NCBI GenBank assembly: GCA_044226015.1
Contig: JBGAHS010000003.1
Span: forward strand, 288,001 to 352,000
Direction: 5' to 3'
Length of the DNA: 64,000 nucleotides
Origin: Candidatus Obscuribacteraceae bacterium
GTDB lineage: Bacteria; Cyanobacteriota; Vampirovibrionia; Obscuribacterales; Obscuribacteraceae
Shown here one piece after another: positions 1 to 64,000 of this stretch. The notes under the pieces were generated by a model that saw only the letters and a list, made by a program, of their open reading frames with translations, ran no database searches and was not told the DNA's origin. Every line of letters starts with the position of its first letter. Position 1 is the stretch's first letter. A program made the position numbers and the translations under genes.

Positions 1-224
1 TCACTGAGCATTTTTGCTGGATTCAACCTAATAAAGCCCACGTAAATCTCGGATTTAACTACGGAGCAGAGTTGCCAGATGCCAACCGTCTCCTGGAAGG
101 AACAGGAAAATTATTCCGACACGTAAAGATCAGAAAGCTCGAAGATCTCACGAACCCAGCACTCCGTGAACTCATCGAAAAAGCAACCAGGCACCGAGTT
201 CCACCTCCAAAAAAGACGACATGA
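1..224 (+). CDS. DUF1801/YdhG-like protein, C-terminal part (truncated by window start)
   Basis: Manual translation from nt 3 gives ...HVNLGFNYGAELPDANRLLEGTGKLFRHVKI...; stop TGA at 222-224. Motif typical of DUF1801 proteins. Not in the ORF track. Confidence 0.75.
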   Translation, partial: TEHFCWIQPNKAHVNLGFNYGAELPDANRLLEGTGKLFRHVKIRKLEDLTNPALRELIEKATRHRVPPPKKTT

Positions 225-325
225 ATGACGCTGAAGTCGCTTCAAGAGCAACGGGCGATTAAGCGATCTAAATTGCTTCTGTTGAGAATATGTTCTATCT
301 TTTTCTCATCGATTTGGGAGGCATA

Positions 326-1177
326 ATGAATACGCTCTGGCACGCAGTTTTGCTCATCATCGCTTTTGTAGGTGTGGCACTGCTAGGACAATACCTGGTC
401 AACAAGCGTGTCAAAAGAGAAGTTCTCGAACTCCATCACAGTGCTGGCGAAGCAATGATGGGTGTTGTTGGAACCCTCTTTAGCGTACTTCTCGGCTTCA
501 TGGTGGCAGGTGCCATGGACAAATACCACGATGCAATGATTCGTGGCGAAGACGAAGCGAGCAATGTCGCCAGTGTGTTTCGTATTGCCAGGGGACTTTC
601 CGACACAGACAGACCACGAATCAGACAACTTTGTCGTGATTACGTTGATGATGTAATCAATTCAGAATGGCCAAAGATGGAGCAAGGAATCAAAGTAAAT
701 CATGGCTGGGTAGTGTACCAGAAGCTCTGGGAAGCGGTTGTGGCTACAGTTCCAGAAAACGACAGGCAGAGCAATTTGCAACAGGGCATCATCTCATCAA
801 TGCAAAGCCTGGGAGAAAATAGACGTGCAAGAATTTTGCTTGCACAGAAACAAACTCCACCTGCACTCTGGGCGGTAGTAGCGGTTGGAGCTTTCATCAC
901 GCTCGCCTTGAGCTATGTTTTTGCCTCTCAGTTCCCCAAAGTACAGGGCTTCATGACCACCCTCGTAGCCACGGCTCTGGCTTTGAACATATGGCTTCTA
1001 GCTGCATATGCGCACCCCTATAGCGGCGAACTGAAAATACAGCCAACGATGTTCCAGCTCTTGAAAGATTCCATTCTCACCGTTCCAGACGGTCCATCAC
1101 GATATCTTCACGACACACCCGCAGAAGCTGCAGCGTCAAAAGCACTGGAAGAAACAGCGGCTAGCAAAGAGAAGTAA
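326..1177 (+). CDS. DUF4239 (bestrophin-like) membrane protein
   Basis: Four hydrophobic segments; GTLFSVLLGF...EA and YxxDVINxEWP motifs; GGGAGG RBS before ATG 326 (ORF track starts at 290). Confidence 0.75.
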   Translation: MNTLWHAVLLIIAFVGVALLGQYLVNKRVKREVLELHHSAGEAMMGVVGTLFSVLLGFMVAGAMDKYHDAMIRGEDEASNVASVFRIARGLSDTDRPRIRQLCRDYVDDVINSEWPKMEQGIKVNHGWVVYQKLWEAVVATVPENDRQSNLQQGIISSMQSLGENRRARILLAQKQTPPALWAVVAVGAFITLALSYVFASQFPKVQGFMTTLVATALALNIWLLAAYAHPYSGELKIQPTMFQLLKDSILTVPDGPSRYLHDTPAEAAASKALEETAASKEK

Positions 1178-1253
1178 TATTCAGAAGATTGTATTCAGAA
1201 AAGCCGATTGCTACAAACACAACAAACCCGCTGACTCAGTCACGGCGATACAA

Positions 1254-3335
1254 TTAGCGTGGTGCGTTTAGAGTGCTAAACACAAACAAAAGAAACAAGA
1301 CTATGATGATTCCTAGCGCAATGAAATTACCTTTGTAGCGCATAAAGAAATTCTCTCTCTTTACGTTCTGCAGCGCGCCCATGTACTCCGCTAAAACAGG
1401 GTCAGTCTGACTTCTTACTGCAATACTCTCTGGCAAGGTCCAGGTTTTTGCATCATAAATTTTGGAGTCAGAGTAATCTTTGCACGCCTTCATCAGCTTG
1501 GAAGGTGTTACCTTTGAAAGCATAATATAGAAGCCTTTTACAGCCTCGCCATAGCGACTAACGTTATCTAGAATTTGCGCAGCAACTTCGTCATTCACCA
1601 TAGGAGCCAAAATCAGGACGAGAATATGTTGATGTCCTCCCAAAATATCAGGCACCACTTTCGCTACCACATATGCTTCGGTGATGAGTTTTTCAAAGCG
1701 CAGTAGAAAGCACAGCTCATCAACTTGCTCGGGCGTCAACTTGTGCGGGAGATAGACATCATCACTTGCAACACTGTTCCAGCAGCGCGAAGCATCATCA
1801 ATTTCCCTCGAAATTTTCAGGCTCTTCTGGTAATACACCTGGGCTTCTTCTTCGCGGCCTCTTGATAAAAGATAGCGACGCACAGCGGTGAATGCTTCGG
1901 GTCCGTGCAACGGTTTTAGCGCAACAGCCTTTTCAAGCTCGCCAATGCCCTCATCGGTTTTCTCACTCAACAGCAGTAGCCCAAGGCTATAGTGCAAATA
2001 ATCACAGTTGGGATGAAGCGCCAACAATGCGCGATGTTTATCGATAGCCTCCGCAGGTTCTGCCATGCCGCTGCATAAGGCAGAAAACTCTTGTGCCTCA
2101 GCTAAACTAAGCGGTCCCTCTTGCAATAGCTTTTCGAGGGCTTCCATACGCTCACGACTTATGACAGCAAATTTGTGCTTCTCTTCCCAAGCAGCTCTAA
2201 TGGTGTTCAAAAAATGCTCTTCCAGCCGGGCTTCAGCAGCAGGAAGAGCAGAGCCAAAGAGGTCCTCGGCAGCAGTTTCTTTTAGATAGAATCTCTCTGC
2301 GGCCTCTATCGCAACAAGTTGCGGCTGGCTCCAATCACTGTCGGGAAGCAGGGCTTTTAATCGTTCTGAGAGAGCGGGGTGAGAGTCGTCAGACGCATGC
2401 TTAGCCCAATCTGCTATCAAAATTTCCTCTGCCCTACTCAACTCAATATTTGAGTCCAAACATTTTCGCAGCGACTTCATCGGATTTGCTGGCGGTAAGG
2501 CCTCGTAGTAAACGCTTTTCCAGTACTTGTCCCAGAAACGTTCTTGCAAAAACTCACCCTTCAAAGCGGTCTGAATCAGAGCCTCAGCAGCACTCTCTGG
2601 ACCGGCAACCTCAGCCGAGATTCTGTCGGCGGCATATTCATGTTCTCGCCGCAATACCATACTTTTGGCCTCAAACATTGGCAAAAACCAATTCGCAAAA
2701 TTGCGAATCAATCCAACTCCCATTGAAGTTTGAGTAGCAAGATTGAGATAAGTTTGCGCCCAGGAGAGCTGAACATGATAGACCCAGCACCCCAGCTTCC
2801 CGTGCTGACTGGAGAGGTGCCCCATCTCATGCGCGAGAATCGAACGAAATTGCCTGGTGCTTACTGATTGCAACATGGGCAATCCCAATATCAAAATATT
2901 CTTGTGCCAACCAAAAATTCCAAGTCTTGGAAATTGGGAAATGGCACAGTTGAACCGATCGTTCATTAGCACCTTATCGATTTTCACACCCTTTGTGGTG
3001 CTGGTAAGTTTGTCGATAAGGTCAAATAGTTTAGGAGCATCGTTGCGATGCAAAACAATTCCATCAGGCTCAGAATATTTGACCCAGAGCGACTTTACTA
3101 TCATCCACACTGCGATAAGAATCAGGAAGGAGAACTTGATCAAAATCCAGACATGAAAAACGAAAAGAAGCCCCAGCAGCAGTAGGACTCCGAAGAGCAA
3201 AAACACAATCAAACCAAAAATGTAAGCATAGCCAAGTAGCGCAAAGCGAACTACGTGATTCCTGTAGCCCGTGGGGTCTTGTTTGGACATGACTTCGAAA
3301 TCGCTTACAATTCGATCAAATTCATCGTCGTACAT
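1254..3335 (-). CDS. M48 (HtpX/Ste24-like) membrane zinc metallopeptidase with C-terminal TPR-like region
   Basis: N-terminal TM pair, LAHEMGH (HExxH), REHEYAAD, DSHP motifs. AGGTG precedes ATG 3335, so the ORF-track start 3422 is probably too long. Confidence 0.8.
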   Translation of the reverse strand: MYDDEFDRIVSDFEVMSKQDPTGYRNHVVRFALLGYAYIFGLIVFLLFGVLLLLGLLFVFHVWILIKFSFLILIAVWMIVKSLWVKYSEPDGIVLHRNDAPKLFDLIDKLTSTTKGVKIDKVLMNDRFNCAISQFPRLGIFGWHKNILILGLPMLQSVSTRQFRSILAHEMGHLSSQHGKLGCWVYHVQLSWAQTYLNLATQTSMGVGLIRNFANWFLPMFEAKSMVLRREHEYAADRISAEVAGPESAAEALIQTALKGEFLQERFWDKYWKSVYYEALPPANPMKSLRKCLDSNIELSRAEEILIADWAKHASDDSHPALSERLKALLPDSDWSQPQLVAIEAAERFYLKETAAEDLFGSALPAAEARLEEHFLNTIRAAWEEKHKFAVISRERMEALEKLLQEGPLSLAEAQEFSALCSGMAEPAEAIDKHRALLALHPNCDYLHYSLGLLLLSEKTDEGIGELEKAVALKPLHGPEAFTAVRRYLLSRGREEEAQVYYQKSLKISREIDDASRCWNSVASDDVYLPHKLTPEQVDELCFLLRFEKLITEAYVVAKVVPDILGGHQHILVLILAPMVNDEVAAQILDNVSRYGEAVKGFYIMLSKVTPSKLMKACKDYSDSKIYDAKTWTLPESIAVRSQTDPVLAEYMGALQNVKRENFFMRYKGNFIALGIIIVLFLLFVFSTLNAPR

Positions 3336-3468
3336 AATGCACCTGACTGCTCTGATACAACATACCAAGCCTCGCCCGCAGAGCAACATCCTTGGAAAGT
3401 GTTTTTTGCAGCAGATCAGCAACAGGGTCTATAACTGGGGGTTCAAGCAAGCGCCCCAAGATAGCAAA

Positions 3469-3490
3469 GAGGGGAGCTTTCGCTCCCCTC
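3469..3490 (-). terminator. Intrinsic terminator of the pilin-like gene
   Basis: Minus strand GAGGGGAGC-GAAA-GCTCCCCTC (9-bp stem, GNRA loop) followed by TTTG..TT, about 27 nt after the stop codon. Confidence 0.75.
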
Positions 3491-3517
3491 GACAACTTTC
3501 GCATTCGCTTCGCGTTT

Positions 3518-4021
3518 TTAGCTGAACAGGTTAGCGTCACGAGCTGACGCAACTAGCCAGTTGATACAACCTGGTGTTGCTAGACCACCAGTTACGCCTG
3601 CTGCACCCCAGAGTACGCGTTTCATAGCGTCCTGTGTACCAGCAGCCATGTGCATGAAGCCCATAATCATTGTTGGACCGCCCCAAGCAATACCGAGAAT
3701 TTCCATTCCGTTCGCGATAATGTTGAGCAATGCTTCCAAGTTAGCAAGGTTGTTTACGCGCACTGTACCTGCGGTGTTCACGCCTTGAATAACGGTGGCA
3801 TCAGCGCCTTGTGGTCCGATTGTGCCGTTGGTGGCTCCCTGTAACATTGGAGCAGCTGCGCTTCCACCTTGCATTGTCTGTGAGCCTGTGTAATTTCCTG
3901 TATTCTGTGTTTGATTACCGGTTGCAGCGGTCGAATCAAAAGCATCTTGTGCGAGTGCTGGTCCAGCGAGTGTCAGAACCATTGCCGATGCCATAGTAAG
4001 TTTTGCGACGTTCTTAATCAT
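3518..4021 (-). CDS. Signal-peptide-bearing VirB2/TrbC (T4SS-pilin)-like membrane hairpin protein
   Basis: Sec signal (ALA|QD), T/G/Q/N-rich linker, then two Gly-rich hydrophobic helices separated by a short loop with a KR pair (QDAMKR); AGGAG RBS. The gene is solid; the pilin call rests on architecture only. Confidence 0.55.
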   Translation of the reverse strand: MIKNVAKLTMASAMVLTLAGPALAQDAFDSTAATGNQTQNTGNYTGSQTMQGGSAAAPMLQGATNGTIGPQGADATVIQGVNTAGTVRVNNLANLEALLNIIANGMEILGIAWGGPTMIMGFMHMAAGTQDAMKRVLWGAAGVTGGLATPGCINWLVASARDANLFS

Positions 4022-4309
4022 TGTGGTGTTCTCCTGCGGAAATGCGAATGCGATAAATGCGAATCTGCGTGTGGTGTGTGTGTGCCGCGAGATGCATAAG
4101 TAGTAAGAAACAGGTGGAACGTTCGGTTTGCCGATCGCCCAACGCGCTTTTCATAGCCGAAACAGTACAGGAATAATTTACGGTAGTCAAGATCTATTTT
4201 CCTAATCCTGGCGGATCTTTTCCGAGATATTGGCATGAATTGCTGTCAGCGCAAGGAATAGCGTCTCAGAACCCGAAACGCAGTGATGACCAACGTAAGG
4301 ATCGCCCCT

Positions 4310-4344
4310 ATGACTGAGGTCATGCCACCCATGACTAAAGTCAT
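4310..4344. promoter_or_regulatory. Tandem palindromic operator-like sites ATGAC-N4-GTCAT (x2)
   Basis: ATGACtgagGTCAT at 4310-4323 and ATGACtaaaGTCAT at 4331-4344, 21 bp apart, in the intergenic region upstream of the pilin-like gene. Confidence 0.55.
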
Positions 4345-4732
4345 GGTCTTCCGTCGGCAGGAACCGACAATTTAGATGTATTCAGCAAGTTTTTCACGTA
4401 AATTTCGCGAGCACTCGCTTAGAGTTCAAATATTCTGCTCGTGCAACAACCTCAATAAAGAAGCACAGCAGATTCTACTAATAGTTCAATCTGCAACTAA
4501 TCCCACGTTCAATATCAATAGAGATCGCCCAATGACCTTGGTTGGCACCGAAGGAGCGAATTAGATGAATGATAGTTCCAAATCAAATCTAGAAGATGTG
4601 CAAGTTCTTGTTTTTGACATCGAGCCAGAAAAGAACCAACTGAAGGAAACAGAAGTCCCTGCAGAAACGGCATCGAACAATTATCATCAGTTCTTCTCGA
4701 TTGATGATTAGTCCTCCGCATCCGACTTGTCC

Positions 4733-5722
4733 TCATGCCATCAGATTAAGCACGGCAGCAGCAGCTCGCAGACCGCTCAAATAAGCGCCCTCCACACGTC
4801 CGCTGCTACACCAGTCACCACACACGACAAGATTAGCTGATTGGAGAATCTCAAAATTCTGCTCTTCCTGCGGAATTGCATAGAGCCAGCGATGCGATTT
4901 GATGTATTCTGCGCTGATTGCTTCCTGCTTCGTAACGCTGAAAAGTTCGCCGAGCAACATTGTTGAAACATCGTCAGCAGAGAGGTTCAAGTGCTCTTCG
5001 GCCCATTCATGTGTCGAATGAAGCACCCAGCGCTCACCGCAGGGGCGAAGCGGCTTGCTAGAGTCTCGGCTAATCCAACTCAAAGATGCCCCGCTAACGA
5101 ATAGACCATCATATGGAATTTGCAATCTGCTGCTCAAGCTCACGAAGGTAGCCCAGCAGGCGGCCATCTCTATTGAAGCAGATTTTGCTTGTAAATCTGG
5201 AAAGTTCTCCATTAGCAATGCCGCTTGCGCCGCCGGAACCGCTACTACGACGGCAGCGAACCCCGAAGACTTAGAGCCATCCTCAAACTGCAGATTGTAC
5301 TTCCGTCCATCTATATCAATACGGGTCACACGCCGCTCTGTTTTCACAGCCAAATTTCGAGCGAGATACTCAGCCACAGAGCGCATATAAGGAACACCTA
5401 CATAGCGCTCATGAGTATGCCGCTCGGCTTCAAACACACCTTCGTCAACCTTAGCAATTTGCCCCTTCCATAACGCAGCCGCGTTGTTCGCGACCAATGA
5501 CCTTACTTCTTTCTGGAAGACTTCGGACCTTGCTGTGAAGTACTGTGCTCCATGGTCAAAATATGCGGAAGCGTCTGTCCGACTGGCAAATCTAGTGGCA
5601 ACTCTGCCACCAGTATGGCGTCCCTTATCAAACAACTGAACATCCACATTGTGTTTCAGCAATTCATTAGCGCAACTCAGACCAGATATTCCCGCACCAA
5701 TTATTGCTACCTGAGCTTTCAT
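4733..5722 (-). CDS. Renalase-like FAD/NAD(P)-dependent oxidoreductase
   Basis: GAGISG Rossmann motif, DKGRxxGGR, FDHGAQYFT, HRWLYA, CGDWC..RVEGAYLSG. Confidence 0.88.
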   Translation of the reverse strand: MKAQVAIIGAGISGLSCANELLKHNVDVQLFDKGRHTGGRVATRFASRTDASAYFDHGAQYFTARSEVFQKEVRSLVANNAAALWKGQIAKVDEGVFEAERHTHERYVGVPYMRSVAEYLARNLAVKTERRVTRIDIDGRKYNLQFEDGSKSSGFAAVVVAVPAAQAALLMENFPDLQAKSASIEMAACWATFVSLSSRLQIPYDGLFVSGASLSWISRDSSKPLRPCGERWVLHSTHEWAEEHLNLSADDVSTMLLGELFSVTKQEAISAEYIKSHRWLYAIPQEEQNFEILQSANLVVCGDWCSSGRVEGAYLSGLRAAAAVLNLMA

Positions 5723-5728
5723 ATCGTC

Positions 5729-5839
5729 TTATCCACCTAGTCGTCCGGAAGCATGCAGCATTGGTGAGCGCGTCGAGCGATGCAATGCACTTGCGCACAT
5801 GCGTGCACTATAGTTCTGCTCGTGAAACGAAACTGACAT
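5729..5839 (-). CDS. Putative 36-aa small protein
   Basis: AGGAG-N6-ATG; MSVSFHEQNYSARMCASALHRSTRSPMLHASGRLGG*; fills the gap between the SDR and renalase genes. Confidence 0.35.
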   Translation of the reverse strand: MSVSFHEQNYSARMCASALHRSTRSPMLHASGRLGG

Positions 5840-5861
5840 CACGGTCTCCTAAATCAATCAA

Positions 5862-6620
5862 CTAGCGAGCGGACAGACTCTGAGCCTGCGCCATCTTTAC
5901 CGTGGATAGACCTCCATCAACCGCGATCACCTGCCCAGTCACCCAACTACTCTCAGCGCTGAGAAGCCATGCAATCGCATTTGCCACGTCCTCAGGTTCA
6001 CCGAGCCTTCCCAGTGGGTGCATCGAAAGCGATGACTGGCGACTGGTATCATTTGCGGTGACTGATTTTGTAAGCTCGGTCTGCACCAACCCAGGGGCGA
6101 CGCAGTTCACACGCACTTTCTGACGCGAATACGTTGCTGAGGCAGCCAGCATGAGACCCTCGACACCAGCTTTAGCAGCCGATATCGCCTCATGATTCGA
6201 GAGCCCGATATGAGCAGCCGCGGTCGACAATAAAACGATAGAGCCGCCATCCTTCCTCATCAACTTAGCTGCAGCACGCACACAGGCGAACGCAGAATTC
6301 AGGTTTGTAGAAATCACACCGTTAAAATCAAGTTCGCTGGTGAGGTGAGCAGGTTTCAAGAGCAGACTGCCCACGCAGTTCACGGCTCCGTCGACGCGCC
6401 CGAATTTCTCTGCAGCCCTCTCAAAACAGCCATCAACATCATCGAAATTCCGTGCGTCTAGAACATGGTAATCGCAGCCGAGTTCTTTAGATAGCTCGAC
6501 CAGTTTCGCTTCGTCGCGACCAGCAGCCATCACCTTCGCACCGATGCGCTTGAGACGACGACACAGTGCGGAGCCGATGCCACCACTGGCACCGAGGACA
6601 ACATAAGATGAGTTCTGCAT
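5862..6620 (-). CDS. Short-chain dehydrogenase/reductase (atypical catalytic motif)
   Basis: GASGGIG; NCVG; ISAAK at the YxxxK position; RVNCVAPG; GQVIAVDGG. Confidence 0.88.
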   Translation of the reverse strand: MQNSSYVVLGASGGIGSALCRRLKRIGAKVMAAGRDEAKLVELSKELGCDYHVLDARNFDDVDGCFERAAEKFGRVDGAVNCVGSLLLKPAHLTSELDFNGVISTNLNSAFACVRAAAKLMRKDGGSIVLLSTAAAHIGLSNHEAISAAKAGVEGLMLAASATYSRQKVRVNCVAPGLVQTELTKSVTANDTSRQSSLSMHPLGRLGEPEDVANAIAWLLSAESSWVTGQVIAVDGGLSTVKMAQAQSLSAR

Positions 6621-6759
6621 GACTAACGAGCTTGCCTCTGTCTAACACTACGTTGTCACAATAGAACTCTTTGATGAACGCGGCGTGAACAGTCGCGTTC
6701 ACAAAGCCGGTCAAATTCAACTTGCACAATAACGTGAGCAAACGCTTTGACTGCGAACA

Positions 6760-7022
6760 AAGATAGCCCTAAGCGATACTAAGACAGAGCTACGCGATAC
6801 CAAGATAACAGAACGCGATACTGAGGCAGAGCTATGCGAACTAAGACAGCAAAACGCGATACTTAGACAGAGCTACGCGAACTAAGACAGCACAACGAAG
6901 CAGAGATAACGGCTACGCAATAGAGAGACAGAGCTACGCGATACCAAGGCAGAACTGCGCATATGCGAGAAGCACACAACGAAGTAGCGATAGCGATAGC
7001 GGCTACGCGATGCTGAGATAGC
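6760..7022. repeat. Degenerate tandem repeat, 20-21-bp unit, about 12 copies
   Basis: Consensus AAGACAGAGCTACGCGATACT; units at 6781, 6802, 6823, 6843, 6864 and onward; the last unit overlaps the stop codon of the gene ending at 7003. Confidence 0.85.
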
Positions 7023-8232
7023 GCCTGGCACGGCTAGGGTACTGCAGCAATAACTCTAGTGTAGAAGCTGCCGATGGTCCAATCATGAATTCACCCATCT
7101 GCGTTTCCATTGCCTTCAGCGTAGCGACCATATCAACCAGACTTGTTTTATTCGCCTTGCGCGCCTTCGCCAGCCCGCGAGCATGCAATCTTGCTAGCGT
7201 ATATGCCATGACGAGATGATGGAACCCGGTGACCATGCTCAGATGTCCGAACCCGGCACCGAAGTACTTCTTGCCGAACAACATTGAATACACATAACGG
7301 TAGATCATGTCGTTGATCTCAGGATCATCCTCTGGAAAGGGAAATTCCTTCAGCTGGTCAATTGCATATGTTTCGACAGCCGATGGCGTGTTGAATTCAA
7401 AAACGCTTCCCGCCTTGAACCAGACACCAAGCCAAAACTTCGGCACGTTAAAAAGCGCTCGGAAGTTGCGACGAGGGAAATACATTTTGTGAAAGGTGGA
7501 CAGCAAATGCTTATCAATTTTGTTCAGGGCAGCTGAACGCTGCTCTGTTGACGCCTGGGCCGCCGGCGCTTTAGCGGAAGCTGCGCCACCTCGAGGGGTG
7601 CTTGCGACAAGCTCGGCAAGGTAATCACAGCAGTCCATCAAGCGCTCGGTCATCGTTTTACTCTTATCATTGATGCGCTTCATCAGCTCTGCCTCGTACT
7701 GCAGATACTGGTCCCAGGTGATGGGCTGTTCGACTGACAGTTGAATCTTCGACCAATCAGCGGTGTAGTGAGGATACAACTTTTTGAAATCAGCAAACTT
7801 CTGATTGATGGTATCACGCTGCTCGACAAGCGGCGTTCCCTGATTGTGCAAAACGGCTAGGCTGACAAAGCTTACAGTGGCATACACACCCGAAGGAGTC
7901 TCAGTGAAAGCATAGGGAAACTGCTGGCAAATCGTCGGCTTGAACGGCCCACCCTTCTCTCCGTGAATGAAACAAAGCTTGTTCACAAGAAAAGGACAGG
8001 TATCATCTAACGAAACAATACGGTGGGTGTAGCCGGTTCCAGCCCTTTCGTGCGGCTTCAGCTCACGAAACATGGGGCGCTTCCATTCATCCTTGAACTG
8101 CCCCCAATCAACGGAGGAAACACGCTTATAGTCTTCCTCCGACATGTTAACGGACCAGCCGCTGCAGCAAACTCCGCACCCCTGGCAGTCGTAGTTAATT
8201 CCCTCTGGAATGTGAATTTCAGTGTTAGGCAT
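7003..8232 (-). CDS. YkgJ/FliB-like CxxCxxCC cysteine-cluster protein
   Basis: CQGCGVCC, CPFL..LCxIH, KPxICQQFP motifs. Likely start MPNTE at 8232. Confidence 0.75.
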   Translation of the reverse strand: MPNTEIHIPEGINYDCQGCGVCCSGWSVNMSEEDYKRVSSVDWGQFKDEWKRPMFRELKPHERAGTGYTHRIVSLDDTCPFLVNKLCFIHGEKGGPFKPTICQQFPYAFTETPSGVYATVSFVSLAVLHNQGTPLVEQRDTINQKFADFKKLYPHYTADWSKIQLSVEQPITWDQYLQYEAELMKRINDKSKTMTERLMDCCDYLAELVASTPRGGAASAKAPAAQASTEQRSAALNKIDKHLLSTFHKMYFPRRNFRALFNVPKFWLGVWFKAGSVFEFNTPSAVETYAIDQLKEFPFPEDDPEINDMIYRYVYSMLFGKKYFGAGFGHLSMVTGFHHLVMAYTLARLHARGLAKARKANKTSLVDMVATLKAMETQMGEFMIGPSAASTLELLLQYPSRARRYLSIA

Positions 8233-8398
8233 AGTGAGTCCGATAAAGTTGATTAGTAAGGTGCCTAAAACAATATGCCAGGGAAACTGCAAATTATGCA
8301 AGACATAACAACGATAAAGACAACATGAATAAGCAAAGAGTTTCCAAGATGAAGATTATGATGGTAGTGCTAGGTACTTTGGAAATTCCGAGGCGACC

Positions 8399-8791
8399 AT
8401 GGAATCAAACACTAACCCCCAAAATCAAAATAACGACAGTTCGAATAATACTTCTAACAACACTCAGGCAAATCAATTTAAAAAGGCAATCGATGTTTTT
8501 GCTGATGCCAGCAACCAGGTTTTAAGCACTGTAGGCTGGGTCGCGCAACAATTGAATGCGCCAGGAAATGTCTTTCGCCTGTCTGACGCATTAGGACAAA
8601 CTGCAGAAATCACACTCTCCATTCCCGCTGCTGGCACTGGTGAAATCGTTGTTTTGCTCGGAAAAAGTCGAAGGTATTACGCGGCAAAAAGCAAAGATCC
8701 GCAAGCGGAAATTAAGCGTGGTAGTAAAGTAAAAATTGTGGATATCGCAGTCAGCACAATGTATGTCGAACCTATTCAAATAGAGTCATAA
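8399..8791 (+). CDS. NfeD-like C-terminal OB-fold protein lacking TM helices
   Basis: GxxAEITLSIPxxGxGEI...A.S...IKRGxKVKIVDI..MYVEP pattern; GAGG RBS. Confidence 0.6.
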   Translation: MESNTNPQNQNNDSSNNTSNNTQANQFKKAIDVFADASNQVLSTVGWVAQQLNAPGNVFRLSDALGQTAEITLSIPAAGTGEIVVLLGKSRRYYAAKSKDPQAEIKRGSKVKIVDIAVSTMYVEPIQIES

Positions 8792-8982
8792 CGACGCTTT
8801 TGAGGTTTGTAGCCTTCTTCAAGCAAATAATTATTTCTGCGAACTATAACAGACTTGTTGGACGGTTGTTGGCTAAACTATAAATAGAATCCCGCCTCAG
8901 TATTCACGGTGCTGACCAACGAAAGCAAAGCGAATTGCGCCTTTGCGGAATCCCTCCATCGCAGAACGGTAGGATCGCCGCT

Positions 8983-11900
8983 ATGAAGAACACTATCTTT
9001 CCCTCTCATAAAGACCGCACAAATAGTACTCGGCTATTGTGCGCTCTGGCACTCTCCATCGGCATCATTAGCGCAGACTCTGCATTTGCAGACAATCTCA
9101 CGCCAGGTTCAAATAACAGCGGATTACTCGGCAATGTGCTTGGAGCAAATGGACTTCTACACAATGTCACTACATCGCTGCCAGGAACAGTCAACAATTT
9201 GACGGCACCTCTAAGCGGCGTTGCACCGCGCGCGGTGCCTGCAATAAACAACATTAGCAATTCGCTGATTCAGCCGGTAGCGGCTCCTCTCTCAAACATA
9301 ACTGGCAACCTTCCTATCAATAATATTTCGGGAAATCTGCCCATCAACAATGTTTCTCACACGCTACCGATATCTAATATCGGCAGCATGACTGGTAATC
9401 TCCCTGGCGTATTCTCCAGTGCAGCCAGCGCAGTTCAAAACGGCTCTACCGGCTCTCACCTGCACACAGGTCTTCCAAACAACATTCCTGGCACAAGCCA
9501 TCTAAACCATTCGCTAAACAATAAGCTCTTACAGCAAAATCAAAAGGCAAATAAGGTGAGCACACAGTTGTCCGTTCCAGGGCAAGTAACACTCATTCAA
9601 GATGCCTCGAGAATTCCCATATACAGCGTGCCAAGCGTAGCAGCAGCGCGCGGACTGAGTGCCATCAGCGGTAAGTTCACCGAGCTTCCAGTAGCAAAAC
9701 AGATGCCTTCATCGAGCCTTCACCCTAGAGCGGGCACAGAATTTATTCATGATGGCAGCGGCAATATTCAATTGCATCACGGCACGATGCTTGTTTCAGT
9801 GGCAAACCAAAAGCACTCAGGGCTTGTTCATACTCCAACTGGAGCGGTGTGGATAGGAAGGAAGGCAAACGTTATCATTCAACAGAATGACAATCTACTG
9901 CGCATTCAAAATCTAGATAGCATAGGACACAATGTTCGCCTGAACATCGGCTCAAAGCTAGATAAGCTAGAATCTATTGCCGTCGGTGCAGGATATGAAT
10001 TGGTTGCATCAAATTCGCCGCTTACTAGAGAACAGCTATTTCCCGCCGATGGAGTAGGTAGAAGAGCAAGCATTCTGGTCGGCAACGGCCACATTGGCGT
10101 GTCCGAAATCAATCTTGTCTCGCTTATAAAATCAACCCCAACCATTCTGGGTCTGCAACGGTCGAATGCTGAAGATAGACAACTCTTCAATACCCTTACA
10201 AAAACAGCGGCAGTACTCGACTTCACGCGGGGAAGAGTGGGCTTCATTAGTATTGCTCCGATTGTACAAGACCTTGGACAAACAGCACGAACTGTAACCA
10301 GAACGGTGACAGGAGTAGTGCGCAACGCGGCGTCGGATGTGCTGGGTATAGTATCAGATATTTTGCCAGGAACCGGGGGTGGAACGACACCACCGCCTGT
10401 GGTGCCCCCTGTCGTTCCTCCGGTTGTTCCACCCATCACACCGCCACCTCCCGGAACACCAGGCGGTCCAGGCGTGGGCAACGGAACTGGGTCATCAGCT
10501 CAGCAAGTTCTACCAAACGCCTCAGCTTCATTACCTGGAACAACAGTTGCACCAGTTGAACCATCGATCTTACAAGCAACCACATCGGAAAGTCGTTCAC
10601 CGGTAGTTCCAACCGACATAACTCCAATGTCCCGCCAATTCAAAGAAGACCGAGCGCAGCGGCAGCAGAGCCCTGCTTCATTGACGAAGTCACGATCGCA
10701 GGACAAACGGCAACTCGCACTTTTCCACGAGCAAGCACATCCAGCCGAAACGGCATCGGGCAGTCGCAGAGACAAAGAACAATCGAAGCAATGGCTCAGA
10801 CAAGACAATCAGCAAGACCCTTATGCTATGCCAGACTACCCATTCCTGAGCAATCTGGTCAGCCCAACGCATCACCCGTCCGCATCCAATCAAGCACCAA
10901 TTAAGGTTTCGTATCCGAGACATTTCATGTCTGCGGTAACGGAGAACGTCCGAAGGTTTCCAGAGTTCTTCATAGCGATGGCAGCAGCAATTGCTTTGCT
11001 ATTCATCGTTGCTTTATCTCTGGCTAGAACCGCTCTAACTCGCGCGCGACAGCTAAGCTCAACTAACGCTACTCTCAGCAAAGAAATTCAAGAACGCAAA
11101 CAGCTTGAATCAAAAACTCTTGAGCTTAACGAAGCGCTGGAAAGGAGACTTGATGAATTAGCACTGCTGAACAAAGAACTGGAGCAAGCGCGAGACCAAG
11201 CAGTAGAAGGCTCGCGCCTGAAGTCAGAATTCGTCGCGAATATGTCGCACGAAATTCGCACTCCTTTGAGCGCGGTCATCGGCATGAACTCACTTCTGCT
11301 GTCATCAAATAATCTCGATAAATCTGAAAAGGAATATGCAGAATCAGCAAATAGCGCTGCGCAATCACTCCTCATTTTAGTAAACGACATATTGGACTTT
11401 TCGAAGATGGAAGCAGGAAAATTGCAAGTCGAGTCAGTGCGATTCTCGCTGCCAGATCTTGTTAAAGAGGTCGTTGAAATGTTGACGCCCGAGGCGAAAC
11501 AAAAACAAATCGTCTTGAGAAGCCGCATCGATAGCGACCTGAGAACGTTTTATGTTGGGGATCCACTCCGCTTGCGGCAAGTTCTGGTCAATCTGGCGAA
11601 AAACGCACTGAAGTTTACTAACGACGGAGAGGTGTATATTTCTGTTGACCCTGCCAGGCAGAGCGCCGAATTAGACAACGTTCGATTCACTGTTTCCGAC
11701 ACAGGAATTGGCATTTCTGATGAGGCAAAGGATTTATTATTCCAACCTTTTGTTCAAGCTGATGGTTCCACCACACGAAGATTTGGAGGCACCGGATTGG
11801 GACTCTCCATAAGCAGAAAGCTGGTAGAACTAATGGGAGGTTCAATTCAGTTCAGAAGCGTTCTTGGAAAAGGTTCAAAATTTTGGTTTGACTTGCCATT

Positions 11901-12378
11901 GGAAGCAACAAAAGAAGAGAGCAAAACACAAGACGCCGTCGCAGCAAAAACCGAAGAACCATCATTGAAAGCACCACCATTGGCCGGCGCCGTGCTTGTA
12001 GCCGAGGACAGCCTCGTTATGCAACGACTCACTCGCCAGCTACTTGAAAAACTCGGATGTACTGTAAAGCTTGCATCAAACGGACAGGAAGCACTCGAAG
12101 CTGCGACGCATGAAAAGTTCAGCATTATCTTCATGGATTGGCAAATGCCAGAGCTAGACGGGCTTCAGGCAACTCAGAAGATTCGCGAAATTGAAGAGCA
12201 GCAGGGCGACCACACACCGATAATCGCGCTGACTGCCAATGCAATGCAGGGCGATAAGAAAACTTGCCTTGCTGCAGGAATGGATAGTTATTTGAGCAAG
12301 CCTTACAAAATCGAGGACTTACTGAGCAAAATTCACAAGTATGCAAGAAAAGAAGAAGAACAGAAGGCTCAAGATTAA
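8983..12378 (+). CDS. Hybrid sensor histidine kinase/response regulator with a very large extracytoplasmic region
   Basis: Signal peptide, repeat and Pro-rich regions, one TM, coiled coil; H-box [12 protein letters not shown]-box [22 protein letters not shown]; receiver with AED..MDWQMP..KP. Confidence 0.92.
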
Positions 12379-12431
12379 TAAATTGGAGAGACAAAAAAGA
12401 TAGAATTCCCTGACCGAACCGGGGATCCTAA

Positions 12432-13112
12432 GTGAAGTTTGACATTTCAAGAAGGCGTTTCACACAGATAGCAATCGCGAATGCTTCACTCGCGGCACTT
12501 GTTAGACTCGACTCTAAAGCAGCAAAAAGTTCGGTGGAATCAGGTTCTCAGCCGCCGTTTCCAAGGGGCTCACTAGTGGATATTCAACTAAAAATAAATG
12601 GGGAATCGCATTCGATAAAAAATGTCGATACTCGAACAACCTTGCTCGACCTCTTGCGAAATCAGCTTGATTTAACAGGAAGCAAGAAGGGCTGCGACCA
12701 CGGTCAGTGTGGCGCATGCACCGTACTTATTGACGGCAAAAGAATGAACTCATGTTTCCTGCTTGCAGTGATGCAAGAAGGAAAGGAAATTACTACGATT
12801 GAAGGATTGTCCAACGGAGACCATTTGCATCCACTGCAAGAAGCTTTTATTGAGCACGACGGCTTTCAGTGCGGTTATTGCACCTCAGGTCAAATAATGT
12901 CGGCGCTAGGTTTGATAAACGAACCTTGCGGTCACACAGACTCTGATGTTCGCGAGTGCATGAGCGGAAATCTATGCCGCTGTGGAGCTTACCCAAATAT
13001 CATCGCCGCGATACAAGATGTGCGAAAACAATCAAGGACAGGAGAACTCAATTTAGACGCCTGGCTTTCCGCTTCATCATGTAGCAATCAGCAATCAGGG
13101 GGCAAAAACTGA
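12432..13112 (+). CDS. paoA: Molybdo-aldehyde oxidoreductase 2Fe-2S subunit (PaoA/YagT-like) with Tat signal
   Basis: SRRRF twin-arginine motif; GCDHGQCGACTV, QCGYCT and CRC motifs. Confidence 0.88.
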   Translation: MKFDISRRRFTQIAIANASLAALVRLDSKAAKSSVESGSQPPFPRGSLVDIQLKINGESHSIKNVDTRTTLLDLLRNQLDLTGSKKGCDHGQCGACTVLIDGKRMNSCFLLAVMQEGKEITTIEGLSNGDHLHPLQEAFIEHDGFQCGYCTSGQIMSALGLINEPCGHTDSDVRECMSGNLCRCGAYPNIIAAIQDVRKQSRTGELNLDAWLSASSCSNQQSGGKN

Positions 13113-14095
13113 TGCACCCCTTTGATTACAGCAAAGCCACTACAATTGAGCAAGCAAGAAAAGCTCTGAGTGAAAATAGCAACACAGCATTCATCGCCGG
13201 TGGTACCACTCTGCTAGACCTGATGAAACTGAATATCGAAAGGCCTGAGCGATTGCTCGACATCAATCGGCTAGACCTCCACGAAATCGACCTATCAGAA
13301 GATAAAGTAATCATCGGCGCCCTGGTAACCAACAGTGCCCTTGCCCACAACAAAGAGGTGCAGAGAAGATTTCCAGTTCTATCAGAGAGCATTCTTGCAG
13401 GGGCTTCCGCACAGCTTCGAAACATGGCTACAGTAGGCGGAAATGTTATGCAAAAGACTCGATGCTACTATTTCCGAGACAGCGCATTTCCGTGCAACAA
13501 ACGTGTACCAGGGTCGGGCTGTCCCGCTATTGACGGTTACAACAGAATGCACGCTGTTCTTGGGGGAAGCGACGACTGCGTGGCCACACACGGCTCAGAC
13601 ATGTGCGTGGCGCTGCTCGCTCTGGAAGCGAAGCTGCATATTGACGGCTCAAATGGAAAACGTGTTATTCCACTTGAAGAGTTTTATCTGCTGCCAGGCT
13701 CTACACCCCACAAAGAGAATCTCTTGCAGCCAGGCGAAATTATCACGGCAGTCGAAATCAGCGATAAGCCATTCTCACACCTGTCACATTACATTAAAGT
13801 CAGAGACCGGGCATCCTACGCTTTCGCCTTGAGTTCCGTCGCAGTAGCTCTAGAATTAGACGGCGACACTGTTAAAGATTGCCGCATCGCGCTTGGTGGA
13901 GTCGCGACAAAACCATGGCGCTGTAGCGAAGCGGAAAAGTTTTTGAAAGGACAAAAGTTTTCGCAGCAGGCTTTGACAAAATGCGCAGATGTCGCCCTTG
14001 AAGGAGCGAGAGGACTCAAACACAACTCCTTCAAAATTGAACTAACGAAACGAACTCTGGTCAGAGCCCTGAGCAATCTGGGGGCAAAAGCATGA
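13112..14095 (+). CDS. paoB: Molybdo-aldehyde oxidoreductase FAD subunit (PaoB/YagS-like)
   Basis: AGGTTLLDLMK, RNMATVGGN, RCYYFRD..CNKR..GSGC, KVRDRASYAFAL. Confidence 0.9.
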   Translation: MHPFDYSKATTIEQARKALSENSNTAFIAGGTTLLDLMKLNIERPERLLDINRLDLHEIDLSEDKVIIGALVTNSALAHNKEVQRRFPVLSESILAGASAQLRNMATVGGNVMQKTRCYYFRDSAFPCNKRVPGSGCPAIDGYNRMHAVLGGSDDCVATHGSDMCVALLALEAKLHIDGSNGKRVIPLEEFYLLPGSTPHKENLLQPGEIITAVEISDKPFSHLSHYIKVRDRASYAFALSSVAVALELDGDTVKDCRIALGGVATKPWRCSEAEKFLKGQKFSQQALTKCADVALEGARGLKHNSFKIELTKRTLVRALSNLGAKA

Positions 14096-16302
14096 ACAGC
14101 AAATTAGAAAAAAATGTCGGCAAGGCGGTTGATCGCGTCGATGGGCGCCTCAAAGTGACGGGGCTGGCAAAGTATGCTGCCGAGTATCCAAAGGACAATC
14201 TCGCGCATGCATTTTTGGTTCAAAGCACCATAAGTAGTGGCAAAATCAAAAGCATCGACAGCAGCAGGGCAGAAGCAGTAACAGGCGTCATCGCTGTAAT
14301 AACATATAAAAACGCCCCCAAGCTTCCACCAAAGAACAATGCCAACTTCGACGACTCATTGCACTTGCTTCAAAGCAATGAGATTTTTCATGACCGCCAA
14401 AATATTGGTGTAGTCGTGGCAGAAACTTTGGAGACAGCAAGGTACGCAGCTTCGCTTTTACAAGTCGAATATTCTAAAAAAGCTGTCGATGTAGACTTGG
14501 CAAAGAACCTGAGTAAAGCAAAATATGCAGAAGGGAAGAAGAACTCTCTTAAAACCCGAGGCGATTTCCAGAATGGGCTAGCTTCAGCCGATGTGAAGAT
14601 TGAAAGCACCTACGTCACTCCAGCAGAAATGCATTCGATGATGGAGCCCCACGCCACAACTGCAGAATGGGATGGCAACAATCTCCATATCTGGGAAAGC
14701 ACACAAGCAATCTTCAACACGAGAAACAAAGTAGCCAAAGCCTTCGGACTAGCAGCGGCAAAAGTGCGTGTAAGCACAGAATTCCTGGGCGGAGGTTTTG
14801 GCTCTAAGTTGGAATGCTGGTCAGGAACCATTCTGGCGGTTCTCGCAGCAAAAATGACACAGCGACCCGTTCGACTCGCGTTAACGCGAGAACAGACCTA
14901 CGGCAACACTGGTAACCGCCCGCAGACTGTTCAGAACCTGATTTATGCAGCCGATAAGAAGGGAAAACTTACCGCCATAAAGCATGAATGCATATCTGAG
15001 AATTGCCGATTTACCGATTTTTCGGAAGACGGCTCAACTGTCTCAACTCATCTTTATTCGTGCCCGAACGTAGTCACAGAATCAAAAGTAGTGGCTCTCG
15101 ACATTAGCAAACCAATCTGGATGCGAGCCCCGGGTGACTGTCCTGGCATGTATGCTGTTGAATGCGCAATGGATGAACTAGCTCACACTTTAAAAATGGA
15201 CCCATTGGAAATTCGTCTACTGAATTACTCAGAGAAAGACGAAAGTTGCGACTTGCCGTGGTCAAGCAAAAGCTTGAAACAATGTTATGAGCAAGGTGCC
15301 AAACTTTTCGGCTGGAACGAACGTAAGCTTGAACCGTCTTCGATGAAATATCACAACAAGCTCGTTGGCTGGGGCATGTCATCGGCAATGCACGGGGCCT
15401 ACCGCATGGAGGCGGGTGCCAAACTTGTTCTAAAAGAAGATGGCAGTGTCACCATAAGCAGTGGCACGCAAGACATTGGTACCGGCACCTACACGATTAT
15501 GACCCAGATTGCCGCTGATGCTTTGGGCTTGCCTTTGGAAAAGGTTCGATTCGAGTTAGGCGACACAAACATGCCAGAAGCACCGCTTAGTGGCGGCTCC
15601 ATGACTGCAGCCACAGCGGGTTCGGCAGTTCATGGTATTTGCCATAATGCAATTGAAAAGCTAAAAGAATTCCTCGTTCAAGAAAAGGGCACAATATTTT
15701 CCGACGCAAACAAAGGCGAACTCTGCGCGCGAAATGAAGGCATTTACCTCGCATCACAAGAAGGCAAGGGTGAATCCTACGTTTCGATATTAAAGCGCTT
15801 ACCCGAGAAACAACTGCTTGTCGAAGCGAAGTTCTCTCCAGATTCGAAGCAACTGGACAAATACTCCAAATACTCATTCGGTGCGCATTTCGCTGAAGTA
15901 ATGGTAGATGCCGAGCTCGGAATTGTTCGAGTCACACGCTTCGTGTCAGCAATTTCAGCAGGCAAGATTATCAATCCTAAGACTGCTGCCAATCAAATCA
16001 AAGGTGGGGTCATATTCGGTATCGGCATGGCTTTGACAGAGGCTCTTCTTCGCGACGAGAAAACCGGGCGAACAATCAATGCAGACCTCGGCGAATATCA
16101 CCTTCCTGTCCACGCAGACATTCCGAACATCGAAGTAGTTTTTGTTGATGAGAAAGACGATGTTGTAAATCCACTCGGAGTAAAGGGTGTTGGTGAAATT
16201 GCCGTTATCGGTGTTGCAGCGGCAATCGCAAATGCGATATTCCATGCAACAGGAAAACGAGTTCGCGAACTTCCAATTACTCTGGACAAACTTTTGACCT
16301 GA
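14092..16302 (+). CDS. paoC: Molybdo-aldehyde oxidoreductase Mo-cofactor subunit (PaoC/YagR-like)
   Basis: [42 protein letters not shown]. Confidence 0.9.
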
Positions 16303-16316
16303 ACAGGAGAATAGCC

Positions 16317-16904
16317 ATGTCAGCAAAGAAGATCCTCATGATCGTTGGAGACTTTGTAGAGGACTATGAAACGATGGTTCCCTACCAGATGCTACTTATG
16401 GTGGGGCATTCAGTTGATGTAGTTTGCCCACAAAAGAAAACTGATGAGCGAGTAAAGACTGCGATTCACGATTTCGAGGGAGATCAGACATACACTGAAA
16501 AGCCGGGTCATCTGTTTAAGCTAACTGCCGACTTTGAGAAAATCGATGAAACACAGTATGATGCGCTGGTCTTGCCTGGCGGCAGAGCACCAGAATATTT
16601 GCGCCTGAATCAGCGTGTTTTGGAAATCGTCCATCACTTTTTCAAACATAATAAGCCGGTTGCAGCAATCTGTCATGGTCCCCAAATCCTCGCGGCAGCT
16701 GGCGTACTGGAAGGACGGCAATGCACCGCCTATGTAGCCTGCCAGCCGGAAGTCTTCCGCGCGGGAGCCACCTGGATAGAACCAAGCACAAGCGCAGACA
16801 ACGCCCACATAGATGGCAACCTGGTCACCGCAGTTGCGTGGCCAGGTCATCCACAATGGATGCGCAAGTTCATGAAATTGCTCGGCAGCAAAATCGAAGC
16901 CTGA
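16317..16904 (+). CDS. DJ-1/PfpI family protein
   Basis: [23 protein letters not shown] (catalytic Cys), AWPGHP. Confidence 0.92.
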
Positions 16905-16968
16905 ATTCGTCGTCGAAATTGAAGTTGAAATCGAACTTGAATTTCATTGAACTTAGCGCAGATGAGGT

Positions 16969-18663
16969 TTAGTCTTTCTTCGCTGGTTGCTGAATTAGCG
17001 CAGAATTTTCTCCGTAACGACGTTGATAGAAATCAAGCATTTGCTTGCGCTGATCCGACGACAGCCCATTAATCCATTGATGGTCAGGTGTTGCCAGCTC
17101 GGCTGCAATGAGTTTTTTCAATTCCTCGTCATGATTCTTCTCTGCTATTTCTTTTGCTAATGGCAGGAAGTGGAAATAGAAATTACGAGCAACTTCGAAA
17201 GCACCGTGCCATTGCGTATAATCTGGACCCATCATGCTTGCGCCCATGCGCATGCGTCTTCCTTCATGATGCCAGAGTTCATAGAACTTCCATTCAATAT
17301 CGCTTCCAAAAGGAACTTTGGTATCAATATAGTTATGAGCCTTGATGTAGTTCATGATTTTGGTTGCAGGTTCTGCAAACTTGCCGTTGTACAAGGCAAC
17401 CAGAGCATCGTATTGTGCATAGAAGTTCTTGATGTGAGTCGGTCCGTGGCAAGCACTACAGACTTCCTGCATTCTCTTCCGTTTGTCTTCAGCCGAGAGA
17501 GTTATCTTCTTAACCTCACCAAGTTCATCAAGAACCGCAGAGTGAGAAGTCGTTAGTTTGCTAACGATTGGTCGCAGAGTGTAGCTGATTCTCAACCCAA
17601 CGTCATGGGTAACAGGTTGAGTACGAGTAGCAGACATGTGACATGTAGCGCATGTCGGAGCAGCTGAATAATCCTTACCGACAATCCATGTAGGATGGTC
17701 TAATTTCATGTCAGATAGCCTGTTTCGAAATGCAATGCCGTGCTTGCTTTCGTTATAAATTTCGATCTGTGGATGGTCCGGACCCATGTGACATTTTCCG
17801 CAGTTATCAGGCTGGCGAGACAACGCCTTGCTAAAGTTGTGGCGTCCATGACATGCATTGCAACTACCCATGGTGCCATCGGGGTTTATACGCCCCATTC
17901 CCGAGTTAGGCCAGGTATCTTTGTCAATCGAGATGCCTGCTGTCTCTGGCTTCAACTCTTTGTTTTCAAATGGCTTAAAATCTTCAACAACGATTTTCTT
18001 CATCTCGTCGCGGAGAAGATCTTTCTCAACCATCGGATCTTTTCCAAGCTCTTTCATTTTGTTCAGGGCTTTTGTCGACACGTCTTCCATATCAAGTTTA
18101 AATTCACTGCCATCGGTGAAGTGCTTGGTTATCTTCATACGACTGCCGTGACATTGCTTACAACCAGAAACAGTTGCCTGGTGCCCTTCTACAAACGCTC
18201 CCAGATAATTGTCCAGAGAACCGATAAACAATGAAGCTGTGGCATGGTGGCTGCCCATAAATTCCACAGTTTGTTGGTTGTGACACTTGGCGCAATCGCC
18301 AGGAGTGACGATACTCGATATGTAAGTTCCCTTGTGAAGCCACGAATCAGGATCACTCTTTTCAGCGCCGTGACAATTAGAACAAGTCACTCCCATCTTC
18401 GCATGCTTGGAAGAATGCCATTGCTCTACGGTGCCAGGACTGACTGTTTCAGCGTGACATTTTATACATGCTTCCTGCTTAGGTTCGCCAGATTTCGCTG
18501 GCGTCTTTGATGCAGTTGATTTCGCGCTTACGGCAGGTTTCTTAGCTTGCACTTTAACCGCTAATTTAGTTTTTGCGCTCTTTGAATTTTCTGCAAGGGC
18601 AGAAACAGCGCCAATATAAAATGGCACTAGAGTACAAACCAGAAGTGTCGTTTTGATTTTCAT
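16969..18663 (-). CDS. Octaheme cytochrome c, hydroxylamine oxidoreductase (HAO) family, probably reductive type
   Basis: Signal peptide; eight CxxCH motifs (CIKCH, CSNCH, CAKCH, CKQCH, CNACH, CGKCH, CATCH, CSACH); GPDHPQIEIYxESKHG; WHHEGRR..GPDYTQWHG. Confidence 0.88.
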   Translation of the reverse strand: MKIKTTLLVCTLVPFYIGAVSALAENSKSAKTKLAVKVQAKKPAVSAKSTASKTPAKSGEPKQEACIKCHAETVSPGTVEQWHSSKHAKMGVTCSNCHGAEKSDPDSWLHKGTYISSIVTPGDCAKCHNQQTVEFMGSHHATASLFIGSLDNYLGAFVEGHQATVSGCKQCHGSRMKITKHFTDGSEFKLDMEDVSTKALNKMKELGKDPMVEKDLLRDEMKKIVVEDFKPFENKELKPETAGISIDKDTWPNSGMGRINPDGTMGSCNACHGRHNFSKALSRQPDNCGKCHMGPDHPQIEIYNESKHGIAFRNRLSDMKLDHPTWIVGKDYSAAPTCATCHMSATRTQPVTHDVGLRISYTLRPIVSKLTTSHSAVLDELGEVKKITLSAEDKRKRMQEVCSACHGPTHIKNFYAQYDALVALYNGKFAEPATKIMNYIKAHNYIDTKVPFGSDIEWKFYELWHHEGRRMRMGASMMGPDYTQWHGAFEVARNFYFHFLPLAKEIAEKNHDEELKKLIAAELATPDHQWINGLSSDQRKQMLDFYQRRYGENSALIQQPAKKD

Positions 18664-18970
18664 TGCTGGATATCTCCTCGTTTTGAGTATAGAAAGGCAG
18701 AAATCAGCACGTAACTGGTGACAAACTCGACACCAGGCACCCGAAATGGTTAAAAGGCTTGCACAATTTGGCTTAAGCGACGAAGAGGTATTCAGAGGAT
18801 GATTCTTCGGACTCTCAAAAGATCAAAAATAGATCAGCCTTAGGAATCATGTGGACAAATATATATTGTGGTCTAATTATCTAAATTAGCACTCTGAAAT
18901 GAGCGTAAAAGCTTGTACACACGATGTTTCAGGAGTCGGTTCAGCAGGTTTCAAAGAAGGGAGACAGATA

Positions 18971-19291
18971 ATGTCCGGGGCAAAATTCACGAGTTTTATC
19001 GGCTGGGTCTGCACAGTTTGCCTGCTCAGTATTCTCATGTTCAATTCAGCGCAAGCGGACGATAAAGCAGGAGAGAAGCTGTTTAACAATAACTGCGCTT
19101 CCTGCCACCGAGATGGAAAAAACTCGATTGATGCGAAAAAACCCGTGGTGGGTTCAAAGAAATTGGCTAGTAAAGCTGATTTCAAATCGTTCCTCGCAGT
19201 AAAAAATGGAATGATGCCACCATTCAAAGCAATTGCTGACAAAGACGAAGCTCTCACAGCGTTATACAACTACGCCAAAACATTGAAGTAA
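18971..19291 (+). CDS. Small class I (c6-like) monoheme cytochrome c
   Basis: Signal peptide (AQA|DD), GEKLFxxNCASCH, distal Met in KNGMMPPF; GGGAG RBS before 18971. Confidence 0.85.
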   Translation: MSGAKFTSFIGWVCTVCLLSILMFNSAQADDKAGEKLFNNNCASCHRDGKNSIDAKKPVVGSKKLASKADFKSFLAVKNGMMPPFKAIADKDEALTALYNYAKTLK

Positions 19292-19327
19292 GCAGAGCCA
19301 GCGTCGCCTCACGTTCAAGGTTCCAGA

Positions 19328-20704
19328 ATGCATGAAGAAAGTAATCAAACAAATCTTTCGCCTCTAAAAAAAGTCATTGATGGTCTTGCCAGCCTTGAGC
19401 TAACAATCATCTCCATTGTTCTTCTTGTACTCTTAGTCCTTGCCGGGGCATGGATTCCACAAGAAAGCACTGTTGACCAGGCTGCTCTGTTGGCGAAATA
19501 TGGAACAGATGGCATGGCGATGTTGAAGAACAGCGGGCTGCTTAACGTCTATGCTTCGACACCATTTTTAGCAGCGGTCGGATTGCTCTTCGTTAACTTG
19601 ATGGCTTGCACAGTAGCCAGAATGGCTCCAAGAATTCGTCGTCGACTGCGACAACAAGACTTTTATGACAGCGAAACGATCGCTTCATTCAAAGAAGTCT
19701 TGAACTCAGACTTGCCGCTATCAACAAGTGAAGCGAGCAGTTTCCTGCATACAAAAATGCGCGACCTGGGTTATCACGTTTGTCAAAGAGACAATCAATT
19801 CATTTTTGAGAAAGGCAGATCTGGCTGGCTTGCAGCGCCAATCACACATCTGGGACTTTTCGTTTTACTTGCAGGTGTAGCGATAACGGCCACTACATCA
19901 TACTCAGGACGTTTCACTCTTATGGAAGGAGAGGCGACAACTCTGAGCGAACATATTGAGAAAAAACCATTGTTTGGAACCATTCCAGAAATAAACATCA
20001 AACTCTTGTCCACGCGACGCGAAGACAACAAAGATGGCTCACCCAAGCAATGGCATAGCAAATTATCTATGACATCGCCTGCGGTGGCAACACCGGCTGA
20101 ACCTGAAATTTCGGTAAATAATCCAAGCACATTTAACAACGTTGATTTTAACCAATCAGATTGGAAAATCGCAGGAGTAAGAGTACTTCTAGCTGACAAT
20201 GACATCAATGTGCCCACAGAAGAAATGGGACACGACAGCATGGGGGTCGTTCCTATCTCGGACAAACTGATGATGGTGCTTGCGCTGAAAGATGCAAACG
20301 CGCCCTTACGTGTTTATTTCAAGCACTCCCAGTCTAATATGCCGAAGCTATTCACCAGCCTGACTAAAGGTGAAACGACCAAAGACTGCCCACTACCAGT
20401 GAAGTATGAGGGCACCATATTGAGTTCAGGAATTCAATTCAAAAGCGATCCTGGACTGCCTGTAACCTATGCCTCCTTTTTCATTCTTATGATTGGCGCA
20501 TTTTTCGTCGCGATGCCAAGCCAACGAATATGGGGCAGCATCAGTGAAACTGCCTGCAACCGTTCTCAAATAAGCATCGGATTTTCCGGCTTGAAAGCGC
20601 TGAACATGATGAAACGTGATTTGAGACAGATTGAGCGCTCAGCGAAAGAGCTAAGCAACACTTCGGAATGCGAACGACTGGAGGTAGGAAGCCTTGACTC
20701 TTGA
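19328..20704 (+). CDS. ccsB: Cytochrome c biogenesis protein ResB/CcsB (system II)
   Basis: N-terminal TMs, IPQ, NLMAC, ITHLG, ISVNxP, DPGLP plus TM. Confidence 0.85.
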   Translation: MHEESNQTNLSPLKKVIDGLASLELTIISIVLLVLLVLAGAWIPQESTVDQAALLAKYGTDGMAMLKNSGLLNVYASTPFLAAVGLLFVNLMACTVARMAPRIRRRLRQQDFYDSETIASFKEVLNSDLPLSTSEASSFLHTKMRDLGYHVCQRDNQFIFEKGRSGWLAAPITHLGLFVLLAGVAITATTSYSGRFTLMEGEATTLSEHIEKKPLFGTIPEINIKLLSTRREDNKDGSPKQWHSKLSMTSPAVATPAEPEISVNNPSTFNNVDFNQSDWKIAGVRVLLADNDINVPTEEMGHDSMGVVPISDKLMMVLALKDANAPLRVYFKHSQSNMPKLFTSLTKGETTKDCPLPVKYEGTILSSGIQFKSDPGLPVTYASFFILMIGAFFVAMPSQRIWGSISETACNRSQISIGFSGLKALNMMKRDLRQIERSAKELSNTSECERLEVGSLDS

Positions 20705-21686
20705 AGCAACCATTACAAACACAGCCGGCGTGTGTAGCATCACTGCGTTGTGGCTTTTCGTTGCTAATAACGCAATCACTTACAAACGAATTCTCACAGG
20801 CGTTGCAGCAAAAGGGTTCATGATAGTTTGTTTTCTTTGCCTCTCCGCAGCAATAGTGACGAGAGGAATTGAAGCCGCACGCTTTCCGATTGCCAATCTA
20901 TATGAAAGCTTGCTCCTTTTTTGCTGGGGGCTACTTGCCGCTTTTTTCCTTTTTTCCAGAAAAGTCAAACTCCCGCAATTAGGCTGGATAACCGCATTAG
21001 CTGTTAGCACGACATTTCTCTACGCAAGCTGGCTTCCTGCAACACAGCACGATATTCAGCCATTGATGCCTGCACTTTTGAGCTACTGGCGAGCGATCCA
21101 CGTGCCACCACTCATAGTGTCTTACGCTTTCCTTCTATTGGGCGGACTTCTGGCACTTTTGCAACTCTGGACGTCCGGCAAAAAGCGTAGCTGCCTGGGT
21201 GGACTGATAGCTTTAGCCGTGTCTCTATCTTGCGTTGGCATGGGCAGCATTGCAAGCATTTCAGCAGACACAGTCAGACTAATATTCTGGTCAGGAACAA
21301 CTCTGTCATGCGCCTTCATGCTGTTTCAATCTTTTCGCGAAGGAAAGGAAACCGATTCGACAAGTGAGCTTGCTGACACACTGGATGAGCTATCACAAAG
21401 GTGTATAGGTGTCGCATTTCCTTTGCTAACCTTTGGTATCATCACCGGTGCCCTCTGGGCAAACCATGCCTGGGGAACCTATTGGTCGTGGGACCCGAAA
21501 GAATCAATGTCACTTGCAACCTGGCTCAGTTATGCGGCTTATCTTCACTTGCGCGCCCGAGGGAATTGTTCAACTTGTGCCATTTCTACCTGCGCTGTGT
21601 TGGGTTTGCTGATAACCATTTTGACCTATCTTGGCTTTAACTTTCTGGGATTCGGCGGGCTGCACTCCTACGGAAAGCTTAGCTAA
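20694..21686 (+). CDS. ccsA: Cytochrome c biogenesis protein CcsA/ResC (system II)
   Basis: PIANLYES, PALxSYWxxIHV, WWD-domain motif WGTYWSWDPKE, GLHSYG. Confidence 0.92.
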   Translation: MTLEATITNTAGVCSITALWLFVANNAITYKRILTGVAAKGFMIVCFLCLSAAIVTRGIEAARFPIANLYESLLLFCWGLLAAFFLFSRKVKLPQLGWITALAVSTTFLYASWLPATQHDIQPLMPALLSYWRAIHVPPLIVSYAFLLLGGLLALLQLWTSGKKRSCLGGLIALAVSLSCVGMGSIASISADTVRLIFWSGTTLSCAFMLFQSFREGKETDSTSELADTLDELSQRCIGVAFPLLTFGIITGALWANHAWGTYWSWDPKESMSLATWLSYAAYLHLRARGNCSTCAISTCAVLGLLITILTYLGFNFLGFGGLHSYGKLS

Positions 21687-21941
21687 CGCGGACGCTGCCA
21701 AACCAAAACTAATCAGAACTCCGCAGCGACTCAAACCGGGGAATGACATAGGCATTCCATAAACGTCAAATTCGCGCCCGTTCGCGCTCCGTTCTTAGCC
21801 GCATGGTTTAATCGGCATTGGTTAAGTTTACGGCTTTTCAACGAAATGCTATGGAAGCTTGGCAACCAAATCACTATCATTTAGTGTTTCCCCAACCCAG
21901 GACCTGCTCGGCATTAAATCACGGCCAAGAGCAAGGACAAA

Positions 21942-23369
21942 ATGAAAGAGTTACAGACCATCTTTGCAGAGCATGAGAAGGCGCATTCGCAGGGAACTCC
22001 AGCGGTGTTAACTACTCTGCTGAGGCTCAATGGCTCAGCTTACCGCAGACCCGGTGCACATATGCTGGTACTGGCTGATGGCAAGCATTTCGGCTCGGTC
22101 ATCGGTGCCTGCCTGGAAAGAGATTTGATTGAAAAATGCAAGCATTACTTGGATTCGGATGGCATCGCCGAAATTACTGAGTATGACACAAGCCATGATG
22201 ACGATGAGATACTCGGTTCTGGCAGCGGTTGTACAGGGCGAGTACAAATTCTCATAGAGAAACTCTCCTCTAATGAATTTGAGAATCCATTATTTTTGAT
22301 GCAATCAGAGATTCAACGACTAAAAACCACTGCAATAGCAAAGACTTCTGGAACTTTTTCAGGCGGAACTTCCACACCAACTCAGAACAAAGACTTACGC
22401 AGTGCCTTACTGACTGTAATCTTGAGACAAAAACAAAACGAGAACAAGGTTGTACAAACGATACGTTTCATCATACATACAGACTCGTCAAATGAAGAAG
22501 TGGGAAATCAGCTAAGCTCGTCTACTTGTGGAATCAAGATTTCAGAACTCACAGCAGCTGCGCTGATTGCCAGCGCCGAGCGCCCATTGAATTTGGCACA
22601 AAAAGCAATCGCCCAAAATCGATTTTGCTCGGGACAGATAATTGTTGGTGAACAAATAATTGATCTATTTGCAGAGCCACTAAACGCACCGAAAAGACTG
22701 TTAATTTTCGGTGCTGGCTACGATGCGGAGGCACTAGTTTTGCAGGCAAGCCATCTTGGTTATACGGTAGAAGTTTACGACCACAGGCAAGCGATGACTG
22801 AGGCAACGCGCTTTCCAACGGCTTCTGCAGTTGTTCACTGCAGATATGATGACAAAAACTTTCCGGCGATTGATCAAAACTCTTACTGTATCCTCATGTC
22901 GCACAATTTGCTTATCGACAAAATGGTGCTCAGCTTGCTTCTAGATAGAAGTCCAGCATATATTGGTGTTCTGGGACCAAAGCGAAGAACAGCCAGAATT
23001 CTGAAACAACTCCTGGAAGAACACACAGAAGCCGGTCACAAGCGAGTCATTGCAATGGGCGAGAGCGCGCCCCAAGAAAGCATAAAGGAATCGCACAACG
23101 CTACCAGAAGCTATGCAGAGCAACAGGAATTCATTAGAGAAAAAATCAATAGACTTCATGCACCGATAGGTCTCGACATAGGCGCTGAAACACCCGAGGA
23201 AATCGCACTTTCGATTCTCGCAGAGATACAAGCTTACTCGCAATCGCGTCAAGCTGGATTTTTATCTGATAGCGATGAGCCCATCCATGAGCCTTACAAT
23301 CAATCGCCAGACAGCGAATTCTCCTCAACTACAGAGTCAGGTGCTGAATGCCAGATATCGCAGTTGTGA
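21942..23369 (+). CDS. xdhC: XdhC/PaoD-family molybdoenzyme maturation factor
   Basis: GSAYRRPGA, GSGCTG, IFGAGYDA, YIGVLGPKRRT, HAPIGLDIGAETPEEIALSI. Confidence 0.9.
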   Translation: MKELQTIFAEHEKAHSQGTPAVLTTLLRLNGSAYRRPGAHMLVLADGKHFGSVIGACLERDLIEKCKHYLDSDGIAEITEYDTSHDDDEILGSGSGCTGRVQILIEKLSSNEFENPLFLMQSEIQRLKTTAIAKTSGTFSGGTSTPTQNKDLRSALLTVILRQKQNENKVVQTIRFIIHTDSSNEEVGNQLSSSTCGIKISELTAAALIASAERPLNLAQKAIAQNRFCSGQIIVGEQIIDLFAEPLNAPKRLLIFGAGYDAEALVLQASHLGYTVEVYDHRQAMTEATRFPTASAVVHCRYDDKNFPAIDQNSYCILMSHNLLIDKMVLSLLLDRSPAYIGVLGPKRRTARILKQLLEEHTEAGHKRVIAMGESAPQESIKESHNATRSYAEQQEFIREKINRLHAPIGLDIGAETPEEIALSILAEIQAYSQSRQAGFLSDSDEPIHEPYNQSPDSEFSSTTESGAECQISQL

Positions 23370-23950
23370 TTTTAGCTGCGGGAAACTCCTCTCGCCTGGG
23401 TTCACCCAAACAACTAAAAATGTTTAACGGCGAAACCTTGCTTTCACGGATCATAAAAGCCGCCAGCGCATCTTCAGCATCGAAAACTCTGCTTGTGCTG
23501 GGAGCAAACTCCCAATTAATTTCAGAAACGGTCGACCTCGGCAACACTATAGTTTTGCAAAATGACTCGTGGCAAAACGGCATGGGCACCTCGATAAGGT
23601 GCGCTGTTGATGCGCTTGAAGCACGTGGCGCTAACGCTGCCATCTTCGTGTCTTGCGACCAACCATTCATCAACGCAACGGTTCTAAACGAACTCATTGA
23701 AAAATTCAAAATTCACAACACTATCGTGGCAAGCTCATACGCCGAACTTGTAGGTATTCCCGCTTTGTTTCCTGCTGAAGAATTTGAATCATTGAAAGCA
23801 CTTGCTCCTGAAGAAGGGGCAAAAAGAATTCTAAGAGACAAAAGCAAACATATTCAAACAATTGCCTTCGAAGCCGGAAAATACGACATAGACACGGAAA
23901 AAGACTGGGATGAGTTCACTCGACTAGCCGAAATTCATGGAAGCGTTTAG
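23348..23950 (+). CDS. mocA: Molybdenum cofactor cytidylyltransferase MocA-like
   Basis: ILAAGNSSRLGSPKQL, GMGTSI, CDQP, DIDT; overlaps xdhC. Confidence 0.85.
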   Translation: MPDIAVVILAAGNSSRLGSPKQLKMFNGETLLSRIIKAASASSASKTLLVLGANSQLISETVDLGNTIVLQNDSWQNGMGTSIRCAVDALEARGANAAIFVSCDQPFINATVLNELIEKFKIHNTIVASSYAELVGIPALFPAEEFESLKALAPEEGAKRILRDKSKHIQTIAFEAGKYDIDTEKDWDEFTRLAEIHGSV

Positions 23951-23991
23951 CGAATCAAGTAGAATCAAAATTCAATTGCCCTGAGGATTCC

Positions 23992-25347
23992 ATGAAGATT
24001 AGCCTGATTTCAACAGCTCTGTCTCTTTGCATTTTGACTTTTACTAGCTGCATTCCCGTTTTTTCAGAAGCAGCAAAAACCGATGAAGGTAAAAGCGCAA
24101 CATCCGCTCAATCTAAAACAGAATTTGAGCCAGATGAACTTGCAGTGGAAAACAACCAGGCGCTGCAGTCATACAAAAACAAAAATTACAACGAAGCAGA
24201 GACAAGTTTGAAAAAAGTGCTCGACGGTTTAGTCCGCGAGAATGCTGAGCTTAGCAAATCTGAAGTGCTGACAAATCTCAGCATCATCCAGAAAGCGGCT
24301 GGAAAACAGAAGGAATCAGACGCATCAATCGCAGAAGCAAAGGCAATCAGAGCAAAGCTACACATGCCACCACTCAACTCAAATTTCGTTGATATTCTGC
24401 CTACAGCAGCCGTAAGAAGCCAAGCCACAGAAAGAGTGAAGGAAGCAGCTGAGATTCTCGACGGAAAAGATTCCATGTTTCCAGCTGGCAGCATAAAAGA
24501 CATGACAGCAGCGGGATGGAATGCAGCAATGGCTGCTGCTGAGAGCCACAGAAAAGCGAATGATCTTACTGGCGAAATGCATGAGCTGAGAAAAGCAATC
24601 ATGATTGCAAATGCATTGAAGCGCCCGAATGCAAAAGCTGTCGCTTCCATGAATATGCTGGCAGACCTTTACCGTCACATGCAACGACCCTACTCAGCAA
24701 GAATGTTATTTCTAGAATGCGTCGCTGAGCACGAAAAGCTTGGCATGACAGATAGTACTGATTACGCGACACTTCTCGACCATGCGGCACAAACTATGGT
24801 GATGCTGCATGAGGAATCTGAGGCAGAAAAGTTGCTTGAAAAATCGATTGCAATCTACAAGAAACACCTCAGCAATGGCAGTGCAGACGAGGCAATGGCT
24901 TTATGCACTCTAGGTGAGCTTTACGTCAAAACAAAAGACTTAGCAAAAGCAGAAACAAAGCTTTCAGAAGCAGTATCAATGATGAAAAAAACAATGAAGG
25001 AGAACGACCACCGCCTCCTCATTGCAGATGACATGCTTGCAAATCTCTACGTAAAAGAGGGAAAGCTAAAAGAGGCAGAACAACTGCAACGTACTATCCT
25101 TGAGAAAATGGAACGTACATTCAAGAAACCTAGCACGGATTTGATACTCGCTACTACAAATCTCGCCCACACTCTTTCGAAAGAAGAGAAATACAAAGAT
25201 GCGGAGCCTCTGTATAAGCGCTCTATGGAACTGACCAGGGAAGTTTTTGGACCCAGCAGCGTGCGAACCAAAGCAGCCACAAAGGCTTACGCTAACGTTC
25301 TTAACAAGCTCGGAAAAACCGACGAGGCAACAAAGCTTCAAAATTAA
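23992..25347 (+). CDS. Exported TPR (kinesin-light-chain-like) protein
   Basis: Signal peptide; repeated ~42-aa helical units (LAxLY...EAExL..RS..I). Confidence 0.8.
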   Translation: MKISLISTALSLCILTFTSCIPVFSEAAKTDEGKSATSAQSKTEFEPDELAVENNQALQSYKNKNYNEAETSLKKVLDGLVRENAELSKSEVLTNLSIIQKAAGKQKESDASIAEAKAIRAKLHMPPLNSNFVDILPTAAVRSQATERVKEAAEILDGKDSMFPAGSIKDMTAAGWNAAMAAAESHRKANDLTGEMHELRKAIMIANALKRPNAKAVASMNMLADLYRHMQRPYSARMLFLECVAEHEKLGMTDSTDYATLLDHAAQTMVMLHEESEAEKLLEKSIAIYKKHLSNGSADEAMALCTLGELYVKTKDLAKAETKLSEAVSMMKKTMKENDHRLLIADDMLANLYVKEGKLKEAEQLQRTILEKMERTFKKPSTDLILATTNLAHTLSKEEKYKDAEPLYKRSMELTREVFGPSSVRTKAATKAYANVLNKLGKTDEATKLQN

Positions 25348-25415
25348 CTAGTGTAAGTTCGATTTGATAATCCAAGCCGCGAGCACCACAGCGATACTGA
25401 AGCACACCAAATGAA

Positions 25416-25439
25416 AACGGGAGCCAGAAAGCTCCCGTT
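25416..25439 (-). terminator. Intrinsic terminator between convergent genes
   Basis: AACGGGAGC-N6-GCTCCCGTT with a T-rich tail on the minus strand, just after the GT2 stop. Confidence 0.7.
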
Positions 25440-25462
25440 CCAAATAACCTGATTCGCGACGT

Positions 25463-26248
25463 TTAGGGCCTAAACAAATCGCACTTGATGATTCCGGCTT
25501 TAGCACCCATGTACTTAGCCAGAGTCTTTAATACGCCAATACCGTATTTGCAGCTGTTCCAGAAACTGATGGAGCTTGCTTCAGCGAAATAGCGTGTTTC
25601 AACACCGATTTCAGCAATCTTGAACCCAAAATATGCTGCCTGACACAGAATCTCAGCATCGAAAACAAATGCAAGAGAATTGCGCAAGAACGGAACTGTT
25701 TCCAGGAATCTGCGGCTGTAAGCGCGATAACCTGTGTGGAATTCGGAAAGATTTGTTCCAAGCACAACATTTTGAGTCGTCGTGAGGAAGCGATTAGCAA
25801 CAAATTTGTACATCGGCATACCGCCCTTGAGAGCGCCGCCGCCGAGAAAACGTGAACCCAAAACGATGTCAGCTTCGCCACGAAGAATTGGAGCCACCAT
25901 ATCTGGTATCTTCAATGGGTCGTACTGATAGTCTGGGTGCAACATGATGACCACATCGGCTCCGTCTCTCAGAGCTTCTGCATAGCCGGTCTTCTGGTTG
26001 CCGCCGTACCCAACATTGTGTGGGTGGCGAATTACTTTAATAGGAAGAGAGCTAGCGACCTCGACAGTGTCATCTTTACTGCAGTCATCAACAAGGATGA
26101 TTTCGTTGACGAGATCCTTATCAATTTCCTTCCAGGTCTTAATCAAGGTCTTAGCCGCGTTGTACGCTGGCATGTGAACGATGACTTTGACTGACTTCTT
26201 GGTGTCTTTGGTGGCGCTTTCGCGCTGTGTTGTCGCTTGAGGGCTCAT
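25463..26248 (-). CDS. GT2 glycosyltransferase (DPM1-like)
   Basis: MPAYNA, VDDCSKD, NVGYGGNQK, HPDYQY, GSRF, TGYRAY. Confidence 0.9.
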   Translation of the reverse strand: MSPQATTQRESATKDTKKSVKVIVHMPAYNAAKTLIKTWKEIDKDLVNEIILVDDCSKDDTVEVASSLPIKVIRHPHNVGYGGNQKTGYAEALRDGADVVIMLHPDYQYDPLKIPDMVAPILRGEADIVLGSRFLGGGALKGGMPMYKFVANRFLTTTQNVVLGTNLSEFHTGYRAYSRRFLETVPFLRNSLAFVFDAEILCQAAYFGFKIAEIGVETRYFAEASSISFWNSCKYGIGVLKTLAKYMGAKAGIIKCDLFRP

Positions 26249-26539
26249 TTAGTAACTCCAATACTTTCAACAAGCTCAATGCAGTAATGACAATGAGTCT
26301 AGAGTAGCTAAGAGATCTTAACCAGAGATATCTTCAGTTGCTAGGAACTTATGCTAATCCGCTAGCACAATTAATGACAACCTGGAGCGATTTTTGCCAG
26401 CTCGAAAACCGCCAAATGATATATCCACCGGGCTTTTAAGCTAGTAAGCCGGTAATTACCAAGAAGATAATATTGCGCTAAGAGTTTCGCCACTAGCTAA
26501 ATGCAAGCTAATCTTTTTCAGCTCGTATAGTATGACGAT

Positions 26540-27499
26540 ATGACAAAGAAAAACTACTTACTGATTGGGGTTCTTTTAGTAGGTTTGTTTTTGGCCGACT
26601 TTATCAGCTACCCGTTTTTGCAAAGTGAATCCTATTTATCTCAAAACAAGGGTGAAAATGGCATCTGGCTTCGTTATCTCTGGTACTTCGGCAAACATTC
26701 AGAGGAAGACGAGCAGAAACTCTTTGCCCGGCTTTCCACAGGGCAATTTAGGTATGCCTACTTCCATGTTCGGTCTATTCAGAAAGACGGTTCGCTGCAG
26801 TTTCATCACAAGGAAACAGCACGCCCTTTGCTCGAACGTTTACATCGCCTTGTGCCAAACTGTAAGAATATCGCATGGGTCTACGTTGGCACCGCCACCG
26901 AATATGGTGGCGTAGACTTATCTCAAGCAAAGGTACGCAAAAAGATGGTCGAGGAAGCAGACTGGTTAGTCCAGGAATGCGGATTCGACGGAGTTCAGTG
27001 GGACTATGAATTTGCCAATAATCAGAACCCTTATCTCTTGACCTTGCTTGAGGAAACACGGTCCCAATTTAGCGAGAAACAGATTATTTCGGCAGCAACA
27101 CCGATGTGGTACCCAGGCACACTCTGGGGATGGGATGATGACTACTTCAAGAAAATCTGCCAACGTTGTGATCAAATTGCTGTAATGTGCTATGACTCAT
27201 TCTTTTATTACCCACGAGCATACAGCTGGCTTTTAGGCGAACAGTGCCAACATCTTCTAAGTGACGCAGCGCTTGCAAATGATTCCTGTAAGGTTGTCTT
27301 AGGCGTCCCTAGCTATGAGAAAGGAACTCTGGGACACCTAACCTTCACAGAGAATCTGCGAGTTGCGTTGCCCGCGATCAGCAAATCGGTAGCAATCTCG
27401 AAGCACAAAGACTCATTCGCCGGAGTCGCAATTTTTGCTGAGTACACAACAGACAAAGATGATTGGGACGATTACTTCAAGCTATGGATGAGACAGTAA
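26540..27499 (+). CDS. GH18-like TIM-barrel glycoside hydrolase, exported or membrane-anchored
   Basis: GFDGVQWDYE (DxxDxDxE variant), AVMCYD, VLGVPSY; N-terminal hydrophobic segment. Confidence 0.7.
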   Translation: MTKKNYLLIGVLLVGLFLADFISYPFLQSESYLSQNKGENGIWLRYLWYFGKHSEEDEQKLFARLSTGQFRYAYFHVRSIQKDGSLQFHHKETARPLLERLHRLVPNCKNIAWVYVGTATEYGGVDLSQAKVRKKMVEEADWLVQECGFDGVQWDYEFANNQNPYLLTLLEETRSQFSEKQIISAATPMWYPGTLWGWDDDYFKKICQRCDQIAVMCYDSFFYYPRAYSWLLGEQCQHLLSDAALANDSCKVVLGVPSYEKGTLGHLTFTENLRVALPAISKSVAISKHKDSFAGVAIFAEYTTDKDDWDDYFKLWMRQ

Positions 27500-27511
27500 C
27501 GCGAATTCAGA

Positions 27512-29011
27512 TCATTGCTGCAGCATTCCAGCTTCGGTGAGGCGATCGACCCATTCTGCCAATGCGCTGGCACTTTCAATGTCTAAGGCAGACCAGGGCA
27601 TTGATTGCCCCTCTTTCATTTCCTTCCACTGTTCAAATGAACTGCGTGGATACAATCGCGGACCAAACGGCGTATCTTCCGCCGGCTTAAATGGATCTCC
27701 CGCCCAGGTCACTTCTCTGATTGTTTCTATGCGAAACCATAACAGCCAGGATTTCGGCCGATTACCGATTTTCGCAGCAAGCAAGCCACTTGCATAGTGA
27801 CGAACGTCGGAAGTGAACCGGGAAGGGAAATCATCGTAAGCTACTGTTTCATTGCTACCTTTCTGAAGCCAACCTACAATACGGTCTAACGCATCGTTAT
27901 CGGGAACAGCACCAAACTTAGACATTTCTCCGTTCAAAATCGCAACCGTGCCATTGCAGTGAATTAAATCCTTCATGCTAAAGCGTCCCTGCACGAGAGT
28001 TCTCAGCAAGGGCTTTTTCGTCAATCTATCAACTATTTTTGAAACAATTTCAAAAGCCTGTACTTTGCGCTCAGATTGCTCAATTTTCGCCAACCCCGTA
28101 AGCCGCGTCGAACAGACATCTGCAATGGATTCGTAAATAGCAGCATCAAAAAAGGTTAGTCGCAAAGGTCTTCGATTGTGACACGCAAGCAGCCCCCAAA
28201 ATTTTCCATTTTCAAACAATGAAATGGACATGGAAGCACCAACCTCCATATTCCGCAAGTACTGCAAATGCACTTCAGAAACGCTTCGAACAAAGGAAAA
28301 ACTCATATCTAAGGGCTCTGAGGCATCGAAATCAAGCAGCTTTGCCTGAACTGAATCTACATCTGCGATGACACGAACTCTGTTTCGTTGATATAACTCT
28401 CTAGCCTGTTTAGGAATATCAGTGTGAGGGAAATGCAAACCCAAATAAGAAGGCATCTCGGGCACCTTAGCTTCGGCAATAACCTCCCCATTCCAATCTT
28501 TATCGAACTGATAAACCTTAACGCGATCTATTCCAGAAAGTTCTTGAATAAAGGAAGCCAACATTTCTGCAAGCTCGCCAATCGAGCCAAGCTTGCTAGC
28601 TCGGTTAACAAAATCACGCAAGACAGCCACCGCATCTGGTAGCACGCGGGTGTCATCGACCGGAATAATATCCAAGAAATATTCAGACCGTTGTTTGTGC
28701 AAGTGCACATCGACGGGAATACCAGATTTAAGCCTTACCCTGACAGGTTCCCACCCATTTGTTTTCTCTCGAAAAACCTCGGGAATATCACCCGAAAAGA
28801 AAAGGGTATCTGCCGTTTTGCCAGCTATTTTTTCTGGCTCAAAACCAAGCAAAGTTTTGATGTTATCGCTGCAACGATTTACAACACCATTTTTATTGAA
28901 ACATATTAGTGCACCAAAGTTCTGCACAGATCCGGGAATCTGTATTGGCTCCCGTTCGCAATTGCTCAGGTCAACCAGTTCGTCATTACCTTTGGTACCT
29001 TTTGCAGCCAA
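27512..29011 (-). CDS. Bacteriophytochrome photosensory core (PAS-GAF-PHY) without output domain
   Basis: N-terminal bilin Cys in CEREPI; DRVKVYQF; HTDIPKQAR; VHLQYL; WAGDP; PRSSF; stops right after the PHY domain. TTG start. Confidence 0.9.
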   Translation of the reverse strand: MAAKGTKGNDELVDLSNCEREPIQIPGSVQNFGALICFNKNGVVNRCSDNIKTLLGFEPEKIAGKTADTLFFSGDIPEVFREKTNGWEPVRVRLKSGIPVDVHLHKQRSEYFLDIIPVDDTRVLPDAVAVLRDFVNRASKLGSIGELAEMLASFIQELSGIDRVKVYQFDKDWNGEVIAEAKVPEMPSYLGLHFPHTDIPKQARELYQRNRVRVIADVDSVQAKLLDFDASEPLDMSFSFVRSVSEVHLQYLRNMEVGASMSISLFENGKFWGLLACHNRRPLRLTFFDAAIYESIADVCSTRLTGLAKIEQSERKVQAFEIVSKIVDRLTKKPLLRTLVQGRFSMKDLIHCNGTVAILNGEMSKFGAVPDNDALDRIVGWLQKGSNETVAYDDFPSRFTSDVRHYASGLLAAKIGNRPKSWLLWFRIETIREVTWAGDPFKPAEDTPFGPRLYPRSSFEQWKEMKEGQSMPWSALDIESASALAEWVDRLTEAGMLQQ

Positions 29012-29364
29012 ATTTCGTCTCCCAGCACAGCAATAGATATTTTGCCATCACTTAGAGAGCTTAAAAGGTTCGTACAATATTGACTGCAGCGAGCCTTCCC
29101 AAACCGCCAGCATCGAAGCGCCATTAGTGGTATAAACTTTTGTTGCTTTGTGTACGATCTGCCACAGGGCAAAAATCAGTGCCACTCAAAGATCAGTGCC
29201 ATCAAATGGCATCAAGAAAAAAGACTAGAACGCCATGAATGCCAATTGAATTGAGCGCGCAGCAAATAGGCAACCGCAAAAAATAAAATGCGCTGCTCAC
29301 AGAAGACACTAAATTAGCGCCTCCGCAAATTTATTCAATTAGACAAACATGGCGCGAAGTCAGA

Positions 29365-29451
29365 TCAAATGCAATAGCAAACGTAAACAAAACCGGCAGC
29401 TGTAGCTGCTGCAACGCCTACGTAATACAAACCTTCTACTAATAAGATCAT
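29365..29451 (-). CDS. Putative 28-aa single-TM peptide
   Basis: GGAGGTG SD 7 nt before ATG; MILLVEGLYYVGVAAATAAGFVYVCYCI*. Confidence 0.5.
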   Translation of the reverse strand: MILLVEGLYYVGVAAATAAGFVYVCYCI

Positions 29452-29594
29452 TTCTCAGCACCTCCATGCGCTAAGAATAAAGTGCAGTGGTAAACGTTCG
29501 GTTAAGGAAATCGATTTCGCTAAGTTTTTTCAGTCTCCTTTATAATGAGACTGATTCTTCTAACTAACAAAACCCGCCCCCAAGTGCTCAGTAA

Positions 29595-30407
29595 ATGAAT
29601 AGACCCACAAAAGCTGCTCTAATTCTCATTGCAATATGTTTCGCGATGCCAATAGCGCAAGCTAAAAAGAACGCCTTTGCCGGTAGCTGGCTTTCAAAGC
29701 AGTACACGAACGGCAAAGAGTTTCAACTCAAAATTCAACAGAACGACGACGAGTTGCTTGGATGGGAAGGCATCATTCCTCAAAACCTGGATAATGTTCC
29801 TCCCGATTTCACTGGAACAATAAAAGGCAAAGAAGCCGACATCGAAGTACAACACCGCAGAGGCTACAAAGCTCACGCCCACCTGCGCCTGCAAGGCGAT
29901 AAACTGGTCTGGCAGTTGTTCGATTCTGATAGCAGAAGTAACAGGTATTTTCCCTTAGCTTCGACGCTTTCAAAGCGTGACGAAGACGCAGAATCAGCGA
30001 CAGGTCAAAGCGCAATGCCAACAACTGAAAAAAATCCTGACCAATTTTTGTATGACATTCTTGCGAATTGCGACTCATTTGATAGCGGAACAGTAGGTGA
30101 GGGCGGAGGAATGCCTGCCTCGTTCAGTGCGTTCAAAGCTATTGTTAGCCACGCTCCAACCAGCGATAGTGCGGCGCTGAAAGCACTCTCAAAAAGCACC
30201 AAGCCCGCGGCGCGTGTCTATGCCGCAGCTATTAACTGGGAAATAAATCACGAAGCTGGACTTCAAGCATTCAAAGCTTTGGAAAGTGACAGCACTCCTG
30301 TGGCGTTCAAATCAGGCTGCGAAGTCATGAATGTTACCGTTCAGGAAATCGCTAAAAGCTACCTCGAAAGGGGTTCTTATTTGGACTTTCCCTCGAAGAA
30401 ATACTGA
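29595..30407 (+). CDS. Secreted two-domain hypothetical protein
   Basis: Signal peptide (AQA|KK); beta-rich N-domain and helical C-domain with GTVGEGG and SGC. Confidence 0.65.
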   Translation: MNRPTKAALILIAICFAMPIAQAKKNAFAGSWLSKQYTNGKEFQLKIQQNDDELLGWEGIIPQNLDNVPPDFTGTIKGKEADIEVQHRRGYKAHAHLRLQGDKLVWQLFDSDSRSNRYFPLASTLSKRDEDAESATGQSAMPTTEKNPDQFLYDILANCDSFDSGTVGEGGGMPASFSAFKAIVSHAPTSDSAALKALSKSTKPAARVYAAAINWEINHEAGLQAFKALESDSTPVAFKSGCEVMNVTVQEIAKSYLERGSYLDFPSKKY

Positions 30408-30423
30408 TCAGGTCAGGGCAAAC

Positions 30424-31104
30424 ATGCAGAAAAGAACGCTGGAAGAACTCTTGAACAGGGATGATCCTGCATGGCCTCTAATTATCAATTGGATGAATGA
30501 AGGCAAAAACAAAGTCGAAGTTCTGCCTGCTAGAGAGCCTGATAGAGCGAACGCGCTGCTAGAAGTTCAGGTCACAACACGCTCACCCATGGGTGCCATC
30601 GTTTATGAAACTGGTGGCATGCTCGTCGACCATGGCTGGCTGAGAATACTTGGTTCGGGTTCTGACAAAATGAATCGGTCTCTAGCAGGATGGAACGCAG
30701 AGATAGGCAACAACATAAATTCAGGAGATGTGCCACCATTTTTGTTGATTGCTGACGATGTGATCGGTGGATTTTTTGCGCTGGACAATGGATTTTTCGG
30801 AAACCCATCGCGCGTCTTCTATTTCTCTCCTGATTCTCTTGATTGGGAAGACACAGAAAAGGGCTACACAGATTTCCTGCTCTGGTGCTTTAACGCAGAT
30901 CTGACTCTATTCTATTCCGACTACAGATGGGCTGGCTGGGAAAACGAAGTCGCCGAACTGAACGGCAACCAGGCATTTACTGTTTATCCATTCCCATTTG
31001 CAGATGGTCCACCAATCGGCCAGCGCAGCCGAGGTGTCGCACCTGTAGCCGAATTGTTTGGACTCTACACAGGCGACCTTCGAGAGCAGTTAGGATTTGA
31101 ATAG
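30424..31104 (+). CDS. DUF2625 family protein
   Basis: QVTTRSPMGAIVYETGG..DHGWLRILGSG, IADDVIGGFFA, PDSLDWE. Confidence 0.85.
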   Translation: MQKRTLEELLNRDDPAWPLIINWMNEGKNKVEVLPAREPDRANALLEVQVTTRSPMGAIVYETGGMLVDHGWLRILGSGSDKMNRSLAGWNAEIGNNINSGDVPPFLLIADDVIGGFFALDNGFFGNPSRVFYFSPDSLDWEDTEKGYTDFLLWCFNADLTLFYSDYRWAGWENEVAELNGNQAFTVYPFPFADGPPIGQRSRGVAPVAELFGLYTGDLREQLGFE

Positions 31105-31306
31105 GCTTCAATCAATAATTTTTTTGTTTGACCGCGACAAACCTTGTACCGTGCAAGCAAATTTCAGTGCTAGCACATTTTTTTGTTTGTTTTTCAACTT
31201 AGCCGAAAATGATGGGGCATGTTGAACCTGACGACCATACTGAATGTGGAATTAACCATACCAAAATCAGACCGGCCCAGTTAGCATTGCTCCAATCGGA
31301 GGGATT

Positions 31307-32239
31307 ATGATTGTAGATGGCGCAGCCAGGTCATTCTTTGCCAACCTTGGTCGACTAACTGGGGCTGCAGAAACAGCTTCTGCCGAGCGACTGTCGGCTT
31401 CCGCGTGGGCACATGCAGTCGAAACTTTGGCTCCCAATCCGAAACAAATCGAGAATGCGGCTCTAGCAACATTGTCCAGGGTGCCGGCATTGCCAACAAT
31501 GGGTCGAGCTGAGCTTGAGAGTCTCCTATCAAATGGCAGCATCAAATACACAAGCAAACCCGCAGAAATGGCAGGCTTTACACACATCAAAACTGGAATT
31601 ATTCAATCGCAAAATGGTGAAATCGTACCAATCGTAGAACGTTCGCTCACTCCACAAAAGACAGCAACAGAGCTGAAAGTGGCGAAAATAAGTGAACTTA
31701 TGCCATTTAGCAATATTTCGCCCGTGACAGTTCCGAACGGCGCCAGCGACGTAATACAACAGCGCGTCGGCATGTCCCTGGAGGAATGGGCCTCCAGAAC
31801 CGACCATAGTTTGCTGGGTGTTGCGCGGGAATGGAACCATGGAGCAACGCCCTTTAGTTTCTCGAGAAGCATGAAAAGTATGCCGTTTCGCGAACAGATG
31901 CTTCAAACCCAGGTACAACGCTCAATTCTGGGCGATTTTGATTCCACTCCTGCTAATTTCGGCATAGCCTTACAGAACCGACGCATAATGATAGCTAACC
32001 TGGACATGAACCAAGCGTTAGAGTTGGTCGCAAGACCTGCGGCTCCGAATATTTCAAGTCTCAGAGGAATGCAGCTTTCGTCGCGAACAATTTCAGCCGT
32101 AGAAAGATTCGCCCAGTTTCAACGCACAGCAGCCGGCTCTGAAGCACTTCATGCCACCGGAGCGAGTTCGCAAGAATTACATTACATGCTAAAGCGCACG
32201 GAATGGTACTTAAAATATCGGCAGCTTGGACCGTTATAG
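31307..32239 (+). CDS. Hypothetical protein with a degenerate HipA/PI3-PI4-kinase-like C-terminal motif
   Basis: GGAGGG RBS; ILGDFDSTPANF...NLDMNQA resembles GDxDRHxxN...D. Confidence 0.45.
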   Translation: MIVDGAARSFFANLGRLTGAAETASAERLSASAWAHAVETLAPNPKQIENAALATLSRVPALPTMGRAELESLLSNGSIKYTSKPAEMAGFTHIKTGIIQSQNGEIVPIVERSLTPQKTATELKVAKISELMPFSNISPVTVPNGASDVIQQRVGMSLEEWASRTDHSLLGVAREWNHGATPFSFSRSMKSMPFREQMLQTQVQRSILGDFDSTPANFGIALQNRRIMIANLDMNQALELVARPAAPNISSLRGMQLSSRTISAVERFAQFQRTAAGSEALHATGASSQELHYMLKRTEWYLKYRQLGPL

Positions 32240-32647
32240 AACCAAGAGCATCTCGTTTGATCTAGCTTCCACCGGAGAGTTCAAATGAAGATGGAAACAT
32301 GCTTAAACGGCTCGCTCTAATTTACTGTCGTTGAATGGGTAAGTTACAGAATTCCTGCAATTTTTAATTACACTCACCGTGTAGCAGAAATTTCCATTGA
32401 GGACGAACGGACGCTTCTTTCAGAATTAGCACAATATTGTGCACTAAATTCAAAGTATCAATGCATGTTTCAGCACCGTCAAAAGCACATTGCTACCCAA
32501 CACAATTTTTGGCGTGGTGCTCTTCCCAAAATTGACTAGCATTTCATTTTGCAATAGTCATAATTGGCTGGTAATGAAACGATCCCAAAAGAGCTGCATC
32601 ATAGTGGCGAGCAGCACAGGTGATTACACTTACAACAAGAGGTGAGT

Positions 32648-33175
32648 ATGGAGCAATCCACTATGGAATCAAGAGTGATTTCAAATGAGGCATCAAATGA
32701 AGGTATTGCAGCTAAGAATCTGCTTGATTGTGTACATGATTGCTTGTCTGCTAATGAAAACAATCGGACAGGCAAAGTCACGGGGATAGGTGGAGTCTTT
32801 TTTAAATCGCACGTCGATCAGCAGGTGCTTAGAGATTGGTACGAAGAAAATTTAGGATTGAAAATCGACAAGAACATCGGTGTTGCGAAATTGATGTGGT
32901 CTGACGACAAAGCTGATGATGGGGGCGTGACGGCATGGGCACCTTCAGCAAAAACTGAAGAGTGGTTTAGTCCTGGTAAACCAGAATTCATGATCAATTA
33001 TCGGGTCGATAACATACAAGCAATACATGAGCGACTGAAGAAGAATAATGCAAATATTGTTCAGGGACCAGAGTCATACGAAAATGGCAAGTTTCTCTGG
33101 GTATTGGATCCTGATGGAAATAAAGTTGAACTTTGGGAACCACGTCGTTGGAATGATAAGAACAAACAACCCTAG
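32648..33175 (+). CDS. VOC/glyoxalase family protein
   Basis: KVTGIGGVFFKS, WYEENLG, FMINYRV, GKFLWVLDPDGNKVELWEP. Start uncertain. Confidence 0.88.
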   Translation: MEQSTMESRVISNEASNEGIAAKNLLDCVHDCLSANENNRTGKVTGIGGVFFKSHVDQQVLRDWYEENLGLKIDKNIGVAKLMWSDDKADDGGVTAWAPSAKTEEWFSPGKPEFMINYRVDNIQAIHERLKKNNANIVQGPESYENGKFLWVLDPDGNKVELWEPRRWNDKNKQP

Positions 33176-33334
33176 TTGGAAATAGGCTGCGCAGCGGCTG
33201 CGGTTACCCACCCTGGCACCAGCGGCAGTGCCTATCTCTTTCTTTGTGGACTCAACATTGACGACAAGAACGCTTGGCTTCTTTTTCAGCGGCATGTAGA
33301 TTTCATCTGACTTGTGACGCGAGCCAAATCCTCG

Positions 33335-33679
33335 CTATTCGATTGGTCCTTGAATCACCCATTCGCCAGCGATCCACTTCTTCACTATCTGCCTAGTGTC
33401 GCCAGGATTTTCCAATCCATGTTCTTTTTTTGCTCTTTCATAATTGGCGTCGCTAACTTTCACTACAAATCCGCCGATGCCATGTCCTCCCTCAACACTG
33501 TAATCTGTGACCCGGACTCCGATATCTCCATTGTCTTGCATTTGCGCCCACTCCCACATGCTGCCTTCGCGAGCCTTGCGTTCAATTGCAAATTCAGCTT
33601 GTTCTTCAGAAGTAGGATCGGTCATGTTCTTCAGTTTCTCGCGCATTCGGCTGAGACGCCCTGACTGCTCACTGGTCAT
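33335..33679 (-). CDS. Hypothetical protein (114 aa)
   Basis: GGAGG RBS and plausible composition; no family recognised. Confidence 0.6.
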   Translation of the reverse strand: MTSEQSGRLSRMREKLKNMTDPTSEEQAEFAIERKAREGSMWEWAQMQDNGDIGVRVTDYSVEGGHGIGGFVVKVSDANYERAKKEHGLENPGDTRQIVKKWIAGEWVIQGPIE

Positions 33680-33880
33680 TTAAAAGATCCTCCATTGCCT
33701 TCAAGAAATTTGGCTCACCTTTTCCTTGTCCGATGATTGAGTTGTATACCTCTTCGGCCTGTTCAAATTTCTTTTGCTGAATAAGCTTTTCAGCAATCTT
33801 GAACTGATCTGCCTTCTGTTCCGTGTTCCAAGCCTCACTTAGCTTGGGTATATAGTCCTATGTACCCAGGAGCTGCGCTG

Positions 33881-34411
33881 ATGAGCAATGACGGACAAGA
33901 CAAGCAAGAGCGGCCCGAACGTCAGCTGGACCGGCAGCCCGAGCATGTGAAACGCGCTCAGGGCGAAATAAATGCAAATGTCATAGAAGAATTTGCGCAT
34001 GAGTCGTACCATGTAACCCACCAGTTTCTGAATAAGCTTTATGCCGGTGACAAACTTGATCAAAAGACGTATACCGACACATTTATGTGGGGGGAAGTTG
34101 GCTCAATGCTGGCTGAGTCTGCTGTTCATTCAGAACTAGGGCATCCTGGACACACAGATTTCAATTACTTAAAGCCTGATGGCAAGGCAGATGCGTTACA
34201 CATTGATGAGTTTATGAAGACGCACACAAAGAAGGATCTTTTTGATTTTTTGTATACTCATCCCCCCTCGGGAAAGGGTGAGGAACTGTATCCGACGCAT
34301 TATGCCGCTAACTACAAAAACTACGAAGCGGTCTACCAGAAAAACAAACCAGCGGCCCTTCAATATGTAAAACGTTGGGTGCAGAGCGGACACAAAGCAG
34401 AAGACATTTAA
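33881..34411 (+). CDS. Hypothetical protein with HExxH zincin-like motif
   Basis: AGGAG RBS before 33881; FAHESYH followed by a downstream Glu (WGEV). Confidence 0.55.
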   Translation: MSNDGQDKQERPERQLDRQPEHVKRAQGEINANVIEEFAHESYHVTHQFLNKLYAGDKLDQKTYTDTFMWGEVGSMLAESAVHSELGHPGHTDFNYLKPDGKADALHIDEFMKTHTKKDLFDFLYTHPPSGKGEELYPTHYAANYKNYEAVYQKNKPAALQYVKRWVQSGHKAEDI

Positions 34412-34806
34412 TAGCAGTGGCTCTTAACTTCGATGTTGCTGACGGTACCAGATGGGGAAAACGACAGGTCTAAAGTCTTCCAAGTGTAACCACACTGATC
34501 GACTCCTTGCACATGGTCTAGAGTGTAGCTGTAGTAAGCATCATAATGCCCCCACATACCTTCCCCAGCTTCATGATCGTCATTAGGCTTTCCCAGTATC
34601 CTTAAGACTTCTAGTTTTGTGGCTTTTTGAAACCGCTGTTTGATGTAATTGCAAGCGACCGAGGGTCTCGAATGCTGCCATTCAGATCTGTCGAATCCTT
34701 GTAGTAACGCGAAAGAATCTTGAGCGAAAACGTTTATCTTAGGTAATAGACAAGCCGTCAAGGCGGTCAAGAAACAAACAAAACTAATCAGCAAAAGTCT
34801 TTTCAT
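34408..34806 (-). CDS. Exported small protein with a BamE/SmpA-like motif
   Basis: MKRLLL signal sequence; TKLEVLRILGKP...YSY...LSF...V pattern. Confidence 0.5.
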   Translation of the reverse strand: MKRLLLISFVCFLTALTACLLPKINVFAQDSFALLQGFDRSEWQHSRPSVACNYIKQRFQKATKLEVLRILGKPNDDHEAGEGMWGHYDAYYSYTLDHVQGVDQCGYTWKTLDLSFSPSGTVSNIEVKSHCY

Positions 34807-34944
34807 AGTTACTCGAGTTTGCATTGAAAGCAAGTATTCCACAACCCGGTAAACCGCATAATCCGGGTCGTTACTATCAATCAGGTGGAATATTGGCAGT
34901 GTTCTCATACGGCTCCTCGTTTACGCAAAAATCTTTCAGCGCTT

Positions 34945-35525
34945 GCAACCACCAAGCAGTGATCTACTTGTACCGTAGTCGACAGGGGCGCCGCCGATAC
35001 TCGACTATTTAGAGCAGCCACCGACATAGCCTCTTTCCACAAAGAGCGCCAGGAAGGAAAAGAGAAAGCCGAGAAGCAGTTTGATTGAGCGAGGATACAT
35101 CAAATAATATTCCTCATTGTTCAGGCACTTCGCCAGGCGAAACACCAAGCTTATGGCGTTCGCTTCGAAGATCAGAAGGTCCATTTTGCACAATGCTATC
35201 GTCGTTTGGAATCTCACTCAGCTACCAGAGCTTTGCGAGACTGACTCCACACCGACTTGGCCCCATCGACACCAGGCGGCAAGACTCGTTGAGGCTCAAA
35301 AGCCCCTCGTCGTACATCCTCTGTTCTGAACAGAAAGTCACCTTGTGGCATAGGACCATGGTAAAGTTGCCCCATTAGGCGATGCGGAATAAATTCCCGC
35401 ACCACTGGGCTATCTTTGTCATAGCGAAAGCTACGCCAGGGAGACTGTATCCAGCGGATCGGATCTTGCCAGCCGTCAGCTTTATCGCTCGCAACCACCA
35501 AGCAGTGATCTACTTGTACCGTAGT
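34945..35525. repeat. 35-bp exact direct repeat (34945-34979 and 35491-35525)
   Basis: GCAACCACCAAGCAGTGATCTACTTGTACCGTAGT in both places; one copy is inside the 35214-36590 CDS. Confidence 0.9.
35005..35217 (-). CDS. Possible small membrane protein or gene remnant
   Basis: 70-aa ORF overlapping the upstream stop by 4 nt; C-terminal hydrophobic stretch. Confidence 0.3.
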   Translation of the reverse strand: MRFQTTIALCKMDLLIFEANAISLVFRLAKCLNNEEYYLMYPRSIKLLLGFLFSFLALFVERGYVGGCSK

Positions 35526-36590
35526 ATCTAGGATCGGTGGCTTGCCGTCATGCGCGTCTAGAGCAGGAAAAAACAATAGGTCAGGATGCTGCGGCTCGTA
35601 CCACCAAAGCATAGGAGAGGACTTTTGAGCATCCCGATTATCGAAGCAACAAAGAGCGATGGTCCACCCCTTATACCACTTGGAATAAGCATCAAATATC
35701 TCGTGATTAAGTTTGGGGCGTTTAGTCTCCGGGACTTTATTGAGGACACTTGGTATTTGCGATGCGTCAGCAGCGAGCACCACTGTATAAATACCGCTGT
35801 TAAAGACCATGGGTCCATCGAATAGGCTGGCATCGCGGCCAGAAGCACAAAGCCAGTTAACCATCCCTGGAAATGCTAGTCCCATAATAATGAGCTGAAC
35901 TCCAGTTGCAATACGGCGAACCCTGAGATTCTTCTTGCTTAAGCCAATAACAATGAACACAGCTCCACAGATTAAGCCACCTAGCTCTGCAAAATTTGCG
36001 CTTGTATTCAGCAGCGCCTCAAGGTTGGCCAGATTGTTGATACGTACTGTGCCAACGGTATTAATTTCCGGAAGCTTCGGAGCTAGCCACATCCATAAGA
36101 GTCCAATCGCGCTCCCTGCCACCACGATTAATATCATGATTGCCGTAGCACTTAACCAGGATAATATCAACGGCTTTAGAGCCCTGATGATGGTTGTCCT
36201 GAACCGTATACAAAGACCAATGCAAATCACACCGAGCACACAAAAGACTGTAAACGGATCAACAATCGGTTCTGTCACCGTTGCCTGCATCTTGTCCATA
36301 AAGTCCGCGATATTGGACGTGTCCACAATATTTTTTTCTGACATTGTGCCGGGCACTGCAGGGATCGGCAAAAACATAGCATTGCCTCCTGTTGCTCCAT
36401 TCTGGGCGGTGTTTTCATAACCCAAGAGATGGATACGTTTACCATCCTTCTCAAGTTCCGACACGAAGCCCACGGTGTTGGTAAACTCGGCAAAGTCAAG
36501 AGAGCAACAGGCGAACGCAGCGATACTACAAAGAGAAATAAAAAGCGAAACAACCAGCAAGCATGCTGCTTTAATATGCTTCCGCAACAT
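35214..36590 (-). CDS. Exported uncharacterised protein carrying an internal 4-TM insert that includes a pilin-like module
   Basis: Signal peptide; globular halves (HLLGYENTA..NAMFLP / YTVVLA..CCFDN..PALDAHDG..VDH) flank hydrophobic helices; the insert is homologous to the C-terminal half of 3518-4021. Confidence 0.8.
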   Translation of the reverse strand: MLRKHIKAACLLVVSLFISLCSIAAFACCSLDFAEFTNTVGFVSELEKDGKRIHLLGYENTAQNGATGGNAMFLPIPAVPGTMSEKNIVDTSNIADFMDKMQATVTEPIVDPFTVFCVLGVICIGLCIRFRTTIIRALKPLILSWLSATAIMILIVVAGSAIGLLWMWLAPKLPEINTVGTVRINNLANLEALLNTSANFAELGGLICGAVFIVIGLSKKNLRVRRIATGVQLIIMGLAFPGMVNWLCASGRDASLFDGPMVFNSGIYTVVLAADASQIPSVLNKVPETKRPKLNHEIFDAYSKWYKGWTIALCCFDNRDAQKSSPMLWWYEPQHPDLLFFPALDAHDGKPPILDTTVQVDHCLVVASDKADGWQDPIRWIQSPWRSFRYDKDSPVVREFIPHRLMGQLYHGPMPQGDFLFRTEDVRRGAFEPQRVLPPGVDGAKSVWSQSRKALVAE

Positions 36591-36816
36591 GAATTACCCC
36601 CCGAAGGCACCTAACATCGAATGATTACTATAGAGGCCGGAGGCAAGTTAGTGCAAAATTGTTTCTGTGAATATGTTCACATGATTCCTGATTGGCGCTT
36701 GCTCGGCGTCAATAGATAGAGAAAGGCAATTCAAAAAATGTATTTTGACAATGCAGAAATTGGAAATCGGCACGACAACCGTTGGACATAGATAGAGCAA
36801 ACAGGTCCTCGATCGT

Positions 36817-39800
36817 TTGGCGAATCGGGGCGCGGATGAAACTGACAAAACTGTGAACTTAAGCAGTTCAGAAACACTCAGGGAAAACCCCGTTGATCGG
36901 AGTCAAAGTAAATACGAATATGGGCTACCATCTGGGAGCTTGCTTCATTTGAAAAAGTACCTGGCGAAATTCGATTCCGCAATAAGCGACAGAAACTTCC
37001 CTCTTTGGGTTTTGGCAACAATCGCCATTCTGACAATGCCGACTCGATTTCAACCGATTGCGTTTTTCCTTGTCGTAAGCAGTGTATTTTACAGGTATTT
37101 GAAATTACATCCAGGCGCGCTGAATGATCGAGCGGTGCTCTTCCGACCGGAAATACAAAAAGCTGCGCTAATTGGATTTGTATGGCTTCTCTGGCAAGCC
37201 GGACTACCCTTTTGTTACTGGGGAATGCCAAGCCAAATAGCAATTCCACTGATTCTTTCTACATACTTCTGCCCGCTTTTGGCCTATATTGCCGTCGTTT
37301 TAGCAGCTGGCGCATCGCATCCGAAAGCAAGCAAAAGCAGTGAGGCTGAAGATGAAGGCGTAAAAGCAAAATCGCAACGACAGCTTGAACACTGGACACA
37401 TACAACCTGTGCAGGCTACATGAGCGCATTCGTCGTCAGCATGATTGCAATTGCATGTTTTCCGTACAGTCTCGGAAAGTGGGTTACAGGATGGCTGTTA
37501 GCTTCAGGAATCGACGCGAACCTACCTGGCATGAGCGAATTTATCGCACGAGAAATATATATATTTGGAACTCAGGCTCACCCAATCTACGTGGTGCATG
37601 AACCAGCATCTGTGGTATTCGGGCAACTCGTAAGCATGGCATTAGCACTCCTCTTAATCTTCGGACTCTGGCCCAAAGCCCTCAAATTCTCGGCATTTCT
37701 GACAATATGGACAAAGAAAACAAAAGGAACTTCAAAGGCAAATCCCTTCGAAACCTTCATATCCACAATCAGGGCAGAAAAAAGCACAATTGAACTGAAG
37801 AGAACAAACTCTTTCAAGCGCAATCTATTCAACAGCGCTACATGGCTCATATCATGCTATCTGTCACTGTTTTTGTTTTTTGGATTTTGCGGGGGACCAT
37901 TAGGGAAAGCAATTTCCGGCTGGATGAACGGGTCTCTCGTAAAAGCATTCAGCACTGGCAAAGGAACCAGCGCCCCAACACAACTAAGAGTCGCGCCACC
38001 ACAAGATGCCATAAAAGCAGAGATTGATCCGGCGAAGCAAAACAGCACAACGAAGTCAGCAACAGCTTCAAGAAGAAATAGACTTCCAAAAACAAAGTGG
38101 TACCAGAGCGTCCCCATCAAGCATTCGTATGTGATGAAAGAACGAAAGGGAATTCAGGCGTGGATTGACAAAAACGGTGTAGGCGCGCACCCGAATCTCA
38201 GAGTTTTTCTTGCGGCAATAATTGCGTTATATGGCACAGTTCCACTATCAGTGATGGGCGCAGTCTTTTTGCCATACCTTAAACGAAAGAAAATCGTGCT
38301 GAGCAAAGACGCTATCTTCTTACCAGAAAATTCAAAGGGGCTAATGGGTTCGAAGGCTTTAAGACTCTGGTCAGAACTTGCATCAGTTAACTTGAAACTG
38401 AAAAAGAACAACAGCCCTGAAAGTGGAAGCTTAGAAATCAGATTCCACGACAAGAGCAAGGTAGAACTAAAAATAGCGCAAATGAAAGATCAAGAGTTGG
38501 AGACATTCCTTTCCGCGATTGACGAGAATTCGCCTGAGTGCTCAGTTTCCGACGAGGTTCTGGACTTCAGGCATCAACTCAGAACAAAAACAGGTAGTAG
38601 AAATTTAGACAAAGAGATCAGTTCAATCAGCGGCGACCAATTTCAATCGACTATTTTTCAAACGCATGAGCCAGGAGCCTATCTACCTGACGGAGAAACA
38701 CGAATCGTTCGTTTATTGGCTTCGCGTCCACTTTCCTGTGTCTATCTTGTTCGCAGAGCGAACGGTAAACTGGGAATCGCAAAGCAGTTTTTCCTGGCAG
38801 GAAATGACGAAGAAACAGAGGCGATGCGTAAATGTCTTCAGCGCGAATACGAGCTTCTCGGCAAAATTGATCACCCATCAATAGCAAAAGTGCTTGAGGT
38901 TTTCCAGCGAGAAGAATCAACATACCTATTGCTCGAACATGTTTACGGAACAGACCTGCGCACCCTCGTTTCATCTCAAGGTGGTCACCCGGAAGCAGAG
39001 ATTTACGACTGGGCAATTCAAATCTGCGACATCATGACTTACTTGCACTCTCAAGATCCCCCCATACTTCACAGAGACTTGACACCAGACAACCTGGTTC
39101 TCACAGAAGAAGGAAAAATCCGTGTCATAGATTTCGGTGCTGCGCAGAGATTTGTAGAAGGAATCACCGGCACAATAATTGGAAAGCAATGCTATGTTCC
39201 TCCCGAACAATTGCAGGGACACGCCAGTGTAAGAAGCGACATTTATAGCTTTGCCGGTGTCCTTCAGTTTTTGCTAACCGGCGAAGACCCAGTCGCATTG
39301 ACTCAGTCAGACCCGTCGCTCAATTCAAATGCTTCTGCCGAACTGAGCGCCGTAGTTAAACAATGCAGTGAGTTTGACGAAAGCCTGCGACCAGAGTCTT
39401 TTGAAAAGGTAAAAGAGCTTCTGATGGATGCTCGAGAAAAGCCTGTCAAAGAAGTAATTCAAAACTTGAGAAAAGTAGCCGAATCTCAAGACATAGCGAC
39501 TGCATTAATGAATGTTCTGCGAGGAACACAACAAAGCGCGGAAGCAAACTCACAAGTCTCTCCGAAAGCGCAAGCAAGCACCGAAGCGCCAACCATCCCT
39601 GCCGAAACGCAAGCAAGCTCCGCAGAAGCGCCAGCCATCCCTGCCGAAACGCAGGCAAGATCCGCAGAAGCGCCAGCCATCCCTGCCGAAACGCAGGCAA
39701 GATCCGCAGAAGCGCCAGCCATCCCTGCAAAATCAACGACGGATTGCCACGAAGAACAAACCGTCATAGTCAGCACCATTACCAAGCTAGACGTATCCAA

Positions 39801-39855
39801 TAAATCCGAAACGGAAGATTCCCTATTAGTTAAAGCAGGCGTAGCGCAGGAGTAG
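36817..39855 (+). CDS. Polytopic membrane Ser/Thr protein kinase (C-terminal kinase domain)
   Basis: Multiple N-terminal TMs; AKQF, RE, HRDLTPDN, DFG, YVPPEQ, SDIYS. TTG start uncertain. Confidence 0.9.
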   Translation: MANRGADETDKTVNLSSSETLRENPVDRSQSKYEYGLPSGSLLHLKKYLAKFDSAISDRNFPLWVLATIAILTMPTRFQPIAFFLVVSSVFYRYLKLHPGALNDRAVLFRPEIQKAALIGFVWLLWQAGLPFCYWGMPSQIAIPLILSTYFCPLLAYIAVVLAAGASHPKASKSSEAEDEGVKAKSQRQLEHWTHTTCAGYMSAFVVSMIAIACFPYSLGKWVTGWLLASGIDANLPGMSEFIAREIYIFGTQAHPIYVVHEPASVVFGQLVSMALALLLIFGLWPKALKFSAFLTIWTKKTKGTSKANPFETFISTIRAEKSTIELKRTNSFKRNLFNSATWLISCYLSLFLFFGFCGGPLGKAISGWMNGSLVKAFSTGKGTSAPTQLRVAPPQDAIKAEIDPAKQNSTTKSATASRRNRLPKTKWYQSVPIKHSYVMKERKGIQAWIDKNGVGAHPNLRVFLAAIIALYGTVPLSVMGAVFLPYLKRKKIVLSKDAIFLPENSKGLMGSKALRLWSELASVNLKLKKNNSPESGSLEIRFHDKSKVELKIAQMKDQELETFLSAIDENSPECSVSDEVLDFRHQLRTKTGSRNLDKEISSISGDQFQSTIFQTHEPGAYLPDGETRIVRLLASRPLSCVYLVRRANGKLGIAKQFFLAGNDEETEAMRKCLQREYELLGKIDHPSIAKVLEVFQREESTYLLLEHVYGTDLRTLVSSQGGHPEAEIYDWAIQICDIMTYLHSQDPPILHRDLTPDNLVLTEEGKIRVIDFGAAQRFVEGITGTIIGKQCYVPPEQLQGHASVRSDIYSFAGVLQFLLTGEDPVALTQSDPSLNSNASAELSAVVKQCSEFDESLRPESFEKVKELLMDAREKPVKEVIQNLRKVAESQDIATALMNVLRGTQQSAEANSQVSPKAQASTEAPTIPAETQASSAEAPAIPAETQARSAEAPAIPAETQARSAEAPAIPAKSTTDCHEEQTVIVSTITKLDVSNKSETEDSLLVKAGVAQE
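39562..39733 (+). repeat. In-frame 42-bp tandem repeat (x4) in the kinase tail
   Basis: Encodes (AETQARSAEAPAIP)n; the last two units are nearly identical at DNA level. Confidence 0.92.
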
Positions 39856-39861
39856 CGTGAA

Positions 39862-42051
39862 ATGGAAACAGAGCTTGACATACATACTCAAATCATTAGC
39901 ACAGGCGCTGCAGGTAACCCTTCGGTCAACGCAGCACCACAACTTCGTCCGCGCCCAAGCAACGGAACAAAGGAAGAATTAGAACAATGGAAAAAAGAAT
40001 CAAATGCGGCATTCTTACATCTGCTAAAAACAGAGATCAAAAATCATAGTCTTCCGCTTGTTCTCATTCTTGCTTTTGTAGCCTGCCCACCTCTTCTTCT
40101 AGTGTGGGTTCCCTTTGTTTTGCTAGCATGGGGAGTCCAGTCGATTTTTGAACGTTTGAATGAGAGCAATCAGAAAAAACTCCTCCGGCATATTCCAGAG
40201 AAATGGCGAAACTCGCGAATACTTGCTGAACTAGCAGAAGGAATGGAGCAAGTACGTCCATTCATTGTTGCATCCTTGTACATCTTTTTTGCACCATTCG
40301 CCATTACCTGGATGTATCTGCATTGGATCCTCCGTCTAAATATTGCGGGCAAAGAACCAGCGGCAGAAATAAGCGACGACCGAGTAAGTTTCCTTCAAAA
40401 CCGCAGTCAAACTGACGAAGAAGCAGAAGTCAATTTCTTCCACTCACCCGCATTTTCCATGAGTGCCATAGCTCTTTTCGTTTCTGGCATTCCTGCAGCA
40501 CTTACGTACTTTCTTTATCAGCATTTGGGAATTGACGCCTTAATGGGTTTGCCTTCTCTCGACCCGCGCTTTAAGACGACGTTTGTGATTATTGAACTCT
40601 ATTTGGGGAGTATAGCTTGCTGTGGTTCTGTTCTGTTTTTTCGCAGCTGGTTTACTTTTCCTTTGAACTTCGCAGACAATCAAGCGCGCATAGAGTTGAA
40701 CAAAAACGGTATCAAGCTCAAAACCAACGCCTGGTTCCGCCAGGCAGCATCATGGAACAGTCCCTGGAGAGGGGTTGATTCTATGCAATGGTCGCAAGTA
40801 AAGTCGCTACGACTAGACCGCAGCACCGAGCCTTTGTATCCATTACCATCAACCGTATTCAGTAAGAACTCGCTTTCACATTATTTTTTCAACAAGCTGG
40901 CATTGGTATCTGATGCAATACAAAACAACAAAAAATCCGCTCAGTACATCTATTTTTCAGAATCAAGTATCGACGCCAAACAGCTTTTCTCGGAACCGGT
41001 TAGGGGACGGAATCTTGCTGTGAATGTTTCAGAACTAACTCCGCATGAAAAAGCGCAGCTTATCTATTCTGTAAAGAAATGGGCTCCTGAGGTCCAAATC
41101 GATGACGGCGTCCACAAAGCCATGATGGGCAGCGACGTGTTGCAAGCACCCGCTTACACTCAACTGTGGTTTGACTTGCTAACGGATAAAATGCCACGAC
41201 GACCACACAACGTGTTAGCAATTGGCACAAAGATAGACAAAGATGCGCTCACGATCATGGAAAGAGTAGCCACCGGAGGTCAGGCTAACGTCTACCTGGC
41301 CGAAGCAGCTGATGGAACTCAATGCGTATTGAAAGAGTTCATTCTGTCAAATTCAGAAACACTAGGAGCGCTCGTCGCATCTGCTGCAGAGTTCGAAATG
41401 GAAGCCAGCTTACTAGCTGAGCTAGAGCATCCACGCATAATAAAGATGCTGCGTTTTTTCTCCGAAGCAAGACGCCTCTATATTGTGCTAGAGAAAGTAG
41501 CGGGTCCTTCACTAAGGCAAAAAGTTCGTTCTAGCGAAGCACGAATGGACGAAAGCGAAGTCATCCGCATCGCATTGCAAATATGCGATGCATTGAAATA
41601 CCTGCACTCCCAAACACCACCTGTGGTGCACCGCGACATTTCGCCCGACAATCTTTTGTTGGCACCAGAAGGAATAAAGCTAATCGATTTTTCACTTGCT
41701 GCAGCGAGAAAATCAATGCGCACATCTAGCACGATGGGCAAACATTCCTATGCACCACCTGAACAGTTCAAAGAGCAGGTTTGTCCTCAGAGCGATATCT
41801 ACGGACTCGGAGCAACCATGTATTACTTGCTTATTGGTGAAGATCCCAAACCACTCACACCGGCAGATGTGCGGGAAAAACGCCCTGAACTCTCGGACGA
41901 AATTGCAGAAGTCATTAAACGCGCTACTGCCTTTGAACTCGCAAATCGCTATACATCGGTCGAATGGTTAGCGACTGAGCTCCGCAGCCTCCAAGAAAAG
42001 TCCCTTGTGCATCTTACTGGCAAACAGAGCGAGGCTACTCAATTTAATTAG
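39862..42051 (+). CDS. Polytopic membrane Ser/Thr protein kinase
   Basis: N-terminal TMs; GGQANVY, LKEF, HRDISPDN, DFS, YAPPEQ, SDIYGLG; starts 6 nt after the first kinase. Confidence 0.9.
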   Translation: METELDIHTQIISTGAAGNPSVNAAPQLRPRPSNGTKEELEQWKKESNAAFLHLLKTEIKNHSLPLVLILAFVACPPLLLVWVPFVLLAWGVQSIFERLNESNQKKLLRHIPEKWRNSRILAELAEGMEQVRPFIVASLYIFFAPFAITWMYLHWILRLNIAGKEPAAEISDDRVSFLQNRSQTDEEAEVNFFHSPAFSMSAIALFVSGIPAALTYFLYQHLGIDALMGLPSLDPRFKTTFVIIELYLGSIACCGSVLFFRSWFTFPLNFADNQARIELNKNGIKLKTNAWFRQAASWNSPWRGVDSMQWSQVKSLRLDRSTEPLYPLPSTVFSKNSLSHYFFNKLALVSDAIQNNKKSAQYIYFSESSIDAKQLFSEPVRGRNLAVNVSELTPHEKAQLIYSVKKWAPEVQIDDGVHKAMMGSDVLQAPAYTQLWFDLLTDKMPRRPHNVLAIGTKIDKDALTIMERVATGGQANVYLAEAADGTQCVLKEFILSNSETLGALVASAAEFEMEASLLAELEHPRIIKMLRFFSEARRLYIVLEKVAGPSLRQKVRSSEARMDESEVIRIALQICDALKYLHSQTPPVVHRDISPDNLLLAPEGIKLIDFSLAAARKSMRTSSTMGKHSYAPPEQFKEQVCPQSDIYGLGATMYYLLIGEDPKPLTPADVREKRPELSDEIAEVIKRATAFELANRYTSVEWLATELRSLQEKSLVHLTGKQSEATQFN

Positions 42052-42301
42052 TGTACCGAGTCCGCGCATACGATTTCAAAATCCTGAAAATCGGCATACA
42101 ACTCAGCATTTAATACTCGTCATCTGACGGACCGCAAACAGCACCACCACCCTCCACCTCTACTACAAAACCAGAAAGAACTTCAATTTCGGCGACCCAA
42201 AATTTCTTGAACACCTTCACCTCGCCAAGTGAAGGATGTTCTTACCATAGTTCTTTGACACAACCGAGAATCCTGCGAGTGAAAGCCGAAGATGAGCACA
42301 A

Positions 42302-44245
42302 TTACCGGAATCTTAGTTCACCAGCTGAATTGACTGCACTTGCTGCTTTGGGGCTGTACAAAAGAGCTTCCTTCTCAACATCATGACCGAGATGAGCATC
42401 AAAAAAACCTGAGATTAAGGAACATAGCACCTGCTGGTCTGTATAAACTGGTACAGAGGTAAGCGACACGCGACTCGAATTATAGTACATCTGCTTCTTG
42501 CCTCCATACGAAAAAGCATTAATGCATTGCTTGGCCGCTGCGTTTCTAGCGTTCTCTTCGAGTGTTGCATCAAGCACATAGAAAACAGGAAAATCAATGC
42601 TATGTAAATCGGCAACATTCAACTGATTTTTCGGCGAAACTGTTGGATTCAAGATAAGCAATGCTGACAGCTCCAGTTCAGAATTTTCATTATTCTTTGC
42701 TAGAGCTTTTGCTCCAACTAAAGATTCATTCAACTCAATGCCATTGGTAACAAGAGCAAATCCAGTACCTGGTTCTTTAGAGAGCTGCGGGAGTTTACTG
42801 AGTTCATCGATTGCAGACTTTGCTTTTGAAGAAATTCCTGCCGCATTGCGCGAAGCTTTTTCCAACGGTAAAGTCGCCACTATGAACCCACGCTTTGCCA
42901 GCGAAGCAGACAAAGAATCTAAATTTTGTGATGCGTCCAACGGTTCCAACAGCAGCAAAATTGCATGAGCTTTAACAGGCACGAGAATTCTAGCCTCGCC
43001 GCCCGTTCGCAATACTTGGGTTCGAGATGAAACAGAACCTGATGCTGTCATGGAACCAAGCAAAGCGACAAGTTCACTTTTCTTGTCTGTGCGTGCTTTT
43101 GTGATTTTCGGCTCAACCTTCTTCACTGATAGCAAAGAAAAAACCAAGCCGACGACACTGAACAAAACAATTACTGAAACCGCCACGAGCTTTAGCTTAG
43201 AGTTCAGCCATGGGGGTAAAATCTTGCTTGAATTGGAAGCACTATGGCATTGAGCATCTAGACTCGCCACTAATTCAGCTGTGCCAGGTCGCGAACCTGG
43301 TTCTTTTGCAAGACAATGCAAAGCGATGTTTGCTAATTCACGTTCTAGTCTACTAAATCTTTCCTCGTCAGCGAACATTGGACGAACTAATCGATGCACA
43401 GAATTCCATTCTATGTAATTGGTCGCCTTGAATGGATGCTTGCCCGCCAGACACTCGTAAATTAAACACCCGAGCGAATAAATATCTGCCTTTTCACCCG
43501 ATGTGATCTGATTATTTAGAGCCTCAGGACTTAAATAGTCAGGTGTTCCTAACACTTCACCACTTTCGCCAAAAATTGCATCCTGATCTATCAACTTGCT
43601 CACACCAAAGTTGATGATCTTAAATTCTGGAGCATCCAAATCGAGATTACTCAGTACTATGTTTTCGGGGTTGAGATTGAAATGCGCTTCACCCAAAGCA
43701 TGCGCATATTGCAGTGTTTCAGCAAGTTGTTTGAATAATGCAAGAGTGAATTTCTCTGATAATCTGCCATGCTCTTTTATGATCGCTCTCAGTGTCTGAC
43801 CTTCTGTGGCTTCCATAACCAAGAAAGGGCGAGGACTGAGCCCGTACTCAACTGTTCTGGCGATGCCGGAATGCTCTAGCCTGGCAAGAGTTGACGAGAA
43901 TTTCCTGAAGCGCTCAACATGCCTGATATTCTCTGTGAGTTCGGGCGATAGCACTTTGATAACGAAATCAGTTTCGGAATTCGGGCGCTCAGCTGAATAA
44001 ATAGCGCCAAAGAAATCCTGACCAAGATCTTCGGTTAGTAAGTACTTTCCAGCAATACTTGTGTTAATGAGTGAATCTAGATTTTCCAGCCAGGCACTAT
44101 CTTTAGGGCAGTTGAGAAATTCAGAATTTGGCGGAAATATCTTTCGGCACTTCGGGCAATATTTGGGGCAAGTTTTCAACTCAAAAGCCTCAGTCGCCTC
44201 TGCTGCATCTATGTTCCCCAGATATGAAGCAAACAGCCTTGGCAT
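42302..44245 (-). CDS. Ser/Thr kinase-like protein, probable pseudokinase, with TM and extracellular alpha/beta domain
   Basis: CPKC..CPKD knuckle; VIKVL, GTPDYLSPE and DIYSLG retained, but HFNLNPEN and NFG replace HRDLKPxN and DFG. Confidence 0.85.
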   Translation of the reverse strand: MPRLFASYLGNIDAAEATEAFELKTCPKYCPKCRKIFPPNSEFLNCPKDSAWLENLDSLINTSIAGKYLLTEDLGQDFFGAIYSAERPNSETDFVIKVLSPELTENIRHVERFRKFSSTLARLEHSGIARTVEYGLSPRPFLVMEATEGQTLRAIIKEHGRLSEKFTLALFKQLAETLQYAHALGEAHFNLNPENIVLSNLDLDAPEFKIINFGVSKLIDQDAIFGESGEVLGTPDYLSPEALNNQITSGEKADIYSLGCLIYECLAGKHPFKATNYIEWNSVHRLVRPMFADEERFSRLERELANIALHCLAKEPGSRPGTAELVASLDAQCHSASNSSKILPPWLNSKLKLVAVSVIVLFSVVGLVFSLLSVKKVEPKITKARTDKKSELVALLGSMTASGSVSSRTQVLRTGGEARILVPVKAHAILLLLEPLDASQNLDSLSASLAKRGFIVATLPLEKASRNAAGISSKAKSAIDELSKLPQLSKEPGTGFALVTNGIELNESLVGAKALAKNNENSELELSALLILNPTVSPKNQLNVADLHSIDFPVFYVLDATLEENARNAAAKQCINAFSYGGKKQMYYNSSRVSLTSVPVYTDQQVLCSLISGFFDAHLGHDVEKEALLYSPKAASAVNSAGELRFR

Positions 44246-44295
44246 GACATATTTTTTTTCTGGGTATAAAGTGATTTGGAGAAGAGGACCGGTGA

Positions 44296-45663
44296 GTGCA
44301 AAAGCTCAAACCATCTAATTATCGAGGGTCTTGCTCTGGAGGATTGTGCACATCCAGAGTCCTAGTTTTTTGCTTTGTTTTTATCAGCAATGTTTGCCCT
44401 ATCGAAGCCGCGAGTCAAAACGAGGAATCAATCCTTGCGTCGGCTAACAGATTGGCTTCCCATAATGAATATTCAGCCGCAGACTCGCTGTACTTGAAAG
44501 TACTAAGTGTTAATCCACAAAACGCCATGGCGCACCATATGTATGGGCGCATGCTTGCGCTACAAACAAGATACGAAGAAGCTTTGAAGGAGTACAAACT
44601 CAGCTTAAAACTGAAACCGAACTCGCCCAGTGTCCTGAACGACGTGGGCGTTGCGTTAGCAATTTCAGGTTGCCAGCCTTTAGGAGCCAGGTTTCTGCAT
44701 CAAGCGAGTGTGGTCGGGCAGAATTACCCGGGCGCATTAAATAATCTAGGAGTAGTTCTGGCAAGCCTTGACGCATTTAAACAGGCTCGTGAAGCTTTTG
44801 CTCGCTCGCTAGAAATACAACCACGAAACGCCAAGATAAAAGAATTGAAGCAAAAGGCTGAAGCAAGATTAGCCAACAACAAAGAGTTTGAATATGGCGC
44901 TGCAGTTTCCTGGCAAGACGTACCGGAGTCTCTGAAAAAGCTGCAAGCATCGGTAATTGCAGCAAGCAATGTAAAAGAACCTGCAGTTCCAGATACAAAA
45001 CCAAAAATTGCCGTTAAGGTCCAAAAGGCAATGGACGAAGAAGATAAGAAATGGCTTGAAAAATCACAACCTCAATTCTTAGAGCTGAAGTCCAGCGGAT
45101 TCTCAAACGCGTGTTTTGCAGGCAACGGCATGGTTCAAATCGGCGATAAGAGCGATTCCGCGGACAATATTGGCGAATTGGAATTGAACGAAACCCAGAA
45201 GATTGAACTAATGGGAGATGTAACAGTAGACTTGACTGGACCTGGCGAACTCGAATTAGGAACGGCACGATTGCTGGCTAAAGGCGAAGATTGCATTTTC
45301 TCATTCAATGCAGAGACGAGTGAGTTATCCTGCTACGCAGGTGACTTCAAGGTGTCCAATTGGTCAACTGTAACAGCAACGAAGACTGCGTCCAAAGTTG
45401 AAGTAAACGCTGAAAAATGCCTGTCTGTTTACGCTCAGGATGATTCTAAAATTGAAGCTCGAGCTTGCGACGAAGTTACATTAGTGGGACATGCTCAAGG
45501 CACAGTGAATGGTTGCAAGAAAGTCATTGTGAATGATGATTCCAGAGCAGTTGCAATTGATTGCGATCAGCTTACCGCACTCGCAAACGCAAGAGTCAAA
45601 GAACGAGGCTGTAGTAAGCTCGAAAAGTTAGACCACGCAAAAATCGAATCAGACTCAAAATAG
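44296..45663 (+). CDS. TPR protein with C-terminal Cys-containing beta-helix-like repeats
   Basis: About four TPRs (P.N..A...G), then repeated V.A.D.S.V/I.A..C units. Start uncertain. Confidence 0.72.
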   Translation: MQKLKPSNYRGSCSGGLCTSRVLVFCFVFISNVCPIEAASQNEESILASANRLASHNEYSAADSLYLKVLSVNPQNAMAHHMYGRMLALQTRYEEALKEYKLSLKLKPNSPSVLNDVGVALAISGCQPLGARFLHQASVVGQNYPGALNNLGVVLASLDAFKQAREAFARSLEIQPRNAKIKELKQKAEARLANNKEFEYGAAVSWQDVPESLKKLQASVIAASNVKEPAVPDTKPKIAVKVQKAMDEEDKKWLEKSQPQFLELKSSGFSNACFAGNGMVQIGDKSDSADNIGELELNETQKIELMGDVTVDLTGPGELELGTARLLAKGEDCIFSFNAETSELSCYAGDFKVSNWSTVTATKTASKVEVNAEKCLSVYAQDDSKIEARACDEVTLVGHAQGTVNGCKKVIVNDDSRAVAIDCDQLTALANARVKERGCSKLEKLDHAKIESDSK

Positions 45664-45730
45664 AGTACTTTTTTCAGCCTATCCGTTACACACTTAGGTG
45701 GATTGGGTATGTAGCCGAAAGGGATCTTGC

Positions 45731-48700
45731 ATGGCTCGATTAACGTTCGGCTCAATATTTGCTTTGAAGGCTCGAGTGCGTAAAGCCCGGTCCAAATTTC
45801 TTGCGATCGGAATGCTGTCTCAGCAGCTGCTTGTTTCGCATCTACTTTCAAACCAAATTATGCAGCCAGCACATGCCGCTGGAGAAACGCTTGGCAGACC
45901 GGGGCAACTGTCCACAAACCAGCAGTCATTTAACAACGCGCAAGGGTCCACCAGGGTGCTTGATTTTGGAAGAAGTCGCGGTGTAATAAACATCGCTGAC
46001 GCTTTTCAGAATTCCGGAGTCCTGTACCTGGTTAGCTCAAACCCAGCTATTCGTTCCGGAATTCTCAACGCAAAGAGCTTTTACAACTATCCAGGAGCAT
46101 TGATTAGTTCTGTAATACCAGCAGGTGGGCTGCCGGGCTACGATTTCTTGGTACCAAATTTCAGCTTTAGCTTGAACAGCAGAGGGAATTTCATCAATCA
46201 GGGAACCATCACAAGTGCTGGCTCTCTGAGCATCAATGCCGCACAGATTTCAAACTTGACGGCACCGGGCTCTGCTGCCGCAACGATTAGCGCGCTAGCC
46301 AATTTAGATCTGTTTTCCACAGCGGGCTCCATTGTTAATAGGGGAGACCTACTTTCAGTTAACGGCAATGTAAACCTCACCGCTCAATCCGGAAAAGATC
46401 TTATCGTTGATAACAGTTCGGGCTCAATTCAGGCACTGCTCGGTGCCGTGAATGCAGGCGATGCTTTGTCCTCCGTAAAGCAAAATCTTGCGATAATCGG
46501 AGGCAACATCTTTTCTGAAACTACCAACCTTTACGCTGCATGTGGCAAAGCAGTAGCGAGTGTAGACAAACTCTCTGGAGTTCTAAATATCTATGCCGCC
46601 GAGAGTCATACCGAAGCCAGCTCATCCGGACTAAAGCTTGGAAAAATTGTAGTCTCCGGTGACCCAACGTTCTATGCTCAAACCGACCTCTATTTAGATT
46701 CTGATTTAGTCTTTTCTGGTGCACCTCTAGCAATCGTTACCGGCGGCAGCATTCTGACGAAAGCTGGGGCTGGGAAAATTGAAACCCATGGCGGCGACAT
46801 TACACTTATGGCGGGGGTGGACTTTTCGAGTTCGTCAACAGTTGCAAGCGACCCCTTCGCACCTGTGACACTGACCATAAGTGGCGCATCACCGACAGGC
46901 GGCAAGATTGACCTGGCTTCGGTTACAAGCATAAATTCGGGTGGTGGCAATATTCTTATGATTGCATCCAACGGCATCGTCGCAGATTCAGGCAGCATTC
47001 GCGTAATAGATGCTCCGATTGTTAGTAATGGTGGAAGAGTTCTCATTGTTCCAGGCTCTTTAGTCAAATTGATCAACGTCGACTCAAGCAAAGCAGGAAA
47101 GATCGGCGGAGCGATAAAAGTGTATGCGGACTCAACATCTTGCACTGGATGTATTGTGAAAAATGGAGTCTTAAGTTCGGACACGTTTTTGCCTCCGGAA
47201 TTCACAACCTCAGGTAAGGGGCAGCCATCACCAAACATGGCAGGATTAATAACCGGAGACTTTATAAGCGGTGGTGGCGACATATTGTTGCAAGCAACTA
47301 AGCTATCTGCCAGAGAAATTAATGCAAGTTCAACTACAGGAGCCGGAGGGAATGTTGAAATTTTCTCTGGACAACCAGGCAAAACGCCGCTTACATTAAG
47401 CGCTTCAACAGGAGACATTGGTACCATCACCGCTCATGGCACCAGTGGTGGTGGCACGATTTCCGTTCGAACCGGCGGACACCTGGAGCTACTTAGCGAT
47501 GCTGTTCTCGATGTTGGAGCAAGCAATGGAAGCGCCGGCAGTATATCACTCAGGTCAGGCTTCAATGCCGAGTACGAAACAATCTTTAACGGAACAGAAC
47601 TAGAGGCAAAAGGCAGTGGCAGCAAAGGAAATGGCGGTGCGATCAACATTGAAACGGCTCGCTTAACATCAAACAATCACCTCGTAATTGATGTGAGTGG
47701 TTCTGGCACAGGCAACGGTGGAAGTGTCACGTTAGGTGGAGGACCAATGACAGGCTCTGGTGTCTTAACCTCTATCGGCAAGGGCATCGGAGAGATTGAA
47801 ATAAATGCACAAAGTGGTTCAGCTGGAGGCAATGGTGGCTCAGCGACTTTGAACGCAGACCCGATCGAGCCCCTAATAATAGACCCAAGCGCGTTGAAGT
47901 TGAACCCTCAGGGAATCAATGGGAACGGCGGCATGCTCGCAGCCAGAGGCGACATAAACGTCACTTCGTCTTTGCTTTTGAATGGCGTCGGCACCGGCAA
48001 CGGTGGCAAAGCAATTTTATTTGGTGCCTTTGGTACAGATATTAATGTAGGCAACGGCATCAAAGGCAGCGGCATCAACGGAATTATCCAAGCAAACTCA
48101 GGAGTCCAAGGTGGCTCTGGTGGGCAAATTGAGATTGATGCCAGTAATGTACACATAGAGAATGCAAATTCAATTTCGCTACACTCAGCCGCGGGGAATG
48201 GGGGCAACCTATCCCTCAGCACGGGGGGTGTTTTAACTCTTGGCACTAGCTCCTTCAATGTAGACGGAACTGGCAAAAGCGGCAATGGTGGCACAATTGC
48301 TATCTCCGCGGATTCACTGGTTCTACCTCCAGGAGAATCTTTGAAGTTATCCGCCGTAGGAAGCGGAAGCGGAAATGGCGGCAAAATAAACGTAGGTGTT
48401 TACTCACAAGACCTGAGTACAGGTAAGAATGCAGGACAAATTGACGCTCAAGCCTTTAGCGGTCCGCTAGGCGGCAACGGTGGAAGCCTGGCAATAGCTG
48501 GAAAAACCGTTAACGCTAACACAGCTGATTTTGATATTTCACCAAAAGGTAAAAGCGGCAATGGCGGTAACTTACAGTTCAGCTCTGATTTCAGCACTAT
48601 TGTCGACGGCAACATAAATCTGAACGCTATTGGAAATGGAAATGGCGGCTCCGTAGCTTTCTTTGCTGACACGCTTTTCGTAAACGGATCTATTCAGGCT

Positions 48701-51700
48701 AACGGTGCAGGAAAAGGCAACGGTGGAACAGTAGCCTTTTTTGTGAACCAGGACCTTACCCTCGATAGTGGGATAAAAAGCAATGGCATCACGGGAACGA
48801 TAAACGCCTACGCTGGCTCTAGCGGTGGAAAAGGCGGGCAAATTAGTTTCTTGCAACTTCAAAATCTGACTATTTCTAACCCTCAAAGCATATCGGTGGC
48901 GTCTAAAAATGGGTCTGGGGGTTCCTTGTATTTCACTGCTCGAAAATTGAATTTGGGTGAAGGGATTTATAATGTCAGCGGAACCGGAGCACACGGGAAC
49001 GGCGGTGAAATTCTTCTGGCAGGCGACTTAACTTCGACCGGTCACATTACACTAAAATCGAATGCATCGGGGGACGGTACCGGTGGAGGCATCTCGGTGT
49101 ATGGCGACTACTTTTTCGGAGCAAGCACCCCCATACATATCGGAAACGGAAAGGGTCAAGTCAGCGTGGAGGCTAATGGCGGCTCAAAAGGCTCCCTCAA
49201 AGGAGACGCTGGAAATCTCACACTGAGTGGTATCGTTCTTGATGATGTAAATGCTGTCAACGCTGTTCCACTCGGTGTCAATGGCAAGGGAGCGCGATTA
49301 GCGCTTAGCAATTTTCCGTCGTTTAATGGAAACCTTGACGCCAACGGTAAAGGCACTGGAAATGGTGGCACCATAATCATTCAAAGCACCAGCGCAAAAT
49401 CAATTGGTCCTGGCGGCGATATCAATGGAACTCTGTCTGTAAATTCGGATTCAGGTAAAGCAGGTAGCATTTCTATCTCCTTCTCCGATATCACCATACT
49501 GCCTGACGCATTTTCCGTCCGGAGCAAAACAGGTGCAGGCGGTTCGATACAGCTTGATCTAAGCAATCTTACATTAGCTGACGGGTCCGCATTAGTTGCA
49601 AACGCAGGCAAAGGAAATGGAGGCGAGATAAAGATATTCTCGCCAACTATAAACACATTGGGCAAAGCCTTGCTTTCCGCAGATGGAGCAAGTAATGGCA
49701 ATGGCGGTTCCATATCCTTAATCACTAATTCCAACCTGCAAATTGATGATTCACTGTTGAGTGCGCACGCAAACAGCGGTTCCGCTGGTGGAAATGGTGG
49801 ACTCATAGAACTAAGTGCCAATGATTTAACCATTAATCCATCAGCTCTCAAAGTAGACCCTCTGGGTAAAACAGGGAATGGCGGAACCCTTCTTCTTACA
49901 GCTAAAGGTACACTGAAGGTTCTGGGCGATATTGCAGTCGACGGCAAGGGAAATGGAAATGGTGGCACGCTAATTTTCGATTGGGCACACGGAGCCGACA
50001 CGTTTGTTGTAGGTGGAACAAGCTCTGCTAGCGGTGTGACAGGAAAGATATCGGCGAATGGTTCAGGTACAGGCATAGGTGGTACCATTGCTTTTGCAAA
50101 TGCACAGGACATTCTACCCTCAACCATAATAATAAATTCCGAAGTCTCTACATTGCCTAACTCTGCGACTTACGGAAAAGTGCTTTTGCTACAAGACAGA
50201 TTCCTTACTTCAATTTTCACCTTAGGCGGAAGTGGTGTCATAAAAGGCTCCATAGGAACAGGATATCTCAATCCCCTTTCTGAAGGCTCCGTGACAGGGC
50301 TCACCGTGGCTATGACAACACCTGTAGATATAGGACATCTCTCAACAAAAGACGATGTAACAATAACAGCACCGTCTATCCATCTTTTCACTGGCTCCTT
50401 CATCACTTCAAAAAACGGAAATGTAAATCTAAATAGCAACAGTATCTTGAACGATGGTCTGATCGCTTCTGCTAGTGCTGGGGTCAATATTCAAGCGACA
50501 GCTGACTTAAGCGTGACAGGGCAAGGTACTATCATTGCAAAGACCCCGATCAATTTCAGCAGCCCAGGTGCCGTTTTCGTAAGACAGTTTCTGCCTGGAA
50601 ACAATTACAATTCCTCTGCGCCGTTTGATATTCAACAAAATACGAGCGTCACCACCAGTGCATTATTCGAACTATCGTCCAAAAATTCGACGTCACCTCA
50701 ATCAATTAAAGCATCGCTCGACTCCGTCTCACTCGTTTTTCCAAGCCTTCAACTGCCCAGTTCATCGTCGGTTGTGTCAACGGATAGCGTGCCGCGACAT
50801 ATCTCCTTAGACTCGGGCGACAGTGAATCTGATGGAATAGTAAAAATAGGCAACGGAAAGTTTGTAGTAGTGAATAACATACAATCGCTGTCAGCTTTTG
50901 TTGCAAGCGACAACAGCCTTGAATTCGCAGAAGAAGGCAGTGAAATAACGAAGGAAGAAGAAACCATTTACCTTCATAAAGGCAAGATGGTAATTAACAC
51001 AAGTAATAAAGCAGAGTCGGTAATTACCCCACAAGGAACAGTCAGGGTAGAACCGAATTCTACAACCATGGTGAAAGTCTCCTCATCCGGCACGCTGAGC
51101 GCAGTTTCGTTGAACGGCTCTACAGCACTGCAGCAAGGACAACGTAGCGACTCAGTAACAAAAATCGAAAAAGGACAAGAACTCTTAAGTAATCAGAACG
51201 GGCTAGAAGACGAAGAACTAATTCCTGTAGATGGTATCGACTGCGGTGAAGTCATTTCAGCGGGACTTACAAAGGCCGGCGGACGAACGACCGTAAAGAG
51301 AACCGTCTCGATCAAACAGATGGTCGACAAAGATATTATGATCAACGGCTCACTCATTCACGTACATGGCGCTACTGCAAAACAACACAAGACATACGTC
51401 GAAAATTTGAAGTCGAGCCTCAACGAAGCACCCAGCCAACATAAACCAATTGCTTATGTGCAACCAATTGTGGTGCCCAACCCCACTGCTGCCTCTTCGT
51501 TTAAGACGAACAGAACAAAAGTGCAAGGTCCTATATTACTGGGCTCTAAGGATGCCAAATTCCAACAGCTACAAAATAGCTATATCAAGTTAGAGTCCGG
51601 CAACCTTTTTGTTCATGCCAAACAGGACACCATAATTTCAACAAAATTTTGCGTGGTAAAGATTGGGGCTGGTTCGTGTGCAAACATCTCAACAGATAAT

Positions 51701-52066
51701 CAAGACAAAACCATCATAAGAGTATGTACGGGAATCAATTCCGTTAGGGTTTTTGTCAGGAATAAGCACGACGCGGCACTCAGTGCAGGTGAAGAGTTAG
51801 TGATCTCAAAACGCACATTGAAAGATGCAGATGTTAACACCGGAGAGCAAATAGGTCACAGAAACTCCAAAATGATGCACTGCCTTGGTCTGAATTTTGC
51901 ACACTCCGAGTTCTCCATTCCGGCATTGTTTATAAGCTACTCGCACTTAAGACCGATCATGAAAGCACAAAACAATCAGTATACTTCAACGAAAAATCAA
52001 GTCATGAAATCAGCGGTAATTGTTCAAATGGTTCAAGGCAAACACGGACGTTACACAGTTAAATAG
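45731..52066 (+). CDS. Giant filamentous-haemagglutinin-like GNGG-repeat exoprotein
   Basis: About 2100 aa; AHA signal-like site; many GxGNGG-x-I-x-I beta-helical units; two related non-repetitive C-terminal domains. Start is 45698 or 45731. Confidence 0.85.
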   Translation: MARLTFGSIFALKARVRKARSKFLAIGMLSQQLLVSHLLSNQIMQPAHAAGETLGRPGQLSTNQQSFNNAQGSTRVLDFGRSRGVINIADAFQNSGVLYLVSSNPAIRSGILNAKSFYNYPGALISSVIPAGGLPGYDFLVPNFSFSLNSRGNFINQGTITSAGSLSINAAQISNLTAPGSAAATISALANLDLFSTAGSIVNRGDLLSVNGNVNLTAQSGKDLIVDNSSGSIQALLGAVNAGDALSSVKQNLAIIGGNIFSETTNLYAACGKAVASVDKLSGVLNIYAAESHTEASSSGLKLGKIVVSGDPTFYAQTDLYLDSDLVFSGAPLAIVTGGSILTKAGAGKIETHGGDITLMAGVDFSSSSTVASDPFAPVTLTISGASPTGGKIDLASVTSINSGGGNILMIASNGIVADSGSIRVIDAPIVSNGGRVLIVPGSLVKLINVDSSKAGKIGGAIKVYADSTSCTGCIVKNGVLSSDTFLPPEFTTSGKGQPSPNMAGLITGDFISGGGDILLQATKLSAREINASSTTGAGGNVEIFSGQPGKTPLTLSASTGDIGTITAHGTSGGGTISVRTGGHLELLSDAVLDVGASNGSAGSISLRSGFNAEYETIFNGTELEAKGSGSKGNGGAINIETARLTSNNHLVIDVSGSGTGNGGSVTLGGGPMTGSGVLTSIGKGIGEIEINAQSGSAGGNGGSATLNADPIEPLIIDPSALKLNPQGINGNGGMLAARGDINVTSSLLLNGVGTGNGGKAILFGAFGTDINVGNGIKGSGINGIIQANSGVQGGSGGQIEIDASNVHIENANSISLHSAAGNGGNLSLSTGGVLTLGTSSFNVDGTGKSGNGGTIAISADSLVLPPGESLKLSAVGSGSGNGGKINVGVYSQDLSTGKNAGQIDAQAFSGPLGGNGGSLAIAGKTVNANTADFDISPKGKSGNGGNLQFSSDFSTIVDGNINLNAIGNGNGGSVAFFADTLFVNGSIQANGAGKGNGGTVAFFVNQDLTLDSGIKSNGITGTINAYAGSSGGKGGQISFLQLQNLTISNPQSISVASKNGSGGSLYFTARKLNLGEGIYNVSGTGAHGNGGEILLAGDLTSTGHITLKSNASGDGTGGGISVYGDYFFGASTPIHIGNGKGQVSVEANGGSKGSLKGDAGNLTLSGIVLDDVNAVNAVPLGVNGKGARLALSNFPSFNGNLDANGKGTGNGGTIIIQSTSAKSIGPGGDINGTLSVNSDSGKAGSISISFSDITILPDAFSVRSKTGAGGSIQLDLSNLTLADGSALVANAGKGNGGEIKIFSPTINTLGKALLSADGASNGNGGSISLITNSNLQIDDSLLSAHANSGSAGGNGGLIELSANDLTINPSALKVDPLGKTGNGGTLLLTAKGTLKVLGDIAVDGKGNGNGGTLIFDWAHGADTFVVGGTSSASGVTGKISANGSGTGIGGTIAFANAQDILPSTIIINSEVSTLPNSATYGKVLLLQDRFLTSIFTLGGSGVIKGSIGTGYLNPLSEGSVTGLTVAMTTPVDIGHLSTKDDVTITAPSIHLFTGSFITSKNGNVNLNSNSILNDGLIASASAGVNIQATADLSVTGQGTIIAKTPINFSSPGAVFVRQFLPGNNYNSSAPFDIQQNTSVTTSALFELSSKNSTSPQSIKASLDSVSLVFPSLQLPSSSSVVSTDSVPRHISLDSGDSESDGIVKIGNGKFVVVNNIQSLSAFVASDNSLEFAEEGSEITKEEETIYLHKGKMVINTSNKAESVITPQGTVRVEPNSTTMVKVSSSGTLSAVSLNGSTALQQGQRSDSVTKIEKGQELLSNQNGLEDEELIPVDGIDCGEVISAGLTKAGGRTTVKRTVSIKQMVDKDIMINGSLIHVHGATAKQHKTYVENLKSSLNEAPSQHKPIAYVQPIVVPNPTAASSFKTNRTKVQGPILLGSKDAKFQQLQNSYIKLESGNLFVHAKQDTIISTKFCVVKIGAGSCANISTDNQDKTIIRVCTGINSVRVFVRNKHDAALSAGEELVISKRTLKDADVNTGEQIGHRNSKMMHCLGLNFAHSEFSIPALFISYSHLRPIMKAQNNQYTSTKNQVMKSAVIVQMVQGKHGRYTVK

Positions 52067-52157
52067 CAAGACCCTGACCCGAGACTAAGAGAATCTTCGT
52101 ACTGTTTCTAAAGGTTCCTGTAAGATTGACAGATAGATTGACAAAGAGACACGCGAT

Positions 52158-52703
52158 TTGAAAAATGCTCTATTTTCTGCAATAGCCGCAGCTTTGATTT
52201 TGGCATTCATGCAAACAGCCAAAGCAAACGATAAGACAGGAAGCCTTCCTTTTGACCCCACAAAGTGCAAGGACCTTACGCCCGACTCGCTTAAGGGCAA
52301 AATCAAGGTTTACAAAACAAGTGAAATGAATTCCTCGATTCCGACCTATGTGGTGAAAGAAAAAAACTGCCTGTCTATCGGCAACTCCTTCGGTGGACAG
52401 GGCGTGTACGCTGTCATAGCAGCAGACTTGAATGGTGACAATCAAGCGGAAATTGTTTATGCCAGCTCATGGGGCTCTGGCATGCATCGCACAAACATTG
52501 GAGCAGTTGAAATAAGCAGCGACCTAAAAGATTACACAGCCCAAGACATGCTTTTATTCGAGGATGAGGAAATAAAATTGCTTCCGGCGGAAGGAAAAGC
52601 CACGCTGTTGGTGAGGAATAAGCCTTACGCTGACATTGTTTTCGAAACAAGCAAAGACGGCAAAAAGAAGTTAGTGCTCAAGAAAATTAGTGATAAGACT
52701 TGA
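52158..52703 (+). CDS. Secreted hypothetical protein
   Basis: Signal peptide (AKA|ND); DLNGDNQAE Ca-binding-like loop; SWGSGMHR. Confidence 0.65.
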   Translation: MKNALFSAIAAALILAFMQTAKANDKTGSLPFDPTKCKDLTPDSLKGKIKVYKTSEMNSSIPTYVVKEKNCLSIGNSFGGQGVYAVIAADLNGDNQAEIVYASSWGSGMHRTNIGAVEISSDLKDYTAQDMLLFEDEEIKLLPAEGKATLLVRNKPYADIVFETSKDGKKKLVLKKISDKT

Positions 52704-52783
52704 TATTCGATAAGCTGACCATCAAGCGCTCTCAAATCGAACGCCATGATAAGCCCCCCGTTTATCCATTTTGCCAGGCTTGC

Positions 52784-53245
52784 CTACCTAAACGGTTGGT
52801 AAACTTTGTCCTTGACCCGCAAATCAAAATAGCCGGTTTCCAGTTCATTTTTTCCTGAACCATTTTGTCTTGAAGCACTCACCAGGCTTACAACGACAAG
52901 CTCACCAGGTTTAGCATCGCGATCGACTAGAACCCAATTATTGGAATCGGTAAAGCCGGGCGGATAGCCACACACAACATGTCCAAACTTATTGCCCTGT
53001 TTGCTTATTACGAATGCAGGCGGTTTGCTGCCTGAGACTATTTCAAGAATTTCTAAAGTAACGTCGGAGCCGCCCTGCCATGAATTCAGTCGTCCTTTGC
53101 ATTTCCAAAATTGCTTCTGCGATGAGCTTTGTTGCTCGTTCATAACTGTAACCGGTAATTGCCCAGAAGCAACCGGTGGAGTTTGCTTGGACACTTGCCC
53201 ATTGCCTACGCAGCTGAGCAAGAGCGATGCTGCAAACAGCGGCAT
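52784..53245 (-). CDS. Putative lipoprotein
   Basis: LLSC lipobox-like sequence followed by a polar linker. Confidence 0.5.
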   Translation of the reverse strand: MPLFAASLLLSCVGNGQVSKQTPPVASGQLPVTVMNEQQSSSQKQFWKCKGRLNSWQGGSDVTLEILEIVSGSKPPAFVISKQGNKFGHVVCGYPPGFTDSNNWVLVDRDAKPGELVVVSLVSASRQNGSGKNELETGYFDLRVKDKVYQPFR

Positions 53246-53505
53246 GCAGTAAGCAGCAACTTGACTAAAATAATTGCTTTTGAGAATCTGCTGTCTCCTT
53301 GCACAGAATCAGCTCACCTTAGAAAAGTGTAGCAGACAGCGCTTGTCTCGCGCTCTGCTCTTTCGACTTACTCTACGTTTTAGACAGCCTCTGACCAATT
53401 GATAGAGACTTCTATTTGTCGCTTACAAAAATAGCCCTGCATGAAGGTTCTCGGCCTCGGCTGCGGAACAACTTTGCTCACATGCAACTTAGTATCAAAT
53501 ACAAG

Positions 53506-54627
53506 TTAAAGTGCAGAATACAAGCCGCATAGCGATTCTCTCCAACTCGGGTCCGCAAGAAGGTCAGTGCTATCGCTAAATTGATCAATGCTACCAATAA
53601 GAGGACGCGCTGCAATCTTGCGCAATGTAGAATCAGTAATCGCTGATTTTATGGCTTGAGAAAATGCGCCCTTACTAATAACCATGTAGGGTCGGCCATG
53701 AAACTGCGATGCCTTCACAGGCATCGTTTCTGTGGTGCCCAGCTGGTTGTGGAGTTTAGCAACGTACTCATACGCAAGCACGAGATATTGTTCGCGAGTT
53801 TCCCAACCCTGCGCAGACAAAACCTGCGACAAAATTGGTGCAAGTTGCTTGCCTGAGTTGAGTTGCGAGAACACAGTGCCAAACCATTTTTGATATGGTG
53901 CATAACGGCGCTCCATCAAGAAGCACAAGCGCATCAAATCACGAACAAGTCTAGAAGCAATAACTGCTGACCCAATTTCATCTCCGACTGAGCCAGCACG
54001 CCCCATAAGATGCTCTTCTTGCTCGATTCGCGCCCACGCAGAGGCGAGTAAATAAAGCCAGACATCATGCGGATAATAAGCAAACTTCTTCCGCAAATCT
54101 TCCAATCCAATAGCGTCATGAAAGACCCTTCCGGCAGTGAGTGAGAGCAATTTCTGGTCTGGAAATGTAAGCCAATCTATCGCCGTAATCTCGTTACCTA
54201 TATCGAACGAAATGTACTCTTGGACGAAAGCTCGCATAGATGTAATTTCAACTCTATGCTTGACGGGTCCCTCGTTGCTATAGTCCAGCATCTGAATTCC
54301 TGCAGCATCATCAACGGCATCTGACGGAAGATAACTCGTAGGATAGCCACGAAAGCGTCGCGGCAGCTTCTCACTTAGCTTGTCGCTTATTGATGCACCA
54401 TACTTAACAAGATCCGACTCGCGCAAGAATAAGATAGCGCGCGGACCCCAATGATGATCTGTCGACATGACATTGTCCAAACCGAGCACTTCAGAACCGC
54501 TACCAATCAGCGCAGCCGCGAATGAAAGATCTGGAAAGTCACTCTGAATCACTGGCGCAACTGCTTCGCAATAAAATGACTCGCTCAAATCAAGCCCTGA
54601 AATGAAGGGCGGGCTAGGAACTTCCAT
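53506..54627 (-). CDS. DUF4037 domain protein (nucleotidyltransferase-like fold)
   Basis: GSGSEVLGLDxxxSTDHHWGPR, TAGRVFHD, YAPYQKWFG, GSIDQFSDSTD. Confidence 0.85.
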   Translation of the reverse strand: MEVPSPPFISGLDLSESFYCEAVAPVIQSDFPDLSFAAALIGSGSEVLGLDNVMSTDHHWGPRAILFLRESDLVKYGASISDKLSEKLPRRFRGYPTSYLPSDAVDDAAGIQMLDYSNEGPVKHRVEITSMRAFVQEYISFDIGNEITAIDWLTFPDQKLLSLTAGRVFHDAIGLEDLRKKFAYYPHDVWLYLLASAWARIEQEEHLMGRAGSVGDEIGSAVIASRLVRDLMRLCFLMERRYAPYQKWFGTVFSQLNSGKQLAPILSQVLSAQGWETREQYLVLAYEYVAKLHNQLGTTETMPVKASQFHGRPYMVISKGAFSQAIKSAITDSTLRKIAARPLIGSIDQFSDSTDLLADPSWRESLCGLYSAL

Positions 54628-54734
54628 ACTTTACACTCCCGGCTTGTGATGCACGAATTGTTCCCACGCCAAAGCATGAGCAATTGACACATCGTGATGC
54701 ATTAAAACGAAATTGTCGCAGACCAGAAAGCGAC

Positions 54735-56342
54735 CTATTCCCACTCAATTGTTGCTGGAGGCTTCGAGGTTACATCGAGAGTTACTCGATTTACTCCAGA
54801 AACCTCATTTACGATGCGACGAGAAATCGAATCGATAAGGTCATACGGAAGTCGCGCCCAATCAGCAGTCATGCCATCTTCGCTCGTGACCGCACGAATG
54901 ACAATTGTGTCTTCGTAGGTTCGCTGATCACCCATCACACCAACAGATTTTGTCGGCAGCAACACTGCAAACGCTTGCCAAATCTGCTTGTACAAGCCAT
55001 GCGCCTTAATTTCTTCGCGCACTATCCAATCGGCATCTCTCAGCGTATCCAATCTCTGCGGAGTTACTTCGCCGAGAATTCTAATAGCAAGACCTGGACC
55101 CGGGAAAGGATGTCTCTCTCTAATTCCCTCAGGAACGCCCAATTCAGCCGCTAACTTGCGCACTTCATCTTTGAACAGCTTCGCGAACGGCTCAACTAAC
55201 TTGAATTGAAGATCTTTAGGTAAGCCGCCTACATTGTGGTGCGATTTGATTTTCACGGCAACGCGTTCACCAGTTTTCGGGTCAACCGTTGAGCCGGCCG
55301 ACTCGATAACATCAGGATAGAGCGTGCCCTGCGCTAAGAATTGGAAAGGTCCGATGCGCTTAGACTCAGCTTCGAACACGCGAATGAATTCAGTTCCAAT
55401 AACCTTGCGCTTCTCTTCGGGGTCAATTACCCCCTCCATCTTGTTCATGAATTGTTCTTTCGCATTTACGTAATCAACGTTGATGTGAAAGTCATTCGTG
55501 AATTTGTCAACGAGCCATTCAGGCTCGTTTTTGCGCATAAAGCCCTGGTCAATAAACATACATGTGAGCTGATCACCAATTGCTTTATGCAATAAGAAAG
55601 CTAATGTCGAGCTATCGACACCGCCGGAGAGTGCCAGCAGAATGCGCTCTTTGCCAACGCGTTCTCTGACTTCAGCAATCGCTTCATCAATGAATTTTGA
55701 AATCGTCCAACTGCGTGAGCATCCACACACATCAACCACAAAGTTGCGAATGATGTCTTGCCCGCCGCGTGTGTGCACCACTTCAGGGTGGAACTGTACT
55801 CCATAGAAGCCGCGTTCTTCATCAGCAATCGCCGCTGTTGGCGTACTCTTTGTGCAAGCTGTTGTTCTGAAACCAGGAGGCAAACCCACTACGCTATCGC
55901 CGTGACTCATCCAACTGTCCATGCTGGGGTCGAGTCCACGGAAGAGAAGCCCGTGATTGATTACAGTCAACATCGCACGACCGAACTCGCGCACTTTTGC
56001 TGGCTCAACCTGCCCGCCTAGTTCCTGAGCCATCAATTGCATGCCATAACAAACGCCAAATATTGGAATGCCCAGCTTCCATATTTCAGGGTCGCAGACG
56101 GGCGCACCCTTGTCGTAAACACTGTTTGGACCGCCACTGAGGATGATTCCCTTTGGATTTAAGCGCTTCAATTCTTGAGCGGAAATGCTGAAATGAATGA
56201 GTTCCGAAAACACATTGGTTTCGCGCACACGCCGAGCAATCAATTGCGAATACTGCGAACCGAAATCAAGAATTGCGATGCTGTCGCTCAGCGCGTTATC
56301 TTTCATGGCTGTGCTGAGACGAGAAGTCTGAGTGGAAGTCAC
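54735..56342 (-). CDS. guaA: GMP synthase (glutamine-hydrolysing)
   Basis: [49 protein letters not shown] start 56342 follows GAGGT; alternative ATG at 56306. Confidence 0.97.
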
Positions 56343-56624
56343 TGCGGCTACCTCTATTAACTGATGGCTTGATTTTACAGGAATGCGGAAGCTAGCTGGA
56401 CTCTCGTAAACTAAGTCGCAAACATTAAATGTGCATTTCACATTTTTGGCGGATCGGCAAAATACACTAATTCGTGTAAGCGAAAGCAGGGTTAAATCAG
56501 GGATTTCTGCGAATTTAATCAAATCTTGCATAATTATGCAGATCAAGTAACGCAATTATCACGACTATATACATATACTCATGTTTCGAGGCTTGCTAAG
56601 GTCTCTGTGGGGAGAGTGGCTAAT

Positions 56625-57203
56625 ATGGACGAAGTACATATAAACTTGAAACTTGGAGAACTCCTCGTCACAGCAGGGCTAATCAGCCGCTCTGACGTAG
56701 AAGCGCACCTCCGCCTGGCCAAGTTTATGGGCTTGCCTCTGGGCAACCTCCTGGTACGCGAGAAGAAGCTGTCCCGCGACCTCTTGAAAGTTTCAGTAAG
56801 ACTTCAATCACTCATCAGTGACCGCATGATTTCGCTCGAACTCGCTTGCAGAGCTATGCGCGACATCGTAGCTGAGAAAACAACAGCTGAGGAGATTTTG
56901 GAATCTCTCGATTCGTACTCCGAAAGCGTTAGAACCGGTAGACTGGGCGAGCTGCTCATCGACGCAGGTTTGCTTTCCGAGGTTGCTCTTGGCAGAGCGC
57001 TGGTTTGCAGCGCAGAATCAAGCAAGCCACTCGGACAGACACTTATTCAGCAAGGAACCTTGTCTCCAGAAGTAGTAGGCGCAGCACTCTTCGCCCAAGG
57101 CAATGTCCGCGCTCATATGATTGATTACAAATCAGCTGTGTCGCAGCTCAAAGAAGTTCAAATCAGCGGCGCGAACATGATGCCGATGATGCAGGCTTGT
57201 TAA
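56625..57203 (+). CDS. Stand-alone tandem MshEN-like (GspE N-terminal, putative c-di-GMP-binding) protein
   Basis: KLGELLVTAGLIS...PLGNLL and RLGELLIDAGLLS...PLGQTL; no ATPase domain. Confidence 0.72.
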   Translation: MDEVHINLKLGELLVTAGLISRSDVEAHLRLAKFMGLPLGNLLVREKKLSRDLLKVSVRLQSLISDRMISLELACRAMRDIVAEKTTAEEILESLDSYSESVRTGRLGELLIDAGLLSEVALGRALVCSAESSKPLGQTLIQQGTLSPEVVGAALFAQGNVRAHMIDYKSAVSQLKEVQISGANMMPMMQAC

Positions 57204-57412
57204 GTCAATAATTCATTGCATTAAGAAACGATGAGAGGCATTTCGCTGAGATTGCCGACGTATCCAGCTGACAAGATTAAACCGACGGTCGATTAATCTC
57301 GATCGATGCTTAGTTTCATTTCTGCCGCGGAATATGGCAGATAACGTGCTTTTTGCACTAGCAGACCAAAACTAAACTTTGTGACCCTGGGTTATAAATT
57401 GAGGGGTAATTT

Positions 57413-59404
57413 ATGCCGCGCGATATTCCTGTTGGAAACGGAAAAGTTCTGATCAATTTTGATAAAGAGTACTGCATGAGGGATGTTTACTATCCTCATG
57501 TGGGGCAAGAGAATCAAACCGTTGGACACCACTCCAGATTTGGTGTTTGGGTAGACGGACAGTTCTCGTGGGTAGGCTCAGAGTGGTCGATCGACCGCCG
57601 CTATTTGAAAGAAACGCTGGTTACAGATGTCATCTTGAAAAATGACAAACTCGGATTAGAGCTGCGCTGCCATGACGTGGTTGATTACATCAACGACCTT
57701 TACTTGAAAGAAGTCACTGTCAAAGACTTGAAAGGGCAGCAGAGAGAGGTGCGCCTCTTCTTCCACCACAACTTCTACATTTCGGAAAACGAAGTTGGCG
57801 ACACCGCGTTTTACGACCCTCGCACAGAGTCGGTAATTCACTATAAGAAGAATCGCTGGTTTCTCTGCAATACTTCAGGCAAGAAAATTGGCGTGGAACA
57901 ATGGGCTACTGGCAAGAAAGGCGTTGGTGGCGCAGAAGGAACATGGCGCGACTCGGAAGATGGAGAACTGGGCTGCAACGGCATTGCGCAGGGCTCTGTA
58001 GACTCGACAATTCGCACTTCAGTTGACGTGCCAGCACGCGGTGAAGCGAAAGCGCATTATTGGATTGCGTTTGGTGAAAAATATGAAGACGTTGCCGCGC
58101 TGGACAAGATCGTGCGCCAGCATACTCCGGCATATTTCGTGCCAAGAAACCAAAACTACTGGCGCCTCTGGGTCAACCCAGAGCACATCGACTTTCAAAA
58201 CTTGCCACCAAAGGTGGTGGATCTCTTCAAACGAAGCTTGCTGGTTATTCGCTCTCAGGTAGACTCAGGTGGCGCGATCATTGCAGCTAACGACCACGAC
58301 ATTGCACAGTTTGCGCGAGATACCTATTCGTACATGTGGCCGCGTGACGGAGCACTGGTTGCCGCCGCGCTGACCCGCGCAGGATATCGTGATATTTCAC
58401 AGAGATTCTACGAGTTCTGCCGCGATGTCATCAAAGACGAAGGCTATCTCCTGCACAAGTACAATCCAGACAAAACGCTCGCTTCCAGCTGGCACCCGTG
58501 GATTCGAGATGGCAAGCCAGACCTTCCAATTCAAGAAGATGAAACTGCTCTGGTAATCTGGAGTTTGTGGCAACACTTCCGCCGCCACCGCGATGTTGAA
58601 TTCGTGCGCTCGCTTTTTGAGCCACTGATTACGCGCGCAGCTGATTTCATGGTGCGCTTCCGCGACCCAGATACGAAGTTACCGCACCCATCACACGACC
58701 TCTGGGAAGAGCGCTACGGCGTGCATCTCTTCACAGTTGCTAGCGTCATAGGAGGACTGCAAGCCGCTGCGCATTTCGCCCAGGCTTTTGGCGAAATGGA
58801 GCACCACAACAAATATCTGCAAGCAGCAAAAGAAATTCAAGAAGCGATGATACAACACATGTGGAGCGAAGAGCACGGCAGATTCTGCCGTATGGCGACG
58901 CGCACCGCAGACGGCTATCAGCTCGACATGACAATTGACGCGGCAATGTATGCGCTGTTCGCCTTCGGAGCACTGCCTGCTTCTGACCCGAAAGTCAAAG
59001 CTACCATGGCTGCCATCAAAGACCGCTTGTGGATCAAGACCGATGTAGGTGGACTCGCTCGCTACGAAAACGACTACTATCACCAGATTTCACAAGATGT
59101 CGAAAACGTTCCGGGCAATCCGTGGTTCATCTGCTCAATGTGGCTTGCCCAATACGACATAGCTGGTGCGCATAGCTCTGAATCACTTCGAGATGCTATC
59201 AGCATCCTTGAATGGGTTGCAGATCACGCGCTGCCGTCAGGCGTACTGGCTGAGCAGGTGCATCCATACACCAACGAGCCGCTCTCGGTTTCGCCACTGA
59301 CATGGAGCCACGCCACGCTTGTGATGGTGGTTCTCGATTACATCGACAAACGCCGCCAACTCATGGCGGAGGCTGTGTTCGCCCACACCATATCACCGGT
59401 TTAA
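57413..59404 (+). CDS. GH15 glycoside hydrolase (glucoamylase/trehalase-like)
   Basis: GAIIAA, YSYMWPRDG, QEDETA, DLWEER, RYENDYY, LAEQ, PLTWSHA. Confidence 0.93.
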   Translation: MPRDIPVGNGKVLINFDKEYCMRDVYYPHVGQENQTVGHHSRFGVWVDGQFSWVGSEWSIDRRYLKETLVTDVILKNDKLGLELRCHDVVDYINDLYLKEVTVKDLKGQQREVRLFFHHNFYISENEVGDTAFYDPRTESVIHYKKNRWFLCNTSGKKIGVEQWATGKKGVGGAEGTWRDSEDGELGCNGIAQGSVDSTIRTSVDVPARGEAKAHYWIAFGEKYEDVAALDKIVRQHTPAYFVPRNQNYWRLWVNPEHIDFQNLPPKVVDLFKRSLLVIRSQVDSGGAIIAANDHDIAQFARDTYSYMWPRDGALVAAALTRAGYRDISQRFYEFCRDVIKDEGYLLHKYNPDKTLASSWHPWIRDGKPDLPIQEDETALVIWSLWQHFRRHRDVEFVRSLFEPLITRAADFMVRFRDPDTKLPHPSHDLWEERYGVHLFTVASVIGGLQAAAHFAQAFGEMEHHNKYLQAAKEIQEAMIQHMWSEEHGRFCRMATRTADGYQLDMTIDAAMYALFAFGALPASDPKVKATMAAIKDRLWIKTDVGGLARYENDYYHQISQDVENVPGNPWFICSMWLAQYDIAGAHSSESLRDAISILEWVADHALPSGVLAEQVHPYTNEPLSVSPLTWSHATLVMVVLDYIDKRRQLMAEAVFAHTISPV

Positions 59405-59412
59405 GTTTCGGC

Positions 59413-59495
59413 AAAAGTCCCTACACAGCGCATTGCGCTGCAGGGGCTTTCTGATTAACCACAAACGCCAGTGCAATTAATTGCGCTGGCGTTTT
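59413..59495. terminator. Two adjacent hairpins between convergent genes
   Basis: AAAGTCCCT..CAGCGCATTGCGCTG..AGGGGCTTT and AAACGCCAGTGCAATTAATTGCGCTGGCGTTT. Confidence 0.7.
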
Positions 59496-59574
59496 GCTTG
59501 TGATTTGTGCTTGTGATTCGTGCTTGCGATTTGCGTGCTTGCGATTTGCACTTGCTGTTTGTGCTTGTGATTTA
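59495..59574. repeat. 13-bp tandem repeat, about 6 copies
   Basis: TGCTTGYGATTTG units immediately 3' of the SDR stop codon. Confidence 0.85.
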
Positions 59575-59582
59575 TGAACTAA

Positions 59583-60308
59583 CTACCAGCTAATAGCACC
59601 ATCGTCATTGAAGTAACCACCGGTCGGTCCATCTTCATCTAGCGTAGCCATTTTCACAACAATTGCCGCACCCTGCTCTACCGTGCGATGTCCTTTGTTC
59701 TCGTTGATGTCAGTCGCAACGTAACCAGGGCAAATTGAATTAACTTTGATCTTCTTTGCCGCCAAACATTTCGAAGCGGTTATAGTAAGCATATTCAATG
59801 CGGCTTTGGAGCAGTTGTAGCTCAAATATGTGTACTCAGCGAAAGGAGACGAGAGGTCACTTGCATGCGCTAGTGAGCCGAGCGTACTTGAGACATTCAC
59901 CACCCGTGGTGCGCTTGATTTTTCCAGCAGCGCAGTCGCTGCCTTCAGCAATCTCAACGGACCGTAAAAATTCGTCTCCATTGTTTTCTGTACATTTTCA
60001 ACACTGGCTGATTCAAGGTCTGTTCCGCGGTCAACCAAAATACCTGCATTATTGACCAGAACGTCAAGATGAGCATGCTGCTTGCCGATAGTGGCGATCG
60101 CATTGTCTACCGACGACTGCTCAGTGACGTCGAGCTGAATGGCTTCAGCATCAACGCCATCTTTTTTCAATTCCTCAACAGCTTCATTACCGCGCTTTAG
60201 ATCACGCGACCCAACATAGACCTTAAATCCAATTTTTCCGAGTTGGCGTGCTGCTTCTTTCCCAATTCCTTTGTTAGCGCCGCTGATTAGAGCGATCCTT
60301 TTACTCAT
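59583..60308 (-). CDS. SDR, carbonyl-reductase-like
   Basis: SGANKGIG, NNAG, YNCSK, CPGYVATD; GGGAG RBS before 60308. Confidence 0.92.
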   Translation of the reverse strand: MSKRIALISGANKGIGKEAARQLGKIGFKVYVGSRDLKRGNEAVEELKKDGVDAEAIQLDVTEQSSVDNAIATIGKQHAHLDVLVNNAGILVDRGTDLESASVENVQKTMETNFYGPLRLLKAATALLEKSSAPRVVNVSSTLGSLAHASDLSSPFAEYTYLSYNCSKAALNMLTITASKCLAAKKIKVNSICPGYVATDINENKGHRTVEQGAAIVVKMATLDEDGPTGGYFNDDGAISW

Positions 60309-60696
60309 TGATTTCTCCCGCCTGAGGCTATTCGCGTGGCTCAAGCATACACAATGTATTTGGGTGAAACGTCAGAAAAAGCTTGCTCTTGATCGTAAGT
60401 TTACACTTCACGAAACGAGTAATTAGACAAAACAGCAATACTCAATTCCTTGCCCATATAAACGAGTTCAATTATTCAGATTGCTTTTGCTCTAGCAAAA
60501 GCCCAGCTATGTAACTCAGCGGTTCCATTCACGCTGACTGGCGCAGCTGTACATAACTTTCCAATACGCTGCAATGACCAATGCGTATACTGCAGTGGCA
60601 AGGACTACCTGACCATATTCGACTGTTATCAATAATTTTTCCATTTTATAGTTCTCACTTGGGGTTAACGTGCCGTATCAGACGACAAAAATTCTA

Positions 60697-61170
60697 TTAC
60701 GCAGACTTTCTTGAGCTTTTCCGTCTTTGCTTTCGGGAGAATATCACCGGGCATGGTGCCTCAGCGACCACTCGTGAAAGCATTCCACCTTCAACAAAAC
60801 GTCCAAAGATTGAAGCTTCGGGCAATCCAACGATGACTACATCAGCATTCCAGCTTTGTGCTTCTCGAATAAGAACTTCATCGATGTGACCCAAAAGAAT
60901 GCGTGATTCAATCTGCATAGCATCGCCAATTGCATTCAAGCATTCCTTTTCAGTGCATGAAGATTGTGTTTGCGCTTCCAGCTGTCGTTCAGCAAGTAGC
61001 TGTCTCGACCTGGTGGCACCAGACAGCGAAAGCCAGAGATCTGTAATGTCAGATGGCTCAACAATGTGCAGCAACCTGAACTCTGTTTGCGGCGTCCAGG
61101 AGTGCTTTTCTAAATAGCTAATTGTACTTTCGAAATTTACGCTGCTGCTTGCAGCAATCAGTATTTTCAT
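60697..61170 (-). CDS. Universal stress protein (UspA family)
   Basis: MKILIA, LLHIVE, G...I...A..WNADVVIVG, VVxEAPCPV; GGAG RBS. Confidence 0.82.
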   Translation of the reverse strand: MKILIAASSSVNFESTISYLEKHSWTPQTEFRLLHIVEPSDITDLWLSLSGATRSRQLLAERQLEAQTQSSCTEKECLNAIGDAMQIESRILLGHIDEVLIREAQSWNADVVIVGLPEASIFGRFVEGGMLSRVVAEAPCPVIFSRKQRRKSSRKSA

Positions 61171-61901
61171 ATTGGTCTCCAATCACGGACGAACACATCC
61201 GTGCTAAGGATATTTGAGCGGCACGAGCACTTCGAAATGCGCAAACTGTTAAGCGCATCTTGACCGTGTTCCATCTTGTATAAAGGCTCGTAGCTTGTAT
61301 TTAGTCCAATGGACCATTAAAGCTAGTCCGGCATATTCATCATATTTTTCATCGAGAAAGCAAGAATTACCTTCGGTATTTTGGATTCGAGCTTCTCACA
61401 AGTTCTAGACGGCATGCGGTTTCATTCTCTATCGGGATTTCAACCTCACTTCATCACGACAAAGTCATTCTTGCTGAAGTGGGCTAAGGAGAGGTTAAGG
61501 CCGATGTGGCGAGAAGACAATCCTTTGTGAATTATGTTGCGAAGAGTAAAACGCCTTCTCGCTGCTGAGCTAATTTCGCTTACCAAGCAAGCGTTTCAAC
61601 GCTCGCAAGAATGTAACTACAATTACCTAACGAAATATTGTTTACATCAGAACACTGCCGATGAGTCTGTAGACAATGTGAGTGCAAGAGATTACAGACA
61701 AGTGCCCGACAGTGCATCAGCGCTGTGTAAACAAAAACTGTTTTACAGTATTGTTTCAAAACTACTTCTGGCAGTGACTTATCTATTAACTAAGCAAGCT
61801 CAATTCCAAAATATGCAACAAGAAGCCAGCACTTGCTTTGCGGCGTGGTAGGACCGAGAAATAGTCGGCGCTGCAACACCTAGAACGCTTGGAAAAGATT
61901 C

Positions 61902-62252
61902 TCAACCAGGCACTGCGGGTACTACTATTCGAAGATCTGGCTCTTGGTGTACGAAAGTGATAACAATGAAGCCCTGGTCGCTGCCAGTGGAAGTTCGTTG
62001 CGTGTGCTTAGTAACCACAAATCCGCTGAGTGTCATCGATTCAACCAGCCCGCTTATGACGTCAGCTACGATTTCACAGTTGAGGTTCAGTGAAATGTTT
62101 GAAAACTGATGAAAATCTATAATCACACCGCCGCAGGCAGATATCAATTCTTCGATTACATGAACGCTATTCAGTCGGTCATTTCTGGTATGAGCTTCTA
62201 TCAAAAACACAATCAATCTCCGAATGCACGCCACTGCCAGTATAACGAACAA
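61902..62252 (-). CDS. Small hypothetical protein (ACT-like fold?)
   Basis: GGxIIDFHQFSNISL..EI and a C-terminal EPDLRIxVPAVPG that looks conserved. Start uncertain. Confidence 0.55.
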   Translation of the reverse strand: MFVILAVACIRRLIVFLIEAHTRNDRLNSVHVIEELISACGGVIIDFHQFSNISLNLNCEIVADVISGLVESMTLSGFVVTKHTQRTSTGSDQGFIVITFVHQEPDLRIVVPAVPG

Positions 62253-62391
62253 TTTTCATTGGCGTTGTCCCCTGTTCACTCGCTACCTTTTTCCAGCAGA
62301 ATTCTCTCATTATGCTATTAGATAGAACTGAACAAAAATTCTCGCTGCTGAGTTTACAATAAGGCGAAATCGACCTGCTTTTGGAGAGTCT

Positions 62392-62979
62392 ATGAACAAG
62401 ATCTTGTGGCTTGCACTATTAGTGATTCTTTCTACCGTCGCCCCTGGCTATGCTCAGTACGAAGGCAGTGTTAGCAAAACCAGCAAGCACAATGGTCCAG
62501 TTACAAAAGCAGTAAAAGTAACAGCCGGCGCCACAGTAAAGACGGGAAAAGTTGTCACCGGTGCCACAGTAAAGACGGGAAAAGTAGCAACCGGCGCTAC
62601 CATTAAAGCGGGCAAGGTTGTTACCGGCGCCACAATCAAAACAGGAAAAGTAGCAACTGGCGCTACAATCAAAGCGGGCAAGGTTGTTACCGGCGCCACA
62701 ATCAAGACAGGGAAAGTAGCAACCGGCGCTACCATTAAGACGGGCAAGGTTGTTACGGGTGCAACTATCAAGACAGGCAAGGTCGCAACCGGCGCCACCA
62801 TCAAGGCAGGAAAGGTCGTTACGGGTGCAACTATCAAGACGGGCAAAGTAGCAACCGGCGCTACTGTCAAAGCCGCTAAAGTAACTGCTGGAGTCACAGT
62901 TAAAGCATTCAAGGTATCTGCTAACGGAGTGAAGAAAGGCTTGAAGGGCACAGGTAATGTGCTAAAAAAGGTTTTCTAG
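62392..62979 (+). CDS. Secreted cationic protein with twelve 11-aa repeats
   Basis: Signal peptide (GYA|QY); (A/V)TGAT(I/V)K(T/A)GKV x12; GGAG RBS. Confidence 0.85.
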   Translation: MNKILWLALLVILSTVAPGYAQYEGSVSKTSKHNGPVTKAVKVTAGATVKTGKVVTGATVKTGKVATGATIKAGKVVTGATIKTGKVATGATIKAGKVVTGATIKTGKVATGATIKTGKVVTGATIKTGKVATGATIKAGKVVTGATIKTGKVATGATVKAAKVTAGVTVKAFKVSANGVKKGLKGTGNVLKKVF

Positions 62980-63111
62980 TACCCACTTCGCTGATGTGAG
63001 CTGCTTTATTCGCCAGAGTTTTGGTTATTTGCAAATTTTACCTTGAACAAACAAATTCGGTGATTCGTCTTACATAGCCAATGTAGAATAATTCTGCAGA
63101 GAGCGCAGGAC

Positions 63112-64000
63112 ATGATGAATCAATTCGAAATTCGAGTCAAGCACAGATCACCAGCATACAAACGGGCAATGCACGCGTTCGCCGTATTGTTTCCAATATG
63201 GGGCGTCATCTTGCCAATCATGCTGACGCTGTTTGTTCTGCTTCTCTTGCGATTGCCGGCCAATTTGCACTGGTTATACGCAATTGGAATAATATTGGCT
63301 CTGCTAGGAAGCATCGGAATATGCGCATTTTTTGCCCTGGTTTGCGATGATGATTGCCTGCGCATCACCCACGAGGGAATTCAATTTCCGCTGCGATTTG
63401 CCGCAGGACTTCGAGGGAAATTGTACCGTTCATGGGACGAACTAGCGGTGCTAAAACTGCGATGGGCAGGGTCACTTGATTTCACGCCGAACGAGTTTCT
63501 CGGACTTATTTTTAGTGATGGCGGAGCAATGACTATCAACTTGCGCCACTTTGATCGCGAGGAACTGCAGCAATTACTAACAGCCGTAAAAAACTGCGGC
63601 AAGAGCTGCGAGCTAGACCCAGAGTTCATGTTACTTGCACGAAAAGGCTTTGAGGCAACGCCTCTGAAAGAACGAACAGCGTCCGAGACGCTGCAGCCTT
63701 CGGCTTTTGGTGAGTTCGGAATGAAGTATGGTGCTCGTTCGACCATTGTGCGATGGTTCTCTGAATATTGGACCCCTCTCGACAAAATGCTCGCCCCCTG
63801 GCTGCTCGTCGGAATCTTGTGTGCACTTCTGGTATACGGACCACAGCTGTTACTGAATTTGACAAATTTTCTGCCAATAGAACAGCTAGGCAATTCAGGT
63901 GCGTCAATCATGGCGCACAACACACTACTGGCGGTGGCATCGCTTGCTCTTGCGGCAGCAGTCTTCAAGGTCCTCATTCCATTGCTAAAGCCGACTCATC
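63112..64000 (+). CDS. Polytopic membrane protein, N-terminal part (runs off the window); possibly another kinase
   Basis: AGGA-ATG; open to the window end (MMNQFEIRVKH...LLKPTH); TM pair plus a domain similar to the pre-kinase domain of 36817-39855. Absent from the ORF track. Confidence 0.8.
   Translation, partial: MMNQFEIRVKHRSPAYKRAMHAFAVLFPIWGVILPIMLTLFVLLLLRLPANLHWLYAIGIILALLGSIGICAFFALVCDDDCLRITHEGIQFPLRFAAGLRGKLYRSWDELAVLKLRWAGSLDFTPNEFLGLIFSDGGAMTINLRHFDREELQQLLTAVKNCGKSCELDPEFMLLARKGFEATPLKERTASETLQPSAFGEFGMKYGARSTIVRWFSEYWTPLDKMLAPWLLVGILCALLVYGPQLLLNLTNFLPIEQLGNSGASIMAHNTLLAVASLALAAAVFKVLIPLLKPTH

Follow-up and report, generated by a model that had tools for sequence, protein, structure and literature searches.

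Within the window analysed here, a stretch of 64,000 nucleotides from a Candidatus Obscuribacteraceae bacterium, the same 11-residue motif is found in a small secreted protein, in a chimeric protein and in a membrane Ser/Thr kinase (Table 1). Why would three such proteins share one motif, and what does it do for each of them? The original prediction regarded the small protein as a pilin-like subunit or membrane signal, which the kinase and the chimera would join or sense by means of a copied terminal helix. All three 11-mers do translate from these genes at the coordinates first given. The carriers present in the window were correctly recognized, while the main carriers, VIT/vWA membrane proteins with the module at the C-terminus, and a second hairpin family were overlooked.

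Table 1. Positions of the features discussed, numbered from the first nucleotide of the window.
Feature	Position	Strand	Remark
Intrinsic-terminator-like hairpin between small gene and M48 gene	3469..3490	-	
Small secreted hairpin protein, family A, 167 aa	3518..4021	-	Likely major pilin-like subunit
Conserved tail P150-S167 of family A	3521..3574	-	Exactly five residues after Asp162
Conserved head motif G80-N91	3749..3784	-	Retained in fusions
Predicted Sec signal peptide, residues 1-24, ending Ala-Leu-Ala	3950..4021	-	Sequence pattern and hydropathy window 5-23
CxxCxxCC/FliB-like protein, upstream neighbour of array	7003..8301	-	Candidate modifying enzyme; PF03692 above cut-off
Chimera, widespread family with two TM helices	35214..36590	-	Module inserted into variable linker
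Module A inside chimera, residues 174-258	35817..36071	-	
Polytopic membrane Hanks-type Ser/Thr kinase	36817..39855	+	Pkinase E 8.5e-34
Tail motif in kinase	37492..37524	+	After predicted in-to-out helix
Second, degenerate motif copy in kinase	37894..37956	+	After predicted in-to-out helix; family consensus GPLGxAIxxWMxASxxDAG

The small protein and the VirB4 loci

The motif is the tail of a module of about 105 residues, here termed family A. The small gene of the window is the first of an array whose five other copies lie at C6:245238-271128, and the genome holds eight copies in all, each with an intact module. Between these copies (28 pairs) there are 1003 synonymous and 29 non-synonymous codon differences. 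Relatives occur in 106/107 genomes of this little-studied order allied to cyanobacteria (the matches are named Obscuribacterales), many with more than 90% identity, and none turned up in the other relatives sampled. The tail with an Asp followed by five residues is present in 214 of the 218 proteins with a scorable tail (240 examined); one VIT protein keeps the head motif in part and lacks the rest of the module. In RNA libraries of relatives, both the small gene and family B (see below) are covered by contigs in 4/4 runs from four studies; these runs had been chosen with the small gene itself, such contigs cannot rank expression, and absence of coverage over neighbouring genes is given no weight. 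Obscuribacterales relatives occur in sludge, biofilm and soil sequencing runs.

A Sec signal peptide, recognized by sequence pattern, followed by a two-helix hairpin, as predicted by AF2, gives family A the VirB2/TrbC trait. For the 106-residue module the hairpin comprises helices 22-65 and 71-101 (pLDDT 83; an earlier run on a shallow alignment, pLDDT 48, was discarded). The small protein has Gly-rich helices that stay below the hydropathy threshold of 1.4, and its loop contains one Asp, one Lys and one Arg, so that the initial description of hydrophobic helices with a basic loop is a better match for the fused copies. In this genome PF04956 and PF18895 give no match, and no family A member reaches a pilin HMM cut-off: among 87 members scanned, the best match has E 0.0029 (18.1 bits vs 26.6), and T4SS_pilin matches below cut-off are found in 3/87. 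Foldseek (E above 1) and VIA (Z up to 8.5) retrieve generic hairpins only; together with PDB sequence searches they yield no specific match, and no pilin is among the matches listed. All named neighbours listed by the ESM Atlas are T4SS/ICE small membrane families, headed by TrbC/VirB2 (0.88, 176 shared features), which is a lead only. The membership of family A among the pilins is not proven.

The window contains no T4SS gene, as first noted, yet the VirB2-like reading gains from these language-model neighbours and from the presence, in other parts of the genome, of two core VirB4 loci. VirB4 is present in 106/107 genomes of the order, usually as two paralogues, and is found in the same 33 of 151 genomes of the class as the module; this co-distribution is one evolutionary event, common to any order-specific gene, and counts against the reading. 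The VirB4 genes match the TraG P-loop family above cut-off and the VirB4/TraC NCBIfam models below it. The first locus includes VirD4, Replic_Relax and hairpin family B, which is multi-copy and invariant, is found in 101/107 genomes and also ends VIT-type proteins. Unlike family A, family B lies within a virB3-virB4-virB6-type locus; the labels VirB3, VirB6 and VirB8 are positional guesses without family matches. At the second locus no small hairpin gene is found in this genome or in four others read on both sides. Family A is absent from either locus in the genomes read, its arrays lying elsewhere. The two families show no significant alignment, and a gapless alignment made by eye failed profile comparison. 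The second VirB4 of this genome is interrupted by two in-frame stops, yet its eight small genes all retain an intact module, which speaks against the pilin reading.

Kinase and chimera

The three carriers had been called otherwise unrelated. The small protein and the chimera are alike well beyond the motif (44% identity over 93 residues, E 2e-19), whereas the pairwise match of the kinase is weak (8/11, E 0.058) and the claim of a shared motif holds at the family level. Within the chimera family the insertion is rare (2/33 family segments). The divergent gap between kinase and chimera is indeed 226 bp, given a TTG start; the public gene call makes the kinase 44 residues shorter (968 aa), and the gap would then be longer. 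Their adjacency is not conserved: no chimera-family gene lies within about 1.5 kb at 29 kinase loci and no motif kinase lies beside the second chimera, so the two genes were rejected as a conserved pair.

The kinase domain itself is unambiguous (117.6 bits vs a Pkinase cut-off of 31.7), and the last 14 residues of the module recur in its family. In 30 homologues, 29 from other genomes and one paralogue, the consensus is NWLLASARDANLF, with W kept in 27, D in 29, and A and N in 30; 23/29 of the loci were selected by a best segment outside the motif. An HMM built from the kinase motifs only retrieves, from 39,189 ORFs, the eight small genes (E 1.5e-6 to 3.5e-6), two VIT fusions, the kinase and the chimera, while its best match among 6,185 reversed genes has E 0.72. 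The converse test is weaker: the kinase of the window is missed, up to E 5, by a tail HMM made from the VIT fusions. The seven fixed residues are expected 0.009 times per genome, for a motif defined after the fact. Loss of the motif in orthologues, its location on the opposite membrane face and its failure to co-occur with the small gene had been named beforehand as grounds for abandoning the link, and none of the three was found: the consensus is conserved, the motif is predicted on the outer face as in the small protein, and it accompanies the small gene across genomes, which is trivial because that gene is in 106/107. The neighbouring 729-aa kinase shows no motif in the alignment, a search of a large protein set with the kinase region found only the kinase itself, and the predicted complex of this membrane region with the module, scored 0.00, is counted neither way.

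Carriers, neighbours and alternative readings

VIT-type proteins make up 174 of the 181 longer carriers, and their architecture raises the possibility, unlikely though not negligible, that the module is an equivalent of PEP-CTERM, sorting or anchoring proteins by their C-terminus with no pilus involved, and that the small protein is an abundant envelope protein amounting to little more than this signal. One of the six VIT proteins of this genome ends in PEP-CTERM beside the single exosortase, and in the other five the same slot is filled by module B or by module A, the latter complete, lacking its tail, or reduced to the head and a single helix. Of 120 longer matches, 119 have the module at their very C-terminal end, VIT carriers match the XrtN, MSEP-CTERM and sortase-target models below cut-off, and 130/138 full-length VIT carriers possess at least three further TM helices, which would be hard to fit in a filament. 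A general signal sits poorly, by contrast, with passengers that are nearly all of one family rather than many and unrelated, with the predominance of stand-alone copies, and with family B, which behaves alike yet lies inside a VirB4/VirD4 locus. The full module is also a hairpin ending outside and not a PEP-CTERM-type motif, helix and basic tail, an arrangement seen only in C4:38891-42970 (head motif, one helix, basic tail). No exosortase is assigned to the module, and no adjacent sortase is seen in the fusion loci listed. Alternatively, the small protein could be a pilin to which the kinase motif has no functional link, the motif being an amphipathic helix acquired by shuffling and used only in the kinase's own fold in the membrane; this, too, is considered unlikely. 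The kinase has two copies of the helix, its family is patchy (at least 37/107 genomes) and unlinked to module genes, the copy in the window has drifted, and the genome contains about 149 kinase-domain genes, all of which favours this reading; on the other side, Asp-Ala-Asn is kept in 29-30/30 kinases that share 18-36% identity with the window's kinase over this region, and some kinases match the pilin tail at 13/14 residues.

The neighbours of the arrays suggest a further reading, judged very unlikely, in which the flanking proteins would process the products of the small genes into a modified peptide of the circular-bacteriocin or RiPP kind. A FliB-like gene adjoins 14/15 testable arrays and a ThiF-like gene flanks 15/15; no flagellin is found in 107 genomes of the order, and the FliB-like protein (below cut-off for NF038110, E 1.5e-10) therefore has another substrate. 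The putative core is invariant and not cationic, however, no transporter or immunity gene is conserved beside the arrays, and the ThiF-like genes are degenerate, an intact Gly-x-Gly-x-x-Gly loop being present in 0/10 proteins. The same neighbours also fit modification of a pilin, as FliB modifies a filament subunit according to an excerpt of PMC8598068. In one genus the FliB-like gene lies 16-20 kb from the second VirB4, but about a dozen housekeeping genes intervene and no link is proposed. The M48 gene downstream of the small gene, originally proposed to encode the processing enzyme, is a bystander, because a terminator separates the two genes and no M48 domain is found at 24 other neighbourhood loci. 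Similar terminator-like hairpins follow all eight small-gene copies, as judged by eye.

Proposed role and relation to known systems

The explanation preferred here, with about even confidence, is that the small protein is the major VirB2-type pilin of an order-wide chromosomal T4S-like machine, and that VIT/vWA proteins, the chimera and the kinase family have taken over its ends, which serve as signals for processing or recognition. After removal of its signal peptide the protein would form a membrane hairpin with both ends predicted outside, be trimmed after Asp162 with loss of five residues, perhaps be cut before Gly85 to give a 78-residue ring as in cyclic pilins, and be polymerised by the second VirB4 machine. 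Cyclisation is put forward from a sequence parallel to TrhA and TrbC only: in the excerpts of the sources, TrhA closes its ring between Gly1 and Asp69 and sheds five residues, the first of them Ala (PMC12037004), and TrbC is a 78-residue ring (PMC13434634). The mature N-terminus precedes Gly85 by 60 residues, so that the ring would require a second cut, for which no enzyme was identified; only two S26 peptidases were found, adjacent to each other on C5 and away from both VirB4 loci. Across 162 fusions, conservation is mostly about 80-100% at the ends, as against about 15-45% on the helix surfaces. Since passengers keep the former and not the latter, they would be directed to the maturation or recruiting factor of the small protein, or be cut by it, and not packed intact into the filament. 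The kinase might present its tail to this factor and so report its activity or occupancy, and it could co-assemble with or sense the small protein; the kinase step is the weakest part of the explanation. In a bolder version, thought distinctly improbable, there would be two pilin-addressed channels, each core T4SS having its own invariant pilin; the enzyme that matures this pilin would cut or ligate any protein ending in its head and tail, which would then reach the corresponding machine, and the outer Asp-Ala site of the kinase would let pilin maturation switch phosphorylation inside the cell.

That nearly every genome has two T4SS-like loci together with two invariant pilin-like families points to a core contact or DNA-exchange function, of which lineage-specific literature searches found no description. 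A pilin that replaces PEP-CTERM interchangeably, twice over, would be a new sorting principle, and a kinase with a pilin-processing site a new input to bacterial Ser/Thr signalling; together, module graft and kinase tail would give proteins a novel tag for a secretion machine, or a novel means of sensing it.

Family A resembles the VirB2/TrbC/TrhA pilins (PF04956) in its signal peptide, its helix-loop-helix hairpin and its predicted outer ends, and it shares with TrhA of R27 a short C-terminal tail after an Asp and with TrbC of RP4 a candidate ring of the same length. It differs from them in having no HMM match above cut-off and no specific fold match, in about 60 extra residues after the signal peptide, and in being chromosomal, order-wide, unlinked to VirB4 and reused as a module. 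The T4SS of Patescibacteria (PF18895) likewise combines lineage-wide chromosomal VirB4 with tandem pilin-like genes that are sometimes interrupted by other genes, VirB2 arrays occurring there with chromosomal T4SS (excerpt of PMC12102498). The pilin arrays known from that excerpt are variable (mean identity 25%), whereas family A arrays are invariant (>90%), which also goes against the pilin reading; two VirB4 paralogues, two hairpin families, VIT C-terminal grafts and a kinase motif are further differences. As in the FliB-flagellin pair (NF038110), a CxxCxxCC FliB-like gene stands beside a multi-copy candidate filament subunit, although here the score is below cut-off, the order lacks flagellin and the mature small protein has a single Lys. 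Finally, the PEP-CTERM/exosortase VIT proteins (TIGR02921, TIGR04477, TIGR04286) have the same type of passenger and the same C-terminal slot, and one paralogue in this genome is still of that kind; unlike in those systems, the tag here consists of an entire hairpin protein, many copies of which also occur as free-standing genes.

Order-wide distribution of the hairpin protein

The small hairpin protein P0001 (family A) belongs to a module system that is real, order-wide and larger than the original prediction saw. The source genome, G000 (8.19 Mb in 13 contigs; homologues carry the name Ca. Obscuribacterales), holds eight copies of the gene, 76-98% identical in DNA and each followed by a terminator-like 3' hairpin; across their 28 pairs, codon differences number 1003 synonymous against 29 non-synonymous. 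The ~105-residue module A, with its conserved head (G80-N91) and tail (P150-S167), is present as tandem arrays in 106 of the order's 107 genomes, at more than 90% identity among the best 150 rows of the order-wide search. It was found neither in 300 other genomes of the phylum nor, by profile search, in 118 others of the class. The profile gathers 595 clusters at 50% identity.

P0001 has no match in Pfam or NCBIfam, and fold searches are uninformative. AF2 (82 sequences) predicts a helical hairpin (pLDDT 83). The named ESM Atlas neighbours, TrbC/VirB2 (0.88), DUF4134, DUF2976, Maff2, DUF3852 and T4SS_pilin, form a consistent lead under the 0.9 mark. Among 87 family A members scanned, T4SS_pilin matches three and CagC one, all under the cut-off. 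The small protein likely functions like a VirB2 pilin; we do not class it as a VirB2 member, because neither the HMM nor the locus evidence places it there.

Carriers of the module and the kinase motif

Module A is also grafted onto larger proteins, forming the C-terminal end in 119 of 120 longer matches. VIT-type proteins make up 174 of the 181 longer carriers, the others being six Gly-rich extended small proteins and one second chimera. The six VIT proteins of G000 differ at their C-terminus: two carry module A complete, one carries it without the tail and one has the head, one helix and basic residues; another ends in the module of a second hairpin family (B), and the last in PEP-CTERM, beside the genome's single exosortase. 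Across 162 fusions, head and tail conservation is mostly about 80-100% and the helix surfaces vary. Since full-length fusions are mostly polytopic (130/138), they more plausibly share a processing or recruitment step than become incorporated intact. The chimera P0002, which shares ~90 residues with P0001 (44% identity, E 2e-19), is module A inserted in the linker of a common protein family, an insertion seen in 2 of 33 family segments; the family's paralogue in G000 is without the module.

The original prediction placed one 11-residue motif in P0001, the chimera and a membrane Ser/Thr kinase, and all three copies lie where it put them. The kinase matches the small protein over these 11 residues only (E 0.058), so the window by itself is insufficient to establish the link; the family data suffice. 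The site is kept in 30 kinase homologues, and their consensus, NWLLASARDANLF, is nearer to the small protein than the copy in the window's kinase; 23 of the 29 foreign kinase loci were chosen on a segment without the motif. An HMM of the kinase motif alone retrieves module-bearing proteins among 39,189 ORFs (reversed controls at best E 0.72); conversely, the tail HMM did not retrieve the window's kinase. Motif kinases occur in at least 37 of the 107 genomes, the best 39 rows all lying in long frames at kinase loci. Because the motif follows a predicted in-to-out helix and lies in a Lys/Arg-poor loop (Lys/Arg bias across the kinase family), it is predicted to be outside, as is the small protein's tail; a degenerate second copy stands behind a later predicted in-to-out helix. 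Kinase loci are unlinked to module genes. The kinase is accessory, and of all steps in the proposed mechanism, the one in which it acts as a sensor or substrate has the least support. The genome has ~149 kinase-domain genes.

Array neighbours and the VirB4 loci

Sixteen main-array loci from other genomes, picked from homologue match lists, were surveyed; per count, one runs into a contig edge, leaving 15 testable. A FliB-like CxxCxxCC gene adjoins 14 of these 15 arrays and a ThiF-like gene all 15; both are absent from one secondary single copy and one divergent array. The ThiF-like protein is distinct from canonical MoeB, and none of ten aligned examples has an intact nucleotide-binding loop. 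The FliB-like gene (window 7003-8301) occurs in 32/33 order genomes versus 0/118 others; flagellin is found in 0/107 order genomes. In G000 the array extends across 47 kb, unrelated genes separating its copies. The M48 peptidase, once proposed as the processing enzyme, is one of these intervening genes, and an M48 domain occurs in none of 24 neighbourhood loci.

G000 has two VirB4-like ATPases. Of the order's 107 genomes, 106 have homologues, most of them with two paralogues, of which the closer one is usually 73-92% identical. VirB4 and module A share an identical set of 33/151 class genomes; this co-distribution goes back to a single origin and does not amount to independent co-occurrence. 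Locus 1 encodes VirB4, VirD4, Replic_Relax and the 142-residue family B hairpin protein; its VirB3-, VirB6- and VirB8-like labels are assigned from size and position only. Family B is found in 101/107 genomes, mostly at 86-100% identity and often arrayed, and its module also forms the C-terminus of VIT-type proteins of 1000 residues, where the ends are conserved and the helices vary. A DUF2225-like zinc-finger gene lies upstream of the VirB3-like gene at both VirB4 loci in most loci read.

No small hairpin gene was seen at locus 2 in G000 or four other genomes read. Family A is the obvious orphan for this locus and would be its major pilin. Against this count two observations: families A and B give no significant alignment, and VirB4-2, the locus 2 ATPase, is interrupted in G000 by two in-frame TAA stops in succession, which reflect either a genuine disruption of the gene or a fault in the assembly.

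Coordinates of loci and features
Feature	Location	Remark
Core T4SS-like locus 1: invariant family B, VirB4, VirD4, Replic_Relax	G000:C10:63035-90202 (L108, L109)	gene order conserved in other genomes read
Core T4SS-like locus 2	G000:C1:182285-205260 (L110, L111)	adjoins riboflavin genes
Best match of large locus-2 protein from another genome	G000:C6:531998-535876	possibly further VirB6-like paralogue
Small divergent family A members	G000:C12:62548-63000 (L007); L054:8781-10125; L098:4702-6969	candidate minor pilins, partly in own clusters
Family A with long Gly-rich repeat extension behind signal peptide	L101:133-1056; L102:3982-4878	adjoins two-component system
TPR-rich protein	L098:2-2695	head motif alone, ~90 residues before its end
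Exosortase adjoining VIT protein with PEP-CTERM end	G000:C6:353269-356453 (L112)	just beyond window end
Array as insertion hotspot	G000:C6:245238-292021	six copies among many unrelated genes, including chimera-family paralogue
Three consecutive Ser/Thr kinase genes	window 36817-44245	
ORF of 2122 residues	window 45698-52066	no Pfam match

Proposed maturation and comparison with known pilins

According to the accessible parts of the reports, TrhA retains Asp69, loses the next five residues (Ala first) and has Gly1 joined to Asp69 (PMC12037004), by a tolerant enzyme not yet known (PMC13031515); TrbC is a ring of 78 residues made by TraF (PMC13434634). Module A is reminiscent of both. An Asp with exactly five residues after it ends 214 of 218 scorable proteins, Ala coming next in about 80%, which may parallel the TrhA tail; Gly85 and Asp162 are 96-98% conserved and span 78 residues, which may parallel the TrbC ring. 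No maturation enzyme for module A was found in G000, and an N-terminal cut of family A is conjecture. Head and tail also occur singly: one VIT protein has just the head, and kinases have just the tail, a pattern that two recognition sites would be expected to give. VirB6, known from other systems to recruit pilins, as partly accessible work describes (PMC12857230), is a further candidate for reading the motif.

It is unlikely that the module system represents a new sorting and signalling principle. Literature on pilins, T4SS, VirB4 and conjugation in Obscuribacterales, Melainabacteria and Vampirovibrionia, covered with few subscription papers and no supplements, yielded no description of this system. 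The T4SS described in Vampirovibrio is, in the accessible part of its report, T-type (PMC4451040). Among known systems, the nearest counterpart is the T4SS of Patescibacteria, whose VirB2 arrays are variable in the text available (PMC12102498), whereas family A copies are near-identical.
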